In this document: positions 1 to 64,000 of the stretch, in pieces | Layout of the letters: the number at the start of each line of letters is the position of its first letter | Numbering within the stretch: position 1 is the stretch's first letter | Assembly: GCA_963809875.1 (NCBI GenBank) | Contig: CAWELC010000005.1 | Location: 152,836-216,835 of the forward strand | Direction: 5' to 3' | DNA from: an uncultured delta proteobacterium | GTDB taxonomy: Bacteria; Desulfobacterota; Zymogenia; Zymogenales; Zymogenaceae | Length of the DNA stretch: 64,000 bases | The notes under the pieces: generated by a model | Seen by the model: the letters and a program-made list of their open reading frames with translations, nothing else | The model's database searches: none | Told to the model about the DNA's origin: nothing | Made by a program: the position numbers and the translations under genes

Positions 1-423
1 GATCGGTTCGTGACCGACGGAGGAGGGCTCCTGGCCGTCCACGGAGCGTCGGCATCGTTCAAGAAGACCCCACACTACTTTGACATCCTTGGGGGACGCT
101 TTCTGACCCACGGCAGGATCGGACCCTATACCGTGCTGAGGACCGGCTGGGCCGATCCCGCCTTCACGGTCGGCGAGCCCTTTACCGTGACCGACGAGCT
201 CTATATCCACCACTACCGGGACGACGCGACGATCCAGTACGTGACCCAGACCAAAGACGGACTGGAGCCGGTGGTTTGGACCAGGCTCCACGGCAGGGGC
301 CGGGTCTGCTATATCTCCCTGGGGCACGCGGCGGCGGTGCTCCGGGACAACTCGGTGAGGCAGATCATCTCCGACGCCCTGTCGTACATACTGAGACTCG
401 GCCGCGAGGGCAAAAATGGGTAA
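1..423 (+). CDS. ThuA-like (trehalose-utilisation, GATase1-like fold) protein, 5'-partial at window edge
   Basis: ORF 10..423 is open to position 1. The C-terminal motif GRVCYISLGH and the overall composition match ThuA-family proteins. These commonly sit next to a Gfo/Idh/MocA oxidoreductase, as is the case here. Confidence 0.5.
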   Translation, partial: DRFVTDGGGLLAVHGASASFKKTPHYFDILGGRFLTHGRIGPYTVLRTGWADPAFTVGEPFTVTDELYIHHYRDDATIQYVTQTKDGLEPVVWTRLHGRGRVCYISLGHAAAVLRDNSVRQIISDALSYILRLGREGKNG

Positions 424-1444
424 ACTCAAAATAGCGATCGTCGGCTGCGGGGATATCGCCCGCTTCACCGCCGTGGGTTGCCTCCTGAACCCAAGGATTA
501 GGGCCGAGGCCTGTATGGACGTCGATGAGACGAAGGCCCGATCGTTTGCGCGGCGCTACCGCATCGGACGCTCCTTTGGGGACTACGACGATATGCTCGC
601 CCGCGCCGGTGTGGACGCGGTGTATCTGGCCGTACCCCACTACCTGCACCGGCCCATGATAGAAAAGGCGGTCAAGCGGGGCCTTGCGGTCCTCTGCGAA
701 AAGCCGATCGCCGCGACGATGGATGACGCGCTGGAGATCTGCCGGCTTTCGGAGAGCGCCGGGGTCAAGGTCGGCATCAACTACCAGTATCGCTACGACG
801 CGGGCTGCTATGCCCTTGTCGAGGCCGCGAGGAGAGGCGAGCTCGGTGAGCGGCTGTACGGCCGCTGCAACATACCCTGGCACCGCACGAAGGACTATTT
901 CGGCGACTCTCCGTGGCATGCGAGCAGGCAAAAGAGCGGGGGGGGGACACTCCTCACCCAGGCCAGTCACATCATCGACATCTCGCTGGCGGCCCTTGGA
1001 GGGGAACCGGTGAGCGTCCACGGCTGCGTGGCCCGGCGGGTTTTTTCCGAAGTCGAGGTCGAGGATCTCGGGATGGGGATCGTGAGCCTCTCCAGCGGCG
1101 CGCTGCTTTCGGTGACCAGCTCTATGATCGCCGTCCCCGAGCGACCGGCTACCATCGAGATCTACGGAAGCCGCGCTACGGGCCTTTACACCGGATCGGT
1201 CTTGCCGAAGGTGCGGTTTCTCGGGGCGCGGGTCAGGCGGGAGCGCCCGCCCGTGTGGGGGCTGCACGCCCTGTTCAGGAGTATCGAGGGCTTCCGCCGC
1301 TGGGTGTGCGATGGCGAGCCCTACCTCGTCCCGGCCTCGTCGGCACTCAGGGTCCTGGCGGTGGTGGAGGCGCTCTACCGCTCCGCCGAAAGCGGCGCCC
1401 GCCAACCGGTTGATGACCGGTACCGCCAATTCATTGCGACATAA
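416..1444 (+). CDS. Gfo/Idh/MocA family NAD(P)-dependent oxidoreductase
   Basis: 342 aa. N-terminal Rossmann motif KIAIVGCGDIA, then EKP and a C-terminal alpha/beta domain typical of the family. The start overlaps the upstream ThuA-like gene by 8 nt. Confidence 0.8.
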   Translation: MGKLKIAIVGCGDIARFTAVGCLLNPRIRAEACMDVDETKARSFARRYRIGRSFGDYDDMLARAGVDAVYLAVPHYLHRPMIEKAVKRGLAVLCEKPIAATMDDALEICRLSESAGVKVGINYQYRYDAGCYALVEAARRGELGERLYGRCNIPWHRTKDYFGDSPWHASRQKSGGGTLLTQASHIIDISLAALGGEPVSVHGCVARRVFSEVEVEDLGMGIVSLSSGALLSVTSSMIAVPERPATIEIYGSRATGLYTGSVLPKVRFLGARVRRERPPVWGLHALFRSIEGFRRWVCDGEPYLVPASSALRVLAVVEALYRSAESGARQPVDDRYRQFIAT

Positions 1445-1490
1445 GACGTATGGACTCTTCTGGCTTTTTTCAAAATCGAGTGAGGTTTAT

Positions 1491-2933
1491 ATGAAAAAGC
1501 TCAATGAGGGAAAGCTACCGCTGTCTACAAAGATCGGTTTCGGCGTCGGTGACATCTACGGCGGCGGCTCAATGATGATCATCGGGTTTTACTACCTCTA
1601 CTTTCTCACCGATGTGGTGCTGCTGACGCCGGCGCTGGCGGGGGTTGTCATCCTCGTCAGCAAGGCCTGGGACGCGGTGACCGACCCGATCATGGGCGTC
1701 ATCTCCGACCGGACCCGGACACGCTTCGGGAGGAGGCGGCCCTACTTTTTGGCGGGCATCGTCCTCATCTTCCTATCCTTTTTTGCCATGTGGTACCCGG
1801 TCGATTTTACCAAGGAGCTCCACCGCTTTATCTACATCATCGTGGCATACGTCTTTTTCTCCTCCGTCATCACCATGGTGATGATACCGTATAATGCGCT
1901 CGTCCCGGAGCTGACCCCGGATTACAATGAGCGGACGTCACTGACCAGCTTTCGGATATTCTTCTCCGGATTTTCCTCTCTGGTGTGCGCCGTGGTGCCC
2001 TGGGAGATCGTCAAGGCATTCAAGCCCAATATCGATACCGGTTTCATCGTTATGGCGACGGCCTTCGGCCTCTTTTTCGCCCTCCCGTTCATCGCCACGT
2101 TCCTGACCACACGGGAACGACCCGAGTTTCAGCAGGACACGATGCCGTTTACCCTCAAGCGGACTTTCATTGAGCCGTTCAAGACCCCTACGTTCGTCAG
2201 CGTCCTGCTCATGTATGTATTTGCGTTCGTCGCCATGGATATGGTGATGTCGGTCATCATCTACTTCATGACCTACTACGTCGGAAGGCAGGATGAGACA
2301 AACTATGTCCTCGGGGTGCTGCTGGTGGTTCAGCTCGCGGTCATCCCTCTCTATTACCTGTTCAGCAAGCGCACGAGCAAAAAGACCGCCTTTATCACCG
2401 CGGTCGTCTTCTGGATCTGCTCCATGACGCTGAGCTTTGCGATCGGTCCCGATTCCCCGACCTTCCTGATATATCTGTTCGGGGCGCTCGTGGGCGCCGG
2501 CACCGGGGGGGTCGTCATCATGATCTATGCCATTTTCCCGGACATCCCGGACATCGATGAGCTTTACTCCGGCGTCCGCCGCGAGGGGCTCTATTCGGGC
2601 ATGTTCACCTTTATGCGCAAGCTCAGCTCGGCCGCGGGCCTCTTTGCCGTCTCGACGATCATCGGGTGGGCCGGCTATCGGGCGCCCGTGGACGGCCTCC
2701 AGCAGCTCCAGAGCGACCAGTTTATCCTGGTGCTGCGCATCATCTTTGTTGCCGTGCCGGCCGTGATGCTGGCGCTCTGTCTGGCCAGCGCAGTCTCCTT
2801 TTCGCTTACGCCCTCTCTTCACGGGCGGATAAAGGAGTTCCTCGAGAGGCGCCGGACGGCCGCGGGACTCGTAGGCGATATGTCGGCCGAGGAGCGGCAG
2901 CTTAAACAGATACTGGAGAAGGGGGGGAGATGA
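1491..2933 (+). CDS. MFS transporter, glycoside-pentoside-hexuronide (GPH) cation symporter family
   Basis: Start trimmed to the ATG at 1491 (M61 of the 540-aa ORF), which has a GAGG RBS upstream. N-terminal GPH signature LSxxxKxGFGVGDIYGG, a D..R.R.G.RRP loop and about 12 predicted TM helices. Confidence 0.8.
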   Translation: MKKLNEGKLPLSTKIGFGVGDIYGGGSMMIIGFYYLYFLTDVVLLTPALAGVVILVSKAWDAVTDPIMGVISDRTRTRFGRRRPYFLAGIVLIFLSFFAMWYPVDFTKELHRFIYIIVAYVFFSSVITMVMIPYNALVPELTPDYNERTSLTSFRIFFSGFSSLVCAVVPWEIVKAFKPNIDTGFIVMATAFGLFFALPFIATFLTTRERPEFQQDTMPFTLKRTFIEPFKTPTFVSVLLMYVFAFVAMDMVMSVIIYFMTYYVGRQDETNYVLGVLLVVQLAVIPLYYLFSKRTSKKTAFITAVVFWICSMTLSFAIGPDSPTFLIYLFGALVGAGTGGVVIMIYAIFPDIPDIDELYSGVRREGLYSGMFTFMRKLSSAAGLFAVSTIIGWAGYRAPVDGLQQLQSDQFILVLRIIFVAVPAVMLALCLASAVSFSLTPSLHGRIKEFLERRRTAAGLVGDMSAEERQLKQILEKGGR

Positions 2934-4998
2934 CCCGACCCAAGGAGAAGTCAGGCCGGAACGAAAAGGCTTTCGTGCACGAGTTTTTCGACACAGCCGG
3001 CATGGCCGACTTTACGTTCAGGAACGTCGGCCCGCCACCCCGGGACTACCCCACCGCGACCCCCGATAGATACAGCGCGCGGCCCTTTGCCGGGACCTAT
3101 CGGCAGCGGCGGGAGGCCCTGATCGATCACTGTCTGGCAAACCCGGCGGGCCCCAACATCAAAGGCTACTACTACGAGCTGGTGCGGATCGCCTGTGACC
3201 GGGGGCCCGTACATGAGTCGCTGATCGAGGCGGCGCTCGACTATATCGATGAGCGCCGCGACTGTTCGGACTTCGTCATGCTGGGCATCGTGCGCCTCCT
3301 GTACCAGCTGAAGGGAAAGCGGCTCTGCAGCAGGCGGCTCCTCGATCATGCCGAGCGAACGCTGCTCGGCTTCAAATATGAGCCGGAGGAGCCCGGCATC
3401 GATTCCATGTGCTACTGGACCGAAAACCACTACATCATGTTCGCCGCAAACCAGTACCTGGCGGGCAGGCTCTATGCTGACCGCGTCTTCACCAACTCCG
3501 GGCGGAGTGGCCGGCGGGCTGCCGCCCGGGCCGAGCAGCGAATCCTGAAGTGGCTGGAGCTGAGGTATCAAACGGGTTTCTCGGAGTGGCTCTCCCATAT
3601 CTACTACGACGAGGACATTACGGCCCTTACCAACCTCATTGATTTTGCCGGAGACCCGGTCATCGTCCGGAAGGCCGAGATCGTGCTCGATCTTCTGTTT
3701 CTCGACATGGCCCTCAATTCGTACCGCGGCTCCTTCGGCTCGTCCCACGGGCGCAGCTACGGGGCCGAAAAGCGCAACGCCGCCGTCGAGTCGACCACCG
3801 ATACCGAAAAGCTGATGTTCGGCACGGGCGTCTTTGCGGGTGCGGACAATATGGGGGCGGTCTCTCTCGCGCTCGGCAACAGCTACCGTCTTCCCCGCGC
3901 CGTCTACGAGATCGCCATGATCGCGAACGGCCGGCCACGATCAACCGCCAGCGAATGGGTATCCGGATCGGGGAGGCGGCCCGCTGGGGGCTCTCGTACG
4001 ACGATATGGAGAGCGGCGCGCATTTCCTGACGCTGGAGGCATACCTCCATCCCAAAACCGTCAACCTTGTGCTGCGGATGTTTGACGCCTACCGGTGGTG
4101 GGATAACCAGTTCTTCTCCCCCTTCAAGCCGTTTAAGCCGCTCATCCGGGTCCTTCGAGCGATGGGCCTCATGCCCGTCCTGGCATGGCTTTTCGAGAAG
4201 GACGTGTGCCGCAATACCCGGGAGGAGGTAAACCTCTACACCTACAGGACTCCCGACTATATGATAAGCAGCGCCCAGGACTACCGCGCCGGCTACGGGG
4301 GGGACCAGCAGCATATCTGGCAGGCGACCCTCTCGCCGACAGCCGTCTGCTTCACCACCCACCCGGGTCACCGTGAGGATACGAGCGCCGGCTACTGGGT
4401 CGGGTCGGGCACGCTGCCGCGGGTGGCCCAGATAGAGAACGTGGTCGTCGCCTGCTACAATATATCGCGGATGCCGGGCCTCTATATGACCAACAAGCTC
4501 TTCTTCACGCATGCCTGGTTTCCGCGGGCGGCCTTCGACGAGGTCCGGGAGGAAGCGGGCTGGATCTTCGGGAGGAAGGCCGACGGCTACATCGCCCTCT
4601 TCTCGAAAAACGGCTACCGGTGGCAGACGGAGGGACCGGACGCGGGCTGTGAGGTCATCTCCGACGGGACGAGAAACATCTGGATCTGCGAGATGGGAAG
4701 CAGGGCAAAGGACGGCACGTTTGCCGCTTTCGCGGAAAAGATATCCGGCGCGAGGATCGGCTTTCGGGGTCTCTCGGTCGTCTACGATTCACCCGCACTC
4801 GGGACGATCCGCTTCGGCTGGAGGGGAAGTCTGACCAGAAACGGTTCGAACGTTTCCCTGCGAGACTACCCGCGCTACGAGAACCACTACACCCGTGTCC
4901 CGTTCCCGGCAGAAGATATCACGATCGTATGCGGCAAGCAGCGACTGCGGCTCAACCTGGGCGAGGGGACCAGGGAGGCGAGCTCCTTTACGGAATAA
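2930..4998 (+). CDS. Hypothetical ~690-aa protein (possible polysaccharide lyase/hydrolase-like), interrupted by an apparent frameshift near 3955-4030
   Basis: Two overlapping ORFs (2930..4030 frame 2 and 3955..4998 frame 1) read as one protein if a single-base indel is assumed. The call comes from neighbourhood only (sugar transporters, ThuA/Gfo). No confident family assignment. Confidence 0.45.
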
Positions 4999-5100
4999 AG
5001 ACGGCAGACCGGCCCGAAGCCCTTCGCCGCCACGATTTAGGCCGGCCGATGAGGATGCCGCGCCCGCTTGCCTCCCTTACAGGTTTGTGTGACCGGCCTC

Positions 5101-6469
5101 CTACGCGTGGGAGGAGCCCCTCCGGTCATTTTCCAGCTTCTGGACCATTTCGTGGTGCATCTTTTCGCTGATCGGGTAAAAGCTGATAACGATGATCCCG
5201 GCTATGATCAGGACGATCGGCGCAAAGATCATCAGCACCCGGATGCCTTCCAGCACCTGCGGGCTCTGGACCTTGTTTGCCTCAAACCCGATGTACCCGA
5301 GGCCCTGCCCGGCAATAAAACCCGCCAAGGCAGAGGCGAGCTTCTGGCCGAAGAAAGACGTCCCGTAGAGGATGCCTTCGCGCCTGAGGCCGGTCTTCAG
5401 CTCGCCGTACTCGACGGTGTCCGGCACCATCGCCCAGGGGCTCAGGAAGCTGGTCGATATCCCGATGCCGCCCAGGCAAAACGCAACGATAATAAGCACC
5501 GGGTTAAACTCCCTGATGAAATAGACGACGCACAGCGCCACGGCCAAAAGTCCCATACCCATATTGAACGCCGCCTTCTTGCTTACCTTCTTTGAGACTG
5601 TCACCCATAGCGGCAGGGCCAGCGCCGCCGGCACGAAGATGCACAGGAATGCCACCGTCGCAAAAGCCTCCCGGTTCATGTTGTACTTAAAGAAGTAGTT
5701 GACCATGGCGGCCAAGATTCCCAGGGCGGCCAGGTGCAGGATCGTCCCGAGTGAGACGATCAGGAACGGGCCGTTGCTGAAGATGGTCTTTGCAATATCC
5801 GCCAGCTTGTAGTGCTCGGTGTCTCGTTCATCGACGACTTCTCTTACCGAGAAGAAGGTCACGTAGGTGACTGCCACCGCCACGATCCCGAAGATGGCGG
5901 CGGTCATCCTGAAGCCGATCACCTCATTGGGGAAGAGGGCCACCAGGGGCTTCATAGAACCGGCGACGACCAGCGCCCCCATAAGCGCAAAGAAGGTGCG
6001 AACTCCGGATAGTTTCGACCGCTCGTGAGAATCGAGAGTCATGGAGGCGGCCAGCGCCCCGTAAGGAACGTTCACGACGGCGTAGAAGCTGCAGAATAAG
6101 ACAAACAAGATCATCCCGTAGTAGGGTTTGAATGCCGGCGGCATTGGAGGTGAGGCGAACAGGAGAAAGAAAAAGACGCCCAGGGGAATTGCGCCGAACA
6201 GGAGGTAGGGCCGTTTCTTACCCCACCGGGTTCGGGTCCGGTCAGAGAAATACCCGACGATGGGATCGCTGACGGCGTCCCATGCCTTGGCGACCAGGAA
6301 GATCGTCCCGGCGATCGAGGCGGCGATCCCGAACACGTCGGTAAAGAAGAAAATGAGGAATATAAGGGTTGACTGAAACACCAGATTGGCGCCGAAATCG
6401 CCCGACGCCGAAACCGACCCTCGTCCTCACTGAAAGACGCCCGTCTTGAGAGACTCCCGCTTCTTTCAT
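5101..6469 (-). CDS. MFS transporter, GPH symporter family; apparent frameshift near the N-terminus (~6400)
   Basis: The 426-aa ORF 5101..6381 shows GPH motifs (DAVSDPIVGYFSDRTRTRWGKKRPY). The true N-terminus MKEAGV..LSVRTRVGFGVG lies in ORF 6242..6469 in another frame. GDFGANLVFQST is restored by removing one G from a GGG run. Confidence 0.7.
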
Positions 6470-6650
6470 AAGGTATCCCCTGTAAACAAAGATGTTAGAT
6501 CATAGGAACTCGCCCGGTCGATAGGGCGATTGCGAATTGACGTTACGGCCATACGTCCCGGCTATCATTACAGTATGTGCTCGACGCACCGTTTCGAAAA
6601 CCACGTCCGGTCCGGAGAGAACAGTGGTACGACTCACGCAATTCGGGCGG

Positions 6651-7718
6651 CTATCTTTTAATCCTGCCGGTTGCCTCGCCCCCGACGAGCGCCATGATCT
6701 CTTCGAGACCGCAAAGGTTCCAGTCGCCCTGGATGGAGTGGGCCAGGCACGAGGCGGCCGCGGCGAACTCGAGGGTCTCGGAGAGGCCGGAAAAATGGCT
6801 CAATCCATATATGAGCCCCGCCGCGAAGCTGTCTCCCCCGCCAACCCGATCGACGATGTGCGTGATATCATACTTCCTTGAGAATATGACCTTGCCGCCG
6901 TCGGACAGGAGTGCGCCCCATCGATTGGACGACGCCGATTGGCTCTCCCTCAGCGTAATCGCGATGATCCCGGCGCCGGGATAGCGTTTCAGGACGTCTC
7001 GGGTGAGCTTCTCGTAGCGGGCCTGATCGATGACGCCCGAGCCGGGGTCGATGTCCAGGCCGATGCCGAGCGACTTCTGGCAGTCTTCCTCATTGGCGAT
7101 GATCACGTCCGCATAATCGACCAGCTCCCCCATGACCTCCGGCGCCGTCTTTCCCCATTTCCAGAGATTGGCGCGGTAGTTGAGATCGATCGAGATGATA
7201 AGGCCGCGTTCCTTTGCCGCCGCCAGCGCGGTCGCGGACTGATCCGCGGCGTTCCTGGACAGGGCCGGGGTAATGCCGGTGAGGTGAAACCACCCGCAGC
7301 CGGAAAAGAGTGCGTTCCAGTCGATAGCCCCGGGGGCGATTTCGGAGACGGCCGACGGCGCCCGGTCATAGATAACCCGGGAGGGCCGCTGGCTTGCGCC
7401 CTTCTCCAGGAAATAGATGCCCATGCGGGAACCCGGGACCAACAGCACGTGATCGGTATCGACGCCGAACCCGCGCAGCTGCCGGAGTGCGGCCCGGGCG
7501 ATATCGTTTTTCGGCAATGCGGTAGCATAGCGGGTGTTTACCCCCAGGCAGGCCAGGCTGACCAGGACGTTGGCCTCGCCGCCGCCGAAAGTCGCCGAGA
7601 GAAGAGGCGACTGGAGCAGCCGCTCATAGTCCGGCGATGCGAGCCGCAGCATGATCTCGCCGAAAGCGGCAAATATCTTTTCCTTTGGATTGACCTTTCG
7701 TATCTTGTCGATGGACAT
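6651..7718 (-). CDS. kdgK: 2-dehydro-3-deoxygluconokinase (PfkB family sugar kinase)
   Basis: 355 aa. N-terminal GEIMLRL...GGGEANV and C-terminal GGGDSFAAG ribokinase/PfkB motifs. Lies next to a KDPG aldolase gene. Confidence 0.75.
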   Translation of the reverse strand: MSIDKIRKVNPKEKIFAAFGEIMLRLASPDYERLLQSPLLSATFGGGEANVLVSLACLGVNTRYATALPKNDIARAALRQLRGFGVDTDHVLLVPGSRMGIYFLEKGASQRPSRVIYDRAPSAVSEIAPGAIDWNALFSGCGWFHLTGITPALSRNAADQSATALAAAKERGLIISIDLNYRANLWKWGKTAPEVMGELVDYADVIIANEEDCQKSLGIGLDIDPGSGVIDQARYEKLTRDVLKRYPGAGIIAITLRESQSASSNRWGALLSDGGKVIFSRKYDITHIVDRVGGGDSFAAGLIYGLSHFSGLSETLEFAAAASCLAHSIQGDWNLCGLEEIMALVGGEATGRIKR

Positions 7719-7731
7719 ATCAATACTCCGG

Positions 7732-8412
7732 TTAGCTTTTCATCTTCCTGATCTTTGTGATAATCTGGACGGCCTCGCGTATCTTCTTTGACAGGCCGGT
7801 AAAATCTCCCCGTTTCACGAGATCTGCGGTGATGAGGGCCGACCCGATGCCGACGCAGACGACTCCCGCCCCAAACCATGCCGAGAGAGACTCCTCGGTG
7901 GGATCGACCCCCCCGGTGGGCATCAGCTCCGCCCAGGGCATGGGCCCCCGTACCGCCCTGACAAACGACGGGCCCCCGACCTCCCCGCCGGGAAATATCT
8001 TGCAGATTTCGACGCCCAGCCGATGGGCCCGGTGTATCTCGGTGGCGCTTCCGCACCCCGGGCAGTAGGGGATCTTTCGGGCGTTGCACACCAGCGCGGT
8101 GTCCTCGTCGAGCACCGGCCCGACCACGAAGTTGGCGCCGCTGCCGATATAGACGGCAGCAGTCGGGGCGTCGACAATCGAACCCACCCCCAGGACCACG
8201 TTGGGCCGCTCTTTGACGCAGTATGCCTCCAGCTGCGCAAATAGTGAGGCGGCGCCGTCACCCCGGTTGGTGAATTCAACGACGGGAGCGCCCCCATCGT
8301 GGCAGGCCGCGATGATCCGGGCACCCACCTCCGCCTCGGGATGGTAAAAGACCGCCACCAGGCCGATCTCCTTCATCATCGAAAGGGTTTTGAGTCGAGA
8401 AAAGCGCGCCAT
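7732..8412 (-). CDS. eda: 2-dehydro-3-deoxy-phosphogluconate (KDPG)/KHG aldolase
   Basis: Start trimmed to MARFSRLKTL at 8412, with an AGGAGG RBS. The length and conserved Gly-rich segments match the Eda family. Confidence 0.75.
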   Translation of the reverse strand: MARFSRLKTLSMMKEIGLVAVFYHPEAEVGARIIAACHDGGAPVVEFTNRGDGAASLFAQLEAYCVKERPNVVLGVGSIVDAPTAAVYIGSGANFVVGPVLDEDTALVCNARKIPYCPGCGSATEIHRAHRLGVEICKIFPGGEVGGPSFVRAVRGPMPWAELMPTGGVDPTEESLSAWFGAGVVCVGIGSALITADLVKRGDFTGLSKKIREAVQIITKIRKMKS

Positions 8413-8432
8413 TGCCGGCCTCCTGTTATATC

Positions 8433-9531
8433 CTATATCGCCGTCCACAAAGAGCCCTTCCCCCGATCGGCGACGATGCGAAGAGATACCGGGTATCCGT
8501 GGCAGATGATCGGCCCACCGGCGGCCGGGGGAGTCGATCCGTACAATATCACGGTGATTAGATGGCCTTCCACTGAAATTCGTCCGTCTGCGACGGCCTT
8601 CTTAAAGATGGAGATCGTCTCTCTCACGCCGCTGTTGAGCGGGGTTACTCTCAGCCCGCCGAGCAGGGCGACGAGCGGGGCGTTATCGATCTCTTCGGGG
8701 AAGGGGAGGGGTTTTTCGTCATAGGTGATCTTCCCCCGCAAGGAAGGCTCGACCGCTTCGATCTCCCGGATAACGTCATCTATCCCGACCGTCTCGCCCC
8801 CGAGGTTGAAGACCTCGGATCCCTTGATCGTTGCCCGCGCGGCTCCGATAAACGCCCGCGGCCGTATCGTCGGCGTATTGGAATCCGAAACGTCCCCCGT
8901 ACGTGATGTGAAACGGTTTTCCGGCCGCCGCCGCGAGCATCGCCTTGGTGGGGGTGGAGGTGAGCCCCTGGTCCCTGCCCGGGCCATAGACGACGTAGGG
9001 CCGTATACCGACGCTCGAGATACCGTCCTCGATCCAGTAGACCCCGGCCGTGCCCTCGTTTGCCTGTTTGTAGACGCCGTAGTGGGAGCGGGGCAAAAGC
9101 GGGGCGTCGTGAGCCAGGGGTCCGGCGGGATACTCCTGGCGGGGGCCGTAGACGGCTGTGCTGCTGGCAAATACAACGTGGCCGATCCCGCACCTCTTGG
9201 CCGCCTCGAATATATTTACCGTTCCCTGCACGTTCACGGCGGCGCCCTTTGGCGGATCGGCCTTGCAGAACGGCAGCTGCATCGCGGCAAGATGGATGAT
9301 ACGGGTTATTCCATTTTCGGCGAGGGCGCGCTGGATCGCACCGATATCGACAATATCCCCCGTGATGACCCTGATCCGGGAGATTTCATCCTCTTCCATG
9401 ATGAGCCGTAGGCGATGAAGGTCTCCCCCCCGCACGAAAGCGGCGGTGAAGGTTCCTTCTCGGATGAGGTTGCGCGCTACCCACGCCCCGATGCACCCCG
9501 TTGCTCCTGTGACCAGAAATCTCTCTTCCAT
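8433..9531 (-). CDS. NAD-dependent epimerase/dehydratase (extended SDR), apparent frameshift near 8885
   Basis: The N-terminal ORF 8776..9531 has VTGATGCIG and a YxxxK catalytic motif. The C-terminal part (RAFIGAARA...FNLGG) is in ORF 8433..9176. The two are joined by a 1-nt indel at a GCCGCGGGCG run. Confidence 0.65.
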
Positions 9532-9545
9532 ATCTGTGGCTCCCG

Positions 9546-10274
9546 TTACACGTCTTTCGCGTTCTGTATCTCTTTCATCCGATCTTCAATGTGCGAGAGG
9601 TGATCGAGCATCGCCCTTTGCGCGGCGGCCGGGTCGCGCGATTTGAGCGCCTGGACGACGGTGTGATGATCCTTGATGGTCCGGCGCCTGACGTCAAGGC
9701 TTTCGGCGGTCCGTCGGCGGCTGAAGATGCTCAGCTGGCTTATCGAACGCATGAACAGCGCGAGGATCTTGTTCCCGGTGGCCTCCAGGATTTTCCGATG
9801 CAGCTCGAGGTCAATTTCCAGAAAGGTCTCGGGATCATTCAGGGCTTGCTCAGCCTGCTTCAGGCAGGCTTCGAGCTCGGCGATCTCCTCGTCGGTGATG
9901 GTGTGGGCTGCAAGCTCGGCAATCCCCACCTCGAGGATCTTTCGCGCTTCAAAGAGCTCAATATAGGTCGAATCGTTGAGAGTAAAGATAATGTCGAGAT
10001 GTTCGACGAGGCGTTCCGGCTCCAGCGACGTGATGTACGTCCCCGAGCCCTGGCGGTTGTCGATGATATTCATTATCTGAAGGGCCCTGAGCGCTTCACG
10101 CAGCGAAGGACGGCTCACGTTCATCATCGCCGCAAGCTCCCTCTCGGGCGGCAGCCGATCCCCCGGACGCAGCTGCTTTTCTTTGATGAGGTTCAGCAGC
10201 GAGTGCGCGATCTTCTCCGAGAGGACGTCCCTCTTGAGCGACTCGTAGGGGATATCGGCTATCTTCTTGCTCAT
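9546..10274 (-). CDS. GntR family transcriptional regulator (FadR/FCD C-terminal domain)
   Basis: 242 aa starting MSKKIADIPYESLKRDVLSEKI. Winged-HTH, then an FCD-like helical domain. The ATG overlaps the stop of the upstream SDR (ATGA). Confidence 0.8.
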   Translation of the reverse strand: MSKKIADIPYESLKRDVLSEKIAHSLLNLIKEKQLRPGDRLPPERELAAMMNVSRPSLREALRALQIMNIIDNRQGSGTYITSLEPERLVEHLDIIFTLNDSTYIELFEARKILEVGIAELAAHTITDEEIAELEACLKQAEQALNDPETFLEIDLELHRKILEATGNKILALFMRSISQLSIFSRRRTAESLDVRRRTIKDHHTVVQALKSRDPAAAQRAMLDHLSHIEDRMKEIQNAKDV

Positions 10275-11045
10275 TTTGCTACCCACCCGCAGTCGACCAG
10301 GAGGTCGGTGCCGGTGATGAACGAGGCCGTGTCGCCGGCCAGAAAGTATATCGACTCGGCGATCTCCGACGGATCGGCCCAGCGCTTGAAGGCCTGCTCG
10401 GCCTCCCTGATCTTCTTTACCTCGTCGTAGCTCTTTCCGGTCTTCTCCGACTCGATGCGGATGTCGCTTCGCAGCATCGGCGTATCCACGGAGCCGGGGC
10501 TCACGGAATTGACGCGGATGCCGTACGGCGCCAGCTCCCACGCGAGCGCCCTCGTGAGGGCAATGACCGCGCCCTTGGTCGCACCGTAGATGCGAATGAT
10601 CGACCTGCCCGACGTGGCCCGATACCGAGCCCATGTTCACGATCGACCCGCTCTTTTGCTTCTTCATGACGCGAATGACGTGCTTGCAGAAGAGGAAAAT
10701 CCCGCCCAGGTTCACGTTCACCACCCTCTGATACTCGTCCCACCGAATCTCATCGAGGGGGCGGACCAAAACGATCCCCGCGTTGTTGTTGAGCACGTCG
10801 ATGCGGCCGTGCTTTTCCACCGTCTTTTCGACAACCGAGGCGACATCGTTCTCGGCGGCGACGTCGCACACGAAGAAGTCGCACACGCCGCCGTCGGATT
10901 CTATTTCTCTGCTGATCTCATGGCCCCGATCGACGATATCGACCATCACGACGGCATATCCCCTGCGGGCAAACAGGCGTGCGGACGCCTCTCCGATCCC
11001 GTTGGCGGCCCCCGTGATCAGTGCCACTTTTTTTGACGTATTCAT
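10271..11045 (-). CDS. Short-chain dehydrogenase/reductase (SDR), apparent frameshift near 10600
   Basis: The N-terminal part has TGAANGIG and NNAG. The catalytic YGATKGAV and the C-terminus (ORF 10271..10504) are in another frame. One extra base sits in CATTCGCATC. Confidence 0.65.
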
Positions 11046-11048
11046 GGC

Positions 11049-11836
11049 TCAGCTCCTCTCCAGTCCAAGGATGTGGCGCGCCTGGGCGACCGTCGCGACG
11101 GGCCTGCCGAGCGAGCGGGAGATCGACGCGATCTCTTCCACCAGCTCGTGCGTCGTGGCAAGGCCGCCCGACCGCGTATAGGGATAATCCTCGGTGCCGA
11201 CGCGCACGTGGTCGCCCTCCAGGAGGCCGCCGCCAGTATCTTCATCTGGTCCTCGTGCATGATGCTCACGGTCACGGCCGAGCCCGGGGGAAGCAGTCTC
11301 TTCCGGTAGAGGTATTCCTCGACGGTGGGCGGGGACCACGTGCCTCCCGGCCAGCCGAAGAAGAGGGTCGTGATGTACGGCGGCCGGACCAGACCTTTAT
11401 CGATCAGGTAGTTCAGGTTCCATATCGAGCCGGCGTGCCAGACCTCGAACTCGGGCGCGACGCCGTATTGCGCGCAGAGCGCGGCGTACTGCTCGAGCTC
11501 CTGTTTGGAGTGAAGCTTGAGGCAATCCAGCCGGGCGAAGGCCTCGTCGTGGTGATTCAGGATGATGGAGATCTCATCGGATTTCTCCCTGAAGACGTCC
11601 ATGCGCTCGTCTATCTCGAGGCTCGACATGCCGCTCTGAACGATGATATCGGTTGCTCCGCGAACGGCCCGGATGACCTCGATCCACTGCCCCTCGGCGT
11701 GGGTGTGCAGCACCGACGCGCCGCGCTCCCTGCACAGCACTGCTTCTCGGGCGATGTCGTCCGGCGTCGTGGGGAACTTGACTTCGGGCTTCAACCAGCA
11801 GGTATTGGGTGTGGCGACGATAATAAGGGGATCCAT
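11049..11836 (-). CDS. BKACE family (3-keto-5-aminohexanoate cleavage enzyme-like, DUF849) protein, apparent frameshift near 11215
   Basis: The N-terminal part (IIVATPNTCWL...H.H) is in ORF 11042..11836. The C-terminal part (GGLLEGDHVRVGTEDYPY...GRPVAT) is in ORF 11049..11339. A 1-nt indel sits in a GCGGCGGC run. Confidence 0.65.
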
Positions 11837-11872
11837 TTTCTGTCTCCTGTCCCGATTTCATCGGTGGGTCAA

Positions 11873-14654
11873 TCAGACGCTCAGTATATGTTTGTCCAGC
11901 GAGGTGATCTTCCGACATCCTGATGCGGTGACTACATAACAGTCTTCCACTCCGATGAGCGTCCTGTCGTAAGGCTCCCACGCCTCGATCTCAAATACCA
12001 TGTTTTCTTCAAAGGGACGGTCCAGCACCGAGAGCGGACCGAACAAATGCTGCTCCTCGCATTCCAGGCCGATGCTGTGCCCCACCGCAAACGTCATCCC
12101 TTCGGACTTCTTGGACTGGTAGAAGGCCGTGGCCTCGGCGTTGAGCTCCTTGATGTTCACTCCCGGTTTGACGTGCCCTTCGTAATACTCCTGGAGCATG
12201 ATAAGCCGATCGATGCTCTCGGCTGCGCCTTTCGGAACAGGACCCAGGACGACATGGCGATTCACGTCGGCGACGTATCCCTGGTACACCGCGCCAAAAT
12301 CAAACCGCGCTATGTCACCCTTCTTGAGGACCGTCCCGATACCAGGGGCCTCGGGGTCCGAATCGCCGATGGAGAGCGTCAGATGATCCCATACCTCGGC
12401 TCCCTGTTCTATCATGGTCTTCCGTGCAATCATGAGAAAGTCGTTATCGGTCATTCCTTCAGCGGAGGCCTTGATACAGGCGGTGATCGCCTTTTCGGTG
12501 ATCTGTGTGGCTATCTCTATCCGGCGTATCTCCTCGTCCGTCTTGATGAGACGCATTTCCAAAAGTGCCTCGTCGGCCGTCACGATTTCGGGGGCCGCCT
12601 TCTGCCGCGCGAGATAGTCCAGGATATACTTCGGGCCCAGCGATTCCATGCCGATCCTTCCGCCTTCCATGCCCCATTTCTTTATCTTTGCCCCTATGGC
12701 CCGGCAGGTCTCTTTGGGCCCGATCGTCCCCCTATGATCGGCGATCCACGAGAACCTATCCACACTCTGGAAGAGGGCCCAGTTGAACAGGGCGCAGTCG
12801 CCGTCACGGTTGATCATCGCAACGGTCGGGTACTGGTTGTTCAGCGCGAAGAGGATCGGATTGGGGCTGGCGTGCAGCGTCGGCATGCCGCTGGCGTAGA
12901 AGACGTTGACGGGCGTGGTCGCGATCAGGATATCCACGTCAAGCCTGTTGAGGATCTCCTTTATTCGGGTTCGATTAAAACCGATCGGGTTCATACGCTT
13001 CACCTCGGGAAGTTGTCTGTTGATGGGGACATGATCGGCAAGCGCCTCAAGGATGCTTCTCGTGCCCGCGCTCTTGGCCACCGCCGAAAGGTCGTCCCGG
13101 GTAGCCGCCTTGCCCGTCTCTGCGGAGAGGTAGCCCATCAGCACCGCCGCGATGGCGTTTTTTGCCTGCTCGGGGGTGAACTCCGGCTCCCGGTCTTCCA
13201 GGATGCACCGCGCGAAATACTCATCCTCGTTTCGCGCCGAGATGTTGTAGTAGAGGGGGAAGGGGGCATGCTCAATCTCGGGCTCGAACCACTGGTTCTT
13301 GTTCTCCCCCGCGGCGTCCTGGCTCGAAAAGATGCGGACCGGCCTGTCCCACATATGGTTTTCGAGGATTGTCCCCCTGGTACCGTAGATCTCCATGCTG
13401 TTAAAGGGCTGGGTCATCTGGGTGAAGCTCACGACAACCTCGCCGACGGCGCCTTTCGAGAACCGGACCATCGACAGGGCGTTGTCCTCCGCCTTCTCGG
13501 GAAGATTGGTCGCCTGTTTGGCGAGCAATGCCGTGACCGACTCAACCTCGTCCTCGAGGACCCACTGGAGGGTCGCGAATTTATGCGCCCCCATATCCAT
13601 GAACGAGCCGCCGCCCGCCTTGATGGGGTCGCCTTTCCAGAAATCGGGCTGCGTCATCCCTTCGATCTCATCCACCCCTTCGTAGGCCCTCACGAGAAGG
13701 ACGTCGCCGACCAGCCCCTGCTGTATGGCGTCATGGATATACTGATGGGCCGGCAGGAAGCGGTGGTTTTCCGCGATCATGAGCTTCACCCCGGCCTTTC
13801 GGGCCGCCTGTATCATCGCGTCGCAATCCTCCAGGGTCGTGGCCATGGGTTTCTCGCACAGGATGTGTTTGCCCGCCGCGGCTACCCGCGACACCAACTC
13901 CGCGTGAAAGACGTGCGGCACCATAATGAGGACCGCCTCGATATCGCTACCCAGGAACTCCTTCAAATCGCCGTAGGCCTCCATCTTGTTGGCTTTGTAG
14001 CGCTTGGCGACCTTCTCGGCGAGCTTCCGGTTCTTGTCGTAGACGGCCACGAACGTCAGGTAGGGCGAGCCGGCGCATGCCGCGCTGTGGAAACCCCACG
14101 CACTGCCCGCGCCGATCACCCCGAATTTAACCTGCCTCGTATCCGGACCGCCCTTCCTTTTTCCCGGGGCACCCTCCGAGAGGGGCCGGCCCGCCGTGTA
14201 GGGAGAGCCCGCCGGTGCGATATCCAGCTCGGAGAATACCAATTCGACCAGCGCCCCGAACTTGATGGCGTCCGGGAGATTCCCGTCTATTTTGAATTGC
14301 CCGTTCATGTAAGCGGCCGTTGCGTCGGCCTGGCCGGTAAAAATGCCCGCGGCAAGCGCGGCCTCCATTTCCAGCGTGATATCCGGCGCTTGGACCTCAC
14401 CCTGCGCCCATCTCGAAGGTCTGATCCCGGATAACGAGATAAACGGGGCCGTAACCCTTGAGATTGAACTGGAACTTCCGGTCGAATCCGTCGACCTCAT
14501 CCCTGGTCTCGTCAAGATCGTTGGCAACCTGGACGAAGAGCGTGAAGTAGTCCGGAAGATCCCGTTGCCCGAAGGTCCCCGCCTCGAGCTTCTCCACGAC
14601 GGCCTGTTTTAACGACTCATCGACTTTCTGCGTTTTGTCTGCTTTCCATCCCAT
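11873..14654 (-). CDS. Three-domain fusion: SCP2 sterol-carrier-like + Gfo/Idh/MocA oxidoreductase + M24 (creatinase/Xaa-Pro aminopeptidase-like) peptidase; frameshift near 14405
   Basis: The 884-aa ORF is continuous through the Gfo (KFGVIGAGSAWG..EKP) and M24 (creatinase_N plus a pita-bread C-terminal domain) regions. The SCP2 N-terminus MGWKADK.. lies in ORF 14397..14711 in another frame. Start 14654 has a GGAGGT RBS. Confidence 0.5.
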
Positions 14655-14747
14655 GATTCCGTATACCTCCTGCCTCTCTCCTGTATGGTGGCCGGTTGAA
14701 AGACATTCCATCGGCCGTTTGCGCCGCGTGCGCGGCGTTTAAGTGCG

Positions 14748-15875
14748 TCACACGGAGACAATCTCGCGCGCCATCCCGGTGAGCCGTACCGGCGCGGCAT
14801 CGGTTGTGAGGAAGGTCTCCTCGTCGCCGACCTCCACCCCCTCTTCGTAGCCGGTGTAGAGCTCGATGTTGATGACCATTCCGGGCTGAAGGGTAAGATC
14901 CGTCCCGCTGTAGAGCCACACCTCCTCGGTTGCAAGCCCCATGGAATGGCCCACGTTGATGATGAACGGGCTCAGCCCGTTCTTCTCATAGAGAGCCGTT
15001 GCCGCCTCATGCAGCTGCTTTGCCGTCGTGCCGGCCACGAGCATCGTGCCGATCTCATCCACGATTTGGCACATCGTGGCGTGAAGATTGGCCAGCTTAT
15101 CCGGGACGATGCCTGTGTAGGCGTGCCTGCGGATGTCGGATGCGTAGCCGTAGAGGCTTGCCCCGATGTCGATGGCGACGAGCCTCTCCTTTTGGAGGGT
15201 TTCGTCGATGGAGACCTCGGGGTTGGAAGTGCCGAAGGAGATGGTCGTGTGGCCGACGCCGGTGGCGCCGTTTCTGATCATCCGGTACTTGGCTTCCTGG
15301 ATCAGCTCGGGACGGCCCATGCCGGGCCGGACGATCGTCAGGAGCTCGCCCATGGTCGCCTCCGCGACGGCGGTGCTCTTCTTGATCATCTGGATCTCCT
15401 GGGGAGATTTGATGATCCGAAGCGACAGCATGATATCGTCGATGACCGCGAGGTCCTTCGGCCTGCCTTCCTGTTGGATGATCCGGACGGCAAACCACGG
15501 GCAGGTCGATTCGACGCCGACGCGCTTGCCCCCGAGGGCGCGGGCGACGATGAGATTTTTCAGCACATCGACCGCTCCCTTGAGATCGATGTAGACCTCG
15601 ACGTGATCCGCGGCGTACTCGACGCCGCTTAGTATCGCGCCCACCCACGCCACGAGCGTTACGCGGCCGTCGGCCTCGATGAAAGCGAAGAAGGGAAATT
15701 GGTTTTTCAATGCGTAGAGGATCGGGTTACCGCTGGCCGGCATACACGGGTAGCCGGTGGTATACAGGACGTTCTCGGGTGTGGAAAGGACAATTGCATC
15801 GATATTTTTGTCTTTCATCAACGCGATGAGCCGCGACCGATCCAATCCGATGGCATGAAATTTTGCGGGTATCAT
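14748..15875 (-). CDS. M24 family metallopeptidase (creatinase/prolidase-like)
   Basis: 375 aa. An N-terminal creatinase-like domain, then a C-terminal pita-bread domain with a His/Asp/Glu metal-ligand pattern (..HSMGL..). It is a paralog of the C-terminal domain of the neighbouring fusion gene. Confidence 0.75.
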   Translation of the reverse strand: MIPAKFHAIGLDRSRLIALMKDKNIDAIVLSTPENVLYTTGYPCMPASGNPILYALKNQFPFFAFIEADGRVTLVAWVGAILSGVEYAADHVEVYIDLKGAVDVLKNLIVARALGGKRVGVESTCPWFAVRIIQQEGRPKDLAVIDDIMLSLRIIKSPQEIQMIKKSTAVAEATMGELLTIVRPGMGRPELIQEAKYRMIRNGATGVGHTTISFGTSNPEVSIDETLQKERLVAIDIGASLYGYASDIRRHAYTGIVPDKLANLHATMCQIVDEIGTMLVAGTTAKQLHEAATALYEKNGLSPFIINVGHSMGLATEEVWLYSGTDLTLQPGMVINIELYTGYEEGVEVGDEETFLTTDAAPVRLTGMAREIVSV

Positions 15876-16148
15876 ACGAAACCTCTCCGATTACGCAAGC
15901 GGCCGGGACCCGATAATTGGATATTTGGTCATACCAATGTACATATCGTTTTCTCTTTTCCTTGTCAAGATAAAAGTGCGTGCCGGAATGAACTAAGAAA
16001 AGATGCGGCTGCGTCCCCCCGTGACGGCTCACGCGGGGCGATGGGCAAGGCAACGATCCGGCAAGAGTTCAATGGATCTGCGCGAAATGCGGATAAGATG
16101 TCGAGAAAAACGCTTGAGGTAGAGAAGAGGTATCCTCGACCAATTTTC

Positions 16149-16177
16149 TTGACTTCATTGTTGCAATGGTCTATGTT
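16149..16177 (+). promoter_or_regulatory. Candidate sigma70-type promoter for the IclR gene (-35 TTGACT, 17-nt spacer, -10 TATGTT)
   Basis: TTGACT at 16149-16154 and TATGTT at 16172-16177. They lie in the 360-bp divergent intergenic region, about 60 nt upstream of the IclR start. Confidence 0.4.
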
Positions 16178-16237
16178 CGGCAATATCATATCATGTTCGA
16201 TATCGTTGAACAGCGCCCGCCAGGGAGATATTCGCAG

Positions 16238-17032
16238 ATGAGTGTCCAGTCGGTACGCAAGGCCATCGATATACTTTCCCTCTTTTCCCACACCAGACCG
16301 CAGTTGGGGATCACCGAGATCAGCAAGGACATCGGTTTGCCGAAGGCTACGGTTCACGGCATCGTAAAGACCCTCGTCCAGCAGGGATTCCTCACGCAGG
16401 ACGCGGCGACGAACAGATACAGCCTCGGTCTCAGAATCTACGAGCTTGGAACCATCCTTTCCGGCACCCTTAAGATAAACCTCGTCGGTCACGGGCCCGT
16501 CCACCGTCTCGCGCAGAAACATTCCGTCATGGTACGGCTCGCCCTCTGGGACCACGGGAGCGCATTCGTCACGATGAACCGTTTCCCCTCGACCGAGGTG
16601 ACGCAGACGCAGCTGTTGGGTCCCCGGATTCCCGCCTATTGTACGGCCCTCGGCAAGTCGATGCTCGCGTTTCTCTCACCGGATGAACAGTATAGGTATC
16701 TCGAAAATACGGAGCTTGCGCCCTACACACCCCAGACCATCGTAAGCAGGCCCGCGCTTATAGAAGAATTGGACCTCACAAAAAAACGGGGGTATGCGAT
16801 GGACTGTCAGGAATACGTCCCGGGACATTTCTGCATCGGCGCACCCATATTTAACCGAACCGGTCTCGCGATAGCCGCCGTCAGCCTTTCGGTGCAACCG
16901 CCGGAGCTCATCGAGGAGCTCCCTTGTGTACTCGTGCAGGACCTGATCCAGTCCTCGGTCGAAATCTCGATGTCCATGGGCTACGCGGCCGAGGCGGCTT
17001 CCCGGGGGATGTCGACCGGGGCGCTGCTGTAG
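16238..17032 (+). CDS. IclR family transcriptional regulator
   Basis: Start trimmed to MSVQSVRKAIDIL, with a GGGAGA RBS. N-terminal HTH, then an IclR effector domain. Divergent from the minus-strand catabolic operon. Confidence 0.8.
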   Translation: MSVQSVRKAIDILSLFSHTRPQLGITEISKDIGLPKATVHGIVKTLVQQGFLTQDAATNRYSLGLRIYELGTILSGTLKINLVGHGPVHRLAQKHSVMVRLALWDHGSAFVTMNRFPSTEVTQTQLLGPRIPAYCTALGKSMLAFLSPDEQYRYLENTELAPYTPQTIVSRPALIEELDLTKKRGYAMDCQEYVPGHFCIGAPIFNRTGLAIAAVSLSVQPPELIEELPCVLVQDLIQSSVEISMSMGYAAEAASRGMSTGALL

Positions 17033-17250
17033 GGTAAGGCGATAGACCGGTGTGTCAGGATGGTTTGCCCACGATGAGCCTAAGAGCCCCGGGGAACTGC
17101 GGCGCGGTTGCCGCGCGCAAAAACTGAAATGAACGTAAGAGACTTTATCGTGTGATAGACGTGATAGAATATATGAGCAAGTGGTGACGGCGTTGATCAC
17201 GGAGTTAGGGATTGTCCTTTGAGAAATGGGTATTTAAAAGGAGGTTCCTT

Positions 17251-17721
17251 ATGGCTGATCAAAGCAAAGCGCGGCCCTGGATGTCGGTGGTGTTTGGTTT
17301 CGTAGCCGGTTTCCTGGCCACCCTGATCTTTCATCAACTGGTGCTGGCCTTGCTCCACGCAGTGGGCCTGGCATCCTACGAGCCATTCTCGATGGCGGCA
17401 ACGCGACCGTTCGGGGTGCCGGCGGTGATCTCTCTCTCATTCTGGGGGGGTGTCTGGGGCATCTTATTTGCCCTGGTAGACCGCTGGTTTCCGCGCGGGT
17501 TCGGTTACTGGGTAACGGCCTTTCTATTTGGCGCTGTTCTCGCCTCACTGGTCGCCCTCTTGATGGTGCTGCCGATGAAGGGACAACCCATGGGCGGTGG
17601 CTGGAAGCTGCCTCTGCTCGTGACCGCATTTATTGCCAACGGCTCCTGGGGAGTCGGCACGGGTGTCTTCCTCAAGGTATTACGGAACTGGTTTGGGAAG
17701 AAGCCGAAGGGGAAGAAATAG
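17251..17721 (+). CDS. Hypothetical small membrane protein (4 predicted TM helices)
   Basis: ATG at 17251 follows AAAGGAGG. The product is hydrophobic with a lysine-rich C-terminus. No recognised family. Confidence 0.45.
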   Translation: MADQSKARPWMSVVFGFVAGFLATLIFHQLVLALLHAVGLASYEPFSMAATRPFGVPAVISLSFWGGVWGILFALVDRWFPRGFGYWVTAFLFGAVLASLVALLMVLPMKGQPMGGGWKLPLLVTAFIANGSWGVGTGVFLKVLRNWFGKKPKGKK

Positions 17722-17991
17722 AGCGAATCGATGACGTGATAAGCGCCGAGCCTGGATTGTGCGTGACGTATCTTCGACCGGCGGTTTCTGCGAGTCCGAT
17801 GCCGACGTAACGCGGCTCCTTTGCCGGGAGAGAGCGACTCCTCGTACGATTGACGGCGGCACGGAGACGATCCTTCAACGGTAGCCGACAGGGGTTCTTT
17901 CACTTGCGCGGGGGCGCCGACCGGGCGCCCCCATCTCATTATGTCCAAGAGCGAACGATATGTGTCGTGACCTGCCATCAGAGGGGAATAT

Positions 17992-19641
17992 ATGAAGAAG
18001 CCAAAAAGCCAGCCGATCTTTGACGAGAGGGATTTCCCGGTGAGCCTCGCGCGGCTTGCCATCATGAGCGGCACGGGGGTGGATATCGAAGAGCTCAAGG
18101 AAAAACCGATCATCGCCGTGGTGAACTCCCACACGGAGTTCAACCCCGGACACATGCACCTGAATCTCCTGGCCCAGCGCGTCAAAGAGGGCGTCCATGC
18201 GGCCGGCGGTATCCCCTTCGAATTCAACGTCCCGGCGCCCTGCGACGGCTTTTCCGAGGGAAACGAGGGGATGCGTTTTATCCTCCCCCAGCGCGAGCTG
18301 ATCGCCGATACCGTGGAGACCCATGTGCGCAGTATGCTCTACGATGGAATGGTCATGATCGCAAGCTGCGACAAGATTATCCCCGGAATGATCATGGCTG
18401 CGGCGCGGCTGGATCTTCCGACCGTGTTCCTGACCGGCGGCCCGGGTGAATTTCAGATCCGATACAAGCCGGTGATGAAGAAAGTCGGCAGCATCAATAA
18501 TAAGGATTACCCCGACCTTCTCGATAAGATCGCATCCGTCACGTGCGCCACGTGCGGTTCCTGCGAGTTCATGGGAACGGCAAACACGTTCCAGTGCCTC
18601 GTGGAGGCCATGGGCCTGACCATTCCCGGCTCGGCCAGCGTCCCGGCATATCACGCCGAAAAACTCCGGTTCGCCCGAAAGGCGGGAAAGCGGGTGGTCG
18701 AGATGGTCGCGGAAGGATTCGGGGCGCGCAAGATTCTGACGAAAAAGGCGCTCATAAACGCCCTGATTGTCGACCTGGCGATCGGCGGCTCGACCAATAC
18801 GACACTGCACCTGCCGGCCATCGCGCGTCAGCTCGGGATCGACCTTCCGCTGTCGACATTCAACGACTATAACAAAAAGGTCCCGACGCTGTGCGGCTTT
18901 GCGCCCAGCGGCCCGCACGGTGTCCAGGACCTGTACCGGGCCGGAGGAGTTCCGGCGGTAATGAAGGTGCTCAAGGACTTCCTCTACCTGGACGCACTGA
19001 CGGTGACGGGCAAGACCGTCGGCGATGTCGTCGGTGAGGCCCAGGTCCTGGACGATACCGTTATCCGGGATCTGAAGAAGCCCTTCTTCCCCGAGGGTGG
19101 TACCGTCATCCTCACCGGTAACCTCGCCCCCGAGGGCGCCGTCGTGAAACAGTCGGCGGTCGAGCCCGATATGCTCACCTTTACGGGCAGGGCGCTCGTG
19201 TTTGAGTCGGAGTCCGACTGCCTTGCCGCGATCAGAGAGAAAAAGATCGCGTCCGACAGCGTCTGCATTATCCGGAACGAGGGGCCGAAAGGGGGACCGG
19301 GGATGCCGGAGACCCTGGCGGTGACGATCGGGCTTGCCCTGTCCGGCGTCCAGCGCGTCGCCCTCGTCACCGACGGGAGGTTTTCCGGGGCAAGCTCCGG
19401 GCCGTGTATCGGGCACGTATCGCCCGAGGCGGCCGACGGCGGGCCGATCGCGGCCGTAAAGGACGGCGACGAGATCGTCATCGATATTCCCAACCGGAGG
19501 CTTGACGTAAAGCTCAACGACGAGGAGATCCGCGCCCGTCTCAGCCAATACCGGCCGCCGACGCGTGAGGTCCCTGTGGGGTTCATGCGGCGATATGTGA
19601 AGCTGGTGAGCTCCGCCGCGAGGGGGGCGGTGCTCGAGTAA
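17992..19641 (+). CDS. IlvD/EDD family dehydratase (dihydroxy-acid / sugar-acid dehydratase)
   Basis: 549 aa with a GAGGGG RBS. Family motifs CDK(I/N)xPG, and Cys ligands in SCEFMGTAN. Confidence 0.8.
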   Translation: MKKPKSQPIFDERDFPVSLARLAIMSGTGVDIEELKEKPIIAVVNSHTEFNPGHMHLNLLAQRVKEGVHAAGGIPFEFNVPAPCDGFSEGNEGMRFILPQRELIADTVETHVRSMLYDGMVMIASCDKIIPGMIMAAARLDLPTVFLTGGPGEFQIRYKPVMKKVGSINNKDYPDLLDKIASVTCATCGSCEFMGTANTFQCLVEAMGLTIPGSASVPAYHAEKLRFARKAGKRVVEMVAEGFGARKILTKKALINALIVDLAIGGSTNTTLHLPAIARQLGIDLPLSTFNDYNKKVPTLCGFAPSGPHGVQDLYRAGGVPAVMKVLKDFLYLDALTVTGKTVGDVVGEAQVLDDTVIRDLKKPFFPEGGTVILTGNLAPEGAVVKQSAVEPDMLTFTGRALVFESESDCLAAIREKKIASDSVCIIRNEGPKGGPGMPETLAVTIGLALSGVQRVALVTDGRFSGASSGPCIGHVSPEAADGGPIAAVKDGDEIVIDIPNRRLDVKLNDEEIRARLSQYRPPTREVPVGFMRRYVKLVSSAARGAVLE

Positions 19642-19752
19642 GGGGGAGACGCCATGGCATGCACGATATCTGTTTTGTAGAGGAGGGGATCGAGTCCGGA
19701 GGGCCGTCGCTTGTTCACGGTGAAATAGGGAGGGTTCGAGACATGGTACTTC

Positions 19753-21015
19753 GTGAGTTTGCCGCCCTGCGGAGATTCCTGCGATATTTCAGCCGACATT
19801 GTGAGGTACGCCGTGAAATCCATCTATTTTGACGTGAGTGTCCCTAAAATCCTTGCGACCAAGGCCCTGGCAGGGCTGCTGCCCTTCATCTACTACTCGC
19901 CCCTCTCGCCGGTCGGCTTTTCGGATATCCCCGAGCAGAAGCTCCCCGGCAAGAATTGGGTTCGGGTCAAATCGAACATGACCGGCATCTGCGGGGCCGA
20001 TATCGCGATGTTCTTCGTCAAGGCCAGCCCCCGGATATCGATTGCGGCCCTGCCGGGGGTACCCCGGGCCTTCATGGGACACGAGGTGGTGGGAACGGTG
20101 GTCGAGAAAGGTCCGGGAGTAACGGGCCTTGCCACCGGTGACCGGGTGATCCTCGAGCGCTATCTCCCGTGTTGTTCCACCAAGGAGATCGACCCTCCGT
20201 GCGGGCCGTGTAAAGCGGGCAACTACACGCTCTGCGAGAACTTCTCCGAAGGGAAGCTGCCGCCGAACCTCGGAGCGGGATTTTCGGAACATTTCCTGGC
20301 CCATAAGACACAGCTCGTCAAGGTGCCGAAGGACATCACCGACGACCAGGCGGTGCTTGTCGAGCCGACGGCCGTCTCCCTTCACGCGGTGCTCAGTCGG
20401 CTCCCCAGGAAGGGGGAGAAGGTGCTCGTCATCGGCGCGGGCACCATCGGGCTGGGGGTCATCCAGATCGCAAAGGCGCTGGGCCCCGACTTCACCCTCT
20501 ATGTCCTCGAAAAGATCCCCTTCAAGAAGAAGCTCGCCATAAAATACGGCGCCGACAAGGTGCTGGACGGTGATCCCTATGAGGCCATGGCAAAGGCCAC
20601 CGGCGCCAGGCTCTACCGCGGGCCCCTCGGCAACAACACGACGCTGGGGGGATTTGACCTGATCTACGACTGCGTGGGTTACTCGGCAACGATCCACGAC
20701 TCGCTCAGATGGCTCAAGGCTAAAAGCGATTACATCATGATCGGAAACCAGCTTTCCCCCGTGTCCTTTGACCAGACGCCGGTCTGGCAGCAGGAGCTCA
20801 CGATCAAGGGGATCAACGCCCACGGGTCGGAGACCTATCGGGGAAAGAAGTCGAGCTCCTTTGCCCTTGCCATCGAACTGATCAGAAAAAAGAAGATCAA
20901 CGTCAACGGCCTCATCACTCACCGTTTCCCGTTCGCGGACTACAAGGAGGCCTTCAAGCTCGCCAAAGAAAAATCGGGCGACGTGATAAAGGTCGTGCTG
21001 AAGATATCGGCATGA
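19753..21015 (+). CDS. Zinc-dependent alcohol dehydrogenase family (MDR) protein
   Basis: GICGADI..GHE catalytic zinc motif and a GAGTIGLG Rossmann motif. The true start may lie downstream of 19753 (alternative GTG/ATG). Confidence 0.65.
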   Translation: MSLPPCGDSCDISADIVRYAVKSIYFDVSVPKILATKALAGLLPFIYYSPLSPVGFSDIPEQKLPGKNWVRVKSNMTGICGADIAMFFVKASPRISIAALPGVPRAFMGHEVVGTVVEKGPGVTGLATGDRVILERYLPCCSTKEIDPPCGPCKAGNYTLCENFSEGKLPPNLGAGFSEHFLAHKTQLVKVPKDITDDQAVLVEPTAVSLHAVLSRLPRKGEKVLVIGAGTIGLGVIQIAKALGPDFTLYVLEKIPFKKKLAIKYGADKVLDGDPYEAMAKATGARLYRGPLGNNTTLGGFDLIYDCVGYSATIHDSLRWLKAKSDYIMIGNQLSPVSFDQTPVWQQELTIKGINAHGSETYRGKKSSSFALAIELIRKKKINVNGLITHRFPFADYKEAFKLAKEKSGDVIKVVLKISA

Positions 21016-21025
21016 AGGAGGATAT

Positions 21026-22040
21026 ATGAAGGCATTGATGCTCAAGGGCATACGCGATCTGGCGCTCATGGACGTCCCCGTAGCGCCGGTCGGTCCCCGG
21101 GACGTGAAGATCCAGGTCGAGCGAGTGCGGGCTCTGCGGGACGGACCATTCGGTCTACGCGGGTACGCTGGTGCTGCCGGGGAGTTTCCCGTTCTACATG
21201 GGGCACGAGCTTTCCGGGACCGTCAAGGAGGTGGGCAGCGAGGTGAAGGACATCGCGGTGGGCCAGCTCGTTACCACCAACCCCGTGCGCTACTGCGGGG
21301 ATTGCTACCGCTGCCGAAACGGCCAGCAGCATTACTGCGAGCGGCTCTTTGAGCTCTGGAGACCCAACGGGGGTTTCTCTGAGTTCGTCGTGGCCGACCG
21401 CCAGCAGGTCTTCGCCGTGCCGGACGGGATAAAACCAGACGTGGCGTCGTTTGCCGAGCCGGTTTCGGTCTGCATCCACTGCATTGACATGGCCGGCATC
21501 AGGCCCGGCATGACGGTTGCCATTACCGGCGCAGGCCCCATCGGGTTGATCCTTATGCAGCTTGCCCGCTTCTCCGGGGCGTCGATGATCTTCATGACGG
21601 AGCCCGTGGCCTCAAAGCGGAAGCTGGCGCTGAAGCTCGGGGCGGACGTCGTCGTCGATCCCACGAAGGAAGACGTGATCGCTCGGGGCTTCGAGGCGAC
21701 GGGGTTCAAGGGGTTTGACGTTGTGATCGAGGCCTCGGGTAACGCGGCGGCGGCAAACCAGGCGCTGGGGATAACGGGGATGAAGTCCACCCTGTTCTTT
21801 TTTGCCGTCTACCCGGCGGACTTCACCATCCCGATCTCGCCCTTCATCATGTACACCAAAGAGATGACCATCAAGGCGGTCTTCTTCTCTCCCTACACCT
21901 TCCCGCGAGCCATCAACATGCTCGGCAGGCTCGACCTCGTGTCGCTCATTACCCATCGCTTCACGCTTGCCGAGGCACACAAGGCGTTTGACGCCCACGA
22001 GTCGGGGGAGGCGGTCAAGGTCATGGTCAACTGCGGATAG
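21026..22040 (+). CDS. Zinc-dependent alcohol dehydrogenase family (MDR) protein, apparent frameshift near 21125
   Basis: The N-terminal part MKALMLKG..VKIQVERV is in ORF 21026... The rest (CGLCGTDHSVYAG..GHE..GAGPIGL) is in ORF 21171..22040, shifted by one base. Confidence 0.65.
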
Positions 22041-22183
22041 GAGGAGCACGAAACGGCTTCAGGACAAGGTTGCTCTCACCGCGGGGGGAGGCGGCGGGAT
22101 CGAAGGGGCGATCGCGGTCGCCTGCGCGAAAGAGGGGGGGCGGGTTTGCCTCACTCCACTGGGATTCAGCAGGAGGTATCGGT

Positions 22184-23050
22184 ATGCACAGGAAAGACTT
22201 TAAATCAAGAGACGAGCTGCTGGACTTTCTTGACGACAAGGCAGAATGGCTCAGGAAGGAGATAGTTCGCCTGTCATCCATCGCCGGGGGCTCGCACCTC
22301 GGAGGCGGGCTCTCTATGGCCGATATCATCGTGGCGGTTTACTACTACGCCATGAATCTCAAGCCCGGCGACCCCTCCTGGGAGGACCGGGACCGCTTTG
22401 TCCTGTCCAAGGGGCACGGCGCCATCGCCTACTGCCCGGTCCTGGCAGATCAGGGCTTTTTCTCACGGGACTTGCTCAATACCTTCAATAACCTGGACAG
22501 CCCCTTTGGGATGCACCCGGACATGAAGAAGATCCCCGGGTGTGACATGAGCACCGGGTCGCTTGGTCACGGGCTTTCCGTGGCTGTCGGGATGGGGCTT
22601 GCCGCGCGGATGGATAAAAAGAGCTGGCGGATTTTCGTCCTCATGGGAGACGGCGAGATCAACGAGGGGATGGTCTGGGAGGCGGCGCCGGCAGCGTCCC
22701 ACTTCAAACTGGGCAACATCGTGGCGATCATCGATCGCAACAGCCTCTCGCTGGACGGGCCTACCGAAGAGATCATGGCCATCGAGCCGATTGCCAGGCG
22801 GTGGGAGGCCTTCGGGTGGCGGGTCTTCGACATCGATGGGCACGACATGGGGGCCCTCGTGGATACGCTCGGCACAATCCCGCCGCCCTCGGACCTCACG
22901 CCCACCCTCATCGTCGCCCGGACGGTGAAGGGAAAGGGGGTCGATTTCATGGAGAACAACCCCATCTGGCACTACGCGGGGCTGGATAAGGCCAAGTCGC
23001 AGGAAGCCCTGACCTGCATCGGCAACTGCCGGCCCAAGAGGAGGACGTGA
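22184..23050 (+). CDS. Transketolase, N-terminal (TPP-binding) subunit
   Basis: Start MHRKDF at 22184 follows AGGAGG. GDGE..NEG thiamine-diphosphate motif. About 290 aa, as expected for the split transketolase A subunit. Confidence 0.8.
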   Translation: MHRKDFKSRDELLDFLDDKAEWLRKEIVRLSSIAGGSHLGGGLSMADIIVAVYYYAMNLKPGDPSWEDRDRFVLSKGHGAIAYCPVLADQGFFSRDLLNTFNNLDSPFGMHPDMKKIPGCDMSTGSLGHGLSVAVGMGLAARMDKKSWRIFVLMGDGEINEGMVWEAAPAASHFKLGNIVAIIDRNSLSLDGPTEEIMAIEPIARRWEAFGWRVFDIDGHDMGALVDTLGTIPPPSDLTPTLIVARTVKGKGVDFMENNPIWHYAGLDKAKSQEALTCIGNCRPKRRT

Positions 23051-23051
23051 G

Positions 23052-24047
23052 ATGGCCGAAGACGTACAAAAATCGATCGTTCTGGACTTCACCTACACCA
23101 CCGACACGTACGACCAGTTCACCCAGGCCGAAGTCTACGGCAAGGTGATCACGAAGATGGCCGAGACAAACAATAACATCGTCGTGCTCACCTCCGACAT
23201 GACCCGGTCAAACAAGACGGGGGACTTCAAGAAGACCTTCCCCGAGCGCTTCTTCAACTTCGGTATTGCCGAGGCCAATATGTTCGCGGCTTCCGCCGGC
23301 ATGGCCACTTGCGGCAAGATACCGTTTGTCACCACGTTTGCGGTCTTCGCCTCGCTCAGGTGCGCAGAGATGATCAGGACCGATATCGCCTACCCCAATC
23401 TGCCGGTGAGGATTATCGCCACGCACGCGGGCCTATCGCAGGGAAACGGCGGCACAACCCACCACTCCACTGAGGACATCGCGATACTGAGATCCATGGC
23501 AAACATGACGGTCATCGTCCCCGCCGACTCCATCGAGACCGGAAAAGCGGTGGCGGCAACCGCAAAGGTGGCAGGACCCGTCTACATCCGCATCGGAAGG
23601 GCCCTGGAACCGATGGCCTACGCCGATGACAACTATGACTATACAATCGGCAAGGCCGTCGTCATGCGGAACTACGGGAAAGACGCGGCCGTTATCGCCT
23701 GCGGAGTGGCGGTGAAAGCGGCCGTAGATGCGGCCGACGAGCTGAAGGACAAGGGCGTCAAGATCAGGGTCATCAACATGCACACGATAAAGCCGCTCGA
23801 TATAGACCAGCTTATGAAGGCGGCCAAGGATACCGGAAAGATCGTCACCGCCGAGGAACACAGCATCGTCGGCGGGCTGGCCGGAGCGGTCTGTGAGGCG
23901 CTGACGGAGGCGGGGGTGGCGGTAAAGTTCAAGAGGCTGGGCGTGCCGGATATCTTTTCGGCGATCGGCTACCCGGATGAGCTCTACGCACGATACAAGA
24001 TCAATAAGGACGGGATCGCCGAGACGGTAAGAAACATGGTGAAGTGA
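23052..24047 (+). CDS. Transketolase, C-terminal (pyrimidine-binding/C-terminal domain) subunit
   Basis: 331 aa. It starts 1 nt after the upstream stop and is homologous to the Tkt middle and C-terminal domains. Confidence 0.8.
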   Translation: MAEDVQKSIVLDFTYTTDTYDQFTQAEVYGKVITKMAETNNNIVVLTSDMTRSNKTGDFKKTFPERFFNFGIAEANMFAASAGMATCGKIPFVTTFAVFASLRCAEMIRTDIAYPNLPVRIIATHAGLSQGNGGTTHHSTEDIAILRSMANMTVIVPADSIETGKAVAATAKVAGPVYIRIGRALEPMAYADDNYDYTIGKAVVMRNYGKDAAVIACGVAVKAAVDAADELKDKGVKIRVINMHTIKPLDIDQLMKAAKDTGKIVTAEEHSIVGGLAGAVCEALTEAGVAVKFKRLGVPDIFSAIGYPDELYARYKINKDGIAETVRNMVK

Positions 24048-24058
24048 GTCTCAGGGTT

Positions 24059-24084
24059 GGAAGACGCGGCGTGCCGCGTCTTCC
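24059..24084 (+). terminator. Candidate intrinsic terminator (GGAAGACGCGGC / GCCGCGTCTTCC stem) after the transketolase genes
   Basis: A perfect 11-12-bp inverted repeat sits 12 nt after the stop. The downstream U-tract is weak (AATAAATT), so confidence is modest. Confidence 0.35.
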
Positions 24085-24171
24085 AATAAATTCCCGCACG
24101 TACTTCTTTCGGGTGTCGCTCGCTCATGAATCGTTGGCGGGGGGAGAATAAACGGTGAGTAACTCCACGTG

Positions 24172-25746
24172 CTAAACGCTCTTCAGGGAATTGCGGTATC
24201 TTTCGACCGCGTCCATGGGGGCACCATCAAATTTCAGTGCTCCCTGATCTATCCATAGCGCTCGCGTGCAGACCTGCTGTACGAAATTCATGTCGTGAGT
24301 TACCACGATTACCGCTTCGGCAAAGTTCACTAATTCCTGTATCCTCGTTACCGCGGCCTCATAAAAGGTTATATCGCCTACGCCCAGCGCTTCGTCTATT
24401 ATCAGGAAATCAGGTTGGATCATCGAAGCGATACTGAACCCCAGCCTTGATTTCATACCACTTGAGAAGTTCTTTATCGGCTCATGTATGAATTTCTTTA
24501 GACCCGAAAATTCAACGATTCCGGGATACATTTCCGTTAGCACCTTCCTGGGAATTCCCAGAATCATACCATTAAGAAAGATATTGTCGTTTGCGGTCAA
24601 TTGAGGATTGAACCCCGTTCCATAACCGAGCAGCGCGTTGACTTCACCCTTCATCCATATGGATCCGCCGTCAGGTTTGAATATCCCGTTGATCACTTTG
24701 CAGAGGGTCGTTTTCCCTGAGCCGTTGCGCCCTATTATCCCGATGATTTCGCCCCTTCGCACCTCGAACGTTACATTCTTCAAAGCCCAGAAGATCTTCT
24801 TTCTCCTATCGAAGAAGGTCTTGTATTTTTCCAGCCCATGATACTTCTTTCTCGGTCTGGATAGATGGAACGCTAATGACACATTCTTGGCCGAGAGAAT
24901 CGTTTCTCCTGTTGAGGTCTTCTTTGTCTTGCTGAAAAGAAGCTTCTTCTTTGGAGTGATCTTCTGGAATTTCTCCCTGTATTCTTTCACTATCTGCGCC
25001 GGGGATCCGGCCGAAAAAACCCTCCCGTCTTCAATCCACAGGGTGCGGGTACAAAACCGTTCGACAAAACCCATGTTGTGCGTAACAACGATGACCGTCT
25101 TTGACCTCCCGATGATCTCTTTCATTCTCTTGCCGGCTCTTTCGCTGAATTCAAGATCTCCGGCACCTAATACCTCGTCGATAACAAGGATGTCCGGTTC
25201 GATGGATGATGCAATGCTAAAGCTCAATCGTGACTTCATTCCGGTTGAATAGTACTTCAGCGGTTGATCGATGAAACCGCCGATACCGGAGAACCGTATT
25301 ATGCCCGAAGCGAGCGCGCGGGTCTCTTGCTTCGAAAAACCGAGCATCATCCCGTTCAAAAAGATATTTTCTCTCCCGGTAAGCTCCGGATTAAAACCGG
25401 CACCCAGAGAGAGAAGTGCCGATACGGAACCCTTGACGACAATATCGCCCTCATCCGGCCTCAGCAGTCCCGATAAGACCCTGCACAGTGTTGTCTTACC
25501 AGCCCCATTTCGACCGATGATTCCCAGAATCTCTCCCTCGGTGCAGCAGAAACCGAGGTCACGGAGGGCCCAGAATTCACTTTTCCTGTTTCTTTTGAGC
25601 AGCACGTTATACGTGAAAGACTGAAGATCTTCCCGTCTGTTTCCGATAAGATACTTCACTCCTATATTTGACGCTTCTATGGAATAGGGGCGGTGGAGCG
25701 CCCGTTCCTCCGGACATTGAATGTTATCTTGCTTCGATACAATCAT
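24172..25746 (-). CDS. ABC transporter ATP-binding protein with two tandem nucleotide-binding domains (polysaccharide/O-antigen export type, Wzt/TagH/KpsT-like)
   Basis: 524 aa. Two Walker A motifs (GRNGAGKTT and GRNGSGKTT), two ABC signatures (YSTGMKSRL and FSSGMKSRL) and two Walker B motifs (ILVIDEV and FLIIDEA). Confidence 0.75.
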   Translation of the reverse strand: MIVSKQDNIQCPEERALHRPYSIEASNIGVKYLIGNRREDLQSFTYNVLLKRNRKSEFWALRDLGFCCTEGEILGIIGRNGAGKTTLCRVLSGLLRPDEGDIVVKGSVSALLSLGAGFNPELTGRENIFLNGMMLGFSKQETRALASGIIRFSGIGGFIDQPLKYYSTGMKSRLSFSIASSIEPDILVIDEVLGAGDLEFSERAGKRMKEIIGRSKTVIVVTHNMGFVERFCTRTLWIEDGRVFSAGSPAQIVKEYREKFQKITPKKKLLFSKTKKTSTGETILSAKNVSLAFHLSRPRKKYHGLEKYKTFFDRRKKIFWALKNVTFEVRRGEIIGIIGRNGSGKTTLCKVINGIFKPDGGSIWMKGEVNALLGYGTGFNPQLTANDNIFLNGMILGIPRKVLTEMYPGIVEFSGLKKFIHEPIKNFSSGMKSRLGFSIASMIQPDFLIIDEALGVGDITFYEAAVTRIQELVNFAEAVIVVTHDMNFVQQVCTRALWIDQGALKFDGAPMDAVERYRNSLKSV

Positions 25747-25751
25747 GGTTT

Positions 25752-26537
25752 TTACAGCAGTTTGATAATTTTATGCTCGTTTCTACTGTAGTAGAATAGC
25801 ACAAGAACCGATATCAATAGGGAAAGAGAGCCTATTGATAATAGTGCGACGAAATCCGGTGCGTGATTATGCAGGAATATATCGCGGTAACTTCCCAGAA
25901 AGTGTGTCACGGGATTGAGTTCTATCAACCACCGGAGTCTTTTCGGAAAGGAGTCCTCAAGCCATATCACGGGAGAAGCGAAGAACCACAGTCTCATGAT
26001 ATGCCTGACTATGTTGTCAAAATCCCTTACCTTGACGCCGAGAAACGCCAGGGGAAATGATATCGCCGTCATGAAAAAGAGCTGCATAGCCATGACAAAC
26101 GGAAGCCAGAAAAGGTTCGGTCCGGGGAGTATCTTGAAGAATATCAGGAAGAGAGAGATGATCACGAGTCCGAAACCGAAATTGATCAATTGGGATAACG
26201 TGGCGCCGATGGGAAACAGTATCTTCGGCAGATAGATCTGCGTTATGAGCCCGGCTTCACTGTGTATGGAGCGCTCGGAGGTGCTCACGGTTGAATCAAA
26301 CCAGCGCCACACGACCATTCCGACTACCAGATAGCTCCCGTAGTCGCTGCCGCCCCTCTTGAACACTACCGAAACCAGAAAGTAGTAGATCGCAATGCCG
26401 AGCAGAGGGTCCAGGAGCCACCAGAAATATCCCAGGAAGGTGTTCCTGTGCTGCGCTTTGAGATTTGAGACGACCAGATACAGGAGGAGGTCTTTCCTCT
26501 TATAGAGGTTCCTACAGTACGTGGCGATGTCACCCAT
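25752..26537 (-). CDS. ABC-2 type transporter permease (Wzm/KpsM-like)
   Basis: 261 aa with 6 predicted TM helices. ABC-2 N-terminal pattern (LLYLVVSNLKAQHRNTFLGYFW). It lies directly upstream of the ATPase gene. Confidence 0.75.
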   Translation of the reverse strand: MGDIATYCRNLYKRKDLLLYLVVSNLKAQHRNTFLGYFWWLLDPLLGIAIYYFLVSVVFKRGGSDYGSYLVVGMVVWRWFDSTVSTSERSIHSEAGLITQIYLPKILFPIGATLSQLINFGFGLVIISLFLIFFKILPGPNLFWLPFVMAMQLFFMTAISFPLAFLGVKVRDFDNIVRHIMRLWFFASPVIWLEDSFPKRLRWLIELNPVTHFLGSYRDIFLHNHAPDFVALLSIGSLSLLISVLVLFYYSRNEHKIIKLL

Positions 26538-26620
26538 TTCGGGCTATTTCCTCAGTGTATTCATTTTGCATGGATGAGCAGGGCCAGTCCCTGCTCCTTC
26601 GCTTATACGCATGCACGAAA

Positions 26621-27307
26621 TTAGTCGAAAAAGCGAAACCATAGAATGGAGATTACGGCCGTAATGCCGTCAATCCAGGTGATCTTTTTCCCTTCCTTAT
26701 ATCCGCGGCCGGAATATCTGATGGGTACTTCACAAATGCGGAACTTTTTCTTCGCGATCTTTGCTGTGAATTCCGGCTCAAAACCAAACCTATTTGATTT
26801 CAGCTCTAATTGGGCAATGACATCCCTCTTGAAAACCTTATAGCATGTCTCCATGTCGGTAAGGTCGATATCGTTTAATGCGTTCGATAATAGAGTCAAA
26901 AACCGATTGCCTACCATATTCCAGAAGAACATGACCCTGCGAGGTCTCCCCGAAAACCTCGACCCATATACGACATCGGCGACGCCGTCCAGTATCGGCC
27001 GCACAAGCTCTGGGTAATCCTGCGGGTCATATTCAAGATCTGCGTCTTGTATGATGATTATATCCCCGGCTGCAATGGCAAATCCGCTTCGTAACGCCGC
27101 ACCCTTGCCTTGATTATGATCATGGTATATCGCTTTTATGTTATCCCTCGTTTTTTCTATTTCCTGTATTTTCTCACGACTTCCGTCTTTCGAAAAGTCA
27201 TCTATAATAATGATCTCTTTATCGATTTGTGCTGCCTGCACCTTTGCGATGATCCGCTCAATAGTCGCTGCTTCGTTATAAACCGGCATAATTACTGAAA
27301 TTTTCAC
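26621..27307 (-). CDS. GT2 family polyprenyl-phosphate glycosyltransferase (DPM1/ArnC-like)
   Basis: 228 aa. SVIMPVYNE, IIIDD(F)S.DGS and QDADLE (DxD) motifs. Confidence 0.75.
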   Translation of the reverse strand: MKISVIMPVYNEAATIERIIAKVQAAQIDKEIIIIDDFSKDGSREKIQEIEKTRDNIKAIYHDHNQGKGAALRSGFAIAAGDIIIIQDADLEYDPQDYPELVRPILDGVADVVYGSRFSGRPRRVMFFWNMVGNRFLTLLSNALNDIDLTDMETCYKVFKRDVIAQLELKSNRFGFEPEFTAKIAKKKFRICEVPIRYSGRGYKEGKKITWIDGITAVISILWFRFFD

Positions 27308-27405
27308 TATACATCCTTAAGACCACAGACCAACTCCTCGGTCAAGTCAGCGGCACGGCCATTCATGGTCCTTGGCCCGCGCCATCGTTACGAAAATGAG
27401 GTTTT

Positions 27406-29643
27406 CTATTCCTTTCCTCTCATATTGTAGAGAACTACACCGGCCCCGGTCGAGGAAAACGAATCCAATTTTATTTCATTTCTTTCTAGCTCAGCGAGGA
27501 TGGTATCGATGTGAAACTCCTTACTGCTCTTTCCCTTGAAAACGTGCGAATAGACCAGCCATACCCTTTCACGCCCCCGTGTCTTCTTATATATATCTTT
27601 GGCATAGTCCTGAGGGTTCTTTTTCGCATATATGCCTTTCACATATTCCATGTCCTCTAAAGAGAATCTCTTAAGGTAATAACTGTAGGCCCGTCCCGAA
27701 TTATGAAAGCAGTAGACCAGATCGCCCTCCCTCCTATTCTCCGAGATATACTTCAGGACCGGCTTGATTTCCTCGGGATCGAGCAGGACGGGCCTAAAGA
27801 AGGCGACGGAGCCGTCGGGCACGGGTGCGAACAATAATAGGATGAGAAACAGCCCGAAGATCATCGTCGACGTCCTCTTCTGTAATATTTCGACTATCGT
27901 CCAGAGCCCGTCTACTAAGACGAGGATTGCGATTGGGAGTATGAATAGTATGAGCCTCTGATAAAAGGGATACAAATGGAGCGCGGACAGCAATAGAGTT
28001 ACGATAATAGGCGAGAGCAAAAGGAGCGCCTTCCTCTTGTCGGCAACGAGGAGGGATGCTATACCGCTCAGGGAAACAGCCATCCAGAGCACGGGATAGG
28101 CGAGATGGAGGGAGAATTCAGAAGCAAAGACGTCATAAAATGAATTGAGGTACCATTTCGCATTTTCGAGAGAGACAGGTGCGGGCGCGAAATATTCCGC
28201 CCAGTATTTCTTCAAGAAGTCGTTTCCTGTGCCATATTTCAGACTTATGAAGTAGCTTAGTGCGAAGCTCATAAGACATACGAAAAGGATAATCGCCAGA
28301 GACCTAAACTGCTTACCATTCTTCTCGATGAGTGAAGACAGCATTAAGGTGGCGCCTACACCGGCCAGAACGAAGACGACGGGATGTGAAAACCAGATAA
28401 TCGTTGCCCCACAAACCGACAAAATGGCAACTGTCTTTGCCGTATAGGCTTTGTTTGAGTAATGGAAGAATATTAGATACATGAGGATAACTGCAAAGAC
28501 GTCCCCGGTATACTGCTTCACTACCGACGAGTAGTAGATCAATGATGGGGTTATTGAGAAGAGCAAGAGGCTTATCGGAACGGCCGGGGGCTTGAGTACC
28601 TGTTTGGATACAGCATAAAAGAGAGGGACCGAGGCAATGCTACAGATCAGTGGGAACAGACGCAAAGAATAGTCGCTGTCACCGAAGATACAGGTCATGG
28701 CTTTGAGGGATACGAGAAATCCGATGGGGGCAACTTGGCTGTAATTCAAAGGGCCGAAGAGGTCCAACAGATTGTACCTGAGTATATTTCCAGCAAGGGC
28801 CAGTTCGTCAAGCCATAGGGACCGATCATACTGGTACTGGTAGAGCCGAAATAGGATGCCAAGGGTTACTATGAACCAGATGAATGACTTAGACGCGTAC
28901 AGTCTCTTTGGAAAATCAACGAAGCTTTGGGAAAAACGCGGAATGGTTTTTCCGTCCGTCGATCTCTGACTTCCTCGTGAAGTCCTTAACTCTGAAAGCG
29001 TCATGCAGAGGAGCACGGAGAAAATGAACGAAAGCCCGATGAGATAGAATCGACCTATTCTGTTGCCTGATTCAATACTACCAATGAGGTTGCCGGACAG
29101 TTCAAAATGTGGATCGGTCCCCGTTGAAATGAGATACATTGCCTCATCTCGAAGATCCGGACCATTAATCTCGCTGGCCGATGTAATATTCCCGGTCAGT
29201 TCTCCGGCGCTGATAAAAGTGTATTCACTCCTGAGCCGGCTCTTCACCGTGATCTTCTTTATCGCGATGAGACCCTCGTGATGCCCCGGATCTATTCTGA
29301 TAGATTTAAGTTTCTTTGAAGGTAAATCAAAGACCAGTTCGGAAAATTCCCCGGGCTCATTGTACCGGCATTTTATGGAGTCTTTCTCGTTATAGCCCTT
29401 TCCGATGCTGTAATAAACCTGATAGGTGTCCGATACGGGTCCCTTTACGGTGATAGTGAGCGTTATAGGGGAATGGAAGTCTTTAAAGAGGAATAGTAGA
29501 GAAAAAAGTATGAAAAGAAGGAGTGGCGCTAAATAAACATAACCGTTCTTGAAGTATCGAATAATACCCTTTCTTATGGCCGATCGCACCTCTATATCGA
29601 AAAAATCGCCTTTATCTACCATATCTGCCGGGAGCATCTTCAA
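27406..29643 (-). CDS. Large polytopic membrane protein, GT-C-like (GT39/ArnT/PMT-like) glycosyltransferase candidate
   Basis: 745 aa. A central region of about 11 TM helices has a DE-containing first loop (WLDELA), as in ArnT/PMT-type transferases. It pairs with the adjacent DPM1-like GT2. The N- and C-terminal soluble extensions are not assigned. Confidence 0.5.
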   Translation of the reverse strand: MKMLPADMVDKGDFFDIEVRSAIRKGIIRYFKNGYVYLAPLLLFILFSLLFLFKDFHSPITLTITVKGPVSDTYQVYYSIGKGYNEKDSIKCRYNEPGEFSELVFDLPSKKLKSIRIDPGHHEGLIAIKKITVKSRLRSEYTFISAGELTGNITSASEINGPDLRDEAMYLISTGTDPHFELSGNLIGSIESGNRIGRFYLIGLSFIFSVLLCMTLSELRTSRGSQRSTDGKTIPRFSQSFVDFPKRLYASKSFIWFIVTLGILFRLYQYQYDRSLWLDELALAGNILRYNLLDLFGPLNYSQVAPIGFLVSLKAMTCIFGDSDYSLRLFPLICSIASVPLFYAVSKQVLKPPAVPISLLLFSITPSLIYYSSVVKQYTGDVFAVILMYLIFFHYSNKAYTAKTVAILSVCGATIIWFSHPVVFVLAGVGATLMLSSLIEKNGKQFRSLAIILFVCLMSFALSYFISLKYGTGNDFLKKYWAEYFAPAPVSLENAKWYLNSFYDVFASEFSLHLAYPVLWMAVSLSGIASLLVADKRKALLLLSPIIVTLLLSALHLYPFYQRLILFILPIAILVLVDGLWTIVEILQKRTSTMIFGLFLILLLFAPVPDGSVAFFRPVLLDPEEIKPVLKYISENRREGDLVYCFHNSGRAYSYYLKRFSLEDMEYVKGIYAKKNPQDYAKDIYKKTRGRERVWLVYSHVFKGKSSKEFHIDTILAELERNEIKLDSFSSTGAGVVLYNMRGKE

Positions 29644-29806
29644 GTTTTGTTTTTCTCAGCCTTGGGGCATATCGGATTATGGGAAGCGTTGTAACACAGC
29701 CGTCCTTCAGCGCGCAAGCGAATAACGCAATTCGCACTTTTTGGAGTGGTCTTAAAGCATCTTAAGTTGATCTGCAAAGGCTTAATCAGTACACGGGTCT
29801 ACACGC

Positions 29807-30508
29807 TTACGTACCGACTCCTCGTTTTTGAGCATAGCCCCAATTGTTCTTTATCTCACAATTTGTGTACCCGGGGTGTGCTGCAACAAGTAGTTCAAAA
29901 ACTTTCAGTACTTGGGGAGTTTCGCGATAGTCGGCCGGCATCTTCGTTACATGCGGTTTGTCTTTAAGAGCTTTGCTTGTGGAATATGACCAGTTGATAT
30001 CATCGAAAATGAGCCAGCCTCCGTCCTTCAGAAATCTATCCACCAGGAAAAAAGCGAAGCCGGTTACGTCCCACGTATGCCCCCCGTCAAGATAAGCGAG
30101 ATCGAACTCTTTGTCCATGCCTTCCTCAAGCCAACGCATAAGTCGCCACGTAAAAGAGCAAGGTTCTCTGATCAGCTCAACCATGTGTGCCAGATTGCAT
30201 TGGTCAAGCAGTTCCTCAGCTTTCGGCGACCGGTCATGAGAGCTTTCAAGATCTATTGAAACAACACGATTGCCACCAGCTTCCTGCATCGCTCCTGCCA
30301 TATAGCACGTGGATACACCATGGGCAAAGCCCAGCTCAAGAATTTTCCTTGGACGATGCGTCAAGATAAAATCCGTCATTCGCTGTGCCTGCTCTATACG
30401 CATGAAAGGAGTATCGCGAACGACGGCTTTAATGTCATTGATCTTCATGTCGTCCCCACAGCCAACTTTGGGTCTTCTCTTCAGGGAAGCCACAAGCACG
30501 TATTTCAA
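29807..30508 (-). CDS. Class I SAM-dependent methyltransferase
   Basis: Rossmann-like motif ILELGFAHGVST and an acidic residue after beta-2 (VSIDLE). The true start is possibly MKINDIK at 30448. Confidence 0.6.
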   Translation of the reverse strand: MKYVLVASLKRRPKVGCGDDMKINDIKAVVRDTPFMRIEQAQRMTDFILTHRPRKILELGFAHGVSTCYMAGAMQEAGGNRVVSIDLESSHDRSPKAEELLDQCNLAHMVELIREPCSFTWRLMRWLEEGMDKEFDLAYLDGGHTWDVTGFAFFLVDRFLKDGGWLIFDDINWSYSTSKALKDKPHVTKMPADYRETPQVLKVFELLVAAHPGYTNCEIKNNWGYAQKRGVGT

Positions 30509-30544
30509 GAACTTAACACGGTCCGTAAGAACAACTATCCAGGA

Positions 30545-33500
30545 CTAAGGTGTTTTCCGCAACGCTTTAACGAAAGGTTGAAGGCGATCCCTGTGCCGGG
30601 AGTATCCGAAGTTTCGCTTAACGAAATCCCGGGCGATTTTGACTCTTTCCCGATAGAAAGCATGGTCACGGTGGAGCTGCTTAACAATATCCCGGACTTG
30701 TGAGGGTCGGGCGTAGAGCGCCGCCTCTTTAAACAGAGGACGAAAATGTTCAGGCAATATAACCGGAACGCCGGCTGCCATCGCTTCCAGCGGGGCGCGG
30801 GCGAAGGCTTCGACAGAATCCTGATGATGGAAATATACGAATACGTCGATTTCGGACAGAAACTCCCTTGGATGCATTGAATCAAACGGATATACGTCCC
30901 AATTGGGCGGGACAAACCCCACTACTTTTTGTACCGCTTTCGCTCCTCCCAGGATTTTGACCTGAAACCTGTCATCATCCGGGTAGGCGTCAAGGAGATC
31001 TTTCGGATTACCGGGCCACTTGACGTATTGATCCCGGGAGTGCCTGCCGATGACCGGGCGATCGTGTCTGCATTTGGCAGAAGGGGATGACCATTCGTCC
31101 ACATTGATAATGTTTACCCAGTCCGTATCCGCAAGGTTTATGATTTCTTTAACATCTCGTTCCTTAAGCACCGCACTGCGAGCCTGCGGACCGACGGGGT
31201 GCCAGACCCCTTTCTGTCCAAAGTAGCGCACCAGATTCTCGCTGCACGTTTTAAAATCATACACGCGTTCCCCCGTATCGCCATAATCACGAAAGGGTGA
31301 TCCATTAATTATCACACGTACTTCCAGGGGCAAAACCGCTGGAATATAGTCCTGATAATCCTGCAATGTCGGAGGGCCTCTAACAATAAGCAAATCGCAG
31401 GTTACTTCCTCTCCGTAGACAATCATTTGTACCGAGCGGCCGTCGATTTTGCATCGAACTTTCTCGGTAATGGGACGAGAATATGAGGTACTGTACCGTG
31501 CAATTTGCACCAAGCCCGTGTTGAGTCCGAGAGCTCTTTGAGCCTTGATTTCCTCAGCATTAGAGCTCGTGGTTCCACCGGGAAGCCGAAAATCGGAGGC
31601 GATGATCACGTCAAAATGGCGTTTTTTGGGGTGTTTGGTTTTCTTGCCGGGCCGCATTGGTTCCGGGATGGGAAAGAGCCTGGATTTTTGCGGGAATCCG
31701 TAGAAGAGACTGTCTGCGTTATCATGATAGTGTCTGAAGCTTTCCCGGTATTCCTTGCGTGCGCCCATGTAGTAACCGGGAAAGCCAAACGCAGCGTTTC
31801 CGGTCAAAGAATCTTCGGACTGCCTCGAAAAAGAAAGCGGTCCTGTAGGTAAATGGACGATAGAATCCTGGCCAAACACCTTTAGTAGCCGCTGTAAGAA
31901 CTCGCCATCGCCGCCGAATCGAACACTATCCCAGTAACCGATAGCATCCATCACGGCATTACGCCGAAACATCAGTGAGGACATATTGGACTGGATATAA
32001 AAACCGGGGTTGCCCCGGCGATAGAATTTCAGATTGTCCCTGGCACGGGCCAACTCTGACGTATTGGCTACTACTTCCGGCGTTCTGATCAGATGGAGAG
32101 CCTGTTGCTCAATTTTTTCCGGATGGGACCAATCGTCGGCGCCGTGACAGGTTACGAGAACTCCCGTCGCCAGTTTAAGCGCGATATTCTGCGCCACGTA
32201 AGGACCCTGGTTGATCCTCGATCTAATCAAGTGAACCCTGGCATCTTTCTTAACGTATTTTTCAACTACGTCCACGGTTGCGTCGGTGCTGCAGTCATCA
32301 ACCACCAATACTTCCAGATTGGACCATGTTTGCGCAAGGATAGAATCGAGGGCGGTGCGTATCGTCTTCTCGGCATTATACGCGGGCACTATCACGGTTA
32401 CGGCGGGCGAGCCTCCTGTCGTGTGCGGCTCCTTCCCGGGTTCGTGGCCCGGACGCAGGCAGTCAAAAGGCGGCAGGTCCGAGGCAGCGTCGTGAGAGAT
32501 TTCCGGAATCCCGCATAGATTGAGCGCTTTATTAATACAGTCTATTTGTCCTGAAATCGAAGTCTCCAGGTTCGCGGCGGCAAGGTACAGATCCGCGCTG
32601 GGGCCGGAAGACAGGGCGTCATCGACCGTTCTTTTACCCGCTTCCCGATCCCCCAAGAGATCATAACACTCGCCCTCAAGCAGGGATATCCTCTGAGAAC
32701 GATCCTGAATTTCTTGATCCCGGGCGGCTATCGCAAGCAGTTCCAGGCAGCGCCTGGCATCTTCTTGAGTGTATTTATCGGCATGCCATAAAGCCAGCTC
32801 CCAGGCGGCAAGCCGTTTGAGAGAAGGGTTTTCGTTTTGGCTGGATAAATCCCGCAAGTCCGAAGAGGCTCGCTCCGAAAAGCCCCCGCTTAACATGCGA
32901 CGTCTGAGATATGCTATTAAATCCTGGTCTTTCTTACTTTCCTTTTCTTCCTTAATGAATAGATCTGATGGGCCGCTCGATTGTACCTGCAGGGGCGATT
33001 CGGTTCTCGCTCCTTGATCTCGGCCTGGGCCGAGGGACGACGGGGACTCGTGGCCCGGTGCTGTCGTAGCCGGAGATGAACCAGTGGTTCCTTTCCACCT
33101 GTCTTCATTGACTACTTTCGACCAATCCTCTTTTGCCAGGGTTATCGCCTTCAGGTCGTCACCATGGTGTTTGTGAAGCGCGTCCCGTAGTTCCGGATCG
33201 CAGGGATACCAGACGGCGGGCTTGCCGAAGTACTCCTGAAGATGTTTTGAGCACCGCTCAATGTCATAGACGACGCCTTCAGAGCCTGAATCGTTATCAG
33301 GTGTTTGACTGAAAACAACCGCCACTTCGGTCGCTTCCACATCAGGAATGTGTCGCTGCCGTTCCTGAAGGACACGGGGGTCTCTGACAATTAATGTGTC
33401 ACAGCGGATTGCCTCTCCATAAACGACCATTTGAACCTGATCGCCGTCTATTATTTCGCGGAGGCGCTTATCGTAGTTGATTCTCGGGTTAGTTTCATAC

Positions 33501-35311
33501 CGACATAACTGAATAAGACCGATGCTCAGGCCTTTTCCCTTTCGGGCATTGATTTCCTCAACGATAGGGACGGCATTGTCGGCAATGCGGAAATCCGATA
33601 CGAAGACTATGTTGAAGTGTCGTTTTGAAGAAGGACCGGTATCTCTGCTCGGACGCATGATTTCGGGCACCGGATAGAGCCGGCTCTTTAGCGGAAACTC
33701 GTGGTATAGGTTGGGCGCAACACCATGATGGTACAGGTAGCTTTCACGATATTCCTTTCTCGCGCCCATGTGATAGCCGGGATAACCGAATTTCCTGTTA
33801 CCGGTGAGGGAATCCTGAGAAGCCCTTCCAAATGATAGCGGGCCGGTCCTTATTTCTTCAACTACGCTGTTGCCGAAAACCGTTCTAATTCGTCTATAAT
33901 ACTCCGTATCTGCGCCGAACCTCACGCTATCCCAATAGCCCAATGACTTTACTACCGGTTCCCGACGAAACATAAGGGATGACATGTTCAGGTATATGTG
34001 AAGACCATTGCTGCGCCGCAAAAGCAGCTTCAGTTCATCAGTAGCCCTCACCCAGGTCGAAAGGTTGGCCAGAAGGCGCGTGTTACTAAGTAAATGTCGC
34101 ACATGTATTTCGATCTTCTCGGGATGGAACCAGTCGTCCGAATCATGGCACGTCACGAAATCGCCCGTCGCCTCTCTCAGCGCGATATTGCGCGCGATAT
34201 AGGTCCCCTGGTTGATTTTAGCTCTCATCAACGTAACCCGGTGGTCCTTGGCCTCGTATTCCCTGACAATAGCTGCGGTGTCGTCACTACTGCAATCGTC
34301 AACAACCAGTATCTCCAGGTTCGTCCAGGTCTGCGAAAGGGTGGAATCAAGGGCGGTGCGTATCGTCTTTTCGGCATTGTATACAGGCACTATCACCGTG
34401 ACCTTGGGAGAATCTCCCGCTCCATCCGGTTCTCTTATCGGTTTGCTATGTGGACGCAGGCAGTCAAACGGCGGTAGGTCGGCGTCAGAATCGAAAGAGA
34501 CTTCCGAAAGCCCGGCTAACTCAAACGCCTTATTAATGCAGCCGATTCGGCCCGGGATCGACGTCTCCATGTTCGCCGCGGCAAAGTAGAGATCCGCGCT
34601 GGGGCCCGAAGACCGGGCGTTATCGATTGTCCTTCTTCCTGCCTCCACATCCCCCAATATATCGTGACATCCGGCCTCAACCAGGGCCAGAGAAAGCAGG
34701 CGATGCTGGCTGTTATCACCTTGAGCAGCTATCGCCAGCATGTCCAAACACTGCCGGGCGTCCTCTTTGCTGTATCTGTTGGCGTGCCATAGGGCGAGCT
34801 CCCACGCCGATAGCTTTTGCATGAGAGGCCGTGACCCGTCCATTGCCATAGTGTTCAGGTCCGAATAGGCGCGCTCACGGAAACCAAGGTCAAGGAGCTT
34901 GATCCTTATTTTTTCTATTTCGCGCTCGCTTTTTTGCTGTCGGCTTCTTACACTTCTTTTCCCGGTTGGGGGGGCGCCTAAAGGACCGGCGGGCGGTCTT
35001 TGCCCGTTGCCGCGGCTTGCCCATCCGATCCAATGGATAAGGGGATTGGTGTCAGATTCGGCGATTTCAGGATCGTTGGAGAAATACCCGTCGGTTGAAA
35101 ACGTGGCGCTGGGATCCCTTCCTTCCTTCCACCCGTTTGTCACATAGTGCCAAATCGGGTCTATTCCCGCATTCGATACGTCGGGATATTGGCGCAAATA
35201 GTATTTCTCATCAAACAGGCCGGATTTCCGGATGATATATGCTTCTTTTTGCCAACGTATGTGCTCACCTGCCCTTTCGAAGAGTTCCTTAAGATCCCCG
35301 GCTCGCAGCAT
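30545..35311 (-). CDS. Giant (1588 aa) multidomain glycosyltransferase with an internally duplicated module (2x [TPR-like helical region + GT2 domain + extended C-terminal region]); terminal GT1/GT4-like C-terminal domain
   Basis: Two GT2 cores (VTVIVPVYNAEKTIRTALDS..DDCS.D / VTVIVPAYNAEKTIRTALDS..DDCSTD). The two halves are about 60-70% identical. The antisense ORFs at 32093..32518 and 34094..34477 are mutually similar. The C-terminus is GT1-like (EAMAAGVPVI). Confidence 0.7.
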   Translation of the reverse strand: MLRAGDLKELFERAGEHIRWQKEAYIIRKSGLFDEKYYLRQYPDVSNAGIDPIWHYVTNGWKEGRDPSATFSTDGYFSNDPEIAESDTNPLIHWIGWASRGNGQRPPAGPLGAPPTGKRSVRSRQQKSEREIEKIRIKLLDLGFRERAYSDLNTMAMDGSRPLMQKLSAWELALWHANRYSKEDARQCLDMLAIAAQGDNSQHRLLSLALVEAGCHDILGDVEAGRRTIDNARSSGPSADLYFAAANMETSIPGRIGCINKAFELAGLSEVSFDSDADLPPFDCLRPHSKPIREPDGAGDSPKVTVIVPVYNAEKTIRTALDSTLSQTWTNLEILVVDDCSSDDTAAIVREYEAKDHRVTLMRAKINQGTYIARNIALREATGDFVTCHDSDDWFHPEKIEIHVRHLLSNTRLLANLSTWVRATDELKLLLRRSNGLHIYLNMSSLMFRREPVVKSLGYWDSVRFGADTEYYRRIRTVFGNSVVEEIRTGPLSFGRASQDSLTGNRKFGYPGYHMGARKEYRESYLYHHGVAPNLYHEFPLKSRLYPVPEIMRPSRDTGPSSKRHFNIVFVSDFRIADNAVPIVEEINARKGKGLSIGLIQLCRYETNPRINYDKRLREIIDGDQVQMVVYGEAIRCDTLIVRDPRVLQERQRHIPDVEATEVAVVFSQTPDNDSGSEGVVYDIERCSKHLQEYFGKPAVWYPCDPELRDALHKHHGDDLKAITLAKEDWSKVVNEDRWKGTTGSSPATTAPGHESPSSLGPGRDQGARTESPLQVQSSGPSDLFIKEEKESKKDQDLIAYLRRRMLSGGFSERASSDLRDLSSQNENPSLKRLAAWELALWHADKYTQEDARRCLELLAIAARDQEIQDRSQRISLLEGECYDLLGDREAGKRTVDDALSSGPSADLYLAAANLETSISGQIDCINKALNLCGIPEISHDAASDLPPFDCLRPGHEPGKEPHTTGGSPAVTVIVPAYNAEKTIRTALDSILAQTWSNLEVLVVDDCSTDATVDVVEKYVKKDARVHLIRSRINQGPYVAQNIALKLATGVLVTCHGADDWSHPEKIEQQALHLIRTPEVVANTSELARARDNLKFYRRGNPGFYIQSNMSSLMFRRNAVMDAIGYWDSVRFGGDGEFLQRLLKVFGQDSIVHLPTGPLSFSRQSEDSLTGNAAFGFPGYYMGARKEYRESFRHYHDNADSLFYGFPQKSRLFPIPEPMRPGKKTKHPKKRHFDVIIASDFRLPGGTTSSNAEEIKAQRALGLNTGLVQIARYSTSYSRPITEKVRCKIDGRSVQMIVYGEEVTCDLLIVRGPPTLQDYQDYIPAVLPLEVRVIINGSPFRDYGDTGERVYDFKTCSENLVRYFGQKGVWHPVGPQARSAVLKERDVKEIINLADTDWVNIINVDEWSSPSAKCRHDRPVIGRHSRDQYVKWPGNPKDLLDAYPDDDRFQVKILGGAKAVQKVVGFVPPNWDVYPFDSMHPREFLSEIDVFVYFHHQDSVEAFARAPLEAMAAGVPVILPEHFRPLFKEAALYARPSQVRDIVKQLHRDHAFYRERVKIARDFVKRNFGYSRHRDRLQPFVKALRKTP

Positions 35312-35558
35312 TTCGAGCAGGCGAGACTTTAACTCGGCCTATCTCTCCCTTCCCGTAGAGATTGGCTAACCCTTTGACGTGATGGCCCGGCGGTGAAGTA
35401 TCTTGATAGCTTCCCCCGAAGTTCGACGGATTTCTTTTACCGGGTGATTTCCTCACTTTCCCTGTCTTCTTCCCCGGGTCGCTCCCGACTCCCCGGTTCT
35501 TCTTCGGCCTGGATATCCCCAGAAGCGGCCTGATCTTTGTTTCCCAAAGACGGTGCAT

Positions 35559-37578
35559 CTATCGTTCTCCGGACGGACCGTTGGCCTTAAAAAGACTCAT
35601 AAAATAGCCATACGTTTGCCTACCCTCGCGCTTGTGACAGAACGCCTTGGCCGTTTCTATTCCATTCGTTCGTATCCTGTTTCGAAGCGTACTATTCCTG
35701 ATGAGTCTTATGATCGCTTCCGCGGCCACATCAGGATTTTTCGGCGGGACCATGATGGAGTTTTCCATGTGTCTGGCATATTCGTTGACTCCGCCTACGT
35801 CTGTAACGACGCATGCCGCTCCACACGCCATCGCCTCCAGAGCCGGTCTTCCGAACCCCTGGAAGTCCGATCCGTCAAAAAAAACGTCGGCCTGAGAGTA
35901 CAACATCGCCAGTCTATCCTGGTTACTCACCACTCCCGCGTTTACGAACTCGAAAGGGATCTCGCTTTTCGGAAGATTCTCATCACCGAAGAAAATGATC
36001 TGAGCCTGCGGGATTGCCGTTTTTACCCGCCTGAATGTCTCTATCACGTTATTGTATCCCCTTTTGGGCGTTCGGGGACGCGCCATCGCCATGACGGCGG
36101 GGCAGTCCTTCTTTTCGCTTTCCCTCGGGTAAAAAAAACCGAGATCCATGCCCAGGCGGATCTTGTTAGTATTATAGTCGTGGCACGCTAACATCGCTTT
36201 GAGCCAGTCGGATTTTACGATCTTATTGGGAATAAGCGCGTATGAGTTGATAACCGCCTTTCTCTTCTCGATTTCCTCCTCGGGATAGAACCAGCTCTCA
36301 TAATCCTGGATAAAATATACCGGTATCATCGATGGGTTTTTCTTGAGAAGCTCCGGTACCCAATAGGCGGTATTCCAAAGGGTCGCCACCACGATATCGG
36401 TGGGAGGAAATTCCTCGAGTAATTCCTTCTCACTAGTATAGACAATCGGCTCAAACAGCATTTTCCAGTCATCCAGCTCCGGATACTTAAAGAGCGTGGC
36501 AATTCGCGCTTCGACCCCGTGAAGGATCAGCTCGTTTACCAGCTGAACGACGGAAAGCACCCCCCCGGCAAGGATCATACGGTGCAGTAAATAGGTGACC
36601 CTGAGACGATCGGGTCTTGTTACTCTACTCAAGAACTCTTTCCTGATCGCGGGTTGACGATAACTGGATAATGACCGTATTCCTCTATAGAGCTCCCTGG
36701 CGGATGTGCCCCATTCTCTCTTTCTCAGCTCCCTCCTGACCTTTCTCCCGACGATCCTCACAGCGTAATCTAAATTGAACCGGGACGGGTACCCTGCCTC
36801 GGTCCGTATATAACGTAAAGGATCATTCTTCAGGAAGAGCTTATACTGTTTTCGGTACTCTTTTTTCCACCTCCCATTGAATATCGCTATATTTCTTTTA
36901 AATCGCTCATCCCTTGAAAAGAATGACGCTCTGCCCTTGTGGTAAACGAACGTATCATCGCATACGACCGTTCGGTATCCATCGGTCGTCAGGCGCATAC
37001 AGAGATCAGACTCCTCGCAATACCCCCTGTCGTAGATTTCATCGAAATAGCCGATCTTCTCTAATATAGCGCGCCGCAGGAGCATGCAGAACCCCACTCC
37101 GGTGACGATATCGGGGTATTGAGCCCTGGATCGAGAGGAGGCAAGCTCATTCATACCGAAGATATTCGCGCCGGGTGCGATTGCGAGATCAATATTGGCG
37201 GCGAAGTTCGTCAGGGGGTTCACCGACGCGATCCTTGGGTCCGATGACGCGCATCGAATCATCTTGCTTAGCCATCCGGGGGTGACAATCGTGTCGCTGT
37301 TCAGAACAACGATATATTCCGATCCCCCGATCTTCATCCCCTTATTGCTGCTGCGCAGGAAGCCGATCCTCCGTTCTATTGGAATAGAGTGATACATGTC
37401 GATGTTTTTCCGAAAAGGCCCGGAGGTACTCCCGAACGTGCCCATCGCTATTATCATCTATGATTATCAAGCTATAGGGCACATCTCTCGTGTAGTTAAT
37501 GATCGAGTCGAGGCAATCCTTAGTGTAGGCCATTGCATTGAAGACAGGCAGCACAATATTGCAGATAGGCTTGATCAT
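35559..37578 (-). CDS. Bifunctional GT2 (N-terminal) + GT1/GT4-like (C-terminal) glycosyltransferase, apparent frameshift near 37400
   Basis: The GT2 N-terminus ICNIVLPVFN..IIIDDNSDG is in ORF 37342..37578. The remainder (VVLNSDTIV..; C-terminal EAMACGAACVVTDVGG) is in ORF 35559..37457 in another frame. Confidence 0.6.
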
Positions 37579-37777
37579 GAGTAACCTTTGTGAGAACAGA
37601 ACTAATGCCCTTGCCCTAAATTACGACATTTATACGCAATAGCACTATAGGATGAGAGATATTACGGAATGACCGCTGCCACATGAGTAGCCAATGATAG
37701 GATAAAGCACCCTTCTAAGCTCAATATCTATGCTTCTAAACCGTTCCAGGGACTTTCCCTTACTATGCCGCACTTCA

Positions 37778-39442
37778 TCATTTCATCGATTTGCGTTCCC
37801 TTCTTTTTTGCACATCGATAATCTTTGCTTCAACCTTATAGTTCTCTCCCGGTCCCGGTGCTGCAATTACTTCGTCGATACCATCAGCGTCCAAATCACC
37901 GGAGGCGACGTTGAGCCCGTATTTCAGTTCAAATGGGAATGCTTTGAAGATCGATTCCCACCTGCTGTTGAATATACGCAAATGATCGCCCGAGTACTTC
38001 GATGGCCCCGGGCCGGTAATGATTTCGTCCAAACCATCGCCGTCTATATCTCCCGATGCGAGATTAATCCCATAAATTGCCCCGGGAATGTAGGCCAGGA
38101 CCCAGGGATTTTGGATGAACGAGTTAGTACTATTGTCAAAATCCAGATACGCAACGTACGCCCTGTAGACCCGTATATGGGCAAGGCCGAGGAGTATCTC
38201 ATCCCGGCCGTCGCCGTCGATATCACCGCTCCCCACCTGGAGGCCGTGTCTGATCTTCTTGAAATAATCGTCTTGGTCAACGAAATCGATAATCTCAAAC
38301 TCACGCACTATCCGGCCGTTTCCGTTGAACACCCTGATCACCGGTTTATAGCCCTGACCCGGCCCCGGCGCGGTTATGATCTCGTCCAATCCATCGCCGT
38401 CGATATCTCCCGCGGCGACATTGGCTCCGAACTTCTTGCACGGAAAAGCCGTAAAATGTGCGATCTCATGTCCCTTACCATCGAGGACTTTGATCAGCGT
38501 ATCGTTTGTGTAATGCGGGCCCTTGGCTGCAATAATCTCATCAATCCCGTCACCGTTGATGTCTCCGGCGGCAATGAGTACGCCATAGCGGACCTTCTTT
38601 TCGAAAGCCCGAAAGGTATTAAGGACGACGCCTTTCTCATCACGTACCAAAATCTCTGTATCATTGTCTGGATGGGGGCCTTTGCCGATCAATAGTTCGT
38701 CTTTTCCATCTCCGTTAACATCGCCGGCGGCAACCGTCGCGCCTCTTCCATAGCTATTGTACAGCTCGCCTCCGGGAAGCCCGATCTGGAAATTACTGAT
38801 CAGTCCGGGGATTAGAAAAACGAAGAACGCCGTAGCCACGGTGGCATGCGTCAGACCTAACGTGAATATATTCCTGTTTCTCAGAAACAAGATGCAGAAG
38901 AGCAAGCCGCCTAGAAGCGTTAACAGCATGAGCTTCCAATCGGGGGCGTGCATAAGCGAAAAAAGAACAGCAGCAATCGGGACCGCAATGATGTTCGATC
39001 GAGAAATCTCCTTGATTCTCAAAAGGAGAAAGCTATTGAGAAAGAACTGCTGGAAGATACCCCCACCTATATACGTTGAAAAATTGGCGAGAATCGACAT
39101 GAATGTGCGAGGCATGAATATCGGATCGAAGAAAAGAAATATGGAGATAATAATTGCGATTGAAAGGAGAGTGGCGATGCCGCATTCTTTTAATGATCTT
39201 GGGATATTGTCAAACCGGATCCCTATTTCCGGGAGGGTATCGGCGTGAACAAGAAAACTGAGCGAGAAAACGAGAATACAAACGCTGCCCGAGAAAATCG
39301 AATAATATAATCCAAATACACAAAGTCGAAAAGGCCACACTATTGAAAAATAGGCGCCGAGCACGATCAGGAGTTCCACAAGGGAGTACAACCTCGGTTT
39401 ACTGGAATAGAATTGCCTTGCGTAAGACAAAGCTTCGTGCAC
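37778..39442 (-). CDS. Fusion protein: N-terminal CPBP (CAAX-protease/Abi-like) intramembrane domain + C-terminal FG-GAP/integrin-alpha-type beta-propeller repeats
   Basis: The N-terminal 230 aa are polytopic with FSLMH and ..H...N motifs of CPBP proteases. The C-terminus has at least 6 repeats of the calcium-binding GD(I/V/L)(N/D)GDG.DE(I/L) pattern. Confidence 0.55.
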   Translation of the reverse strand: MHEALSYARQFYSSKPRLYSLVELLIVLGAYFSIVWPFRLCVFGLYYSIFSGSVCILVFSLSFLVHADTLPEIGIRFDNIPRSLKECGIATLLSIAIIISIFLFFDPIFMPRTFMSILANFSTYIGGGIFQQFFLNSFLLLRIKEISRSNIIAVPIAAVLFSLMHAPDWKLMLLTLLGGLLFCILFLRNRNIFTLGLTHATVATAFFVFLIPGLISNFQIGLPGGELYNSYGRGATVAAGDVNGDGKDELLIGKGPHPDNDTEILVRDEKGVVLNTFRAFEKKVRYGVLIAAGDINGDGIDEIIAAKGPHYTNDTLIKVLDGKGHEIAHFTAFPCKKFGANVAAGDIDGDGLDEIITAPGPGQGYKPVIRVFNGNGRIVREFEIIDFVDQDDYFKKIRHGLQVGSGDIDGDGRDEILLGLAHIRVYRAYVAYLDFDNSTNSFIQNPWVLAYIPGAIYGINLASGDIDGDGLDEIITGPGPSKYSGDHLRIFNSRWESIFKAFPFELKYGLNVASGDLDADGIDEVIAAPGPGENYKVEAKIIDVQKRRERKSMK

Positions 39443-40320
39443 TAGTGAGAAATCCTTTTTACAGTATTACGCAGTTGAAGTGTCAATACTTCTATAGATG
39501 TCATGAAGAAACGCAATAGAATCCCGCAGGCGACAAGAATATGAGTGAATGGATTCCTCCGAAGATACTTTCTATAGTACAACCACATGCCCCGGTGTCT
39601 TTCATAATTGATTTTTATTGTCGGTACGGTCCTGCTTATGCCGATTTCATGTGAGACTGATACTTCGGGATGATATACTACTCGATATCCGGCTCTTGCC
39701 AATCGATTGCAGAAATCCACGTCTTCATGGAAAAGAAAGTAATCTTCGCAAAAACCCCCAATTGCGTCAAAGACATCCTTTCTTACTATCATGGCGCATC
39801 CCGAGACCCAATCTACCTGCTGTGATTTATCGTCGCTCATTATAGGATTAAGATATTCTCTGGAAAACCTGTTGCTCGGAACCAGCCTGGTGAGAATAGA
39901 GCCTCGATTGAATAGAGCAGTTCTTAAGGTTGGAAAATTTCGAGCAGAAAGCTGTCTTGTTCCATCGCTCGGATTCAGGATCTTAGGACCCAGAACGCCG
40001 ACATGATCCGTCGAGAGATAGCCAGGAATATTTCTAAGGTCATGCGTTAGTATATACGAATCCGGATTCAGCAAGAAGATTATGTCTTTGCTCGCATGTT
40101 TTATTCCGAAATTAGCACCGGAGCCATAACCCATATTCTTTTCTAATTCTATGAGTCTGACGTTGTTAAACCTGCTCCTTATTAATTGTTTTGTCATGTC
40201 CCGGGAATTATTGTCCACGACGATAATCTCATACGGGATTCCTTTGATCGACGAAATATGTTCAAGGCACGCCGTGATGGTTCTCTCGCTGTTGTGAGTT
40301 ATTATTACAAAGCTTATCAT
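39442..40320 (-). CDS. GT2 family glycosyltransferase
   Basis: 292 aa. SFVIITHN, IVVDNNSRD, a DxD-like motif and a C-terminal hydrophobic tail. Confidence 0.75.
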   Translation of the reverse strand: MISFVIITHNSERTITACLEHISSIKGIPYEIIVVDNNSRDMTKQLIRSRFNNVRLIELEKNMGYGSGANFGIKHASKDIIFLLNPDSYILTHDLRNIPGYLSTDHVGVLGPKILNPSDGTRQLSARNFPTLRTALFNRGSILTRLVPSNRFSREYLNPIMSDDKSQQVDWVSGCAMIVRKDVFDAIGGFCEDYFLFHEDVDFCNRLARAGYRVVYHPEVSVSHEIGISRTVPTIKINYERHRGMWLYYRKYLRRNPFTHILVACGILLRFFMTSIEVLTLQLRNTVKRISH

Positions 40321-41312
40321 CGCGCACCACCATTTGGAAAAAGTTTTGCCCTTATTTTTCCAAGAAACCAGCCGTCTGCTATTAAAGATCTAACATATCG
40401 ATTTGTGACCTTCCTTTTTTCCTGGATAACACGTCTCTTCTTTACGGTACCAATAAAGCGGATTATAAACGAAAACTTCGCACTGAAAAAGGAAATCAAT
40501 TCCCCTTGCATCGTGAAATATAGGAATGCTGATATGTTGTAAATAACATGCATCGGCAAGTGAGAAACCAAGAGGCTCAGCGGCATGTTCTTGAAAAAAA
40601 CATATTCCAGATTCCTTTGTCCGTAGTAACTGAAAACCCGGTTAATGTCCTTAATTGTTCCACTCGTCTTGTGGTATGCGATTGCTTTCGGACAATAAAT
40701 GCATTTATAACCCGCCAGCTGAGCACGAAAGCTTAGATCCACGTCCTCACACATAATGAAGAAATCTTCATCAAACAGCCCGATTTCTTGCAGCATCTCC
40801 CGACGATATACCACGGCCGCGGCGCACGCGCCGAAGACGTATTCGAAGTCGTTGTAGGAGTCTATCCTTTGCCCAAGTCCGCGTTTTGCGTTGACCCCCC
40901 CTCTCGTATAGAGATCTCCGGCTGTATCAATGGCATCCCTTCGATAGAAATTGACTATTTTGGAAGCGCAGAAACCGGCGTCCGGATAGAGCTTGAGACA
41001 TTCAAGAGACTCTTTCAGCCAGTCCTCATGTGCGACCGCGTCGTTGTTGAGGAGTGCTACAAAGTCTCCCGCACCCGATCTGATTCCAATATTGTTGGCA
41101 CCGGTAAAACCACGGTTTTCCTTCAAAGGTATTATTTCTGTGTCCCCGTACCTACTGGAAACATACTCTACAGACCCGTCATCAGACCCATTGTCTACAA
41201 GAACAATTCTTTTGTCCCGGTGGCTTTGACCGTATACTGAATCCAGGCAATCAGACAAGAAATGCTTTCCATTCCAATTTACGATTACCACGTCTACTTG
41301 ACTGTCTTTCAT
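40317..41312 (-). CDS. GT2 family glycosyltransferase (rhamnosyltransferase-like)
   Basis: 331 aa. VVIVNWNG and VLVDNGSDDGS motifs. It is the first gene of the minus-strand glycan cluster and overlaps the next gene by 4 nt. Confidence 0.75.
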   Translation of the reverse strand: MKDSQVDVVIVNWNGKHFLSDCLDSVYGQSHRDKRIVLVDNGSDDGSVEYVSSRYGDTEIIPLKENRGFTGANNIGIRSGAGDFVALLNNDAVAHEDWLKESLECLKLYPDAGFCASKIVNFYRRDAIDTAGDLYTRGGVNAKRGLGQRIDSYNDFEYVFGACAAAVVYRREMLQEIGLFDEDFFIMCEDVDLSFRAQLAGYKCIYCPKAIAYHKTSGTIKDINRVFSYYGQRNLEYVFFKNMPLSLLVSHLPMHVIYNISAFLYFTMQGELISFFSAKFSFIIRFIGTVKKRRVIQEKRKVTNRYVRSLIADGWFLGKIRAKLFPNGGAR

Positions 41313-41405
41313 ATCTGGAAGATCGTGTGTGTGGGTAGATTACTCATACAGTAGTCAACGTACATAGAAAATCTTGTTATTATTACCACATTTCCAGAAA
41401 AAGTA

Positions 41406-41429
41406 AAGGGGGATTAATTATGCCCCCTT
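41406..41429. other. Hairpin AAGGGGG-(10 nt)-CCCCCTT in the AT-rich leader upstream of the glycan cluster
   Basis: A perfect 7-bp stem is seen directly in the sequence. It lies about 95 nt upstream of the first GT2 start codon. Function unknown. Confidence 0.3.
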
Positions 41430-41698
41430 AGTAAGAACTATTTGGTATTACTAAATAGTCTCCTGCGAATAGCTTACCCCTCCTTTTTTTGGATATTTGT
41501 CGCTCCGAGAGCTCATCCCCTAACGCACGTTCTTTGAATACGAAAGCAGGACGGAATTGGAGGGGGGTTGCCACAACTCCGATGTGGAAGACTCTTCGAT
41601 GTGAACCCAAGTCTTCTCCTCTGTCTGCCATAGAGTAATTGACTTCCGGTCGGCGTTATGGTACGATAACACTTGTCTAGGGAGTGAACGGTTATTAC

Positions 41699-41730
41699 GT
41701 GCCCCCCGGTAGTTCAGGGGATAGAGCATT
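41699..41730 (+). other. Truncated tRNA-like fragment (acceptor 5' strand + complete D-arm only)
   Basis: GCCCCCCGG TA GTTC AGGGGATA GAGC A matches the 5' ~29 nt of a tRNA. It is 16/16 identical to the D-arm of the tRNA-Arg at 49286. No anticodon or T arm follows. Confidence 0.35.
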
Positions 41731-42206
41731 CTCTGACTACCTACTAGGGCGGGAAAATAGAAAAACAGGCAGTCTCATGAGTCATAGCTGCCGTTTCAAT
41801 CAGGGTCCTTGGTAGTGGGGACACGCTTTTCTCAGACGTTCACATGCTTTCCGCCGCTATTCGAGCATCGAACTGGTAATACGCCTCTGATACTCCTGAA
41901 GCCTAGCAATTTCGTTCCGATCGTTGATGAACATCCGAAAGAGGACGATCCCTTGATCTTCGGGTGTCCTGACAATGATCGCGTCCTTTCTATACTGAAC
42001 CGTATCGTCCGGACCGATGAATAACGTCTGTACGAATGAGAGCCGCCGCCGACCGGATCATGCACGGTGTGACGGATATGCCAAATCAAAACTGGAGAGG
42101 CAACACCCGGAAACCGATTCCGCAATTTAATCGACATGACCATACTTCACTCCAAAAAGGAAGCTCGTATCAACATCAATCGCTTATCGACAAAACAAAA
42201 TAATAT

Positions 42207-43298
42207 ATGTACATCGAAGAATTAATCAGGGCGCGCAATGAAATCGCCGAGATGGAAGCCTTAGAGGCATCCATCCTGGAGGCGATACCTCACGCCGTCA
42301 TCGGGTTAATGGACAGAAGGATTATTTTTGTCAATCAGGGGGTCACGGCTGTGTTCGGCTGGACATCCGATGAACTGATCGGCAGGAATACCCGTCTTTT
42401 GTACCGGACAGAAAAGGACTATGAAAGGATCGCCGGCAAACTCTATTCCGTTCTGGAAAAGCAGCCCATTACCAGCATGGAGTTCCCCTGTGTACGGAAA
42501 GACGGTACGGAAATAGAGTGCATGATCAACGCTGCGCGAATCGGCGAAAAATTAAAAGAAAAACGAGTGGTTATTACCTATGAGGATATTACGGACCGGA
42601 AACGGGCAGTACAAGAACTTGAACTGTCAAGGCAGCAGTTGCGCAAATTATCGGCGCACCTTGAATCAATACGGGAAAAGGAAAGAACCCGTATAGCACG
42701 TGAGTTGCACGATGAGTTAGGGCAGCTTCTGACGGCAATGAATACGGACATCATCCTGCTGAAAAACAAGATCCCGGCCGAACAGACGGTGCTGTCGGAC
42801 AGAGTTCATAGCCTTTCCTCCCTCGTTGATCTGACGATGAAGACTGTCAAGCAGATTTACATGGGGTTGCGTCCGGGCATGCTCGATCATCTCGGACTGA
42901 CAGCGGCCATCGCCTGGCAGGCCGAGGAATTTTCCAGACGCACCGGCATCGCCTGCAAAGTATCCTTAAGCCCGGAAGATATGGTCATCGATCCGGATTT
43001 GACGACGACCGTATTTCGCATTTTTCAAGAAACCTTGACGAACGTGCAGCGTCACGCCGAGGCCACGAGAGTAACTGTCCGCCTGAGGGCTACTAACGAC
43101 CGGCTCGAGTTTGTTGTCAAGGATAACGGCAAGGGCATCACGCATCATCAGATGAAAAAACCCGATTCGTTCGGTTTGCTGGGGATCAAAGAACGGGTCT
43201 ATCACTGGGGAGGGAAGGAGGCCATCGTCGGGAAAAGCGGGCGGGGCACCACCATAACGATCAGCATCCCCTTGCCAAAGACGGGAGAAAGGTCATGA
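42207..43298 (+). CDS. Sensor histidine kinase, cytoplasmic PAS + HisKA_3 + HATPase_c (NarL/LuxR-partner type)
   Basis: 363 aa with no TM segments. PAS domain, then an H-box ERTRIARELHDELGQ and N/G boxes (QETLTNVQRHA, LGIKER). Confidence 0.8.
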   Translation: MYIEELIRARNEIAEMEALEASILEAIPHAVIGLMDRRIIFVNQGVTAVFGWTSDELIGRNTRLLYRTEKDYERIAGKLYSVLEKQPITSMEFPCVRKDGTEIECMINAARIGEKLKEKRVVITYEDITDRKRAVQELELSRQQLRKLSAHLESIREKERTRIARELHDELGQLLTAMNTDIILLKNKIPAEQTVLSDRVHSLSSLVDLTMKTVKQIYMGLRPGMLDHLGLTAAIAWQAEEFSRRTGIACKVSLSPEDMVIDPDLTTTVFRIFQETLTNVQRHAEATRVTVRLRATNDRLEFVVKDNGKGITHHQMKKPDSFGLLGIKERVYHWGGKEAIVGKSGRGTTITISIPLPKTGERS

Positions 43299-43939
43299 CA
43301 GGGAAAAAGATCAGAATCCTTATTGCCGACGATCACCCCATTGTCCGCGCAGGTTTCAAGCAGGTTCTTTCAGAGACGCCTGATCTCGTTGTCGAGGATG
43401 AAGCGGGAAACGGCCAGGAAGTCCTCGCGTATATCAAAAAGAAACAATACGATGTTGTACTGCTGGATATTTCAATGCCCGGGAAGAACGGCCTGGAAAT
43501 CCTGCGAGAATTGAAAGCCGACTATCCAAAACTCCCCGTTCTAATTCTCAGCATCTACCCCGAAGAGCAATACGCCATCCGGGCATTACGGGCCGGGGCA
43601 GCCGGCTATCTGACAAAGGCAAGCGCACCCCATGAATTGATTTCGGCTATTCGGAAGATTTCCGCAGGCGCACGCTACATCAGCGCGTCCCTCGGCGAAA
43701 AGCTGGCCGACTATCTGGACACCGACATGACGAAATTGCCCCACGAAACCCTGTCCGATCGCGAGCATCAAGTCATGCAGCTTATAGCATCCGGAAAGAC
43801 CGTCTCGGAAATTGCCGAGATTCTGCATCTGAGCGTCAAAACCATCAGCACCTACCGCTCCCATATTCTGGAAAAGATGAAGATGAAAAGCAATGCCGAA
43901 ATTATCCTGTACGCAGTACAGAACAAACTCGTAGGGTAA
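43295..43939 (+). CDS. Response regulator, NarL/FixJ family (REC + LuxR-type HTH)
   Basis: RILIADDH, then a D in LLDISMPG, then a C-terminal LuxR HTH (LSDREHQVMQLIASGKTVSEIAEILHLSVKTI). ATGA overlap with the kinase gene. Confidence 0.85.
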   Translation: MTGKKIRILIADDHPIVRAGFKQVLSETPDLVVEDEAGNGQEVLAYIKKKQYDVVLLDISMPGKNGLEILRELKADYPKLPVLILSIYPEEQYAIRALRAGAAGYLTKASAPHELISAIRKISAGARYISASLGEKLADYLDTDMTKLPHETLSDREHQVMQLIASGKTVSEIAEILHLSVKTISTYRSHILEKMKMKSNAEIILYAVQNKLVG

Positions 43940-44021
43940 CCGTCATGTGTCCCTTCATCAGCATCGGGAATAACACAGGGCTTTCTCTATCCTGAGAATA
44001 AATTTACGGCAGTTGCATCCT

Positions 44022-44681
44022 TTATTCGACCCATTCAACGGCCCCATCTGCATTGAGACGCGGGCCGGTAATATCCTGAACCTCCTTTGTTGTCCAACCC
44101 GGGGCTATTTCCCGAAGGCACAATCCTTTTTCCGTAATATCAATTACCGCCACATCGGTCACAATCATCGATACGCACCGCCGGGCGGTCATCGGGTAGG
44201 TACAGTCGGTCACGATCTTCGGTTCTCCCTGCGGGGTCGTATGTTTCATCATGACAATGACTTTTTTAGCTCCGGAGGCGAGATCCATCGCCCCGCCATA
44301 GCTTCCAACCGTCCTGCCGAGGACCTTCCAGTTTGACAGGTCTCCTTTCTCAGAGACCTGGAACCCGCCAAGTACGGTGACGTCAAGATGTCCTCCCCGA
44401 ACCATGGCGAATGCTTGGGCGCTGTCGAAAAATGATGCGCCCGGAACCACCGTAACGTTTTCGTCCCCCGCGTTGCCGAGGTCTTTATCTTCCATTCCTG
44501 CAGGGGCATGTGAGCCGACCCCCAACACCCCGTTTTCCGAGTGGACGAGTATGTGTACGCCGGGAGGGATATACGATGCAACCATCATGGGCATCCCGAT
44601 GCCGAGATTGACACAAAAACCGTCCTGGAGTTCCCGTGCCACGCGTCTGGCCAATTGTTCTTCTGATACTCTATTCTTCAT
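44022..44681 (-). CDS. CoA transferase (3-oxoacid/acetate CoA-transferase) subunit B
   Basis: Start trimmed to MKNRVSEEQL. Family I CoA-transferase beta-subunit motifs, including the catalytic-Glu region SENG. Confidence 0.8.
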   Translation of the reverse strand: MKNRVSEEQLARRVARELQDGFCVNLGIGMPMMVASYIPPGVHILVHSENGVLGVGSHAPAGMEDKDLGNAGDENVTVVPGASFFDSAQAFAMVRGGHLDVTVLGGFQVSEKGDLSNWKVLGRTVGSYGGAMDLASGAKKVIVMMKHTTPQGEPKIVTDCTYPMTARRCVSMIVTDVAVIDITEKGLCLREIAPGWTTKEVQDITGPRLNADGAVEWVE

Positions 44682-44685
44682 GGTT

Positions 44686-45654
44686 TTAGTTGCACCCCCC
44701 GTTACGAACGTGAACAACACGGTCTACAAAAACACAGGGAGTCATAACACGATCCGGGTCAAGGGCATCCGGTTCGATAAGGTTCTCAGCTTCCACTACG
44801 GTCGTCTTTGCCGCCATGGCCATTATCGGGTTGAAATTGCGTGCTGATTTCCTGTATACGAGGTTTCCCAGTGTATCGGACGTATAGGCCTTGATCAGCG
44901 CGAAATCCGCCTTGAGCGAATATTCGAGCAGCATTTCGCGGCCGTCAATGACGCGTGTTTCTCTTTCTGCAGAAGCTTCCGTGCCGACCCCCGTAGGAGT
45001 ATAAAACGCGCCGATGCCGGCACCGCCCGCCCGGATTCGTTCCGCGAGGGTCCCCTGGGGCACGAGATCGACAACGACCTGGCCTTCCATTGCCGCACGC
45101 TCAAGCACGCTTACTTTTTTTGGCGACCCGAACACGGCGAAACAGGTGATAACCTTTTTGACCATCCCCGCCTGGATGAGAATATCCACGTCTATGGGGT
45201 TTTTCCATCCTCCGCTTGCGTCGTTTCGGATGACGGTAAGGTCCTTCGGCCCCAGGTCGCGCAGGGCAAGGAGAAGATTTGACGGTGTCCCCCTTGCTGT
45301 GAACCCTCCGACCATGATGGTTGCGCCGTCACGTATCCCGGCCACCGCCTCTTTACACGTCGCGTATAATTTTTTTCCGTTGCCCTGCGCCCTTTCCCTC
45401 TCAACGCGTAACCGGCTGTTTGAGACAGCCGCCCGGGCATCCCCCGTTTGCCTGCCGTCCGTGTTGCCGGAAGCCCCCCATGGATTGACATCCGGATCAT
45501 CTTTACACGTCGGGCAAAAATAGCGGGCGCTTAAGTCTTCGGCACCGCCGCCCCATATCTCCAGCTTGCAGCAATCGCCGCATATCGCCGTTCCGCAGTT
45601 GTCACATTCCGTTTTTGCCTGTTTTTTCCCACAAGCTGTACATTTTCTTTCCAT
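44686..45654 (-). CDS. CoA transferase subunit A with ~95-aa N-terminal Cys-rich (zinc-ribbon-like) extension
   Basis: The canonical alpha-subunit begins at KKLYATCKEAVAGIRDGATIMVGGF. No Met precedes it, so the ORF necessarily includes the extension CTACG..CDNCG..CGDCC..CPTC (8 Cys in four CxxC-like pairs). Confidence 0.65.
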   Translation of the reverse strand: MERKCTACGKKQAKTECDNCGTAICGDCCKLEIWGGGAEDLSARYFCPTCKDDPDVNPWGASGNTDGRQTGDARAAVSNSRLRVERERAQGNGKKLYATCKEAVAGIRDGATIMVGGFTARGTPSNLLLALRDLGPKDLTVIRNDASGGWKNPIDVDILIQAGMVKKVITCFAVFGSPKKVSVLERAAMEGQVVVDLVPQGTLAERIRAGGAGIGAFYTPTGVGTEASAERETRVIDGREMLLEYSLKADFALIKAYTSDTLGNLVYRKSARNFNPIMAMAAKTTVVEAENLIEPDALDPDRVMTPCVFVDRVVHVRNGGCN

Positions 45655-46176
45655 AACCCTACTCCTTGCTTGGTCGGTTGAGGAGACGATCTATCTCTAT
45701 TCCCTATCCTTCTTTGTAGTGGCACTCTACTCTCTGACGCTTTTCCCGGCAATCAGGCCGGGTCTGATTCTTTCTTGGGAGAAGGGATGGAATTGACTTC
45801 AGACAAAAGGCGGCTTTGTCATCGGTGTTTGTCTGATGGAAGCAGGCTGGTTCTTGTCAAAATCAAAATGGCATGCACCTTTGTACCCTGTCATTGAAGA
45901 TTGATCAGAATCAACTTACACCTTTGCGAGAGACTTCCGGTTGTACATCAAAATATAAGGAGCTGCGATATCTCGCAGCTTCCCAGTCGCTATCCGGGAT
46001 TGATCGCTGTCATTTACTCACGTGCCCATCCGTATCGTCTTTCGTGCAGGAGACTTATCCAAGATCGCCTCTCGAAGCCTTCTATATGGGACTTGATCCC
46101 GTTCTATACCAGCCGGTTGATGATCCAGCCGGCTTCTTCCTGGGCATCGAGGTTGCCGCATAATCTCAATCTAGAG

Positions 46177-46205
46177 TTGACATTGGTTTCGTATTAAGAT
46201 ATCAT
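46177..46205 (+). promoter_or_regulatory. Candidate sigma70 promoter (-35 TTGACA, 17-nt spacer, -10 TATCAT) upstream of the Fur-family gene
   Basis: The hexamers are read directly from the sequence. It lies about 35 nt upstream of the regulator start. Confidence 0.4.
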
Positions 46206-46241
46206 TCTTGTTTAGGATAGCATTCCAATTTAGGCTTTGAA

Positions 46242-48921
<2,680 letters not shown>

Positions 48922-49285
48922 TCGCAACATAGACGGGCTCTTCTGCGTTGCGCCTAAACCGAGAACTGGAGACATACGATACTTATCTCTTGTCAAGCCA
49001 ATTGTATATGCTCCTCCCTCGTTTTTAAAAGCGGGGGAGTTTCTTATGCCCGTTTCGTGGATTTTTTGGATTTCTTACTATTCCGAGGATAGGCTTAAAG
49101 CAAGATAGGATGAGTTCGATATTCTTTTCCAGAGCTTAAATGGAAGAAAGTTTCATTCTTACTTTGCGCTTTCCTGAGTAGTATAGAGTTCCCCCATTTT
49201 TTCTCTATTGATCTGAGAAGAGTATTTGACTTCCGACTGATAGCATGGTAAGGTATTTTTCAGCCAGAAAATGAACGGTTGTTAT

Positions 49286-49360
49286 GCGCCCGTAGCTCAG
49301 GGGATAGAGCACAGCGCTCCGGACGCTGGTGCGCAGGTTCGAGTCCTGCCGGGCGCACCA
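49286..49360 (+). tRNA. tRNA-Arg (anticodon CCG)
   Basis: Cloverleaf read by eye. Acceptor GCGCCCG/CGGGCGC, D-arm GCTC-AGGGGATA-GAGC, anticodon stem CAGCG/CGCTG with loop CTCCGGA (anticodon CCG), T-arm GCAGG-TTCGAGT-CCTGC, then A + CCA. Confidence 0.85.
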
Positions 49361-49521
49361 AAACCGGATCGAGGCTTGCCCGGAAAAGTCCGGTGTTCCC
49401 GGACAACCGTCGCAAGAGTGTAAGAATGAGCCGCAAAGTCTGCGCGGCAGTCTTGGATCCGCTTTCATACTATGTGACACCGCTGATCGTTAGCTCCCCC
49501 CGTCATTGTGAAGGTTCGAAG

Positions 49522-49812
49522 ATGAAAGTAAAGGTTTTCGTCAGAGACAAAGAGATCGATCTCAATCCTTTCACCGAAGGGTACGTCGGGAACGTCCTGT
49601 CGAGTATCGCGGCCTCCCTCAAGGGGGTCGGTTCCCCGCGCCGTATCGAATTTTCCGTCTCCGGAGGGCGTCTCGGCATTATTTCGGACGGGGTCCCCGT
49701 CCAGCTTGCGGGCTTTGCAGAGCTCATCGCCGCAGATACCGTAGCCGCAGTCCTCAAACACCTCAAGGGATTTTCGCCCGATGATCCGGTACGGATCACT
49801 ATCGAGCTCTAA
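49522..49812 (+). CDS. Hypothetical small protein (96 aa)
   Basis: ATG at 49522 follows GAAGG. The longer 177-aa ORF upstream overlaps the tRNA and is unlikely to be real. Confidence 0.4.
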   Translation: MKVKVFVRDKEIDLNPFTEGYVGNVLSSIAASLKGVGSPRRIEFSVSGGRLGIISDGVPVQLAGFAELIAADTVAAVLKHLKGFSPDDPVRITIEL

Positions 49813-49826
49813 AAGGAGATCTCTCA

Positions 49827-50024
49827 ATGATCGAAATCTATAAGCTTCTTGGGATTATCCTGGTCGCTACCGGAGCCGTAGACATGATCATCCTGCCCCG
49901 AATAATCGCGCGGGCCAAGGGAGACAAGAACACCCCGTTCGCTACGACCCTCATCTGGGTCATCGCCCTCGGCACGATGGTCGCGGGAGGCCTGTGCTAC
50001 TTTGGGATATTCGGGACGTTTTAA
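49827..50024 (+). CDS. Hypothetical small membrane protein (65 aa, 2 predicted TM helices)
   Basis: Hydrophobic ORF preceded by AGGAGA, 14 nt after the previous stop. Confidence 0.3.
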   Translation: MIEIYKLLGIILVATGAVDMIILPRIIARAKGDKNTPFATTLIWVIALGTMVAGGLCYFGIFGTF

Positions 50025-50383
50025 GTGCATGGGGGTTAGAAGTGGAATATAAAGACGATTTCGGAATTGATGAGGAAGAGAAGGAGGGCCAGAATTCCGA
50101 GTATGGCCCCGCGCCTTCAACCGAGTCCCCCCACACCCAGATCGACACGTCGGAGATCAAACCGACGGGAACGGGGTGCCGGACCTGCGCCATCTTCGTC
50201 CTGCTGATAGGGGCGGTGCTGGGGTTTGTCTACTTCTACTACCAGGACCAGCCGCAAAACCAGCCGACTCCCGGCACAACCGCGCCGGGTCAAATTCAGC
50301 CGAAGTGAGATTTCGATTTCCGGGAGAGGCCGGCCCCGTGTCGCGCATCCCGGGGGTGTATCGATAGAGCAGCATCCTGCAAA

Positions 50384-50404
50384 GGCGGCCCGGGCCGCCT
50401 TTTT
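50384..50404. terminator. Palindromic GC-rich hairpin GGCGGCCC/GGGCCGCC followed by TTTTT; candidate bidirectional intrinsic terminator
   Basis: Read directly from the sequence. Located between the end of the minus-strand aspartate kinase gene (50448) and the plus-strand small ORFs. It has a T5 run on the plus side and AAA on the other side. Confidence 0.5.
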
Positions 50405-50447
50405 AACACGCGCAACTGAGCGCAACCCCCGGTATCTTTCGACTGTG

Positions 50448-51671
50448 TCAGCTCCTGGGGATAAAGGCGTCGTGACAGGCCTGTACCGCTTCGTCGACCT
50501 TTGCCCGATCGATCAGCGTACTGATCCGGAAGCGCGACGTGTGGACGTCGTGAACCTGAATACCCCTGTCGCTCAATAAGGAGAGGGCCTTCTTCACATT
50601 CTGACCGGTGTTGTTGATCCCCTCTCCGACAAGAGAGATCGCCCCCCATTCCTCGAAAAAAAGGATCCGCTTCGGGAATCGCAAGGCCAGGCGTTCCTTC
50701 ATGCCTTGATAACCGTGTACGTTTTCGAGCGACAGGATGAAGGTGAAGGAAAAACCGCCCCCTCCATACGTCTTGAGATCAAACTGTTTATAATCGGCCG
50801 CCTCCCCGTCCAGGAAATCCAGTATTCCGGTGACCTCCTCCCGGGAAAAGAGGTCGTCGGAGACGACGTAGATCATCTCCCTTTCGAAAACCACCGCCCG
50901 GACAAGGCCTGTCCGGGCCTCCTCGTAGAAATCTCCGACCACCGTCCCGGTGCCCGTCCCGAAAGTGGAAACGGATCTGATGGTGATGCCGGCCCGCTTT
51001 GCATACTGGACGGCCGCCGAGTTCAAGACGCGCGCTCCGGCCTCCGCCATCTCCTGCATCTCGTCAAACGAGAGGCATTCGATCTTCCGGGCATCGGCCA
51101 CGATCCGGGGATCGGTCGAGAGGACCCCGTCCACGTCCGAACAGATCTCGAGATACTCGGCGTTCAGCGCCGCTGCCAGCGCGACCGCCGTCGTATCGGA
51201 TCCCCCGCGCCCCAGGGTCGTCACCTCGTTTTCGGTGCTGACCCCCTGGTATCCCGCCACAATGGCGATCAACCCGGACTCCAACGCCTCCACGATCCGC
51301 CGCGGCCTCACCTCCACGATCCTGGCGTTGGAATGGCGGGTGTCGGTGATGATGCCGCTCTGGGAGCCGGTAAACGACTTGGCGGGGTGGCCCATCTCGT
51401 TGAGCGCCATGGACAGCAGCGTCATGGAAATGCGCTCGCCGACGGAAAGGAGCATATCCAGCTCCCGGGCGGTGGGAATCTTGACCACCTCTTTTGCCAG
51501 CGACAGGAGCCGGTCGGTGGTATCGCCCATAGCGCTCACGACCACGACGACCCTCTTGCCCCGATCCTTTTCGGCGATGATCCTCCGGGCAACCCCCATC
51601 AGCTTTTCCGGGTCGGCTACCGACGAACCGCCGTATTTGTGCACGACGACGTGCTGTATCTCGGAACCCAT
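50448..51671 (-). CDS. lysC: Aspartate kinase
   Basis: Start trimmed to [18 protein letters not shown] (AAAGG RBS). Amino-acid kinase domain, then two C-terminal ACT domains. Confidence 0.85.
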
Positions 51672-51697
51672 CTTCGCTTTTCCGCCTTTCGCTCGCC

Positions 51698-52045
51698 CTA
51701 TCCGGCAAGGCCGTCGCCGAGCTTCCTGCCTCCCAGCACGTGCAGGTGCAGGTGCCAAATGATCTGGCCCCCCTCGGGGCCATTATTGATTACCGTACGG
51801 AAGCCCCGATGATCTATACCCTTTCTCTTTGCGACCTCAAAAGCCCCGCGGTATATGTCTGCCATGATCGACATCTTACCGTCCCTATAGAGGGCGTTGA
51901 GATCGTCCACATGCTCCTTGGGGACTACCACGACGTGGGTAGGCGCCTGGGGGTTTACATCCTCAAAACAGAAGACCTTGTCGTCCTCGTAGACGACCGT
52001 GGAGGGCAGCTCTTTGGAGATCAGTTTGCAGAAGAGACATCCCAT
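51698..52045 (-). CDS. HIT family (histidine triad) nucleotide hydrolase
   Basis: Start MGCLFCKLI with a GAGGGAGG RBS. C-terminal HLHLHVLGG histidine-triad motif. Confidence 0.75.
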
Positions 52046-52240
52046 ATCACATACCTCCCTCATCGGATAGAGATTTAGCAGATTATATCGCCCAGGTCTT
52101 CGGAATGCAAGGGTGTCGACTATATTGGTTGTAAAAGGTCGATGATGGTGATACAAACAGACACATTCTCTCACTATTTTCAGAACCATTCCCGAAAATC
52201 ATTGTCATTAACGGTATCCATGTCCTATGGGAGGCCCGTC

Positions 52241-54514
52241 ATGAAAAAGGCAGTCGTCTTTCTCTGTATCCTGATAGCGTCTTATTCCTTAACGGCGTTT
52301 GCCCAGCCGGAGCAGAAGCTTCCCGATCTGCCGGGTGGAGCCGTCACCATCCCCTGGTCGGACTTCAAAGAGCTCATAAAGGGGTTGATGGCCCCACCCC
52401 CGGTTCCTCCGACCCCGCCGGAGCCGCCCGCCGACTATTCGGTGAGCTCGGCGTCCTACGTTGGGAGGATCGAGGGTGAGAGCGCCGTCTTTTCCGCTTC
52501 GTTTGCGGTGACGATCCTCGCCGAAAAGAAATGGGTCGAGGTACCGCTGGTCTCCGATGAGACGGCAGTCTCCAACGTCATGATGGACGGCGTCCCGGTC
52601 ACCCTCGCGGCGCGGGACGGCTCCTATGTTGTCTTCAGCGACAAGCCGGGAAGGCACATCGTAACGCTGAACTTCTACGTCACCGCGGATTCCGGGTCCG
52701 GAAAGAACGCGGTCGATATCCCTCTGCCGCAGGTCCCGGCGTCAACCCTCACGTTTACGGTTCCCAAGCCGGGGCTTGACATCCAAATCACGCCCGCCCA
52801 CTTCAAGAAGGTCACGCCTTCGGGAGGGGGTACCACACTCGAGGCGGTGCTGCCGATAACCGACCGGGCAGTCATCTCCTGGAGTCCTGCTGTGCGCGAG
52901 GAAGCCTCCGGAACGCTCAGGGTCCAGGCCCAGGTGAACACCATCATCTCGGTGGGAGAGGGGATCATGAAAGGGGTCACCACCGTTACGTATGACATCT
53001 CACACGGGACGCTCTCGAGCTTTTCGATCACGATGCCCGCAGACATCGAAATCATCGATGTCTCGGGGGACGCGGTCCGCGACTGGAAGGTCGTCCCGAA
53101 CGGCGGCACCTCGACGATCCTCGTTACCGCCGGGTTTCCCGCCTCCGGCACGACTAGCATCGTGCTCCTGTATGAGCGCAATATGGGCGGGACGACCGCC
53201 GATATCGAGGTGCCCCAGATCGAGGTGAACAACGTAACCCGGGAGATCGGCTATCTCGCGGTGACCGCGTCCACCAAGGTGGGGGTGGAGGAGATCTCGT
53301 CCAAGAACCTGGCGGGCCTGGACAGCACCGAACTGCCCGCCGAGATGGTCTCGGCATCGGAAAACCCGATCCTCTTTTCCTATAAGTACCTCAAGCACCC
53401 CTATGCCCTCAAGCTTGCGGTGGTGACCTACCAGGATATCCCAAGCCTCACCACGGTGGTCACGAAGGCCGACTTTTCATCCCTGCTCACGGTGCGGGGC
53501 GACCTGGTAACCCGGGCGGTCTTCGAGGTCAAGAATAACGTGAAGCAGTTCATGAGGCTTTCCCTGCCCAAGAAGTCGACCCTCTGGAGCGTCTACGTCT
53601 CCGATCGGCCGGTCAAGCCGTCGATGGACAAGGATGGCGCAATCCTCATCCCGCTGGACCGCTCCACCAGAACCGATAGCTCACTCACCTCGTTTACCGT
53701 CGAGCTCGTCTACATCACGGAGACCAAACCCCTCGGCGCGCTCTTCGGCCGCCGGGAATTTGTCGCCCCCGTTATAGACATCCAGACCGACGCCCAGGCG
53801 TGGACCATCTATCTCCCCGAGCGGTTCGCCTACCGGAGTGTTGGAAAAGACATGGAGAAGGCCGCGCCGACCCCCGTGGTAAGTGGGGGGGAGATGGAGA
53901 GCAACGCCCCGGCCACGGCTCCCACCGAGGAGATGACGGTGTCCGACGAGATGTATCGTGATAAGAAGGAGGCGCCTAAAACCCAGATCTACACCGAAAA
54001 GAATATCTACGCGGAGGGACTCTTGTCGATCGGAGGCGGCGCAGGGATGAAAGGTGTGCTGCCGGTGAAACTCGATATCCCCTTTTCCGGCCGTGCGATG
54101 GGTTTTACCAAGGCGATCGTCAGGCCCGGCGAGCTATCGACCGTTGCCATCAGGTATGAGGGCAGGGGGCTCTCGAGCCTGTTCCTTTATCTCGGGGTCG
54201 TCCTGTGTGCCCTCCTGTTTGTCTGCATTATTATCTCGGTACGACAGTCGGTTGGGGCGCGGCACATCGTCATCGAGCCAGGGCTTGCAGCGCTTTTCGT
54301 CTCGTCACTGATTGCGATCATCCTGATATCCGTTTTCCTGATTATGGACGTCGCTGCGATATGGTGGGGGCTTTTCATCGCCATTATCGTCGGCGGCTCC
54401 CTTTTCGTGAGGGACCTGATCGTAAGACTCAAGGAGTCGGCCGAGCGGTCGAAAGCCCAAGGCGTCAGGCAGGAGAAAGAGCGGACGCGGTCGGAAAAGA
54501 AGCATGAGAAATAA
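52241..54514 (+). CDS. Large secreted / C-terminally membrane-anchored protein of unknown function (paralog A)
   Basis: Start MKKAVVFLCILIASYSLTAFA has a signal peptide and a GGGAGG RBS. Motif TIPWSDFKEL, then a Pro-rich PPPVPPTPPEPP stretch. About 620 aa are predicted extracytoplasmic and beta-rich. The C-terminus has 3 hydrophobic helices and a KR-rich tail. Confidence 0.55.
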   Translation: MKKAVVFLCILIASYSLTAFAQPEQKLPDLPGGAVTIPWSDFKELIKGLMAPPPVPPTPPEPPADYSVSSASYVGRIEGESAVFSASFAVTILAEKKWVEVPLVSDETAVSNVMMDGVPVTLAARDGSYVVFSDKPGRHIVTLNFYVTADSGSGKNAVDIPLPQVPASTLTFTVPKPGLDIQITPAHFKKVTPSGGGTTLEAVLPITDRAVISWSPAVREEASGTLRVQAQVNTIISVGEGIMKGVTTVTYDISHGTLSSFSITMPADIEIIDVSGDAVRDWKVVPNGGTSTILVTAGFPASGTTSIVLLYERNMGGTTADIEVPQIEVNNVTREIGYLAVTASTKVGVEEISSKNLAGLDSTELPAEMVSASENPILFSYKYLKHPYALKLAVVTYQDIPSLTTVVTKADFSSLLTVRGDLVTRAVFEVKNNVKQFMRLSLPKKSTLWSVYVSDRPVKPSMDKDGAILIPLDRSTRTDSSLTSFTVELVYITETKPLGALFGRREFVAPVIDIQTDAQAWTIYLPERFAYRSVGKDMEKAAPTPVVSGGEMESNAPATAPTEEMTVSDEMYRDKKEAPKTQIYTEKNIYAEGLLSIGGGAGMKGVLPVKLDIPFSGRAMGFTKAIVRPGELSTVAIRYEGRGLSSLFLYLGVVLCALLFVCIIISVRQSVGARHIVIEPGLAALFVSSLIAIILISVFLIMDVAAIWWGLFIAIIVGGSLFVRDLIVRLKESAERSKAQGVRQEKERTRSEKKHEK

Positions 54515-56498
54515 GATTCTCGCGGCGCTCTGCGTCCTCTTCCTGCTGCCGTTGGCCGCCGGTCAGGCCCGCGCCGAGAAGGGGACACTGCCGCCGATGC
54601 CTGATACGAAGATCACCGTGCCCTGGGACGACTTCGTGAGGATGATGGAGGGGTTAGCGTCGCATCCGGCCCCTCCCGTTCCTCCCCCGCCGACCGACCT
54701 GGCCGTCGGGCGGGCGTCCTACACCATGCGCATTGTGCCGGGCCGGCTCGAGACCGCGGTGACCCTTGATGTGAGGAGTTACGGGGACGGCTGGCACGAG
54801 ATCTTCGTCGCCGGACGGGATACCCCTCTGATCTCCCTTACCGTCGACGGCATTGATGCGGTGACCCTGGTGAAAGACGACGGGGTATGGGCGGCCCTGC
54901 CGGGAGAAGGAAAAAGGACGATCCGGGCACTCCTCGTCACGGAGGCCCCCGATACCCCCGGACCCCACACGGTGGCGATCCCGGGTCCGACCGCGGCGGC
55001 CAGGGAAATCGACCTGAGCTACCCGCGCAATTACACGGACGTGGGGGTCGGCGGGGTGGTCACCGCGTCGATGCCGGGGAGGCTCTCGGCGGTCTTGGCG
55101 GGCGGCGGCAGCATCGAGGTCTCCTATACCGTGGCCGCCGTGGAGAAGATAGAGACCACCGGGAAGAAGGCCACGGGCCCTCCCGTGGTGACCGCGCAGC
55201 TCTTCACGGCCATGGATATCGAAGAAGAGGCGATCCTCCTTTCGGTCCGCATCGACTATGAGGTGAAGAACGGCCCCGTACGGTCGTTTCGGGTGAGTCT
55301 TCCCCAGGGCTTTGACCTCCTGGACGTAAAGGGCGACGGTATCGCCTCCTGGGAGACATCTCAGGACCGCACGGGGCTTACCGCTGCGATCGGTTACGAT
55401 GTTTCCGGCCCCTACTCCCTTTTTCTCTCCTTTGAGAAGGCAATGAGCGACGAGCTTGGCTCGATCGAATTTCCCCGGGTTGTCCCCGCGGGCGCGGAGC
55501 GGTCGACGGGATACGTGACGGTCGTCTCGGGAGGGGGCTTTGAAGTCACCGAGCTCAAGTCAAAGCTCCTCACGCCCCGGGATCCTACCGAGCTCCCGGA
55601 AGGGGTCTTTTCGCTCTCGGCGCTGCCGCCTATACTGGCCTACCGCTTCACCGACCCCCGTTACAGCCTCACGGTGGGGATTCGAAAAGGGGAGGCCCTG
55701 TCGGCGCTTTCGGGCTTTGCCGATTCGGCAAACTCCGTTATCCTCGTGACGGCGGACGGCAAGATGGTCGTCAGGACCAACTACTTCGTGCGAAACAGGA
55801 ACCTCCAGTTCCTCACGATCGTCCTGCCGCCGGAGTCCGTCCTCTGGTCGGCGACGACAAACGGCGTCCCGACAAAGCCGTCCACGGACAAGAAGGGAGT
55901 CGTCCTGGTCCCCCTTCCGATGGGCTCGGGCGGCGCCGACGGGCCGTCCGTGGTCTCCGTCGTTATATTTGTGCCGACACCCACTCTGGGGTGGGCCGGC
56001 CGGCTCTTTCTGCCGCTGCCGCGGCTTGAAATTCCGACCGGCCAGGTAATGGCGACCTTTTACCTCCCGGAGGGTATGAGCTATCTTTCCTTCGGCGGCG
56101 ACATGGAGCAGATCAAATATTTCACGGAGCTGCTCTCACCCGGCTCATCCGAAAGCTTCGTCGAGGAGAACCTGCGCCTGCGTAAATCCGTCTACGAGCG
56201 GCAGGAAGACCTTGAAAACGTCATAAACGAACAGCAGCAGATGCCCGATAAGGGGGGCGCGGGGCTGCCGCCGGCGCCCGAGGGATTCGACCTGCCGCTT
56301 TCGGGGAAGGTCTATCGGTTCGTGAAACTGATAACGATGGGCGAGGAGACGAGCGTAGTCGCCACCTACGTCGATCTGCGCCTCCTCGTCGCAGGCATCC
56401 TGCTCCTGCTGATCGTGGTTGGAGGAGGGGCTCTTCGATACAGGCGGAAGTTACGGAGTATAGTGACCGGCCGAACCGGGGACAGGGATATCCGCTAG
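54504..56498 (+). CDS. Large secreted / C-terminally membrane-anchored protein of unknown function (paralog B)
   Basis: Signal peptide MRNKILAALCVLFLLPLAAGQARA. It has the same ITVPWDDF plus PAPPVPPPP motif order and the same C-terminal TM anchor as paralog A. It overlaps A's stop by 11 nt. Confidence 0.55.
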   Translation: MRNKILAALCVLFLLPLAAGQARAEKGTLPPMPDTKITVPWDDFVRMMEGLASHPAPPVPPPPTDLAVGRASYTMRIVPGRLETAVTLDVRSYGDGWHEIFVAGRDTPLISLTVDGIDAVTLVKDDGVWAALPGEGKRTIRALLVTEAPDTPGPHTVAIPGPTAAAREIDLSYPRNYTDVGVGGVVTASMPGRLSAVLAGGGSIEVSYTVAAVEKIETTGKKATGPPVVTAQLFTAMDIEEEAILLSVRIDYEVKNGPVRSFRVSLPQGFDLLDVKGDGIASWETSQDRTGLTAAIGYDVSGPYSLFLSFEKAMSDELGSIEFPRVVPAGAERSTGYVTVVSGGGFEVTELKSKLLTPRDPTELPEGVFSLSALPPILAYRFTDPRYSLTVGIRKGEALSALSGFADSANSVILVTADGKMVVRTNYFVRNRNLQFLTIVLPPESVLWSATTNGVPTKPSTDKKGVVLVPLPMGSGGADGPSVVSVVIFVPTPTLGWAGRLFLPLPRLEIPTGQVMATFYLPEGMSYLSFGGDMEQIKYFTELLSPGSSESFVEENLRLRKSVYERQEDLENVINEQQQMPDKGGAGLPPAPEGFDLPLSGKVYRFVKLITMGEETSVVATYVDLRLLVAGILLLLIVVGGGALRYRRKLRSIVTGRTGDRDIR

Positions 56499-56656
56499 GG
56501 GTCCGTCGGGACATCGGCGATATCACGACAACTGCCGGGGCCTTTCGGGTCGGTGCCGGGCGACAGCTATCCGATGCAGGGAGAGACCGCCTTTCAGTGG
56601 TGCTGCCCCCTCACATTTTTAGTTGACTTATTTCACGTCGATCCTACAATGGTGGC

Positions 56657-57412
56657 ATGGAGCTCACCATCCTCGGATCGGGAACCATCGTCGTGTCCCT
56701 GACGCGCTGGTCGCCCGCGTACCTCCTGAGGGCATGCGGCAAGACCATCCTTATCGACCTCGGGCCGGGCGCGCTGAGGCGTATGGTGGAGGCCGGCTCG
56801 GGCATCCTCGATATCGACGCGATCTGTCTTTCCCACTTTCATCCCGACCACGTCGCCGACTTCGTGCCGCTCGTTTTCGCCTCCAAATACGCCGTGGGAA
56901 GCTGCCGCGCCCGGGATCTGACCGTTATCGCTCCCCCGGGGTTCGGTGAATTTTACGCGGGTCTCATCGAGGTCTTCGGCGACTGGATCGTACCCGAGGC
57001 TTACCGGCTCGATATCCGGGAGGCCGACGGCTCGATTGTTGACCTCGGGGCCTGTTGTGTAACGACCGTTTCGGTCAACCACAGTCCCGAGAGTATCGCC
57101 TATCGTTTTGAGGGTGAAGGCGCTTCGCTCGTCTACTCGGGAGACACCGACTGGTCCGACGGCCTCGTCACCCTGGCGCGGGGGGCGGACCTCCTTCTCC
57201 TCGAGTGCTCGTTTCCGGACGACATGAAGGTGCCCGGCCATCTGACTCCCTCGGAGGCGGGAAGGCTCGCCCGTGATGCACGCGTGTCGCACCTGGTCCT
57301 GACGCACCTCTACCCCCCGGTGGAAAACGTGGATATCGTATCGATCGCGGGGGCCTCGTTTACGGGCAGGATCACCGTGGCCGAGGACCTGATGGTTATA
57401 CCGGTGGGCTAA
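56657..57412 (+). CDS. MBL-fold metallo-hydrolase (RNase Z/beta-lactamase superfamily)
   Basis: HFHPDH metal-binding motif and downstream His/Asp ligands. 251 aa. Confidence 0.75.
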   Translation: MELTILGSGTIVVSLTRWSPAYLLRACGKTILIDLGPGALRRMVEAGSGILDIDAICLSHFHPDHVADFVPLVFASKYAVGSCRARDLTVIAPPGFGEFYAGLIEVFGDWIVPEAYRLDIREADGSIVDLGACCVTTVSVNHSPESIAYRFEGEGASLVYSGDTDWSDGLVTLARGADLLLLECSFPDDMKVPGHLTPSEAGRLARDARVSHLVLTHLYPPVENVDIVSIAGASFTGRITVAEDLMVIPVG

Positions 57413-57550
57413 ATAGGCCGGCCTTTCGGCGCTTGAGCTTCCGGTTACCGGGATAGGACGAGATAAATTCACGCACCCGCTGTCACACGTCAGAGGCCGG
57501 CGCGGGTCACCGGCGTCGGCTCCGGGGTAGGTCGCCCGCTTCCCGGAAGG

Positions 57551-59134
57551 CTAATCCGCCTCGGGGGGGTCTTTGGGAGAATATTTTTCCACCAGCGCGT
57601 ACTTCGTCACCTTGCCGACGCTGTTACGGGGAAGCGTCGTCGTGAAGATGATCCGACCCGGCACCTCGTTCGGCGAGAGCCGCTCCCGACACCAGTCGAC
57701 CAATACCCGGTCGCTCGTGTCCTTCCTCGGATCCCTTACCACTACCGCCACCACCCGCTCTCCCGATGGGTAGTCGGGCAAACCGATCACCGCGGCGTCC
57801 ATAACGCCCTCATGGGACGTGAGCACCTCTTCAATGCCCGGAGCGAAGACCGTTCCTCCCGCCGTCACGATCATGTCTTCTCTCCTGCCCAGGAAATAGA
57901 GACACTCGTCTTCGTCCAGGCGGCCCCAGTCACCGGTGTAGAACCAGCCGTCACGATAGGCCGCCCTGGTCCTTTCCTCGTTCTTAAAATATCCCGGGGC
58001 GGCGGTGAGCGCCCGACAGATGATCTGGCCGATCTGACCGGTCGGTACGTCGCGGCCCTTCTCGTCGACGACGCGCAGCTCGGTCCCGAAGCAGCGGGTC
58101 CCCACGGAGGCGGGGTTGGCGCGCTTCTGATCCGGTCCCGCGTGCGCGATGATACCGGCCTCCTGCAGGGCGTAAAACTCGTAGATGTTGGGGCAGATTC
58201 GCTCCCTCACCTCGCGCTGCAGGGCGACGGGAAAGGGGCTGGCCGAAAACGCGATTCCTCTCAGCGACGAGAGATCGTATCGGTCCAGCTGCGGGATCTT
58301 CAGCAGGACCGATGCGACGATAGGAGTCCAGAACGTTATGGTGACGCGCTCCTCTTGGATGATCTTGAGGATTCCCGAGAGGTCGGTAACGTCAGGCTGA
58401 AACAGGACGTTTCGCGCACCGACCAGAAAGCCGGCGCCGTACCACCCCAGGCCCGCCCTGCCGTAGAGCGGAAAGACGGTCAGAATCACATCGGTGCCCG
58501 TGAGGTCGTGCATCGCCGTGAAAAGGCCCAGCGCATTGAGCCCGTTGCCGTGGGTAAGGGGGAAGACCTTCTGCACGCCGGTCGTGCGGGAGGTAGTGTC
58601 GATGCACTGGATGTCGTCGGAATCTACCTCAATAAAGGGAAGCGTGGCGGGACAGCCCCAAATCAATTCTTCATAGGGCAGGGCGGTTTCGGCCGTCTGT
58701 TTGCCGATACAGATGAAGGTCTCGATATCGGGCAGCGCCTTTCTGACCTCGGCCGCGGTCGGGGCGTAGATGTCCTCAAACAGAAAGAGCCGGGCACCGA
58801 CGAACCTGAGATATTCGACGATCTGATCGGGGCCGAACCCCCACTGGAGGGGCACGGCGACGGCTCCGATCTTAACGAGGGCGCCGTATATCTCTCCGGC
58901 CTCGGCCCGATTCCTGCACTGAAAGGCGCAGTGGTCGCCCTTTTGTATCCCCAGCGAGAGCAGGGCGTTGGCCAGACGATTCATCCGCTCGTTCACCTCG
59001 CGGAACGAGAAGCGCCGGCCCGTCATCGAGCAGAAGACGGCCTCACGATCCCGATAGCGGGCGGCCGCGGTCTTGGGGAGGTTTGACTGGGTTACCTGCG
59101 ACGCCCGAAAGAGTGATCGATCGATCCGGCTCAT
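57551..59134 (-). CDS. AMP-dependent synthetase/ligase (acyl-CoA synthetase / adenylate-forming enzyme)
   Basis: Adenylation-superfamily motifs (TSRTTGVQK..; YGRAG..; TGD.GR.DEDG; C-terminal lysine motif PRNSVGKV). Start taken at the ATG at 59134, which overlaps the peptidase stop (ATGA). Confidence 0.75.
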   Translation of the reverse strand: MSRIDRSLFRASQVTQSNLPKTAAARYRDREAVFCSMTGRRFSFREVNERMNRLANALLSLGIQKGDHCAFQCRNRAEAGEIYGALVKIGAVAVPLQWGFGPDQIVEYLRFVGARLFLFEDIYAPTAAEVRKALPDIETFICIGKQTAETALPYEELIWGCPATLPFIEVDSDDIQCIDTTSRTTGVQKVFPLTHGNGLNALGLFTAMHDLTGTDVILTVFPLYGRAGLGWYGAGFLVGARNVLFQPDVTDLSGILKIIQEERVTITFWTPIVASVLLKIPQLDRYDLSSLRGIAFSASPFPVALQREVRERICPNIYEFYALQEAGIIAHAGPDQKRANPASVGTRCFGTELRVVDEKGRDVPTGQIGQIICRALTAAPGYFKNEERTRAAYRDGWFYTGDWGRLDEDECLYFLGRREDMIVTAGGTVFAPGIEEVLTSHEGVMDAAVIGLPDYPSGERVVAVVVRDPRKDTSDRVLVDWCRERLSPNEVPGRIIFTTTLPRNSVGKVTKYALVEKYSPKDPPEAD

Positions 59135-59577
59135 GACCTCATAGTCTCCTGACCGAACAATGAGAGAGAACGTGCGCGTATCCACCGCGCGGCCTTCCCC
59201 AGCCTTCCCTTGACGATTCCTGCGGTCAGGTTTCTCCGCGAAAGGGCGGCCGTCACGCCCCCAAAGCGGGGCCGGACGAGACGGCGGTCAGAACGGGAAA
59301 CCATGATGACCCTGAGGATGCCCCCGGGAGGGACGGCGGTGGGTGGGTCCGGGTAGGTGAGATTGTCTCCCTTGGTGACGATGACTGGCGGACTCACGCT
59401 CCGGTCGACGCCGATTATCCTGTGGACGACCAGCTCCTTCTTTCGGGGGACGCAGACGATATCGCCGATTGCGCAGTCGGCGGGCCGGACGGTATCAAGG
59501 ATCAGGGTATCGCCCGGGCGGAGTGCCGGGTACATGCTGTATCCCTGAAAAGCGATGCGTCGGTAGTCCATCGTCAT
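59131..59577 (-). CDS. S26-family signal-peptidase-I-like peptidase (short, no obvious TM anchor)
   Basis: Start trimmed to MTMDYRR. The Ser box is GYSMYPAL. The Lys/Arg box is GDIVCVPRKKELVVHRIIGV, matching the SPase I/TraF arrangement. Confidence 0.55.
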   Translation of the reverse strand: MTMDYRRIAFQGYSMYPALRPGDTLILDTVRPADCAIGDIVCVPRKKELVVHRIIGVDRSVSPPVIVTKGDNLTYPDPPTAVPPGGILRVIMVSRSDRRLVRPRFGGVTAALSRRNLTAGIVKGRLGKAARWIRARSLSLFGQETMRS

Positions 59578-59614
59578 ACGTTCATGTGCGGCAAACGGGA
59601 CGGGCGCGGCCGAA

Positions 59615-59869
59615 TTAGGGCGCCTTCCCGTAGTTGCAGCGCACCGCGGTGGCGCCGTCGCGGCAGTTTTGCGGCGTGGCCGAAGGGCCCTGTGCGCACG
59701 CAACCGTCGCCTGGGCTCCGCCGGAGCACTGGCTTGTCGCCTGGGCGCCCGTGGTGCACTGTCCGGTGGCCTGTCCTCCCGTAAGGCATTTCGACTGGCC
59801 CACCGCCTGGGTGTAGTCCACCTGCAGATCGACTATTTTCGGGGGCGCATACGGCTTTTTTGTTTTCAT
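59615..59869 (-). CDS. Candidate RiPP precursor peptide A (84 aa): leader MKTKKPYAPPKIVDLQVDYTQAVG + 6-Cys core with decapeptide repeats
   Basis: ATG at 59869. The core is QSKCLTGGQATGQCTTGAQATSQCSGGAQATVACAQGPSATPQNCRDGATAVRCNYGKAP. Cys spacing is 10/10/10/11/9. Each Cys is preceded by an Ala-Thr dipeptide 4-5 residues upstream. Confidence 0.6.
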   Translation of the reverse strand: MKTKKPYAPPKIVDLQVDYTQAVGQSKCLTGGQATGQCTTGAQATSQCSGGAQATVACAQGPSATPQNCRDGATAVRCNYGKAP

Positions 59870-59981
59870 CAGGAAATCACCAAAAAATTTATTACGGACG
59901 TAAAGGTATAAAAGACAATTGTCACATGATCCGCGGTCGCCGTCCCGGTCCTGTGTGAGCGGGACACCGACGCATCCTCCA

Positions 59982-60206
59982 TTATCCGGATAGTATTGAG
60001 TGGGGTGCGGCGCCATGAATGCATGTCGACGACGTCGCCTTATGACCCATGCTGCATTGATTGTTCGCGCTGTTTCCGCGTGAGCACCGGGCCGCCGCGC
60101 CCTGGCCGGTCGCGCACCGCGACGCGCCCACCGCCTGGGTATAGTCGACCTGCAAATCGATGATCTGAGGCGGCTCATACGGTTTTGTGGGTTTCTTATC
60201 CTTCAT
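59982..60206 (-). CDS. Candidate RiPP precursor peptide B (74 aa): near-identical leader, divergent 4-Cys core
   Basis: ATG at 60206 with a GGGAGA RBS. The leader is MKDKKPTKPYEPPQIIDLQVDYTQAVG. The core is ASRCATGQGAAARCSRGNSANNQCSMGHKATSSTCIHGAAPHSILSG (Cys spacing 10/10/11). Confidence 0.55.
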   Translation of the reverse strand: MKDKKPTKPYEPPQIIDLQVDYTQAVGASRCATGQGAAARCSRGNSANNQCSMGHKATSSTCIHGAAPHSILSG

Positions 60207-61157
60207 GAGGCATCTCCCTGAAGAAAGGGGTGGGCTTGAAATCCCTGGTAAATACCAGCGTCCACGAGGGTTGGTTTTGACACAGCTGCCCTGCGATGCC
60301 GAACGCCCTGAGCGCCGCGTTGCGGCACATGTACCGAAAGAAATGGATGTGATTGGATAACAACATCGCCATGGCCCGGCCCGGCGACAGATCGGCGATC
60401 CGGTCTTCGTTGCCCTTTTCGAGGAAGAGGATGCGCCTGAGAGGAACCGGGCCCGCGACTTCCGCCCCGGGGCGATCTGTGAAAAAGGGGTCGGGAAGAG
60501 AGAGAACGTCCCGCCGGTTTGCGAACACCAGGACCCGTCGTCGGAAAGCACCGCCCCCGGATCCGCCGCGGCTATTGTGCTCTTACCTGCGCCCGAGCTT
60601 CCGACGCAGAGATAGCCCGCGCCGTCCAGGACCAGCGACGCGGCGTGGAGCATCAGTGCGCCGAAATCCGGCGCGCAGACCGCCAGCAGTCCCTGCAGCA
60701 CAGGCGTCAGCGGTGACTCACCGTCCGAATCTTCCTCGACCCTCACGAGGGCCTCCGCCTGTCGGAGCCGGTGATCCACCACCACGAGAAAACAGGGGTG
60801 TGGAATGACCGAGACATCCCCCGAATCGAGATCAGCCAGAAGCGGCAGAGACGCCCCCCCGTCCTTAGCCTGCCGTTTCCTTCCCTGGTTTCCGAACCAT
60901 ATCCTGTTAAAAGGGAACCTCTGTTCGATCGTTTGCGCGATGCGACGGGTGTGTGCAAGGGCTTCAGGTGACAGTATCTCATCCCAGGACTCCCCAACGG
61001 CCCGCCTGATCGACAGATCAATGCCGACTCGATCCCGCCGATGCGTTAAGTGGGACGTATGACCTTTCAACCCACGGCCGGCGTCATTCATCAGCTTACC
61101 CGCAGGATCGTTGACGAAGGTGACCTGTACCGATACCCCTCCGACCGTGACGATCAT
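60196..61157 (-). CDS. P-loop protein resembling HPr-kinase C-terminal domain-like kinases, apparent frameshift near 60525
   Basis: Walker A VGSSGAGKST. The C-terminal part continues in ORF 60196..60528 (VFANRRDVLSLPDPFF...) in another frame. ATGA overlap with the upstream rSAM gene, and its stop overlaps the precursor B start. Confidence 0.45.
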
Positions 61158-62242
61158 CTTTCCACCATCCTGCCGGGCGGGAAAAGACCCTTTTCATAGG
61201 CTTCCTCGCATACCCAGTGCGGGGCGCTCAGGCTTCCCGACAATACGTACGCGTCAGCCCGACATGAACCAAGACAGATTCCTGCCATGAAGCATCGGCC
61301 GCATATTCCCTCCATTCGACGGGGTACAATCTCTCGAAGTCGCCCGAGAACGTGACTGCTTTTCCACACCTGGGCCAGGTCGTCGGTGCGGATGTTGCCC
61401 ATAGTAAGCGACCGCTCTTCCCGTCCGATACCGCAGATCGAGATATCACCGCCGGCCAGAATGCCGATAATGTTCAGTATATAGCACTGGGCGTTTCTTC
61501 CGTCAAAGAGGTGCGAGATCGGTTTGAGGGCCGAAGGGACGGTAAAGAATGTATCTATGCCGTAGCTCGCGGCCAGCTCCCCTTCCACCCACGCACAGAG
61601 GGCCAGCAGCTCTTCAACCGGCAGGGTCTGCCCCTGATCCTTCAAGCTCCCGCCCCTCCCAACGGGGGTGACGGGGTTGATCTTCACGGAACGCGCCCCG
61701 AGCCGTTGGGCCATCTCGACCAATCCCTCGATGTCCGCGGCGTTGTCACGAACGAGGCTCATGATCACCTGAACGGCGATACCCTCTGCCGCCAGAAACT
61801 CAACGCCAGCGGCCGCCCTATTCAGGGCCCCATCTACCCCCCGGAAGCTATCATGGAACGACGCCCGGTGACTGTCAATGCTCACGCTTACGGAACGGAT
61901 GCCATGGTCTTTCAGGAAGGCGGCGGCCTTCCGGTCGATCAGTGTCCCGTTGGTCTCGATCGATGCAGAAAGACCGCTGACGTCCAGCAGCCTGACAATG
62001 TCGAAAACGTCTTCGTTCAGAAACGGCTCCCCCCCGGTGAGCTTGACGCGGGAAAGTCCCAGGGGCCGGGCCGCATCGATGATTTTTTTGACGTCTGCCG
62101 TCGTCAGACGATCACGTACGGCTTCCTGTTGGGGAGTGAAGCTGGGGGATATCCAACAGTGGGCGCAGCGGAGATTACATCCTCCCGAAAGGTACAGGTA
62201 GGCGTGGATCAGAGGATATGCGGGCGTCCTATCGGCTCGCAT
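61154..62242 (-). CDS. Radical SAM / SPASM-domain peptide-modifying enzyme 1
   Basis: Start MRADR at 62242 (GAGGAGGA RBS). CNLRCAHCW (CxxxCxxC) radical SAM motif. C-terminal Cys-rich auxiliary-cluster region (CGIG..., CGRCFMAGICLGSC). Confidence 0.8.
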   Translation of the reverse strand: MRADRTPAYPLIHAYLYLSGGCNLRCAHCWISPSFTPQQEAVRDRLTTADVKKIIDAARPLGLSRVKLTGGEPFLNEDVFDIVRLLDVSGLSASIETNGTLIDRKAAAFLKDHGIRSVSVSIDSHRASFHDSFRGVDGALNRAAAGVEFLAAEGIAVQVIMSLVRDNAADIEGLVEMAQRLGARSVKINPVTPVGRGGSLKDQGQTLPVEELLALCAWVEGELAASYGIDTFFTVPSALKPISHLFDGRNAQCYILNIIGILAGGDISICGIGREERSLTMGNIRTDDLAQVWKSSHVLGRLREIVPRRMEGICGRCFMAGICLGSCRADAYVLSGSLSAPHWVCEEAYEKGLFPPGRMVER

Positions 62243-63428
62243 ATGAATCCTCCTCTTCACGGAGCCTGAGGCAACAGGACGGGTCCCGGGCGAGCGTCGT
62301 GCCGGAGGCGGCCAGCGCCGACGCGGCGCACCCCCCCGTGCAATAGGGGGCATACCGGCAGTCGGTGCAGGTAGGAAGGCTCGCGACCGGGGTAACGAAA
62401 CGCGCCCGAAATTCCTGAAACAGAGGCGATTTCCTCCATATCTCGTCAAGGCCGGTATCCAGGACGTTGCCTGCCACAAGCTCGGTGAGGCGGTCGCACG
62501 GAGTCGCAAACCCATCGGGTCGGATCGCGCATTCCGTGCGCAGCGCGCCGCATCCCGAAAGGCAGTTTATGTCCGCGTCGGCGGGGTTCTCTTTTTCGGC
62601 ACATACCGAGCGAATAGTCGCAAAGATGTCTTCTATTTCGAGGAAGGTGCCGGAGATCGTGGGATTGGCCTCTTTCAGTTCCCTGAGAGACGCCGTGACC
62701 TCGCGTCGTTCTTCGGCGGAGAGACCGAGCTCGCCCCGGTTATCATGGCCCCGACCGAGCGTGATGAGCTCATTGAATTTCACGCCCCGAATGCCGAGCT
62801 CCCCGGCCAGTCTCACCACCTCTTCCAGCCGCCGAAAGTTCAGGCGAGTCACCGTGCAGTAGGCCGAGACCCGCCCGATCTGCCGGACCAGATGTCCCAG
62901 TCCCTCCTCCATCGCCCGGAATGCCCCGGGTCCCCGCAGGGCGTCGTGGACTTGTTCCGTGCCCCCGTCCAGGCTCACCATGACATCGGAGAGCTTTTCC
63001 CCGTATCTTCGGAGACGCCCGGCCGCCCCCGCGTCGATGAGCACGGCGTTCGTGTTAAGAGAGAAGCGGATCGGCTTTGAGAAAAGATGGTCGAGGATGG
63101 TAAAGATATCCTGCCGGGCGAACGGCTCTCCCCCGCTGATCTTGACCCGAAATACTTTAAGATCGGCGATATGGTCGATGAACGAAAGCCATTGGGAGGT
63201 GGTGAGGTCCGGCCCGTAGGAGAGGCCGTCTCCGTAGACGGCACAGTGGCGGCAGGCCAGGTTGCAGCGGGAAGTGATGGAGATAAAGAGTGACAGCGGC
63301 GCCCGCGGTATCCTCGGGGGGACGGGGTATATCTCTCCGGCTGCGGTGGCTGCTTTCTGCCTGCTCACGATAGTCTCTCCCTGTTGTTGGATCCGGGCAG
63401 AAGTCCCCGTCCGGAAGGCCTTACGCAA
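62229..63428 (-). CDS. Radical SAM / SPASM-domain peptide-modifying enzyme 2
   Basis: CNLACRHC radical SAM motif. C-terminal SPASM-like Cys cluster (CLSGCGALRTEC..PCD..CTDCRYAPYCTGGC). It overlaps both neighbours, which suggests translational coupling. Confidence 0.8.
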   Translation of the reverse strand: MRKAFRTGTSARIQQQGETIVSRQKAATAAGEIYPVPPRIPRAPLSLFISITSRCNLACRHCAVYGDGLSYGPDLTTSQWLSFIDHIADLKVFRVKISGGEPFARQDIFTILDHLFSKPIRFSLNTNAVLIDAGAAGRLRRYGEKLSDVMVSLDGGTEQVHDALRGPGAFRAMEEGLGHLVRQIGRVSAYCTVTRLNFRRLEEVVRLAGELGIRGVKFNELITLGRGHDNRGELGLSAEERREVTASLRELKEANPTISGTFLEIEDIFATIRSVCAEKENPADADINCLSGCGALRTECAIRPDGFATPCDRLTELVAGNVLDTGLDEIWRKSPLFQEFRARFVTPVASLPTCTDCRYAPYCTGGCAASALAASGTTLARDPSCCLRLREEEDSYASR

Positions 63429-63930
63429 CGATCAGCCCGCGATCCACCAGCTCCTTGACGAAGGACTCCACGTCCCGGCCGACCTGCTGTGCGTCAACAT
63501 CCGAAAAATGCGCAGCCACCGCGTGGATGATATCGGCAAGGCTCTTTTTCCCGTCGATCTGTCGCATCACCATGAGCCCGGTCTCGTTGATCGCCGAAAG
63601 CTTGTCGCCAACGGGGTCGAATATAAAGGCGCCGTCGTCCTCCTCGCGGATGACGGTCTCCCTCTTGATTTTGGGCGTGAACGAACGATCAGGCGCCATG
63701 GTGAAGACCCCCTCTCTTATGAGCTTGCGACAAATCCTCTTCACGTCCCCGGCTACGGCCCTGTCTTTCTCACCGAATTCCCGGGCAATCCCCCGCACAA
63801 CCGCGTTGAGGTTTCGTGTGCCGTCGGTAAGTCGAATGACCGCCGCGGCGGTATGGTTGAGGAGATAGACGTTCCGGTCGCCGGTGTCAAAAAGGACAAG
63901 CTCGTCCTGGTCGAATTCGGATGCGACCAT
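63421..63930 (-). CDS. PqqD-family peptide chaperone (RiPP recognition element), tandem double domain
   Basis: 169 aa. Two consecutive ~80-aa units each match the PqqD pattern (..YLLNHTAAAVIRLTDG.RNLNAVV.. and ..SAINETGLMVMRQIDGKKSLADII..). Confidence 0.65.
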   Translation of the reverse strand: MVASEFDQDELVLFDTGDRNVYLLNHTAAAVIRLTDGTRNLNAVVRGIAREFGEKDRAVAGDVKRICRKLIREGVFTMAPDRSFTPKIKRETVIREEDDGAFIFDPVGDKLSAINETGLMVMRQIDGKKSLADIIHAVAAHFSDVDAQQVGRDVESFVKELVDRGLIVA

Positions 63931-64000
63931 CCGGCGATTGAGCAGACAGACGCTGCTCTCCGAAAGGGCCGGCCGCCGCTCGGAAAGACGCCGCAGGACA

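Follow-up and report, generated by a model that had tools for sequence, protein, structure and literature searches.

Described glycan exporters of the Wzm-Wzt type, such as those of Escherichia coli O9a, Klebsiella O2a and Aquifex aeolicus, the mycobacterial galactan Wzm-Wzt and TagGH/TarGH, combine an ABC-2 permease with an ATPase of the Wzt/TagH family. In ABC-transporter-dependent pathways for O-antigens and other glycans, cytoplasmic glycosyltransferases (GTs) stand alongside, a methyltransferase lies in the cluster, and Wzx and Wzy are missing. Bifunctional capsule co-polymerases, such as the Pasteurella heparosan synthase PmHS2 and the E. coli K4 chondroitin polymerase K4CP, are multi-domain enzymes that make alternating polymers later exported by an ABC transporter. 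In pairs like ArnC/ArnT, GtrB/GtrC and the mycobacterial PpgS/Rv3779, a small GT2 adjoins a large polytopic membrane protein with PMT_2-like similarity, and such pairing of a synthase with a GT-C protein is the arrangement for adding sugars at the outer face of the membrane. Among genomic islands, the rare 5'-fragment class accepted by Islander consists of an intact tRNA gene with a displaced 5' fragment upstream in direct orientation (PMC4383910).

Gene content and proposed pathway

The window, by which we mean the whole stretch of 64,000 nt that was analysed, belongs to an uncultured sulfidic-spring bacterium. Its segment from 24.05 to 41.6 kb is likely an operon-like, ABC-transporter-dependent surface polysaccharide locus that is old, tRNA-anchored and variable, with shuffled modules (Table 1). 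The functional reading holds: as predicted from the sequence, the block encodes an ABC-2 permease, a Wzt/TagH-type ATPase, many GTs, a GT2/GT-C-like pair and a methyltransferase, while none of its ten genes encodes Wzx or Wzy, all being assigned to other families (Pfam). The first-pass annotation had listed these ten genes, all on the minus strand, under the same labels, and Pfam agrees; no further ORF of at least 100 aa consistent with a gene was found in the block. The mechanism would be an ordinary ABC-transporter-dependent pathway, and the locus a common kind of variable surface-glycan locus.

The one unusual part of the block, judging from its domain composition, is the compact Wzt. Unlike in known Wzm-Wzt systems, both ATP-binding domains are fused in one chain, and its two ATP sites are non-identical: the halves share 47% identity, while Walker A, signature motif, Walker B and H-loop are kept in both. 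The two domains fill all 524 residues and Pfam found no carbohydrate-binding domain, whereas the O9a-type subclass carries one at the Wzt C-terminus for the chain-end cap; a methyltransferase, at most a candidate terminator, is present. Consequently, export would not depend on recognition of a chain-end cap. The best matches of the tandem Wzt are TagH and the galactan Wzt in NCBIfam and TarH (6jbh), TagH (7dd0) and Aquifex Wzt (6amx) in the PDB, with M. tuberculosis RfbE also among the best solved relatives; each half by itself hits the models of TagH and Wzt and the structures of TarH, TagH and Wzt. The permease, whose gene lies 5 nt from that of Wzt, weakly matches galactan Wzm/RfbD and KpsM (NCBIfam). 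In about 20 of 22 metagenome loci with a tandem Wzt, a Wzm of 47-62% identity adjoins it; the surrounding GT genes vary between these loci, while the pair itself is conserved.

The giant GT is the candidate polymerase. Helical repeats, a GT-A (GT2) domain and a GT-B domain together make up one unit, of which the protein has 1.75 copies; its gene contains a 2,001-nt internal repeat of 77% nucleotide identity. At the protein level, the units share 51% identity, and in unit 1 the C-terminal half with GT-B is missing. Unit 2 was modelled with AF2 at high confidence (pLDDT 89.1), and PmHS2 is the best fold match of this model (E 3e-23). In sequence and in fold, the unit is matched best by PmHS2 and K4CP, over about 355 columns of its helical and GT-A part at about 22% identity. 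Unlike in these two enzymes, the second catalytic domain is GT-B; the protein as a whole has a pair of GT-A domains, a complete GT-B and a second, truncated GT-B. One homologue adjoins a Wzt fragment (L121). The neighbouring methyltransferase also matches the rhamnosyl O-methyltransferase/CmcI family, and many homologues of the giant GT carry its Methyltransf_24 domain as a fusion.

For the proposed pair of a DPM1-like GT2 and a GT-C protein, the GT2 label stands, while the GT-C label comes from a match just below the PMT_2 cut-off (25.1 against 26.1 bits; Pfam). This 745-aa protein has at least 10 predicted membrane helices and, read from the sequence, a WLDE motif past the helix near residue 260; a PDB sequence search gave no match, and it is not orthologous to the GT-C of L120, a related contig from Zodletone. 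The 228-aa GT2 matches AglJ, PpgS and ArnC best in NCBIfam. The pair differs from the ArnC/ArnT type in that its GT2 has no predicted membrane helix as anchor, that every NCBIfam match is below cut-off and that the GT-C match is sub-threshold.

The domains of the GT2-GT4 fusion were correctly recognized, but the gene is not intact: a one-base insertion near 37,372-37,376 splits it into ORFs 37,578->37,342 and 37,457->35,559 (three-frame translation), and the frameshift is also supported by aligning the gene to the L120 orthologue, whose 5' end is intact. It may impair the pathway or may reflect an indel in the assembly. The CPBP-FG-GAP protein has six hydrophobic segments at its N-terminus and a propeller matching that of integrin alpha-V, while PADLOC gave no match for it; its gene is not present in the sequenced L120 version of the locus, which ends after 15.9 kb. 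L120 has a WecA-type initiating enzyme. With this enzyme as tblastn query, no Glycos_transf_4 homologue, as expected for a WecA/WbaP-type initiating phosphoglycosyltransferase, was found in the window, which sets it apart from known ABC-dependent pathways. Such an enzyme may be encoded elsewhere, as wecA often is.

In the pathway we propose, the polymer would grow on a polyprenyl carrier on the cytoplasmic side of the membrane. The two small GT2s might act first, together with the GT2-GT4 enzyme should its gene be intact, whereupon the giant enzyme would extend the chain; this enzyme combines a complete GT-B domain with two GT-A domains, and its repeating unit has a predicted capsule co-polymerase fold. 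The Methyltransf_24 enzyme may O-methylate the polymer, and a Wzm dimer would export it in lipid-linked form, powered by the single polypeptide with both ATP-binding domains. Outside the membrane, the GT-C-like protein may add a side-branch sugar, with a polyprenyl-phosphate-sugar from the small soluble GT2 as presumed donor.

Table 1. Features of the glycan block, its borders and the adjoining islet B, in window coordinates.
Feature	Position	Strand	Basis
Left junction, intergenic spacer with transketolase terminator hairpin (24,059-24,084)	24048..24171	.	Sequence, G+C profile, tblastx
Wzt-type ABC ATPase, two fused nucleotide-binding domains, 524 aa	24172..25746	-	Pfam ABC_tran twice
Wzm-type ABC-2 permease, 261 aa	25752..26537	-	Pfam ABC2_membrane PF01061, E 1e-10, above cut-off
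Soluble GT2, 228 aa, DPM1/AglJ/PpgS/ArnC-like polyprenyl-phosphate-sugar synthase type	26621..27307	-	Pfam Glycos_transf_2, E 5e-35
GT-C-like polytopic membrane protein, 745 aa	27406..29643	-	Sub-threshold Pfam PMT_2, E 2e-5
Class I SAM-dependent O-methyltransferase (Methyltransf_24)	29807..30508	-	Pfam, E 2e-18
Giant multidomain glycosyltransferase, 1,588 aa	30545..35311	-	Internal repeat, AF2 model, fold match
GT2-GT4 fusion gene, frameshifted	35559..37578	-	Pfam GT2 C-terminal part and Glycos_transf_1
Membrane protein, CPBP (Rce1-like) domain and FG-GAP beta-propeller	37778..39442	-	Pfam Rce1-like and 5 FG-GAP repeats
GT2 glycosyltransferase, 292 aa	39442..40320	-	Pfam; L120 orthologue 62% identical
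GT2 glycosyltransferase, 331 aa, first gene of the block	40317..41312	-	Pfam; L120 orthologue 71.5% identical
G5/C5 hairpin, then T-rich tail	41395..41432	-	Sequence; conserved with L120 469-500
Displaced copy of tRNA-Arg(CCG) promoter and first ~25 nt of the gene	41627..41742	+	Alignments; nhmmer E 1.4e-27
Islet B, second atypical segment, ~7.5 kb	41743..49196	.	Pfam, GC3
PAS-HisKA_3 kinase, islet B	42,207-43,298	+	Pfam
NarL-type regulator, islet B	43,295-43,939	+	Pfam
CoA-transferase B and A, islet B	44,022-45,654	-	Pfam
Fur-like regulator, islet B	46,242-46,733	+	Pfam
KatG, islet B	46,726-48,921	+	Pfam
Intact tRNA-Arg(CCG) gene (49,286-49,360) and promoter block	49197..49360	+	ARAGORN, Rfam

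Composition and limits of the block

The block had been described as lower in G+C than its flanks, in the mid-40s against about 60%. The difference is confirmed, with the block at about 49%: positions 24,100-41,900 comprise 48.8% G+C, the flanks 60.4% (1-24,047) and 61.0% (49,361-64,000). Values for 1-kb windows of the block (mean 0.490, max 0.552, n = 17) and of the flanks (mean 0.607, sd 0.020, min 0.565, n = 38) show zero overlap (Mann-Whitney p = 4e-9). Codon usage agrees: G+C at the third codon position (GC3) is 0.56 in the block against 0.78 in the flanks (0.44-0.65 across the ten block genes, 0.67-0.86 across 24 flank genes), and GC1 and GC2 are lowered as well. The dinucleotide signature distance is moderately raised (49-68 in the block vs 32-46 in the flanks).

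Of the two edges originally assigned, the left one at 24.1 kb stands, but the right one at 41.9 kb does not. The left edge is sharp: the 200-nt G+C profile drops from 0.61 to 0.45 in the 124-nt spacer past the transketolase stop at 24,047, and tblastx homology to the related locus L001 ends exactly at this stop, marking a synteny break. Beyond 41.9 kb, G+C remains at 0.47-0.55 up to ~46.9 kb (atypical composition reaches about 46.7 kb), the next five genes have a GC3 of 0.53-0.63, and synteny with the closest relative starts again only at 49,197. Flanking direct repeats were suggested as a further check, but a repeat search and nhmmer across the window found none bracketing 24.1-41.9 kb, nor did nhmmer find a third tRNA block at the left end of the glycan block. 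The block cannot be delimited as an island by repeats and has only one tRNA-fragment end.

The tRNA-Arg(CCG) site and islet B

The tRNA-like fragment noticed at the far edge of the block exists, but it does not delimit the glycan genes. The tRNA 5' block at this place is repeated upstream of the intact tRNA-Arg(CCG) gene in direct orientation. The displaced copy contains a 20-mer with one mismatch, for which 0.02 matches are expected by chance, and it is decayed (69% identity to the intact copy, with a 4-nt insertion). From this arrangement, we read 41627..41742 as the left repeat of islet B, marking the former place of the tRNA beside the glycan block. The segment 41,627-49,360 shows the Islander configuration of an intact tDNA with its cognate 5' fragment upstream in the same orientation, whereas the glycan block does not. 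Likewise, the histidine kinase and response regulator taken as an island sign are indeed found just beyond the block; however, since they lie inside islet B, they are not evidence about it.

Within islet B, gene GC3 is 0.53-0.63, with 0.72 for KatG. Neither L115 nor L120 has the islet at the corresponding place. L115 is colinear with the window at 80.8% nucleotide identity, ending at 49,197, where the conserved core genome starts again; at the same tRNA site, it carries a different 8.6-kb islet. Its tRNA fragment stops just past the anticodon loop, and this crossover is likened to the 5'-fragment class of Islander. As in that class, the cargo at the same tRNA varies by genome, and the window appears to hold two tandem segments. 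Unlike Islander islands, it contains no integrase or PF00589-like remnant, islet B included (Pfam; tblastn with the L120 remnant), its fragment is decayed, and the glycan block has no recognisable far-end fragment.

Related loci and origin of the block

In L120, the tRNA-Arg promoter block is followed by an integrase remnant, a conserved hairpin and orthologues of GT2c, GT2b, GT2-GT4 and the giant GT, in this order. The remnant, absent from the window, is the C-terminal part of a tyrosine integrase (70 aa, PF00589, E 3.7e-8). The hairpin, 95% identical over 21 nt between 41395..41432 and L120 469-500 (blastn-short), follows it and is thus probably the terminator of that gene. The promoter block is 87% identical to that of the window, the match ending at 49,199, and L120 comes from the same sequencing run as a Zymogenaceae MAG; together with its core-like divergence, this indirectly suggests a related organism. 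The four GT genes show 69.5-76.4% nucleotide identity to the window, compared with 74-76% for core genes between the window and L116, a MAG from Zodletone. Such divergence points to an old acquisition with later module shuffling and not to a recent import. The first-pass annotation had named conservation in place across the clade as an argument against acquisition; a part of this was found, with four of the ten genes orthologous beside the same tRNA-Arg in L120, which ends after 15.9 kb and thus reveals sharing for these four. In L001 and L116, the glycan block and islet B are both absent beside the flank genes, and those loci are rearranged.

Composition, the synteny break at the transketolase stop, the tRNA linkage and the L120 integrase remnant support a foreign character of the block. 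The earlier proposal of a horizontally acquired glycan locus therefore keeps glycan export and foreign character, but not a recent, self-contained 17.8-kb island. We suggest that, within the 25 kb of atypical DNA 5' of tRNA-Arg(CCG), the glycan locus is the older part; it would once have abutted this tRNA with an integrase alongside, as still in L120. The 7.5-kb islet may have inserted in the tRNA later, so that the tRNA's promoter and 5' portion came to lie at 41.63-41.74 kb. Acquisition of the block probably predates the split between the lineages of the window and L120; since then its modules may have been swapped, as commonly happens in surface-glycan loci. Its low G+C was kept in both lineages without drift to the host value, and a simple old acquisition does not explain this.

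A recent island from 24.1 to 41.9 kb, with the tRNA fragment as far edge and the two-component system as signature, is unlikely. It would fit the sharp break in composition and codon usage at the left edge, as well as the scarcity of close relatives in very large databases: the next best homologue of the giant GT reaches 66% over half its length and no close orthologue was found, those of the tandem Wzt 55% or less, whereas flank proteins have relatives at 87-93%, and the closest exporter homologues lie on contigs of 0.34-0.56 G+C. However, no repeats surround the block, atypical composition runs past its right end, the window holds no integrase, and the intact tRNA that forms a pair with the fragment lies 7.5 kb to its right, so that the two bracket the two-component system and KatG instead of glycan genes. 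The four GT orthologues beside the same tRNA in L120, with their core-like divergence, had already weakened this reading.

We give little credence to a native, never-transferred locus, in which low G+C and odd codons would reflect a local regime (for instance weak expression, or frequent recombination between relatives under diversifying selection) and the synteny breaks ordinary rearrangement. The L120 counterpart, equally low in G+C (0.48) at core-like divergence and without drift to the host value, is consistent with it, as are the just moderately raised dinucleotide distance and a window without mobility gene. Yet an integrase remnant directly adjoins the homologous block in L120, the linked tRNA gene bears scars of fragment displacement in two genomes, the drop in GC3 extends to GC1 and GC2, and the nearest giant GT homologues are mostly found in Bacillaceae and other distant taxa.

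An artefact of assembly or binning, in which a metagenome-assembled contig was joined chimerically at the compositional break, is highly improbable: while the source appears, from identical proteins on a single 1.04-Mb contig, to be an uncultured-organism assembly and the one-base frameshift could be an assembly error, in the independent assembly L120 a glycan block of this type is likewise joined to the promoter block of the same tRNA-Arg, both junctions are intergenic and make biological sense (one has a terminator hairpin, the other a correctly oriented displaced tRNA block), and the flank genes on either side match the same family of organisms.

Composition and edges of the low-G+C stretch

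The ten minus-strand genes of the glycan block had been described in the first-pass annotation as more AT-rich than their surroundings, which is borne out by exact G+C values (see table), third codon positions and non-overlapping 1-kb windows. In the 1-kb profile, G+C ranges from 0.57 to 0.64 in the flanks and falls to 0.43-0.55 in a trough between 24 kb and ~47 kb, while island and flank windows are disjoint (island maximum 0.552, flank minimum 0.565; Mann-Whitney p = 4e-9). Pooled third-position G+C (GC3) is 0.56 in the ten island genes versus 0.78 in 24 flank genes, and G+C is reduced at codon positions 1 and 2 as well. The original estimate of a G+C in the mid-40s was slightly too low, the computed value being 49%.

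The left edge is sharp. It falls in a spacer of 124 nt that runs from the stop of the transketolase C-subunit gene (24,047), which a terminator hairpin follows, to the stop of the ABC ATPase gene on the other side, the two genes being convergent. A 92% relative of the transketolase occurs in the MAG Candidatus Zymogenaceae Zod_maxbin.0311 (locus L001), whose homology spans window positions 16.2-24.05 kb and ends exactly at the transketolase stop; beyond it, L001 matches nothing in the whole window. On the right, no edge exists at 41.9 kb, where it had been drawn: the next five genes have a GC3 of 0.53-0.63 and KatG alone comes near the host value (0.72). Consensus scans for promoters and terminators gave counts not above those in shuffled sequence.

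Features of the window and of the related contig L120
Feature	Sequence	Position	Strand	Observation
Left flank	window	1-24,047		G+C 0.604
Low-G+C stretch	window	24,100-41,900		G+C 0.488
ABC ATPase	window		minus	524 aa; two Wzt/TagH-type nucleotide-binding domains; halves 47% identical, every motif intact in each
ABC-2 permease	window		minus	sequence searches
Soluble GT2	window		minus	228 aa; polyprenyl-phosphate-sugar synthase type
Polytopic protein	window		minus	745 aa; PMT_2 match just below threshold
Methyltransferase	window	29,807-30,508	minus	Methyltransf_24
Giant GT	window	30,545-35,311	minus	1,588 aa; 2,001-nt repeat inside gene
GT2-GT4 fusion	window	35,559-37,578	minus	split by frameshift
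CPBP + FG-GAP membrane protein	window		minus	
GT2b	window	39,442-40,320	minus	GT2
GT2c	window	40,317-41,312	minus	GT2
G5/C5 hairpin	window	41,395-41,432		
Displaced tRNA-Arg 5' copy	window	41,627-41,742		
Islet B	window	41,743-49,196		
Right of 41.9 kb	window	41,901-46,725		G+C 0.518
tRNA-Arg(CCG)	window	49,286-49,360	plus	intact
Right flank	window	49,361-64,000		G+C 0.610
tRNA-Arg promoter block	L120			element 1; 87% identical to window's intact copy
Tyrosine-integrase C-terminal remnant	L120	~130-388		element 2; 70 aa, HxLRH...Y box; PF00589, E 3.7e-8
G5/C5 hairpin	L120			element 3; same as in window
WecA-type initiating enzyme and GT-C	L120			element 4; GT-C not orthologous to window's
Orthologues of window genes	L120			element 5; GT2c 71.5%, GT2b 62%, GT2-GT4 78-83%, giant GT

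The tRNA-Arg scar

The tRNA-like fragment that had been taken as a mark of the glycan block is real. It is a 116-nt copy that takes in the tRNA-Arg promoter and approximately 25 nt from the start of the gene; the intact gene follows 7.6 kb downstream in the same orientation. Alignment, pattern search and nhmmer established the fragment, and Rfam did not call it even at a permissive threshold. However, the fragment pairs with the intact gene across islet B and thus bounds this segment (two-component system, CoA-transferase, Fur-KatG), not the glycan block. An intact tRNA with a direct-orientation 5' fragment upstream is the configuration accepted for the 5'-fragment class of islands, to which the scar corresponds; this class is rare, comprising 159 of 3,919 islands in the Islander survey (PMC4383910). 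Promoter blocks at intact tRNA-Arg genes are 84-87% identical in three genomes, and displaced copies are 54-71% identical to intact ones, a level that fits relics in decay. Neither a 20-mer allowing three mismatches nor an nhmmer profile revealed a third, older tRNA block near 24.1 kb.

The right flank provides a comparison from close relatives. A search with its aspartokinase returned relatives at 93%, 90%, 89% and 87%, and the closest, locus L115, is colinear with window positions 59,870 to 49,197 (80.8% nucleotide identity), so that homology stops 88 nt short of tRNA-Arg(CCG) on its upstream side. Past the equivalent point L115 carries, at the same tRNA-Arg(CCG), another islet of 8.6 kb (L115 12,369-21,081) encoding a GH5-like enzyme, a GFO_IDH_MocA oxidoreductase, a DegT aminotransferase, an MFS transporter, PTE and a HAD hydrolase. 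At its end lies a tRNA-Arg 5' fragment of its own that breaks off right after the anticodon loop. The islet contains no integrase, a search of L115 with the integrase peptide of L120 gave no match, and the final 140 nt of L115 past the tRNA fragment show no similarity to the glycan block. In two further relatives (L116, L118) the tRNA is missing at the corresponding place.

Age and history of the glycan block

L120, a contig of 15.9 kb with a G+C of 0.48, shares its Zodletone sequencing run with the Zymogenaceae MAG and carries the closest homologue of the giant glycosyltransferase (66% over the C-terminal half). The table numbers its elements in order from the start of the contig. Its integrase remnant has the tRNA-Arg promoter block on one side and the homologous glycan genes on the other; in the window, a search with the L120 peptide found no such remnant. 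The glycosyltransferase genes of L120 are 69.5-76.4% identical to those of the window at the nucleotide level, and core genes of the window and the Zodletone MAG are 74-76% identical. Their divergence thus equals that of core genes, and we infer that L120 belongs to a related organism.

It is textbook knowledge that bacterial genomes carry low-G+C, mosaic surface-glycan loci beside tRNA genes. The view that the block is a recently acquired island needs revision, as do its proposed boundaries. In the simplest reading, the low-G+C glycan block and an integrase would already have adjoined tRNA-Arg in the common ancestor. Islet B would have arrived later in the window lineage and displaced the old tRNA 5' block; the integrase gene would then have been lost from the window, its terminator hairpin alone remaining. 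The locus mainly extends a known pattern to an uncultured lineage of Desulfobacterota (Candidatus Zymogenaceae). It also offers a worked example of how a compositional "island" can be old, common to relatives and built of two adjoining segments, and of how a tRNA scar may belong to the neighbouring segment and not to the genes that it appears to mark.

Glycan assembly and the candidate polymerase

Searches against Pfam, NCBIfam and PDB sequences confirmed the ten-gene list with one correction, the split of GT2-GT4, and its functional label as an ABC-transporter-dependent glycan assembly and export system proved correct. The genes would encode a standard pathway of this type with a candidate multi-domain polymerase, in which the polymer would be O-methylated and exported without cap recognition, and side-branching would probably take place outside the cytoplasm. 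No initiating enzyme was found in the 64-kb window. This kind of system is already well known.

The giant glycosyltransferase consists of a truncated and a complete copy of a ~800-aa unit, 51% identical to each other, the first lacking the C-terminal half of the GT-B domain. In a confident model of the complete unit (alignment of 40 sequences; pLDDT 89.1, pTM 0.88), helical repeats are combined with one GT-A and one GT-B domain. Among solved structures the model matches heparosan synthase PmHS2, a capsule co-polymerase, best (E 3e-23); other GT-A enzymes come next, the chondroitin polymerase K4CP among them. Hundreds of single-unit homologues (~890 aa) exist at ~50% identity, many from alkaliphilic Bacillaceae, and in locus L121 a homologue is placed after a Wzt fragment. 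Some homologues are fused to alginate-lyase-like or FkbM domains, and several (P0272, P0273 and others) to Methyltransf_24, which is also the family of the separate gene adjoining the giant glycosyltransferase in the window. The Methyltransf_24 fusions suggest that the separate methyltransferase works with the candidate polymerase, a link that represents a small lead for researchers of glycan export.

In GT2-GT4, the GT2 N-terminus with its DDNSD motif lies in a separate 78-aa ORF (37,342-37,578) in a different frame. Alignment with the L120 orthologue, which is intact at its 5' end, places one additional base at ~37,372-37,376, not at an A5 run near 37,400. The gene may truly be a pseudogene, or the extra base may be an indel introduced in assembly. 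The L120 orthologue is also split, at another position (~7,535) beside an A5 run; the two genes could have been disrupted independently, or the splits could stem from indels in the assemblies. Within its 15.9 kb, L120 lacks the CPBP-FG-GAP gene, and PADLOC returned no defence-system match for the product of this gene or for the small ORF at 41,832-42,143.

The tandem-domain exporter

A metagenome scan detected full-length tandem-domain Wzt in 22 loci (L081-L102) at 45-55% identity. Wzm adjoins it in ~20 of these (47-62% identity), the remaining contigs ending before the permease position, while the neighbouring glycosyltransferase genes are unrelated to those of the window and locus G+C varies widely (0.34-0.56). 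Among 1.84 billion representative proteins, searched exhaustively, only a few clusters show the compact ~525-aa tandem layout, and roughly fifty, at 770-920 aa, carry two Wzt-type domains. Ordinary proteins of ~400 aa make up most of the relatives. Judged from these sequences, the export module is a conserved yet minority architecture, and the glycan locus is a mosaic.

No description of a fused or tandem Wzt was found in the literature searched, a missing match that is not proof of novelty. We consider it possible, if somewhat doubtful, that the exporter represents an undescribed O-antigen-type ABC architecture: a one-chain Wzt that provides a Wzm dimer with both ATP-binding domains, lacks a carbohydrate-binding domain and has two diverged ATP sites of possibly asymmetric function, recurring with its own Wzm in ~20 metagenome loci with varied glycosyltransferase sets, and here serving a glycan locus at a tRNA-Arg site of the rare 5'-side insertion. 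The fused Wzt is a further small lead for the glycan-export field; together with the 5'-side tRNA insertion site it is a minor curiosity.

Further observations in islet B and the flanks

CoA-transferase subunit A (44,686-45,654) has an N-terminal extension of ~60 aa outside Pfam coverage; its three CxxC pairs give this extension the look of a zinc ribbon. The genes for the Fur-family regulator and KatG (46,242-48,921) overlap by 8 nt and differ in GC3 (0.53 versus 0.72); a catalase-peroxidase is noteworthy for a lineage whose description comes from sulfidic sediment without oxygen. Within the syntenic DNA of the left flank lies a second small replacement site, where L001 (4,852-7,845) has a lower-G+C PFL-like glycyl-radical enzyme and the window (17,000-19,700) a dihydroxy-acid/6-phosphogluconate dehydratase. 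In the right flank, two large neighbouring proteins (790 and 664 aa; 52,142-56,498) without a Pfam match are kept in L115, L116 and L119. Finally, genes for radical-SAM/SPASM enzymes, ScmC and PqqD-like proteins form a conserved cluster together with small ORFs (window 59,100-64,000, L115 1-2,500, L116 1-4,200), which looks like a peptide-maturation locus.

Follow-up and report, generated by a model that had tools for sequence, protein, structure and literature searches.

Locus and Operon Context

The window (i.e., the whole stretch of DNA analyzed, 64,000 nucleotides) carries a minus-strand operon, which lies in a low-GC island and includes a permease, an ATPase with tandem NBDs, a methyltransferase, a GT-C protein with a small GT2, and further glycosyltransferases (GTs). 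The genes considered here are the following:

24172-25746, minus strand: 524-aa TagH/Wzt-like ATPase with two complete NBDs (Pfam, NCBIfam, motif and self-alignment)
25752-26537, minus strand: ABC-2 permease, ABC2_membrane (Pfam, NCBIfam)
29807..30508, minus strand: SAM methyltransferase, 233 aa, Methyltransf_24 with a weaker RMNT_CmcI match (Pfam), downstream of the large GT gene after a 36-nt gap
30545..35311, minus strand: two-module glycosyltransferase CDS, 1588 aa plus stop, ATG start (ORF list, translation)
35559-37457, minus strand: GT2+GT1 protein (632 aa), frameshifted near 37375 (Pfam), upstream
37778-39442, minus strand: CAAX-protease-like/FG-GAP protein (Pfam), upstream
39442-40320, minus strand: GT2 gene (Pfam), upstream
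40317-41312, minus strand: GT2 gene (Pfam), upstream

The large open reading frame lies exactly where an earlier note on this DNA had placed it, with the same length. An identical 1588-aa protein is already recorded in NCBI/ENA, from a 1.04-Mb contig. The transketolase subunit of the window shares a 90%-identity cluster with a protein of a Candidatus Zymogenaceae MAG, which points indirectly to the origin of the DNA. The note had also likened the protein to ABC-dependent O-antigen systems, and such a setting is supported by the presence of the ABC-2 permease and the Wzt/TagH-like ATPase in the operon. A polymerase role is reasonable for a large GT of such an ABC-transporter glycan operon.

In detail, the permease and the ATPase are 48.6% and 47.3% identical, respectively, to the transporter of the Halalkalibacterium (H.) halodurans tup locus. 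The second NBD of the ATPase is 47% identical to the first and occupies the C-terminal half of the protein, in which no Wzt_C carbohydrate-binding domain was detected by Pfam or motif check. The upstream genes (35559..41312) are syntenic with contig L010 at 62-78% identity. The 233-aa methyltransferase is a candidate glycan O-methylase or chain terminator. A Methyltransf_24 domain is also fused to two relatives of the large GT, that is, P0002 and P0003 (Pfam), and a tblastn comparison of the 233-aa protein with the N-terminal part of P0003 detected no similarity. The scan of the operon for regulatory signals did not stand out against shuffled sequences (23 vs. 22.6 promoter-like and 25 vs. 18.3 terminator-like sites).

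The Internal Repeat

Residues 135-745 of the protein recur as residues 802-1410 with 52% identity and a DNA offset of 2001 nt. The blastn comparison of the CDS with itself gave 70% identity over 705 nt (E 8e-90), and direct DNA repeats of 235 and 142 nt, both at 77%, have their copies starting 2001 nt apart in each case. At the protein level, residues 135-766 align with 802-1428 (52% identity, 634 columns, 9 gaps), and refinement set the boundaries of the two modules at the limits given above, about 610 residues each. This repeat is genuine and well above what chance would give. Thus, the paralogy of residues ~130-800 and ~830-1400 noticed earlier holds with these adjusted limits, and the peptides cited for it (LAAWELALWHA..., VTVIVP[VA]YNAEKTIRTALDS) are found in both modules. 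Identity between the modules differs by domain, being 55.5% in the helical part, 59.8% in the GT2, and 42.2% in the GT-B N-terminal half.

Two open reading frames run antisense to the repeat:

32093..32518, plus strand: shadow ORF antisense to the GT2 core of module 2, no gene, start 2001 nt from its twin
34094..34477, plus strand: shadow ORF antisense to the GT2 core of module 1, no gene, start 2001 nt from its twin

They are homologous, as had been claimed (43% identity over 127 aa, E 3e-30), but each is a frame shadow cast by the GT2 core of the repeat, and they do not provide independent evidence of genes.

Domain Anatomy of the Two Modules

Both modules begin with a TPR-like helical domain, which is followed by a GT2 and then by the N-terminal half of a GT-B domain of GT4-like type; the C-terminal half of the latter is found in module 2 only. 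From the N-terminus of the protein, the domains are as follows:

34964..35311, minus strand: N-terminal region, residues 1-116, FDEKYYLRQYPDV...GWKEGRDP motif (phmmer domain map)
34418..34909, minus strand: module 1 helical (TPR-like) domain, residues 135-298 (repeat alignment, AF2)
33632..34417, minus strand: module 1 GT2 (GT-A), residues 299-560 (Pfam PF00535, conserved-column audit, PmHS2 alignment)
33077..33631, minus strand: module 1 orphan GT-B N-terminal half (Bn1), residues 561-745 (domain map, AF2, column audit)
32909..33076, minus strand: linker between the modules, residues 746-801, first rich in S/P/G and then in K/E, disordered by prediction (AF2, sequence)
32414..32908, minus strand: module 2 helical (TPR-like) domain, residues 802-966 (AF2)
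31628..32413, minus strand: module 2 GT2, residues 967-1228, with R1041Q and D1057G (column audit of 123 modules, codons)
31082..31627, minus strand: Bn2, the N-terminal GT-B half of module 2, residues 1229-1410, which retains the Gly-Gly loop (G1245 G1246) (domain map, column audit, AF2)
30548..31081, minus strand: Bc, the C-terminal GT-B half of module 2, residues 1411-1588, carrying R1423, K1431, and EX7E (weak Pfam Glycos_transf_1 and Glyco_trans_1_4; conserved columns)

Some 30 relatives likewise have the N-terminal region in front of their helical domain; it shows 56% identity to residues 529-632 of P0003. The Pfam search of residues 1-116 gave no match, and AF2 confidence is low there. 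The modules are modeled with confidence, module 2 with a pLDDT of 91.7 and module 1 over residues 117-733.

The helical regions had been taken as spacers between the catalytic domains. On the contrary, they are modeled as compact bundles of about 130 aa with seven or eight helices of 9-24 residues, and the same bundles head nearly all single-module homologues. In module 1, eight helices of 10-24 residues each are located between residues 117 and 265 (pLDDT above 90), and in module 2, seven helices of 9-17 residues follow a short first helix. No Pfam TPR match was found in the two helical domains of the window and only sub-threshold ones in five out of nine homologues, so that the label "TPR-like" relies mainly on the AF2 helix pattern. 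According to the models, the actual inter-module linker is the S/P/G-rich stretch of residues 746-801, which is predicted to be disordered (pLDDT below 50 over 734-801, with block means of ~28-36 from residue 741).

The GT2 assignment is strong, since PF00535 is matched in two stretches at E 4e-69 (232 bits vs. a cut-off of 23.3). Module 2 matches the GT-A folds of PmHS2, SpsA, K4CP, and TarS in Foldseek (E 1e-23 to 1e-10). For the GT2 of module 1, the AF2 model is confident and PmHS2 was aligned by sequence.

A GT-B fold of two Rossmann halves with EX7E and basic phosphate-binding residues is found only in module 2. Its GT-B part matches the GT4 enzyme BshA (3mbo) in Foldseek (E 2e-9, TM 0.62, ~412 columns). 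The Pfam Glycos_transf_1 match at residues 1469-1519 reaches 24.6 bits, which is under the cut-off of 26.4; homologues have precomputed PF00534 and PF13692 matches. The EX7E motif (E1501...E1509, positions 30785-30811) is invariant across 79 aligned sequences, and R1423, K1431, E1501, and E1509 all fall in invariant or nearly invariant columns of the family. Hence, the GT1-type C-terminal domain described earlier is present, yet it is no separate domain, being the second half of the module 2 GT-B. The general picture is borne out: a giant multi-GT protein of two paralogous modules, each with a GT2 core, whose C-terminus is of GT1/GT4 type.

Bn1 is folded in the AF2 model (pLDDT above 90) and its order of strands and helices matches that of Bn2. 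It has lost the Gly-Gly loop (D578 N579 at this site) and no C-terminal half follows it. The profile of the GT-B C-terminal half detected no remnant in the linker or behind any module that lacks this half.

Distribution of the Family

The profile search returned 8732 representatives at E <= 1e-30, a count that includes unrelated GT2- and GT4-domain proteins; the best 150 representatives score above 680 bits each. The family ranges over Bacillaceae, Bacteroidota, Proteobacteria, and many metagenomes, and the contig scan located relatives in Bacillaceae, Lacicoccus, and Nesterenkonia. Module 2 is 41-54% identical to 78 single-module proteins with the same domain order. The gene is an uncommon variant within a widespread family. 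In the searchable literature, no family member characterized for activity, donor, or product was found.

The single-module sample comprises ~184 full proteins and 48 without the GT-B C-terminal half. The R-D-D-D GT2 signature is present in 167 out of 184 full-type and in all 48 short-type proteins, whereas the Gly-Gly loop is kept in 172 out of 184 and in 4 out of 48, respectively. The idea that the proteins without the C-terminal half are fragments from contig ends was largely rejected, as Gly-Gly is lost in 44/48 of them versus 12/184 of the full-length ones. The approximately four that retain GG (e.g., P0267) are probably fragments.

In 11 out of 14 multi-module relatives, the GT4 of the C-terminal module is intact, and in 10 of these 11 the N-terminal module has a degraded GT4 or none. 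In P0004, the complementary pattern is complete, with a degraded GT4 in module 1 and a dead GT2 in module 2. A Tenuifilaceae relative of 2677 aa adjoins Wzm and a Wzt with Wzt_C and carries a methyltransferase in the same chain. An alginate-lyase domain (PF05426) is fused to 13 of the 120 closest homologues.

Phylogeny and Origin of the Repeat

Module 1 groups with P0098, P0063, and P0065, that is, with modules lacking the C-terminal half, in 100/100 bootstraps. Module 2 groups with equal support (100/100) with P0003, a protein with one module that is encoded on a syntenic contig from a metagenome. The two modules were never recovered as sisters (0/100). Module 1 is ~58% identical to other short modules and module 2 is 66% identical to P0003, whereas the modules share 52% with each other. 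At conserved residues of the two modules, third-codon positions are only 43-59% identical, with synonymous sites near saturation. As judged from these comparisons, the modules are old paralogues of two subtypes, the "short" (module 1) and the "long" (module 2), brought together in one chain.

The earlier note read the repeat as a tandem duplication, and a recent event of this kind in the present lineage, that is, a ~2-kb in-place duplication followed by deletion of the C-terminal half from the first copy, would explain the period being exactly in frame (2001 nt = 667 codons) and the DNA similarity of up to 77% in the GT2 cores. Moreover, tandem paralogue pairs are common in the family and form adjacent genes in six Bacillaceae genomes. 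Nevertheless, this scenario is quite improbable in view of the tree, the closer similarity of each module to outside modules, and the third-codon divergence; in addition, the syntenic contig L010 has a single long module with a different GT4 segment in place of module 1. What stands of that reading is the internal repeat, not a recent local event.

A false merger of adjacent short-type and long-type genes through an assembly or frameshift error would also bring two subtypes into one frame. The source is probably a MAG, two adjacent genes are a frequent arrangement in the family, and the neighboring GT2-GT1 gene has an apparent 1-nt frameshift near 37375. However, the frame stays open for 1588 codons, and the junction is an in-frame, disordered linker of 56 aa, typical of domain fusions. 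A short-plus-long fusion is also found in the Tenuifilaceae protein P0002/P0121 (a cluster of 11 member sequences, located on 23 contigs), and further fused multi-module relatives are known from the sampling. An artefact is thus very improbable, and the possibility raised earlier, that the second module is a separate gene merged by frameshift, is disfavored. For annotation, it should count as one genuine fused gene, neither a mis-join nor a recent duplication.

Active-Site State of the Modules

The GT2 signature of module 1 is complete (D338 D339, R374, D390-S-D392-D393), with a single change in an invariant column, Q403H. In module 2, two signature residues are replaced, namely R1041Q (CAG at 32189-32191) and D1057G (GGC at 32141-32143), so that the motif reads HGADD, as against xD[SA]DD in solved homologues and in the family. 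The two GT2 cores, described earlier as identical, are therefore not both canonical according to the column audit. As there is at least one apparent frameshift nearby (~37375), R1041Q and D1057G could be sequence errors. As far as signature residues indicate, the protein probably holds a single canonical site of each type, GT2 and GT4. The loss of the first Asp in DxD does not prove that the module 2 GT2 is inactive, and this domain is not otherwise fast-evolving.

It is possible, although we consider it a minority reading, that all three sites are live: both GT2s and the GT4 would be catalytic, the GADD/Q variant having shifted its donor or metal use, and the protein alone would make a repeat of three linkages (two beta, one alpha), each linkage having its own module as in WbdA. 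The module 2 GT2 otherwise keeps D1059, D1060, D1005, D1006, and D1128/D1135/E1137. Most fused relatives have two or three intact GT2 signatures and a single GT4, which suggests a selected GT2-GT2-GT4 stoichiometry, and characterized WbdA polymerases have one GT module per linkage type (PMC11231755). On the other hand, the 122 other aligned modules all have R and D at these two sites, never Q or G. The solved homologues PmHS2, K4CP, and GalT1 have Asp at the D1057 site (DSDD), the closest relative P0003 retains both residues, and the second module of P0004 shows complete GT2 decay.

Comparison with Known Systems

Multi-module polymerases of ABC-transporter-dependent glycans are a known class. 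The present protein resembles WbdA/WbdD and WbbB (Escherichia coli O9a, Klebsiella O3/O5/O12) in being a cytoplasmic multi-GT polymerase candidate encoded with a Wzm/Wzt-type exporter, and in its association with a methyltransferase, which is next door here and fused in P0002 and P0003. In contrast to those proteins, one repeated domain is truncated and another is noncanonical. In ABC-dependent O-antigen systems, modules are variably split between single and fused proteins (PMC11231755). The comparison with WbdA/WbbB-like polymerases and rulers had been drawn before: the operon supports its polymerase part, and the ruler part finds no counterpart in the protein or in the ATPase. In the AF2 models, the longest helices have 24-27 residues; the coiled coils that structure prediction might have revealed in the linkers are absent, and as no extended coiled coil is predicted for the 1588-aa protein, the analogy with the WbdD/WbbB ruler is unsupported here. 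The neighboring methyltransferase, a possible terminator, is itself only 233 aa long. The PDB sequence and fold searches returned no WbdA, WbbB, or WbdD chain.

The closest context is that of Bacillaceae loci of the teichuronopeptide type, whose proteins share the module order and are 45-54% identical to module 2 over ~780 aa. In H. halodurans (locus L001, 9863-12424 and 12342-15074), two paralogous modules exist as separate adjacent genes. Both genes of the Bacillaceae pair keep every GT2/GT4 signature residue, and according to the tree they arose by an independent duplication. In the window, by contrast, the modules are fused, the GT-B C-terminal half is missing from the first, and the GT2 site of the second is altered. 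In Bacillaceae, the family genes adjoin an ABC-2 permease and a tandem-NBD ATPase that are homologous to those of the window operon. TupA-like and RimK-like ATP-grasp genes then follow in the Bacillaceae loci, unlike the window.

The closest solved structure to the GT2 is that of Pasteurella multocida heparosan synthase 2 (PmHS2; PDB 8vh7/8vh8/8viw), at ~22% identity. The similarity to the module 2 GT2 extends over 253 residues (phmmer E 2e-22; Foldseek E 1.5e-23) and includes the FP...PVPE tail after the GT-A core. The GT2 domains also match the Escherichia coli K4 chondroitin polymerase (K4CP, 2z86). Both PmHS2 and K4CP are single polypeptides with two different transferase sites that make an alternating polymer, with UDP-GlcA and UDP-HexNAc as donors, and the present protein would share the principle of two unlike sites in one chain; the second site is a GT45 domain in PmHS2 and a second GT-A domain in K4CP. 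Here, the second catalytic domain is a GT-B (GT4-like), and neither PmHS2 nor K4CP has the TPR-like head or the module repeat.

Capsule polymerases such as that of Actinobacillus pleuropneumoniae serotype 3 (PDB 8qoy), a large enzyme of several domains that also serves an ABC-transporter-dependent pathway, contain TPR domains, and the catalytic domains of 8qoy are of another type, TagF-like. In the fold search, this structure came up at rank 16 as a weak match to the whole chain (E 4e-11, 10% identity, poor rmsd), with only its architectural logic in common.

Proposed Function

Our preferred reading, to which we give a probability of roughly 0.5, is that the gene encodes a multi-domain enzyme of two diverged modules, which polymerizes a glycan in the cytoplasm as part of an ABC-transporter-dependent pathway and in which one GT2 and one GT4 site work. 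The size of the protein, its family context, and the gene fusions point to polymerization rather than to an adaptor or branching role. An adaptor or side-branch enzyme, with polymerization left to other GTs of the operon (the 632-aa GT2+GT1 protein and the two small GT2s), is unlikely. The operon does have four other cytoplasmic GT domains; however, in Tenuifilaceae the methyltransferase-bearing 2677-aa relative is the sole GT directly beside Wzm/Wzt (one small GT2 lies a few genes downstream), in Bacillaceae two family genes come directly after the transporter, and the closest counterparts of the GT2 belong to PmHS2 and K4CP, both of them dual-site polymerases.

According to the polymerase reading with two working sites, the canonical beta-forming GT2 of module 1 and the alpha-forming, retaining GT4 of module 2 would alternate, like the two sites of a single-module relative, and so build a repeat of the disaccharide type. 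The orphan half GT-B and the altered GT2 may have been retained as noncatalytic structural or acceptor-binding parts. The chain would then be O-methylated and exported by the permease and the tandem-NBD ATPase, and the polyprenyl-phosphate-sugar synthase together with its GT-C partner would decorate it on the outer side of the membrane.

There is a faint suggestion that the polymer contains uronic acid. Genes for nucleotide-sugar synthesis or UDP-glucose dehydrogenase were not found among the genes of the window, and tblastn for a TupA-like ATP-grasp protein, which would stand for the peptide arm of teichuronopeptide, found none in the window but did find the gene in L001-L005 and L007, so that the suggestion comes from the relatives only. 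Hints of uronic acid are the TupA-like genes in the Bacillaceae loci, the PF05426 fusions, and PmHS2 as the best structural match. Teichuronopeptide contains polyglucuronic acid (PMC8153356). A pair of inverting and retaining sites would suit poly-alpha/beta-1,4-glucuronic acid, and the family is a candidate for the glycan polymerase of teichuronopeptide-type wall polymers in alkaliphiles.

More speculatively, and with rather low confidence, fusion in this family may repeatedly trigger complementary decay, affecting the N-terminal GT4 and sometimes the C-terminal GT2 (as in this protein and P0004). The remnants would be pseudoenzyme parts that bind or scaffold the glycan and set processivity or chain length, and the family would be the missing alpha/beta-alternating polyuronate polymerase of the teichuronopeptide type. 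The routes of N-terminal GT4 loss in such a scheme are deletion of the C-terminal half and mutation of the GG loop or of EX7E, and the system in which it is set has neither a coiled-coil ruler in the polymerase nor a carbohydrate-binding domain in the Wzt. The family offers a natural series of proteins in which half a GT-B survives without its nucleotide-binding half, possibly as a pseudoenzyme or scaffold domain. At the loci examined, the tandem-NBD exporter ATPase is consistently linked to the family.

The two modules of the glycosyltransferase

The gene and its internal repeat are both real. The ORF was found exactly as described in the earlier note (30545..35311, minus strand, ATG start, 1588 aa), and the repeat was seen in the DNA, in the comparison of the CDS with itself and in the protein alignment. 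In detail, direct DNA repeats of 235 and 142 nt, each with 77% identity, keep a constant spacing of 2001 nt. The CDS matches itself by blastn at 70% over 705 nt (E 8e-90), and an alignment of residues 135-766 with residues 802-1428 spans 634 columns, contains just 9 gaps and shows 52% identity. The pair of antisense ORFs, previously taken as confirmation of the duplication, is indeed homologous (43% identical, with starts exactly 2001 nt apart), but they are shadow ORFs that arise antisense to the GT2 core in each copy.

The layout was determined by phmmer sub-domain mapping, Pfam and two AlphaFold2 models.

Domain layout of the 1588-aa glycosyltransferase (residues; H, TPR-like helical domain; Bn and Bc, N- and C-terminal halves of a GT-B domain)
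1-116, N-terminal region
135-298, H1, helical
299-560, GT2-1
561-745, Bn1
746-801, linker
802-966, H2, helical
967-1228, GT2-2
1229-1410, Bn2
1411-1588, Bc

According to the domain mapping and the models, Bn and Bc together make up a single GT-B domain, each contributing one Rossmann half. The model of module 2 (pLDDT 91.7, pTM 0.90) matches the GT4 enzyme BshA over ~412 columns, and the Bc residues R1423, K1431 and EX7E (E1501...E1509) occupy invariant or nearly invariant columns of the family. Module 1 ends after Bn1. Residues 734-801 are predicted by AlphaFold2 to be disordered (pLDDT < 50 throughout, block means ~28-36 from 741 on); the linker is S/P/G-rich first and K/E-rich after, and the Bc profile detected no Bc remnant in it. 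The modules are not equivalent, since only module 2 has Bc and the two belong to different subtypes.

The helical regions, formerly regarded as spacers, are the heads of the modules. In the AlphaFold2 models each is a compact bundle with seven or eight helices, 9-24 residues long, in a TPR-like pattern; matches to TPR profiles were sub-threshold only, and found in some homologues only. An N-terminal motif, FDEKYYLRQYPDV...DP..HY...GWKEGRDP, is located at 34964-35311 (minus strand) and in the homologous proteins P0002 (residues 885-965) and P0003 (538-653). It directly precedes the helical domain in ~30 of 252 relatives, twice in some, and corresponds to no Pfam family.

Family and subtypes

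A homologue search over 5.8 billion proteins showed a large family of ~890-aa single-module H-GT2-Bn-Bc proteins, annotated as no more than "glycosyltransferase". Many members are from alkaliphilic Bacillaceae, and giant multi-domain relatives are found in metagenomes. When a profile was run against 1.84 billion representatives, 8732 proteins reached E <= 1e-30, a count that also takes in unrelated GT2- and GT4-domain proteins; the best 150 of the 8732 all score > 680 bits.

In a sample of 252 proteins, the plain H-GT2-Bn-Bc layout was found in ~160, and 184 count as full-type single-module proteins if, less strictly, one GT2 domain plus one Bn is taken as sufficient. The short type, H-GT2-Bn without Bc, accounts for 48. 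The layout Nt-H-GT2-Bn-H-GT2-Bn-Bc is confined, within this sample, to the window protein and the Tenuifilaceae protein P0002/P0121. The GT-B N-half is without its Gly-Gly loop in 44/48 short forms but has it in 172/184 full forms, and the GT2 R-D-D-D signature is present in all 48 short forms, which argues that the short form is a true subtype and not a collection of fragments. In Lacicoccus alkaliphilus (L007, 9974-13830), there are two tandem family ORFs, each ending in or just past the GT-B N-half; both are without the C-half and have the Gly-Gly loop replaced (S-T, P-Q), with the GT2 signatures kept.

Origin of the two modules

In the bootstrapped neighbour-joining tree of modules, module 1 clusters with the short modules of the homologues P0098, P0063 and P0065 (100/100), and the partner of module 2 is P0003's single module (100/100). 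Identities follow the same pattern: ~58% for module 1 against P0063/65/70, 66% for module 2 against P0003 and 52% between the two modules, with a third-codon identity of 43-59% at their identical residues. Synteny with the window operon was seen on L010, the contig of P0003, where the GT2, GT2 and GT2-GT1 genes are 71%, 62% and 78% identical to their counterparts. P0003 itself has one long module only; a methyltransferase, the N-terminal motif and a separate GT4 segment come before it within that chain. On the basis of the tree, the identities, the third codon positions and this synteny, the window protein is best described as a short-type and a long-type module, two old paralogues, joined in one chain. 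Thus, of the tandem duplication proposed earlier the two paralogous modules stand, but a recent local event does not agree with the sequences, as the two modules were never sisters (0/100). An ancient duplication in cis may or may not underlie the pair.

The gene looks N-terminally truncated relative to P0003, its closest relative, because the stretch homologous to P0003 residues 529-632 begins at 35338, which is nine codons 5' of the ATG and right after a TAG stop at 35339-35341 (35312-35341, minus strand), and P0003 is longer at its N-terminus by ~528 residues, including a Methyltransf_24 domain. No clear ribosome-binding site was found before the ATG.

Catalytic signatures

Two audits were made: positions >= 97% conserved in 78 single-module proteins were checked first, and 16 signature positions were then checked across tandem and fused relatives. 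The GT2 of module 1 is intact at D338 D339, R374 and D390-S-D392-D393. Bn1 has D578 N579 where the Gly-Gly stands, together with other changes in common with short modules, and would be non-catalytic. In module 2 all GT4 signatures are present. GT2 cores do exist in both modules, as had been noticed, but the site of module 2 is altered: the invariant Arg is Q1041 (CAG) and the first Asp of DxDD is G1057 (GGC), changes each found in 0/122 other aligned modules. PmHS2, K4CP and GalT1 have DSDD at the G1057 motif position. The GT2 of module 2 is probably impaired or repurposed; a DxD without its first Asp is no proof of inactivity. The protein would combine one canonical inverting site (module 1) with one canonical retaining site (module 2).

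Adjacent gene pairs of six Bacillaceae genomes have all signatures in 12/12 genes. Among 14 fused multi-module proteins, 11 have an intact GT4 in the C-terminal module, and in 10 of these 11 the GT4 of the N-terminal module is absent or degraded, P0005 alone having it in both. The other three (P0007, P0172 and P0178) miss the C-half from both modules. The full complementary pattern, with a degraded GT4 in module 1 and a dead GT2 in module 2, occurs in P0004. Multi-module cytoplasmic glycan polymerases are already known as a kind and the variant is new; the main points of note are the recurrent loss of a redundant GT4 in fused modules and the survival of an orphan half-GT-B domain.

Operon, export and polymer

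The whole glycan operon is located inside a low-GC island (~24-50 kb), with a GC content of 45-56% where the rest of the window has 57-63%. The island's composition suggests that the glycan part, at the least, was acquired horizontally. The island also spans a two-component system, CoA-transferase genes and Fur/KatG.

Genes of the glycan operon (minus strand, in order)
GT2
GT2
37778-39442, CAAX-protease-like/FG-GAP protein, 554 aa
35559-37578, GT2+GT1 protein, break near 37375
30545..35311, window glycosyltransferase
Methyltransf_24 methyltransferase
within 26621-29643, PMT_2-type GT-C, 745 aa
within 26621-29643, GT2 of 228 aa, polyprenyl-phosphate-sugar synthase-like (AglJ, PpgS, ArnC-like)
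ABC-2 permease
24172-25746, TagH/Wzt-like ATPase, 524 aa

This layout is that of an ABC-transporter-dependent glycan pathway with post-export decoration, a GT2 of the polyprenyl-phosphate-sugar synthase type and a GT-C being the usual pair that adds side-chain sugars to an exported polymer. The exact protein is on record in NCBI/ENA, on a 1.04-Mb contig. In clustering at 90% identity, a transketolase subunit encoded nearby shares a cluster with a MAG protein of Candidatus Zymogenaceae (Deltaproteobacteria), and the host is probably, if tentatively, a diderm of that lineage. The 524-aa ATPase is internally duplicated: it has a pair of complete NBDs that share 47% identity over 242 aa, and Walker A, a signature motif (YSTGM or FSSGM) and Walker B are present in both. 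A tandem-NBD ATPase of 534 aa (47.3% identical) is also found in the tup-type locus of Halalkalibacterium halodurans.

Relatives adjoin exporter genes as well. The 2677-aa relative of Tenuifilaceae, with a methyltransferase in the same chain, lies 3' of Wzm and of Wzt with Wzt_C, and in Bacillaceae two family genes are directly 3' of a homologous permease (48.6% identity) and the tandem-NBD ATPase. These loci, along with the operon layout, support a polymerase role for the window protein, in favour of the analogy drawn in the earlier note. The ABC-dependent polymerase context is shared with WbdA/WbbB-like systems, but the ruler part of the analogy is not supported, because the AlphaFold2 models of the window protein show no extended coiled coil or anything like one, and in the ATPase another NBD takes the place of Wzt_C.

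Hints about the polymer come from relatives, as neither nucleotide-sugar genes nor a TupA-like gene are found in the 64-kb window. Bacillaceae loci continue into TupA-like and RimK-like ATP-grasp genes, a further point of note being this tie to uncharacterised teichuronopeptide-type loci. An alginate-lyase domain (PF05426) is fused to 13 of the 120 closest homologues and PF14305 (TupA ATP-grasp) to one, and the Tenuifilaceae family gene has a UDP-glucose/GDP-mannose dehydrogenase gene in its vicinity. Among solved structures, both GT2 domains match heparosan synthase PmHS2 best, at its GT2 domain, which we take to be the glucuronosyltransferase of this enzyme; GT2 enzymes including K4 chondroitin polymerase come next. 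An alternating alpha/beta polymer would need one inverting and one retaining transferase, and the teichuronopeptide of B. halodurans consists of polyglucuronic acid and poly-gamma-L-glutamate (PMC8153356). That the polymer alternates alpha and beta linkages and contains uronic acid is a lead rather than a finding.

Other genes of the window

The GT2+GT1 gene looks frameshifted near 37375: in an alignment with the L010 homologue (78% identical), homologue residues 1-67 fall on 37578-37378 and residues 69-537 on 37373-35967, in a different frame, so the listed ORF (ATG at 37457) lacks about the first 60 GT2-profile positions. The break marks either a pseudogene or an assembly error. The protein at 37778-39442 (minus strand), with a Rce1/CAAX-protease-like membrane domain and FG-GAP repeats, lacks an equivalent on L010, the syntenic contig. 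Two long ORFs on the minus strand, 9546-11045 (short-chain dehydrogenase and GntR/FCD regulator domains) and 11873-14527 (GFO/IDH/MocA oxidoreductase and M24 peptidase domains), represent real fusions or else adjacent genes run together. Just upstream of the glycan operon and divergent from it, a PAS/HisKA_3 histidine kinase and a LuxR-type response regulator (42207-43939, plus strand) may regulate it.

Follow-up and report, generated by a model that had tools for sequence, protein, structure and literature searches.

The gene described here encodes a membrane protein in which a CPBP-fold domain, with Gln-Gln in place of the catalytic Glu-Glu of CAAX proteases, is fused to a six-bladed FG-GAP β-propeller. 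We propose that this protein combines a non-proteolytic CPBP-fold module and a Ca2+ propeller into a membrane-anchored binding or scaffold factor for the adjacent glycan pathway, a reading to which we assign a probability of roughly 55%. Features of the locus are compiled in Table 1; positions refer to the window, i.e. the whole stretch of 64,000 nucleotides that was analysed.

Table 1. Features of the fusion gene, its product and the surrounding cluster
Feature	Position	Strand	Description and basis
QQ-CPBP/FG-GAP propeller fusion gene	37778..39442	(-)	554 aa; ORF list, identical public protein P0001, 19-ortholog collinear alignment
Start and stop of fusion gene	GTG 39442-39440; stop codon 37780-37778	(-)	
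Membrane domain	38798..39442	(-)	Residues 1-215; AlphaFold, Foldseek, positive-inside count
N-terminal amphipathic helix			Residues 2-14; AlphaFold
Seven TM helices			Residues 16-35, 44-66, 80-104, 114-147, 150-163, 169-189, 192-210; AlphaFold
PF02517 (Rce1-like/CPBP) match	38837..39094	(-)	Residues 117-202; profile positions 5-90 of 93
Motif 1, degenerate	39035..39052	(-)	Q131-Q132-F-F-L-N136 at EExxxR positions; translation, profile register
Motif 2, intact	38948..38962	(-)	F161-S-L-M-H165 (FxxxH); translation, relatives' alignment
Motif 3, half-degenerate	38834..38848	(-)	H199-A-T-V-A203; translation, profile register
Linker	38747..38797	(-)	Residues 216-232; model confidence low at 218-226
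Six-bladed FG-GAP β-propeller	37781..38746	(-)	Residues 233-554; Pfam, DSSP on model, motif scan, Foldseek
GT2b glycosyltransferase gene	39442..40320	(-)	292 aa; directly upstream, conserved partner of fusion gene
GT2a glycosyltransferase gene	40317..41312	(-)	331 aa; first gene of conserved GT2a-GT2b-fusion module
Rest of co-directional glycan cluster	24172..37578	(-)	Downstream of fusion gene; 1588-aa multi-GT protein, methyltransferase, PMT_2/GT-C enzyme (745 aa), AglJ/PpgS-like polyprenyl-P GT2 (228 aa), Wzm-like permease, Wzt/TagH-like ATPase
Frameshifted GT2-GT4 gene	35559-37578	(-)	

Integrity of the fusion gene

The fusion architecture, which a sequence-only reading had deduced from the translated frame, is borne out by both Pfam domains and AlphaFold models. 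Twenty orthologs of 534–573 aa from independent assemblies (NCBI, ENA, JGI, Logan) have the same collinear architecture across the junction, including a conserved linker, and a second, independent contig carries an identical protein. The frameshift in the adjacent GT2-GT4 gene shows that the region is not free of indels, and the fusion might accordingly be suspected to be a decaying pseudogene or to consist of two genes joined by an indel, the latter a case that the sequence-only reading had itself considered. Such an artefact is already refuted by the orthologs and the second contig, and also by the uninterrupted single open reading frame, so that its probability is close to nil. The architecture had further been called unusual, and its rarity was upheld. 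The matches listed in a contig scan with FG-GAP repeat patterns were propeller-only proteins, which has no bearing on the fusion.

Fold and predicted topology of the membrane domain

The membrane domain matches the Rce1-like family PF02517 (E 9e-10; 39.2 bits, gathering cutoff 22.4), as do ten relatives (25–41 bits). AlphaFold models reached a pLDDT of 85.5 for the full-length protein and 90.5 for the membrane domain alone, and the top PDB fold match of the latter in Foldseek was Rce1 (4CAD; probability 0.98, TM 0.52). Profile and Rce1-type polytopic helical fold thus both assign the domain to the CPBP/Rce1-like superfamily, and as in the protease MmRce1 (4CAD) the helices carrying the three motifs follow each other in the order TM4, TM5 and TM7. 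Unlike MmRce1, which has eight TM helices, the fusion protein has seven and a propeller of 320 aa at its C-terminus; the C-terminus therefore exits on the side opposite to the N-terminus. The charge bias (12.5 versus 4.45 K+R in a positive-inside count) indicates an N-in/C-out topology that would place the propeller outside the cytoplasm, in agreement with the extracytoplasmic location suggested earlier.

Searches of PDB sequences with the membrane domain, using phmmer or a profile, returned either nothing or only the permease BtuC (E about 1e-3), a match that we regard as uninformative and that probably reflects hydrophobic composition. A profile search of a word-indexed protein database with the same domain returned three proteins. 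No match was obtained with a synthetic CPBP consensus in phmmer against the PDB or in tblastn against plasmids, and a phmmer search with human RCE1 failed to recover 4CAD. The same RCE1 sequence aligned with the family profile in hhalign over the motif-3 region only and with low probability; on PF02517 it scored 63 bits and served as a probe for profile coordinates.

Substituted catalytic motifs define a Gln-Gln subfamily

The register of the Gln-Gln pair was fixed via positions 19 and 20 of the PF02517 profile, which it shares with the Glu-Glu of two probe sequences. In the motif 1 context I-F-Q131-Q132-F-F-L-N136, residues 131, 132 and 136 occupy profile positions 19, 20 and 24, and in motif 3 His199 is kept (profile position 87) while the Asn/Asp position (91) is Ala203. 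Of the catalytic motifs, only FxxxH and the two His are left. Like Rce1, the protein has FxxxH and the motif-3 His; unlike Rce1, it has QQxxxN for EExxxR and HxxxA for HxxxN/D. In Rce1, the nucleophilic water is bridged by E140 and H173 and activated by the first Glu, and the oxyanion hole is made up of H227 and N231, so that the Asn provides one half of it (PMC5874806). By a published definition (PMC12260438), the protein has lost its catalytic motifs with the fold retained.

Of the motifs that the sequence-only reading had listed, FSLMH is present and the announced H...N lacks its Asn. That reading had named the lack of the conserved Glu-Glu/His residues as grounds for giving up the CPBP assignment; half of this has come about, as Glu-Glu is absent and both His are kept.

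Gln131 is invariant in 20 of 20 orthologs and in all 146 independent relatives (representatives at 50% identity). Among these 146 relatives, the R145-equivalent is never Arg and the N231-equivalent (motif 3 +4) is Ala, Gly, Ser or Thr, never Asn or Asp. The cavity His of FxxxH is kept in 144 of 145 representatives and that of motif 3 in 135 of 144. Because Gln occupies the catalytic-Glu position throughout, these proteins represent a Gln-Gln CPBP subfamily that is large and has apparently not been described; it numbers no fewer than 146 clusters at 50% identity and may exceed 1,000. Most members are stand-alone proteins, and the others carry various unrelated outward-facing C-terminal domains; canonical EE-type CPBPs were not found in an ORF scan of 1.3 Mb of fetched loci. 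Replacement of Glu by Gln is an isosteric swap that is commonly used by experimenters to inactivate acid/base catalysis.

Judged from these substitutions, protease activity has probably been lost, and a non-proteolytic function is more likely than a proteolytic one. Thus, in the earlier designation as a CPBP/CAAX intramembrane protease the fold holds, whereas neither the activity nor the suggested processing role finds support when Glu-Glu has become an invariant Gln-Gln, Arg has become Asn and the motif-3 Asn has become Ala. The strictness of the Gln-Gln pair together with the retained cavity His argues for a conserved ligand-binding function and not for random decay.

The same strictness is what an enzyme of a different kind might display. 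The protein could still be active as an intramembrane hydrolase, be it a protease or an acyl/ester hydrolase, which uses His165 and His199 along with a relocated carboxylate, and whose propeller recruits the substrate. Glu23 of TM1 is a candidate that might reach the cavity and restore the carboxylate; it is invariant in all 20 fusion orthologs and is Glu in 95 of the 111 independent relatives that align at this position. Both cavity His and FxxxH are almost invariant, and SilX (EExxxQ), which is presumed to be active, does without the motif-1 Arg. Moreover, the conserved pair is unlike the random decay of SpbR, the inhibitor of signal peptidase SpsB with the irregular motifs HELYMR, FIYLD and QIVAI (PMC12260438), and implies a precise function; the invariant Gln-Gln could serve other catalytic chemistry, which counts against a binding-only reading. 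Nevertheless, we consider an active hydrolase unlikely, given that the equivalents of E140, E141, R145 and N231 are all changed, among them the Glu that activates the water and one half of the oxyanion hole, that no substrate-like gene (C-terminal sorting signal, bacteriocin) was found in the cluster, and that the NCBIfam protease models MrtJ and MrtS stay far below their cutoffs.

The likeness to the sorting proteases MrtJ, MrtS and myxosortase, which are described as glutamic-type proteases, is weak (16–23 bits against cutoffs of 75–130), and a gene for a CTERM-tagged substrate is absent nearby; an assignment to this group was therefore rejected. Likewise discarded was a function in bacteriocin immunity (Abi), as no such bacteriocin, transporter or regulator gene was found in the cluster.

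The propeller and its predicted Ca2+ loops

In the AlphaFold model, DSSP recognizes a closed propeller of 24 strands arranged in four-stranded blades, mostly with pLDDT values above 85. PF01839 (FG-GAP) matches in six stretches (E 4e-27; 94 bits, cutoff 22.1), and PF13517 matches with an E-value of 6.5e-20 (71.9 bits). A motif scan revealed six complete predicted Ca2+ loops of the form Dx[DN]xD[GA]xxE at residues 241, 294, 346, 407, 465 and 516, one per blade, and all six are conserved across the orthologs; the minimum of six integrin-α-like repeats counted in the sequence is hence confirmed. Integrin α, CRTAC1 and YesW/YesX, which Foldseek matched to the propeller with a probability of 1.0, share the FG-GAP repeats and DxDxDGxxD/E loops. 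Unlike these propellers, the one studied here has a polytopic CPBP anchor in place of a signal peptide or single TM helix. Integrin α has seven blades, with Ca2+ in some of them only, and YesW has eight; unlike in integrin, six blades are modelled here, each with a complete predicted Ca2+ loop.

The best full-length fold matches were the PL11 rhamnogalacturonan lyases YesW and YesX, ahead of integrins, and Pfam reported the λ-carrageenase propeller family with 30.7 bits (cutoff 26.8). One might conclude that the CPBP-like domain is a mere anchor for a propeller that acts on the exported glycan as a Ca2+-dependent polysaccharide lyase, hydrolase or lectin, by trimming, releasing or binding it, which would also be compatible with the pairing of Gln-Gln modules with several unrelated outward-facing domains and with a GH38 mannosidase encoded next to the fusion gene in locus L085. 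However, the identity to YesW is 15% with a TM of about 0.29, and the carrageenase and RGL11 matches span one FG-GAP repeat only (residues 292–327, 389–423). The conserved residues of the propeller are Gly, Pro, loop Asp/Glu and structural aromatics, without an obvious catalytic set, and sugar-binding or catalytic residues were not identifiable in it. Furthermore, the membrane domain contains 17 invariant polar or aromatic positions that would be needless in a mere anchor. We hold a catalytic or lectin-like propeller on a passive anchor to be quite unlikely.

Genomic context

The fusion gene is part of a low-GC island. Its GTG start codon overlaps the TAG stop codon of GT2b by 1 nt, and the two genes are translationally coupled. 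As judged from its gene content, the locus encodes an ABC-transporter-dependent (Wzm/Wzt) glycan pathway, and the combination of Wzm/Wzt export, a polyprenyl-P-sugar synthase and a GT-C enzyme implies polymer chemistry outside the cytoplasm. The frameshift in the GT2-GT4 gene points to a possible decay of the cluster in the present genome. Genes for a PAS-HisKA_3 kinase and a LuxR regulator adjoin the cluster in divergent orientation.

The GT2a-GT2b-fusion module is present in three unrelated contigs (this one, L085 and L002) and in two gene orders. The GT2b orthologs beside the fusion gene in L085 and L002 are 53–60% identical and the GT2a orthologs 59–70%, which means that the fusion protein is less conserved than either glycosyltransferase. 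A fourth ortholog (L001) adjoins methyltransferase, WbsX, RgpF and GT genes. Embedding in a glycosyltransferase operon, as read from the sequence, therefore applies to the present locus (GT2 upstream, GT genes downstream) but is not universal: glycan clusters hold only four of about 11 fusion-ortholog loci, and about seven of 11 are without glycosyltransferase neighbours. Linkage to glycan genes is absent in all sampled loci of stand-alone Gln-Gln CPBPs. The recurrent neighbours of the latter (NDH-2, TetR, TPR, NfeD and unknowns) were not taken as a functional clue because they look like synteny within soil lineages.

The position of the majority of fusion orthologs, and of every stand-alone relative sampled, outside glycan clusters would fit a protein that regulates or scaffolds a non-glycan protein partner, for example by signal peptidase inhibition or histidine kinase modulation as in SpbR, SpdC and Abx1, and whose location in a glycan cluster is incidental or lineage-specific. 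Known degenerate CPBPs work by protein-protein contacts, and the divergent kinase and LuxR regulator genes would be in keeping with this. It is opposed by the translational coupling to GT2b and by the recurrence of the module in unrelated contigs with different gene orders, and the adjacent kinase (363 aa) has Pfam domains of cytoplasmic type only (PAS, HisKA_3, HATPase). A function aimed at a non-glycan partner thus seems very improbable to us.

Proposed function and relation to known systems

We favour the non-proteolytic scaffold and picture it as follows. The seven-TM CPBP fold would form an intramembrane polar cavity that keeps two His and has Gln-Gln instead of the catalytic Glu-Glu, and the short linker would connect it to a six-bladed, Ca2+-loaded propeller at the outer face of the cytoplasmic membrane. 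The mouth of the cavity probably opens outward, beneath the propeller. We infer that the cavity is a putative binding site for the polyprenyl-(pyro)phosphate end of the exported lipid-linked glycan, or for a TM segment of a partner, whereas the propeller would bind the glycan chain or a partner protein. The fusion protein may then act as an accessory or scaffold factor of the ABC-transporter-dependent pathway, working together with the co-conserved GT2a and GT2b.

A role on an exported or lipid-linked glycan is suggested by likeness to the SagB-SpdC peptidoglycan release complex of S. aureus. SpdC (LyrA) is a CAAX-protease-like, polytopic and non-catalytic protein which positions an extracytoplasmic glycan-active domain and has been proposed to bind the polyprenyl-PP carrier (bioRxiv 10.1101/2020.05.21.109470). 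The fusion protein would be a single-chain analogue of this arrangement: while the partner of SpdC, the glucosaminidase SagB, is a separate protein, the extracytoplasmic FG-GAP propeller is fused here. The motifs of SpdC are degenerate, unlike the conserved Gln-Gln pair, and a SpdC match was found neither by sequence search nor in the Foldseek list.

SpbR, LnsB, APH-1 and Abx1 likewise combine a CPBP fold with lost catalytic motifs and act as scaffolds or regulators in the membrane; APH-1 also retains cavity residues without the glutamates. LnsB has a role in lipoprotein N-acylation, and APH-1 is a γ-secretase subunit. In contrast to these stand-alone, lineage-restricted and irregularly decayed proteins, the Gln-Gln CPBPs make up a broad subfamily with strict Gln-Gln/His/His and modular outward-facing C-terminal domains. 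The fusion protein may work like SpdC, SpbR, LnsB or APH-1, but it is no ortholog or close relative of them: PDB sequences gave no match with a single sequence or a profile, and the fold match to APH-1 (5A63_C) has a Foldseek probability of only 0.05.

It is tempting to carry the analogy further, in a proposal that is tentative and, in our opinion, rather doubtful. Gln-Gln CPBPs might be widespread, undescribed 'substrate-trap' descendants of CAAX proteases, in which the former active-site cavity binds the polyprenyl-(pyro)phosphate end of a glycan (or another outer-leaflet lipid) and outward-facing domains that can be exchanged for one another take over the polymer. In that case, the propeller fusion would correspond to SpdC-SagB in a single chain and would govern how an ABC-exported wall glycopolymer is released, how long it becomes or how it is handed over.

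Homologs of CAAX proteases are numerous in bacteria, and most of them carry a protease label in databases, yet the few that have been studied in depth (SpdC, SpbR, LnsB) are non-catalytic organisers of envelope-polymer synthesis, with documented roles in envelope-polymer control. The locus described here exposes a large subfamily in which Gln-Gln strictly replaces the catalytic Glu-Glu and the cavity His are kept, and the fusion to a Ca2+ propeller along with the conserved glycosyltransferase pair offers a concrete, testable system for the cavity ligand of a bacterial CPBP. The annotation as protease should not spread to the Gln-Gln CPBP subfamily; fusion orthologs are annotated by JGI as "membrane protease YdiL".

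Results

Active CPBP/CAAX proteases are defined by the motifs EExxxR, FxxxH and HxxxD/N (PMC12260438). In MmRce1 (PDB 4CAD) the nucleophilic water is bridged by E140 and H173, the oxyanion hole is formed by H227 and N231, and R145 closes the cavity base (PMC5874806). For the fusion protein the motif register was set via the Pfam PF02517 profile, on which residues 117–202 correspond to positions 5–90 with no net indel, so that Q131/Q132 fall at 19/20, N136 at 24, H199 at 87 and A203 at 91. A synthetic CPBP consensus probe (107 bits) and a provisional human RCE1 probe sequence (63 bits) both have EE at 19/20 and H...N at 87/91; by the same arithmetic R14 of the consensus probe lies at position 24. 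Read in this shared register, motif 3 therefore lacks the "H...N" reported by the sequence-only reading. Loss of the catalytic Glu-Glu/His, which that reading had named as evidence against itself, is partial: the Glu pair is gone and the histidines are retained. With Gln-Gln for Glu-Glu, Asn for Arg and Ala for Asn, the interpretation as a protease is not supported.

The proposed architecture and coordinates held. The ORF is uninterrupted, PF02517 (Rce1-like/CPBP) matches with E 9e-10 (39.2 bits, cutoff 22.4), PF01839 FG-GAP matches six stretches (E 4e-27), PF13517 matches as well, and a motif scan found six complete Dx[DN]xD[GA]xxE calcium loops. The identical protein is known from a 1.04-Mb contig and an independent short contig, and 19 further fusion orthologs (534–573 aa, 30–51% identical; NCBI, ENA, JGI and Logan assemblies) are collinear with it. 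These two contigs and the 20 proteins collinear across the linker rule out two ORFs merged by an indel; an assembly artefact is thus refuted, its probability being practically nil. The architecture is rare.

Coordinates of features in the window and in the fusion protein
Feature	Position	Strand	Size	Remark
GT2a			331 aa	first glycosyltransferase (GT) gene, heads co-directional run
GT2b			292 aa	second in run, then fusion gene
Fusion gene	37778..39442	-	554 aa	GTG start
GT2-GT4 gene	35559-37578	-		frameshifted, directly downstream of fusion gene
GT2-GT4, first ORF	37342-37578		78 aa	GT2 N-terminus, PF00535 positions 2-62
GT2-GT4, second ORF	35559-37457		632 aa	same GT2 domain resumes at position 60, other frame
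Multi-GT protein	30545-35311	-	1588 aa	
Methyltransferase				after multi-GT gene
PMT_2/GT-C enzyme			745 aa	after methyltransferase
AglJ/PpgS-like polyprenyl-phosphate glycosyltransferase			228 aa	after PMT_2/GT-C gene
Wzm-like ABC-2 permease				after AglJ/PpgS-like gene
Wzt/TagH-like ABC ATPase	24172-25746	-	524 aa	last in run
Low-GC island	~24050-46000			
Fur-family regulator, KatG-type catalase-peroxidase	46242-48921	+		
Paralogous pair	52142-56498	+	~660-790 aa	overlapping genes
Radical-SAM-type pair	61154-63428	-		adjacent
Motif 1	I-F-Q131-Q132-F-F-L-N136			translation
Motif 2	F161-S-L-M-H165			translation
Motif 3	H199-A-T-V-A203			translation
Calcium loops	residues 241, 294, 346, 407, 465, 516			n=6
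Amphipathic N-terminal helix	residues 2-14			AlphaFold2 model
Seven TM helices	16-35, 44-66, 80-104, 114-147, 150-163, 169-189, 192-210			AlphaFold2 model
Linker	residues 218-226			AlphaFold2 model, low confidence
Propeller				AlphaFold2 model, 24 beta-strands, six four-stranded blades

AlphaFold2 models built from the 20-sequence alignment (mean pLDDT 85.5 for the full-length protein, 90.5 for the membrane domain alone) have one Ca2+ loop per blade, between the first and second strand. The top PDB fold matches of the membrane domain in Foldseek were both Rce1 4CAD chains (probability 0.98 and 0.91, TM 0.52–0.53, E only 0.3–0.8); APH-1 ranked low and SpdC was absent from these matches. The full-length model matched the PL11 lyases YesW/YesX, CRTAC1 and many integrin alpha chains. 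An enzymatic or lectin function of the propeller, with the CPBP domain serving just to anchor it, would suit the lyase matches; set beside the precise conservation of the membrane-domain cavity, we consider it unlikely.

Mean K+R over the 20 orthologs is 12.5 on the N-terminus and loops 2-3, 4-5 and 6-7 versus 4.45 on the opposite side. By the positive-inside rule the predicted topology is N-in/C-out, which would place the propeller outside the cytoplasm, in line with the original claim. In MmRce1 the termini and the cavity mouth lie on opposite sides (PMC5874806), and motif-bearing helices are numbered alike in both proteins; by this two-step inference the mouth of the cavity would open to the outside, under the propeller, reminiscent of the extracellular groove of SpdC.

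Q131, Q132, F161 and H165 are invariant in 20/20 fusion orthologs, as are E23, H66, G74, R76, D78, N79, R142 and N191; H199 is nearly so (Gln in two). The membrane-domain profile, searched exhaustively with HMMER against 1.84 billion representatives, gave 2,888 matches at E <= 1e-3, 1,273 at <= 1e-10 and 60 at <= 1e-30. Residues were counted in 146 of the representatives listed, all of them spanning motif 1 and independent of the initial search. The E140 equivalent is Gln in all 146, that of E141 Gln in 141 (Glu in 4, Gly in 1), that of R145 Gln, Leu or Asn and never Arg, and that of N231 Ala, Gly, Ser or Thr and never Asn or Asp; His occupies the H173 position in 144/145 and the H227 position in 135/144 (Gln in 9). 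As judged from these sequences, Gln-Gln is a conserved state, not decay. A still-active hydrolase with a relocated carboxylate such as the invariant Glu23 would be compatible with the retained histidines; set against the replaced glutamates, arginine and asparagine, it is conceivable but unlikely. Because the matches were ranked by a profile built from Gln-Gln sequences, we claim at least ~150 such clusters at 50% identity and not all 2,888. The PF02517 threshold was exceeded by 10/10 sampled relatives, and NCBIfam cutoffs were reached by none of the ten.

The family of these Gln-Gln proteins (QQ-CPBPs) is modular. Stand-alone forms of about 200–280 aa account for 107 of the aligned proteins; others bear canonical FG-GAP propellers or degenerate ~530-aa propellers without Ca2+ motifs, and the remainder carry at least three unrelated C-terminal domain types (about 110–140 aa, no Pfam match). 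One such domain of ~126 aa, without Pfam match, follows the QQ-CPBP module in a second architecture that recurs and has a conserved 'NKST..WDS...HPV..SYH' signature (proteins P0140-P0143, P0145, P0147, P0178 and P0207; loci L089-L103); two more types are exemplified by P0150/P0167 and P0205/P0218. Between the FG-GAP and degenerate-propeller groups, membrane domains share only about 30–33% identity, each group being nearer to non-propeller members, which suggests that propeller fusions may be ancient or independently arisen.

The fusion gene belongs to a co-directional run that starts at 41.3 kb and ends at 24.2 kb and whose content fits an ABC-transporter-dependent glycopolymer pathway with putative decoration outside the cytoplasm. 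The TAG stop of GT2b and the GTG start of the fusion gene share one base ("cacTAGTGcac"), with AGGA ~10 nt upstream of the start; this arrangement indicates translational coupling. The glycosyltransferase-operon setting is confirmed. The GT2-GT4 gene is frameshifted near 37380, where there is no long homopolymer; either the gene is a true pseudogene or the indel arose in assembly. The 1588-aa protein carries one GT2 domain near residue 305, another near residue 970 and a C-terminal GT1/GT4 domain; it may represent a polymerase-type glycosyltransferase with several domains, such as occur in ABC-dependent O-antigen or teichoic-type pathways. The Wzt/TagH-like ATPase has two ABC_tran stretches (around residues 60–260 and 320–510), a one-chain duplication of the nucleotide-binding domain that is unusual for Wzt/TagH.

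Locus L085 shares the order GT2a-GT2b-fusion with the window; L002 has fusion-GT2a-GT2b, with PMT_2 and ABC-2 genes close by. The GT pairs of the three loci are orthologous (GT2a 59–70% identity, GT2b 53–60%), the fusion proteins at 44–49% ranking below both. In L001 the fusion gene is followed by methyltransferase, WbsX, RgpF and GT genes. Some orthologs follow GatB-AsmA-IF-2B-PolyA_pol without GTs, in one case as a tandem paralog pair, and further ones are flanked by a GDSL lipase gene and thyA. For stand-alone or otherwise-fused QQ-CPBPs (80 metagenomic loci, membrane-domain patterns) no GT neighbours were detectable with the probes used, and recurrent neighbours gave no functional clue. 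Thus, one fusion sub-clade has a real and recurrent link to glycan synthesis, which does not extend to the family as a whole. A regulator of a glycan-unrelated protein would agree with the GT-free loci; beside the recurrent GT2a/GT2b linkage we regard it as quite improbable. The tandem pair, P0010 and P0018 (563 and 562 aa, both full-length QQ-CPBP/FG-GAP), follows a PolyA_pol gene and has no glycosyltransferases in its vicinity (JGI sample 3300075153, 27.9-kb contig).

Discussion

We propose a CPBP-fold binding module joined to a Ca2+ propeller as the most economical reading. The protein would have retained the CPBP fold and given up glutamate-driven proteolysis; its polar cavity, in which Gln-Gln, His, His and the Arg/Asn around them are precisely conserved, would be a putative binding site tethered to the outward-facing propeller. 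Together with GT2a and GT2b it may play an accessory or scaffold role on an exported or lipid-linked glycan. We give this model as a whole a probability of about 0.55; any specific ligand of the cavity is more tentative. Precedents exist: SpdC is a scaffold of the glucosaminidase SagB that sets glycan product length, and lipid-PP carrier binding has been proposed for it (bioRxiv 10.1101/2020.05.21.109470), while SpbR controls lipoteichoic acid length through signal peptidase binding (PMC12260438). Other non-catalytic members of this fold are LnsB and APH-1. The protein is best described as belonging with non-catalytic CPBP-fold envelope factors, a testable functional proposal that corrects the "protease" annotation. 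In limited literature searches, neither a Gln-Gln CPBP variant, here strictly conserved as a subfamily, nor a covalent FG-GAP fusion co-conserved with two glycosyltransferases turned up, and no paper was found to mention "CAAX protease" and "FG-GAP" jointly.

The whole glycan cluster and a PAS-HisKA_3 kinase/LuxR regulator pair lie on a sharply bordered island with a GC content of 0.43–0.55 versus 0.59–0.62 in the flanks. IlvD of the high-GC flank is 68–75% identical to Actinomycetota MAG proteins, including Candidatus Anoxymicrobiaceae (class Geothermincolia), and suggests a Geothermincolia-like host within the Actinomycetota, whereas named fusion orthologs belong to Elusimicrobia and to a deltaproteobacterial MAG (Candidatus Zymogenaceae). 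Both contrasts suggest that the island was probably acquired horizontally. The host is probably monoderm, and the propeller would then face the cell-wall compartment; LptF/G is present in one fusion-ortholog locus. Beyond the island, the gene of a Fur-family regulator directly precedes and overlaps a KatG-type gene. The furA-katG arrangement is typical of actinobacteria, and the pair is consistent with the IlvD-based placement.

Two other gene pairs deserve mention. In each of the ~660–790-aa paralogs, a signal peptide and a Pro-rich stretch are combined with C-terminal TM segments. The radical-SAM-type proteins, recognized by eye from CxxxCxxC motifs (GGCNLRCAHC and SRCNLACRHC), both have Cys-rich C-termini; given the small Cys-rich ORF region seen downstream, they may be a peptide-maturase pair.

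Follow-up and report, generated by a model that had tools for sequence, protein, structure and literature searches.

Gene Organization of the Locus

The DNA analyzed here (the window) is a stretch of 64,000 nucleotides. From position 57551 to the window end it carries eight co-directional genes on the minus strand (Table 1). The initial annotation had read these as a leader-peptide/radical-SAM (RiPP-type) maturation operon, and each part that it listed was found again: two precursors, a tandem PqqD recognition element, two SPASM-type radical SAM enzymes, a P-loop protein, an S26-type peptidase and an adenylating enzyme. As read from the sequence, the ScmE and ScmF genes overlap by 14 nt, ScmF and ScmC by an ATGA, and ScmC and precursor A by 11 nt; gaps of 112 nt and ~40 nt precede precursor B and the peptidase, respectively, and the peptidase and AMP-ligase genes share a second ATGA overlap. 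The ScmE-like protein most likely starts at GTG 63368, which follows a GGAGAG Shine-Dalgarno sequence and gives a product equal in length to the homologue in relative L001; this start leaves a gap of ~52 nt after the PqqD gene, and the reading frame is open as far as TTG 63428. Precursor A has AGGGAG upstream of its ATG. For the AMP-ligase, a start at GTG 59185 was replaced by ATG 59134, the most likely start, which overlaps the peptidase stop. The window edge truncates the PqqD gene, whose reading frame is open to base 63999; because homologues have 205 residues, its start is expected ~40 nt past the edge.

Table 1. Features of the cassette, in order of transcription
Feature	Position	Strand	Length (aa)	Supporting match or detail
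Fused double PqqD/RRE (N-terminal PqqD domain, ScmD-like C-terminal domain)	63421..64000	-		Pfam PqqD; NCBIfam TIGR04248 ScmD 58.9 bits (cut-off 100), C-terminal domain
ScmE-like radical SAM/SPASM	62229..63368	-	379	TIGR04250 203.5 bits (cut-off 400); Pfam Radical_SAM and SPASM
ScmF-like radical SAM/SPASM	61154..62242	-	362	TIGR04251 346.6 bits (cut-off 400); Pfam Radical_SAM and SPASM
ScmC-like P-loop protein (PEPCK/HprK fold), -1 frameshift	60196..61157	-	320 (repaired)	TIGR04249 33.8 bits (cut-off 125)
C4G4 run, ScmC frame break	60465..60472	-		One added G restores ...FSQIAPGAEVAGPVPL...
Precursor A, ScmA-like leader and 4 units C-x2-G-x2-A/P	59982..60206	-	74	TIGR04252 13.9 bits, E 0.05 (cut-off 35), sole NCBIfam match
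Precursor B, same leader and 6 units C-x2-G-x2-A/P	59615..59869	-	84	Homology
Small soluble S26B-type (Ser/His) peptidase, candidate leader peptidase	59131..59571	-	146	TIGR02228 51.6 bits (cut-off 51.85), best family
ANL-family acyl/aryl-adenylating enzyme (AMP-ligase)	57551..59134	-	527	Pfam AMP-binding 215 bits, AMP-binding_C 60 bits

Relationship to the SynChlorMet Cassette

Five core proteins have ScmD, ScmE, ScmF, ScmC and ScmA as their best or sole NCBIfam match (for ScmC there is also a Pfam family, PF27840). The ScmE and ScmF assignments are reciprocal, and for the ScmF-like protein, which matches public protein P0001 at 100% identity, the next NCBIfam family scores far lower, at 169 bits. 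Because all five scores lie below the equivalog cut-offs, we place these proteins in a sister subfamily rather than among the canonical Scm members. The gene order is common to at least 80 loci, including canonical cassettes that pass every cut-off and encode an S26B-like peptidase; such loci, with a small Ser/His peptidase of this type, occur in Chlorobium and Syntrophobacterales. Among 83 loci, PqqD was present in 71, ScmC in 64, a precursor in 58, the peptidase in 53 and NTP_transf_5 in at least 39. The window thus has the PqqD protein, the pair of radical SAM/SPASM enzymes, the P-loop protein, the Cys-repeat precursor and the small peptidase of the canonical cassette in equal order, and differs from it in its sub-cut-off scores, the fusion of two PqqD domains, the second precursor and the appended AMP-ligase. 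In the window's relatives, an XrtA/PEP-CTERM-like polysaccharide module precedes the cassette. We conclude that this leader-peptide maturation operon is very probably a divergent relative of the Scm (SynChlorMet) cassette. Homologues at 76–78% identity already carry the JGI label "SynChlorMet cassette ... ScmF"; our literature search found no description of Scm chemistry and no experimental work on any Scm cassette.

This relationship changes how the layout is read. Canonical cassettes contain both the HprK-like protein and the peptidase in matching order, so these are standard parts and not novelties; of the features that had suggested an uncharacterized variant, only the AMP-ligase is unusual. 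Describing the window as a complete toolkit was an overstatement, since the NTP_transf_5 gene, which is often close to Scm cassettes and lies directly upstream in every close relative whose contig extends far enough, would fall past base 64000. An exporter or immunity gene, which had been considered possible beyond the edge, was not seen in those relatives.

The PqqD protein bears on a second known system. Pfam PqqD scores 90 bits over two stretches, and a single-domain profile again finds two domains, at residues 17–99 and 106–192 of the open frame. The N-terminal domain matches TIGR04353 at 35 bits, equal to the cut-off. This is the PqqD family chaperone of the HPr-rel-A system, whose HprK-related kinase A (TIGR04352) is also matched weakly by ScmC, around the P-loop. 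However, HprK_rel_A gives ScmC a score of 16.7 (cut-off 200), a radical SAM pair is no part of the system's definition, and no statistical link of this PqqD type to ScmC or NTP_transf_5 could be demonstrated.

Radical SAM Enzymes and Their Candidate Substrates

Both radical SAM enzymes contain full sets of auxiliary-cluster Cys residues. The motifs CNLACRHC and CTDCRYAPYCTGGC are visible in the ScmE-like translation, and in ScmF the three radical SAM and seven SPASM Cys residues are invariant among 27 homologues. The solved structures nearest to the ScmF profile are those of the peptide cross-linkers SkfB, PqqE and CteB. The two small open reading frames share the leader given in the initial annotation, as KPYEPPQIIDLQVDYTQAVG and KPYAPPKIVDLQVDYTQAVG, and have the Cys-periodic cores claimed for them. 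Relatives L083 and L003 have a single precursor, of which precursor B is by sequence the orthologue.

A reading in which the enzymes are heme, siroheme or sulfatase-type maturases and the small frames arose by chance finds its footing in AhbD, NirJ and related families, which are among the lower-scoring matches. The heme-related and sulfatase-maturase-type families nevertheless score far below the peptide-associated ScmE and ScmF (347 bits for ScmF versus 169 for AhbD; 203 versus 140 for ScmE). Homologues of the small frames, collected with jackhmmer, form a conserved family that adjoins ScmF in 58 of the 83 loci and in many phyla, and PqqD peptide-binding domains adjoin the radical SAM genes. 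Family scores, gene order and the precursor family effectively refute this reading, and we assign it a negligible likelihood.

The precursor family has a YE(P/K)P leader followed by C-x2-G-x2-A repeats with a Cys spacing of ~10 (mode 10, 134 of 316 intervals). Gly occupies position +3 of the units in 95% of cases, and at position +6 Ala is found in 61% of units and Pro in 14%. Nearly always (68 of 74), the final Cys retains a tail of 6–9 residues with Gly at +3, suggesting that a functional unit extends downstream from its Cys. The leader motif lies 18–21 residues ahead of the first core Cys, with small residues enriched at -6 to -2.

The operon most likely makes Cys-repeat peptides that would be cross-linked by this enzyme pair. 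The likeliest single reaction would be formation of a small thioether ring within each unit, from the Cys sulfur to a carbon 3–6 residues downstream, for which we put the odds slightly short of even. Of the reactive side chains only Cys is conserved, its regular spacing resembles that of other multi-thioether peptides, and the nearest solved relatives include two thioether synthases, SkfB and CteB. Maturation of sactipeptides and ranthipeptides (SkfB, AlbA, CteB, PapB) likewise uses leader-guided radical SAM/SPASM enzymes on regularly spaced Cys residues. In contrast to those systems, the Scm RRE is not part of the enzyme but a protein of its own, the radical SAM enzymes always come as a pair, the C-x2-G-x2-A repeat is unlike known motifs, and a P-loop protein and an S26B peptidase are added; the corresponding families score weakly in the window (AlbA 84 bits, cut-off 850; PapB 70, cut-off 340; StsB 111–123, cut-off 625), and the thioether here is a prediction. 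A different product, with C-C cross-links, epimerization or oxidized Cys residues, or a free-thiol metal- or redox-cofactor-like peptide kept inside the cell, is in our estimate rather unlikely. It would account for the constant pairing of two different enzymes, both of which a single thioether type would not need, and for the finding that neither exporter nor immunity genes lie close to the cassettes of relatives. Strong conservation limited to the Cys and Gly of each unit, and the second-tier matches to AhbD and to the cofactor maturases PqqE and mycofactocin maturase, also point this way; against it, a leader peptidase, typical of released peptides, is a core component of the cassette.

A Frameshift in the ScmC-Like Gene

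The P-loop gene does encode a protein of the PEPCK/HprK fold, as the kinase-like label had implied, although it is not intact: a 1-nt frameshift lies in the C4G4 run. Residues 1–236 of the intact homologue P0122 align to one frame and residues 225–322 to another, and the deposited ScmC frame reads on into precursor A to give the 391-residue product P0121. A genuine frameshift would truncate ScmC and fuse it to the precursor, marking the copy as decaying and non-functional. The break stands in the deposited assembly with the fusion as the recorded product, and decay does occur in the clade, because close relative L001 has a degenerate precursor core with a single Cys and has lost the ligase. 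We still judge decay unlikely. A 1-nt indel in a homopolymer run is a typical error of long-read assembly, with which the 1.04-Mb source contig is compatible; the two ScmC halves are each 62–63% identical to intact homologues, neither frame contains a stop codon, and the remaining cassette genes are all intact. Moreover, the site c|ccg|ggg formally permits -1 slippage, which would restore exactly the homologue-like ScmC. If the frameshift is real, the pathway in this genome may be impaired.

The fold match and the invariant His, P-loop and Asp-Asp of the ScmC family support an active enzyme, and we see an even chance that it is a kinase. Lasso peptides are tailored by HprK-homologue kinases and nucleotidyltransferases, by phosphorylation and then glycosylation (PMC8498205). 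As in the paeninodin and pseudomycoidin systems, an HprK-fold P-loop enzyme here stands beside a PqqD-type element and a precursor, and relatives of the window add a nucleotidyltransferase-fold protein. The lasso kinases target a C-terminal Ser, whereas a conserved terminal Ser is absent from Scm precursors; the lasso nucleotidyltransferase is presumably a PF14907 member. ScmC, whose kinase role is putative, also differs from the lasso kinases by an extra domain at its N terminus, so that its match is PEPCK-like and spans two domains.

The Peptidase and the AMP-Ligase

We collected 57 cassette-linked peptidase homologues and aligned 23 of them. G10, S12, M13, H50, R51 and D69 are invariant and D75 nearly so. 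The family profile matches human SEC11C/SEC11A (E 3e-16), with the SM-P, HRV and GDNN-D motifs aligned. These motifs are shared with the S26B signal peptidases (SEC11A/C, archaeal signal peptidase I, SipW), which differ from the cassette peptidase in that the latter has only ~146 residues, sits in a maturation operon and, with only 11 residues ahead of the catalytic Ser, has no N-terminal membrane anchor. Its place within a peptide-maturation operon makes it reasonably probable that the enzyme removes leaders, presumably in the cytoplasm, and does not act as a signal peptidase of the Sec system.

The AMP-ligase has PRK06187 as its best NCBIfam match (335 bits, cut-off 476). It is found in five of six close relatives, at the equivalent position in L003, L083, L084 and L085 and not in L001; its linkage to the cassette is confined to a small clade, and a role in peptide maturation is putative. 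We hold that role only tentatively. The odds are about level that the enzyme lies outside the peptide pathway; it would then be either a common acyl-CoA synthetase encoded at the operon's 3′ end or a remnant of the neighboring exopolysaccharide locus, and the true cassette would have seven genes. L001 and L002 lack it and are otherwise syntenic, and Scm cassettes beyond the clade show no association with it. Its next-tier homologues (45–48% identity) adjoin acyl-CoA dehydrogenases, enoyl-CoA hydratase, CoA-transferases or unrelated genes, and among families and PDB entries alike it matches generic fatty-acyl/aryl-CoA ligases best. An acyl-CoA ligase family known from exosortase loci, TIGR03098, is among the matches at 181 bits, and the polysaccharide genes upstream in relatives are XrtA/PEP-CTERM-like. 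In favor of membership, orthologues at 69–87% identity hold the exact position in the window and those four relatives, often with overlapping stop and start codons, and the ligases of a tight clade of ~16 lie on contigs that match in size those with the clade's ScmF/ScmC homologues.

Proposed Maturation Pathway

The analysis establishes the homology, gene architecture, precursor family and catalytic motifs; each chemical step of the pathway is inferred. Two ScmA-like precursors would be made, and their leader (K-P-Y-E/A-P-P-x-I-x-D-L...) would be bound by the fused double PqqD/RRE. The ScmE-like and ScmF-like enzymes would modify each C-x2-G-x2-A/P unit, four in precursor A and six in precursor B. 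The ScmC-like protein would use ATP for a tailoring reaction, most likely a phosphorylation, probably with the NTP_transf_5 protein, whose gene lies just upstream in relatives and would here fall past base 64000. The S26B-type peptidase would cleave off the leader, with the probable cut following the A-x-G motif (QAVG) three residues ahead of the first Cys. The AMP-ligase would be a clade-specific addition that acylates the product, or merely a co-transcribed acyl-CoA synthetase. To this proposal as a whole, the Scm-like cassette together with its maturation sequence, we assign a probability of roughly 0.7. The Scm cassette is widespread and already catalogued by genome annotators; as judged by sequence comparison, three features are specific to this clade: the fused double PqqD, the presence of a second precursor, and an AMP-ligase whose translation is coupled to that of the peptidase.

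A Divergent SynChlorMet Cassette

By sequence comparison, the eight minus-strand genes that run to the end of the window are a divergent variant of the SynChlorMet (Scm) cassette, neither a strict member nor a new kind of system. In the Scm nomenclature, ScmD is the PqqD-type protein, ScmE and ScmF are the radical SAM (rSAM)/SPASM enzymes, ScmC is the P-loop protein, and ScmA is the precursor. For every core protein, the top NCBIfam match is the Scm family of the same role. We class the locus as a variant because it falls below all five NCBIfam equivalog cut-offs and carries a double PqqD protein, two precursor genes in place of one, and an AMP-ligase gene coupled to that of the peptidase. The canonical cassettes of a Chlorobium MAG (L027) and a Syntrophobacterales MAG (L072) clear every cut-off. 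Pfam family PF27840 (ScmC) has a precomputed match for P0121, the deposited product of the window's ScmC gene, and for 21/21 relatives. The PqqD, ScmE, ScmF, and ScmC genes are co-directional, with an adjacent Cys-repeat precursor, and their order is the same in the window, its clade, and the canonical loci. Homologues 76–78% identical to ScmF carry the JGI name "SynChlorMet cassette radical SAM/SPASM protein ScmF". NCBIfam, Pfam, and JGI all have names for this type of system, so the locus is a rediscovery of it.

NCBIfam scores (bits) of the window proteins and of canonical cassettes
Component	Model	Cut-off	Window	Canonical loci	Remarks
ScmF	TIGR04251	400	346.6	591 (L027), 518 (L072)	top family; next family 169 bits
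ScmE	TIGR04250	400	203.5	602 and 570	top family
ScmD	TIGR04248	100	58.9	130	C-terminal PqqD domain
ScmC	TIGR04249	125	33.8	309	window frame repaired
ScmA	TIGR04252	35	13.9 and 13.7		E about 0.05; sole match per precursor

Related cassettes were collected as 80 ScmF-encoding loci from one-genome-per-species contigs, together with close relatives from other collections, and their components were identified with phmmer and jackhmmer over all six-frame ORFs. The family is widespread: a ScmF relative is encoded in 583 of 600 sampled pattern-matching stretches, from many bacterial phyla and methanogens. The near-universal architecture consists of PqqD, ScmE, ScmF, ScmC, a small Cys-repeat ORF, a small peptidase, and often NTP_transf_5. 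Among the 83 loci, many of them on short contigs, we counted PqqD in 71, ScmC in 64, the precursor in 58, the peptidase in 53, and NTP_transf_5 in 39. The initial annotation regarded the S26-type peptidase and the HprK-like protein as unusual; both recur across these loci, including the canonical cassettes, and are therefore standard parts. In some phyla (L007, L008, L011, and L051), the cassette is split into divergent PqqD-ScmF-ScmC-precursor and PqqD-ScmE units. The literature searched, which excludes most subscription journals, yielded no experimental characterization of any Scm cassette.

Gene Organization and Surroundings

The genes had been described as tightly packed with overlaps. This holds for four of the seven junctions when read from the sequence (ScmE/ScmF, 14 nt; ScmF/ScmC, ATGA; ScmC/precursor A, 11 nt; peptidase/ligase, ATGA), but not for PqqD/ScmE. 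The most likely ScmE start is the GTG at 63368, which is preceded by GGAGAG and yields a protein of the same length as the L001 homologue; with this start, there is no overlap between the ScmE and PqqD genes. The window edge truncates the PqqD gene, since its frame is open to base 63999 and its homologues have 205 residues with a matching N-terminal extension. Rfam gave no match within 57000–64000, the 112-nt spacer between the two precursor genes folds no better than shuffled sequences (z = −0.6), and a promoter and terminator scan gave signals not above shuffles. PADLOC returned generic viperin-type radical-SAM matches and no defense-system assignment.

Coordinates of the cassette genes and other features
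Feature	Position	Strand	Remarks
Double-PqqD protein	63421 to beyond 64000	-	5' end cut by window
ScmE-like rSAM/SPASM	62229-63368	-	379 aa
ScmF-like rSAM/SPASM	61154-62242	-	362 aa
ScmC-like P-loop protein	60196-61157	-	frameshifted
Precursor A	59982-60206	-	74 aa
Precursor B	59615-59869	-	84 aa
Small peptidase	59131-59571	-	146 aa
AMP-ligase	57551-59134	-	527 aa
MBL-fold protein	56657-57412	+	251 aa; between cassette and two large paralogues
Two paralogous large proteins	52142-54514, 54504-56498	+	790 and 664 aa; convergent to cassette
KatG-type peroxidase	46726-48921		
PAS histidine kinase/LuxR-type response regulator pair	42207-43939		
Glycosyltransferase gene block	30545-41312	-	includes 1588-aa protein with two GT2 and one GT1 domain
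XrtA/PEP-CTERM-like exopolysaccharide module, then NTP_transf_5, in relatives	L085 657-8205; L083 5769-8197; L001 649-8202		directly upstream of cassette
Single precursor of L001 (GCA_016933535.1)	L001 12045-12248		leader kept, one Cys, zero repeat units

The ScmF proteins of close relatives, one of which is annotated Candidatus Zymogenaceae, are 69–78% identical to that of the window. Upstream of their cassettes lie NTP_transf_5, Wzy_C-, Wzc-, and Wza-like genes, an HD protein, and an XrtA/PEP-CTERM-type ATPase (245 bits), each match being under the family cut-off, and the exopolysaccharide module sometimes includes a GT4 glycosyltransferase. Judging from these relatives, the same genes would lie beyond base 64000 in the window. 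No exporter or immunity gene was found by the cassette in the relatives, so an intracellular, cofactor-like, or envelope-associated role may apply. On the other flank, the two large paralogues each have an N-terminal signal-like segment and a C-terminal hydrophobic segment, without a Pfam, NCBIfam, or PADLOC match, and the pair keeps its position convergent to the cassette in L001, L084, and L085. The MBL-fold protein best matches RNase Z and a cyclic-nucleotide-degrading phosphodiesterase (122–125 bits, under the cut-offs); copies in relatives are tagged Anti-Pycsar_Apyc1/Lactamase_B.

A Frameshift in the ScmC Gene

The P-loop protein gene reported initially is present, but its frame is interrupted in the deposited sequence. 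Residues 1–236 of P0122, an intact ScmC homologue, align to the annotated frame at 62% identity, and residues 225–322 align to a second frame at 63% identity. The switch is located in the run CCCCGGGG at 60465–60472. One added G gives ...FSQIAPGAEVAGPVPL... and a 320-residue protein, the length of L001 ScmC; the NCBIfam ScmC score rises from 17.2 bits as deposited to 33.8 bits, and the repaired match crosses the junction. The public record is frameshifted as well, as P0121 is a 391-residue fusion of ScmC and precursor A on a 1.04-Mb contig. ScmC is unshifted in 20/20 relatives, with 318–330 residues. As a homopolymer indel on a contig of this length, the frameshift is most simply explained as an assembly error; a real mutation is a conceivable, less simple explanation. 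Programmed −1 slippage is very improbable. It would give exactly the homologue-like 320-residue ScmC, and the upstream frame at 60465–60471 on the minus strand reads c_ccg_ggg, which formally fits X_XXY_YYZ, but all 20 homologues manage without a shift. The heptamer probably reflects chance overlap with an assembly error in the homopolymer.

Precursor Peptides

The initial description of a common leader and Cys-periodic cores in both small ORFs proved correct. In 74 distinct ScmA-like peptides from the surveyed loci, the spacing from Cys to Cys has a mode of 10 (134/316 intervals) and lies between 9 and 12 in 259/316. Within a unit, Gly occupies position +3 in 95% of cases and position +6 is Ala in 61% and Pro in 14%; the other positions are small or polar and variable. 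The final Cys keeps a tail of 6–9 residues with Gly at +3 in 68/74 precursors. Position +6 of this tail is often Pro, which holds for both peptides of the window (CIHGAAP... and CNYGKAP). Because this tail is conserved, we take the pattern to mean that the functional unit is probably C-x2-G-x2-(A/P), read downstream from each Cys. Y-E-(P/K)-P-x-h-x-x-L, the leader motif, precedes the first core Cys by 18–21 residues, and positions −6 to −2 before that Cys are enriched in small residues (A, G). In the window precursors, ...QAVG is followed by three residues and then the first Cys. Signal-peptidase-type enzymes prefer small residues at −3/−1, and a putative leader cleavage site at QAVG would fit this preference.

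By sequence, precursor B is orthologous to the one precursor that L083 and L003 each have. Precursor A overlaps the stop of ScmC, which is the ancestral position, but its four-unit core has diverged. Several loci have two to five tandem precursor genes, with five in L042. L001, whose precursor has one Cys, also lacks the AMP-ligase, and may represent a decaying cassette.

Radical SAM Enzymes and PqqD Domains

ScmE and ScmF each contain CX3CX2C and a complete seven-Cys SPASM motif (read in translation for ScmE), and both pass the gathering scores of Pfam PF04055 and PF13186. In ScmF, C22/C26/C29 and C253/C270/C314/C317/C323/C327/C345 are invariant in 27 homologues. No close solved structure was found for the rSAM enzymes. 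Among solved structures, the ScmF profile comes nearest to SkfB (E = 2e-26), PqqE, BlsE, CteB, MoaA, SuiB, and anSME, which are mostly peptide cross-linkers, two of them forming thioethers. Family models for the known sactipeptide and ranthipeptide maturases score far under their cut-offs on the window enzymes.

The PqqD protein matches Pfam PF05402 at 90.1 bits over two stretches, above the gathering score; a single-domain profile again located two domains, and the fused double form is common to close relatives. The C-terminal domain is similar to the ScmD encoded next to the rSAM genes in all loci, and the N-terminal domain to the product of the first gene where two PqqD genes are adjacent. 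The N-terminal domain also reaches the cut-off of TIGR04353, a model from the HPr-rel-A system. Roughly 25–30 of the 75 PqqD-carrying loci have a duplicated PqqD, either fused or adjacent. The split loci (e.g., L007, L011, and L051), where each rSAM enzyme has its own PqqD gene, suggest an arrangement of one PqqD per rSAM enzyme, but in those three loci it is the C-terminal domain of the window protein that both PqqD proteins resemble. A dedicated PqqD domain for the kinase or nucleotidyltransferase was also considered and dropped; co-occurrence of the N-terminal-type domain with NTP_transf_5, ScmC, or the peptidase was nonsignificant (Fisher p = 0.17–0.32, n = 45).

ScmC, the Peptidase, and the AMP-Ligase

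ScmC has the fold of the HprK C-terminal domain, with a P-loop and a catalytic Asp. An AlphaFold model of P0122 (63% identical) has a pLDDT of 83 and a pTM of 0.84. The invariant positions are His173, the P-loop G188-x-S-G-x-G-K-x-T196, and D209-D210, which mirror the HprK/P catalytic set. The HprK-related models TIGR04352 and TIGR04355 score 16.7 and 14.1 bits, in the P-loop region only, against cut-offs of 200 each. A profile search with the ScmC-type P-loop protein found 8,659 relatives (50%-identity cluster representatives, E ≤ 1e-10) through the C-terminal domain. The match was full length in only ∼15 of the best 150 of these representatives, and the N-terminal domain thus appears to be clade specific or very divergent. 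In lasso-peptide biosynthesis, HprK-homologue kinases phosphorylate the precursor, after which a nucleotidyltransferase glycosylates the phosphate (PMC8498205). This pair is the best functional precedent for ScmC and NTP_transf_5.

In the peptidase, G10, S12, M13, H50, R51, and D69 are invariant across cassette-linked homologues, and G36, D37, G68, and D75 are nearly so. Its family profile aligns the SM-P, HR, and GDN-D motifs to human SEC11C (E = 3e-16) and SEC11A (E = 2e-15). From the invariant catalytic residues and this alignment, the protein is assigned as an S26B-type Ser/His enzyme; with only 11 residues ahead of the Ser, it has no membrane anchor. It scores 51.6 bits with TIGR02228, just under the cut-off of 51.85, and falls below the Pfam gathering scores for S24 (16.1 versus 23.3) and S26 (15.2 versus 22.9). 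The peptidases of the canonical L027 and L072 cassettes pass TIGR02228 at 63.7 and 59.8 bits.

The AMP-ligase exceeds the gathering scores of Pfam AMP-binding (215 bits) and AMP-binding_C (60 bits). It reaches no specific NCBIfam subfamily cut-off, and its PDB and NCBIfam matches are generic. The gene directly follows the peptidase gene in the window, L003, L083, L084, and L085, often with overlapping stop and start codons, and is absent from L001 and L002. About 16 orthologues form a tight group at ≥69% identity, and the contigs that encode them agree in length with those that carry the ScmF/ScmC homologues of the clade. Homologues of the next tier (43–49% identity) adjoin acyl-CoA dehydrogenases, enoyl-CoA hydratase, CoA-transferases, or unrelated genes; the enzyme therefore either remains a regular acyl-CoA synthetase or derives from one by recruitment, and its part in peptide maturation is putative.

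Proposed Pathway and Significance

Our analysis demonstrates homology, architecture, and motifs only, from which we infer all chemical steps of the following scheme. The PqqD domains, on sequence grounds, would bind the leader, and ScmE and ScmF would modify each Cys unit. The favored reaction, which we put slightly below even odds, is the formation of small thioether rings within the units. ScmC with NTP_transf_5 may then add a phosphate-based decoration, as in the lasso-peptide precedent, the soluble S26B peptidase would remove the leader, and the ligase may acylate the product. In this Zymogenaceae-like deltaproteobacterial clade, the cassette could be joined to the upstream exopolysaccharide module seen in relatives and to the downstream ligase, so that the product would be an acylated or phospho-glycosylated, multiply cross-linked repeat peptide of the cell envelope or matrix, rather than a diffusible antibiotic. 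We consider this unlikely, at roughly one chance in eight. If true, rSAM enzymes, a P-loop kinase, a nucleotidyltransferase, and an ANL ligase would jointly produce a RiPP that is lipidated or linked to a glycan.

On its own, the window locus adds modestly to what is catalogued: it represents a divergent subfamily in which two PqqD domains are fused, the precursor is duplicated, and an AMP-ligase is coupled to the cassette. Through the analysis, the catalogue entry gains the repeat unit C-x2-G-x2-A/P, with a period of about 10 and frequently Pro at +6 in the last unit; a leader motif that keeps a fixed distance to the core; the recognition of a soluble SEC11-like Ser/His peptidase as a core component; and the frequent presence of PqqD in two distinct paralogue types. 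With these features defined, the chemistry of Scm cassettes is directly testable. Scm cassettes make up a large system of peptide maturation, and the size of the family makes the class as a whole a worthwhile target.
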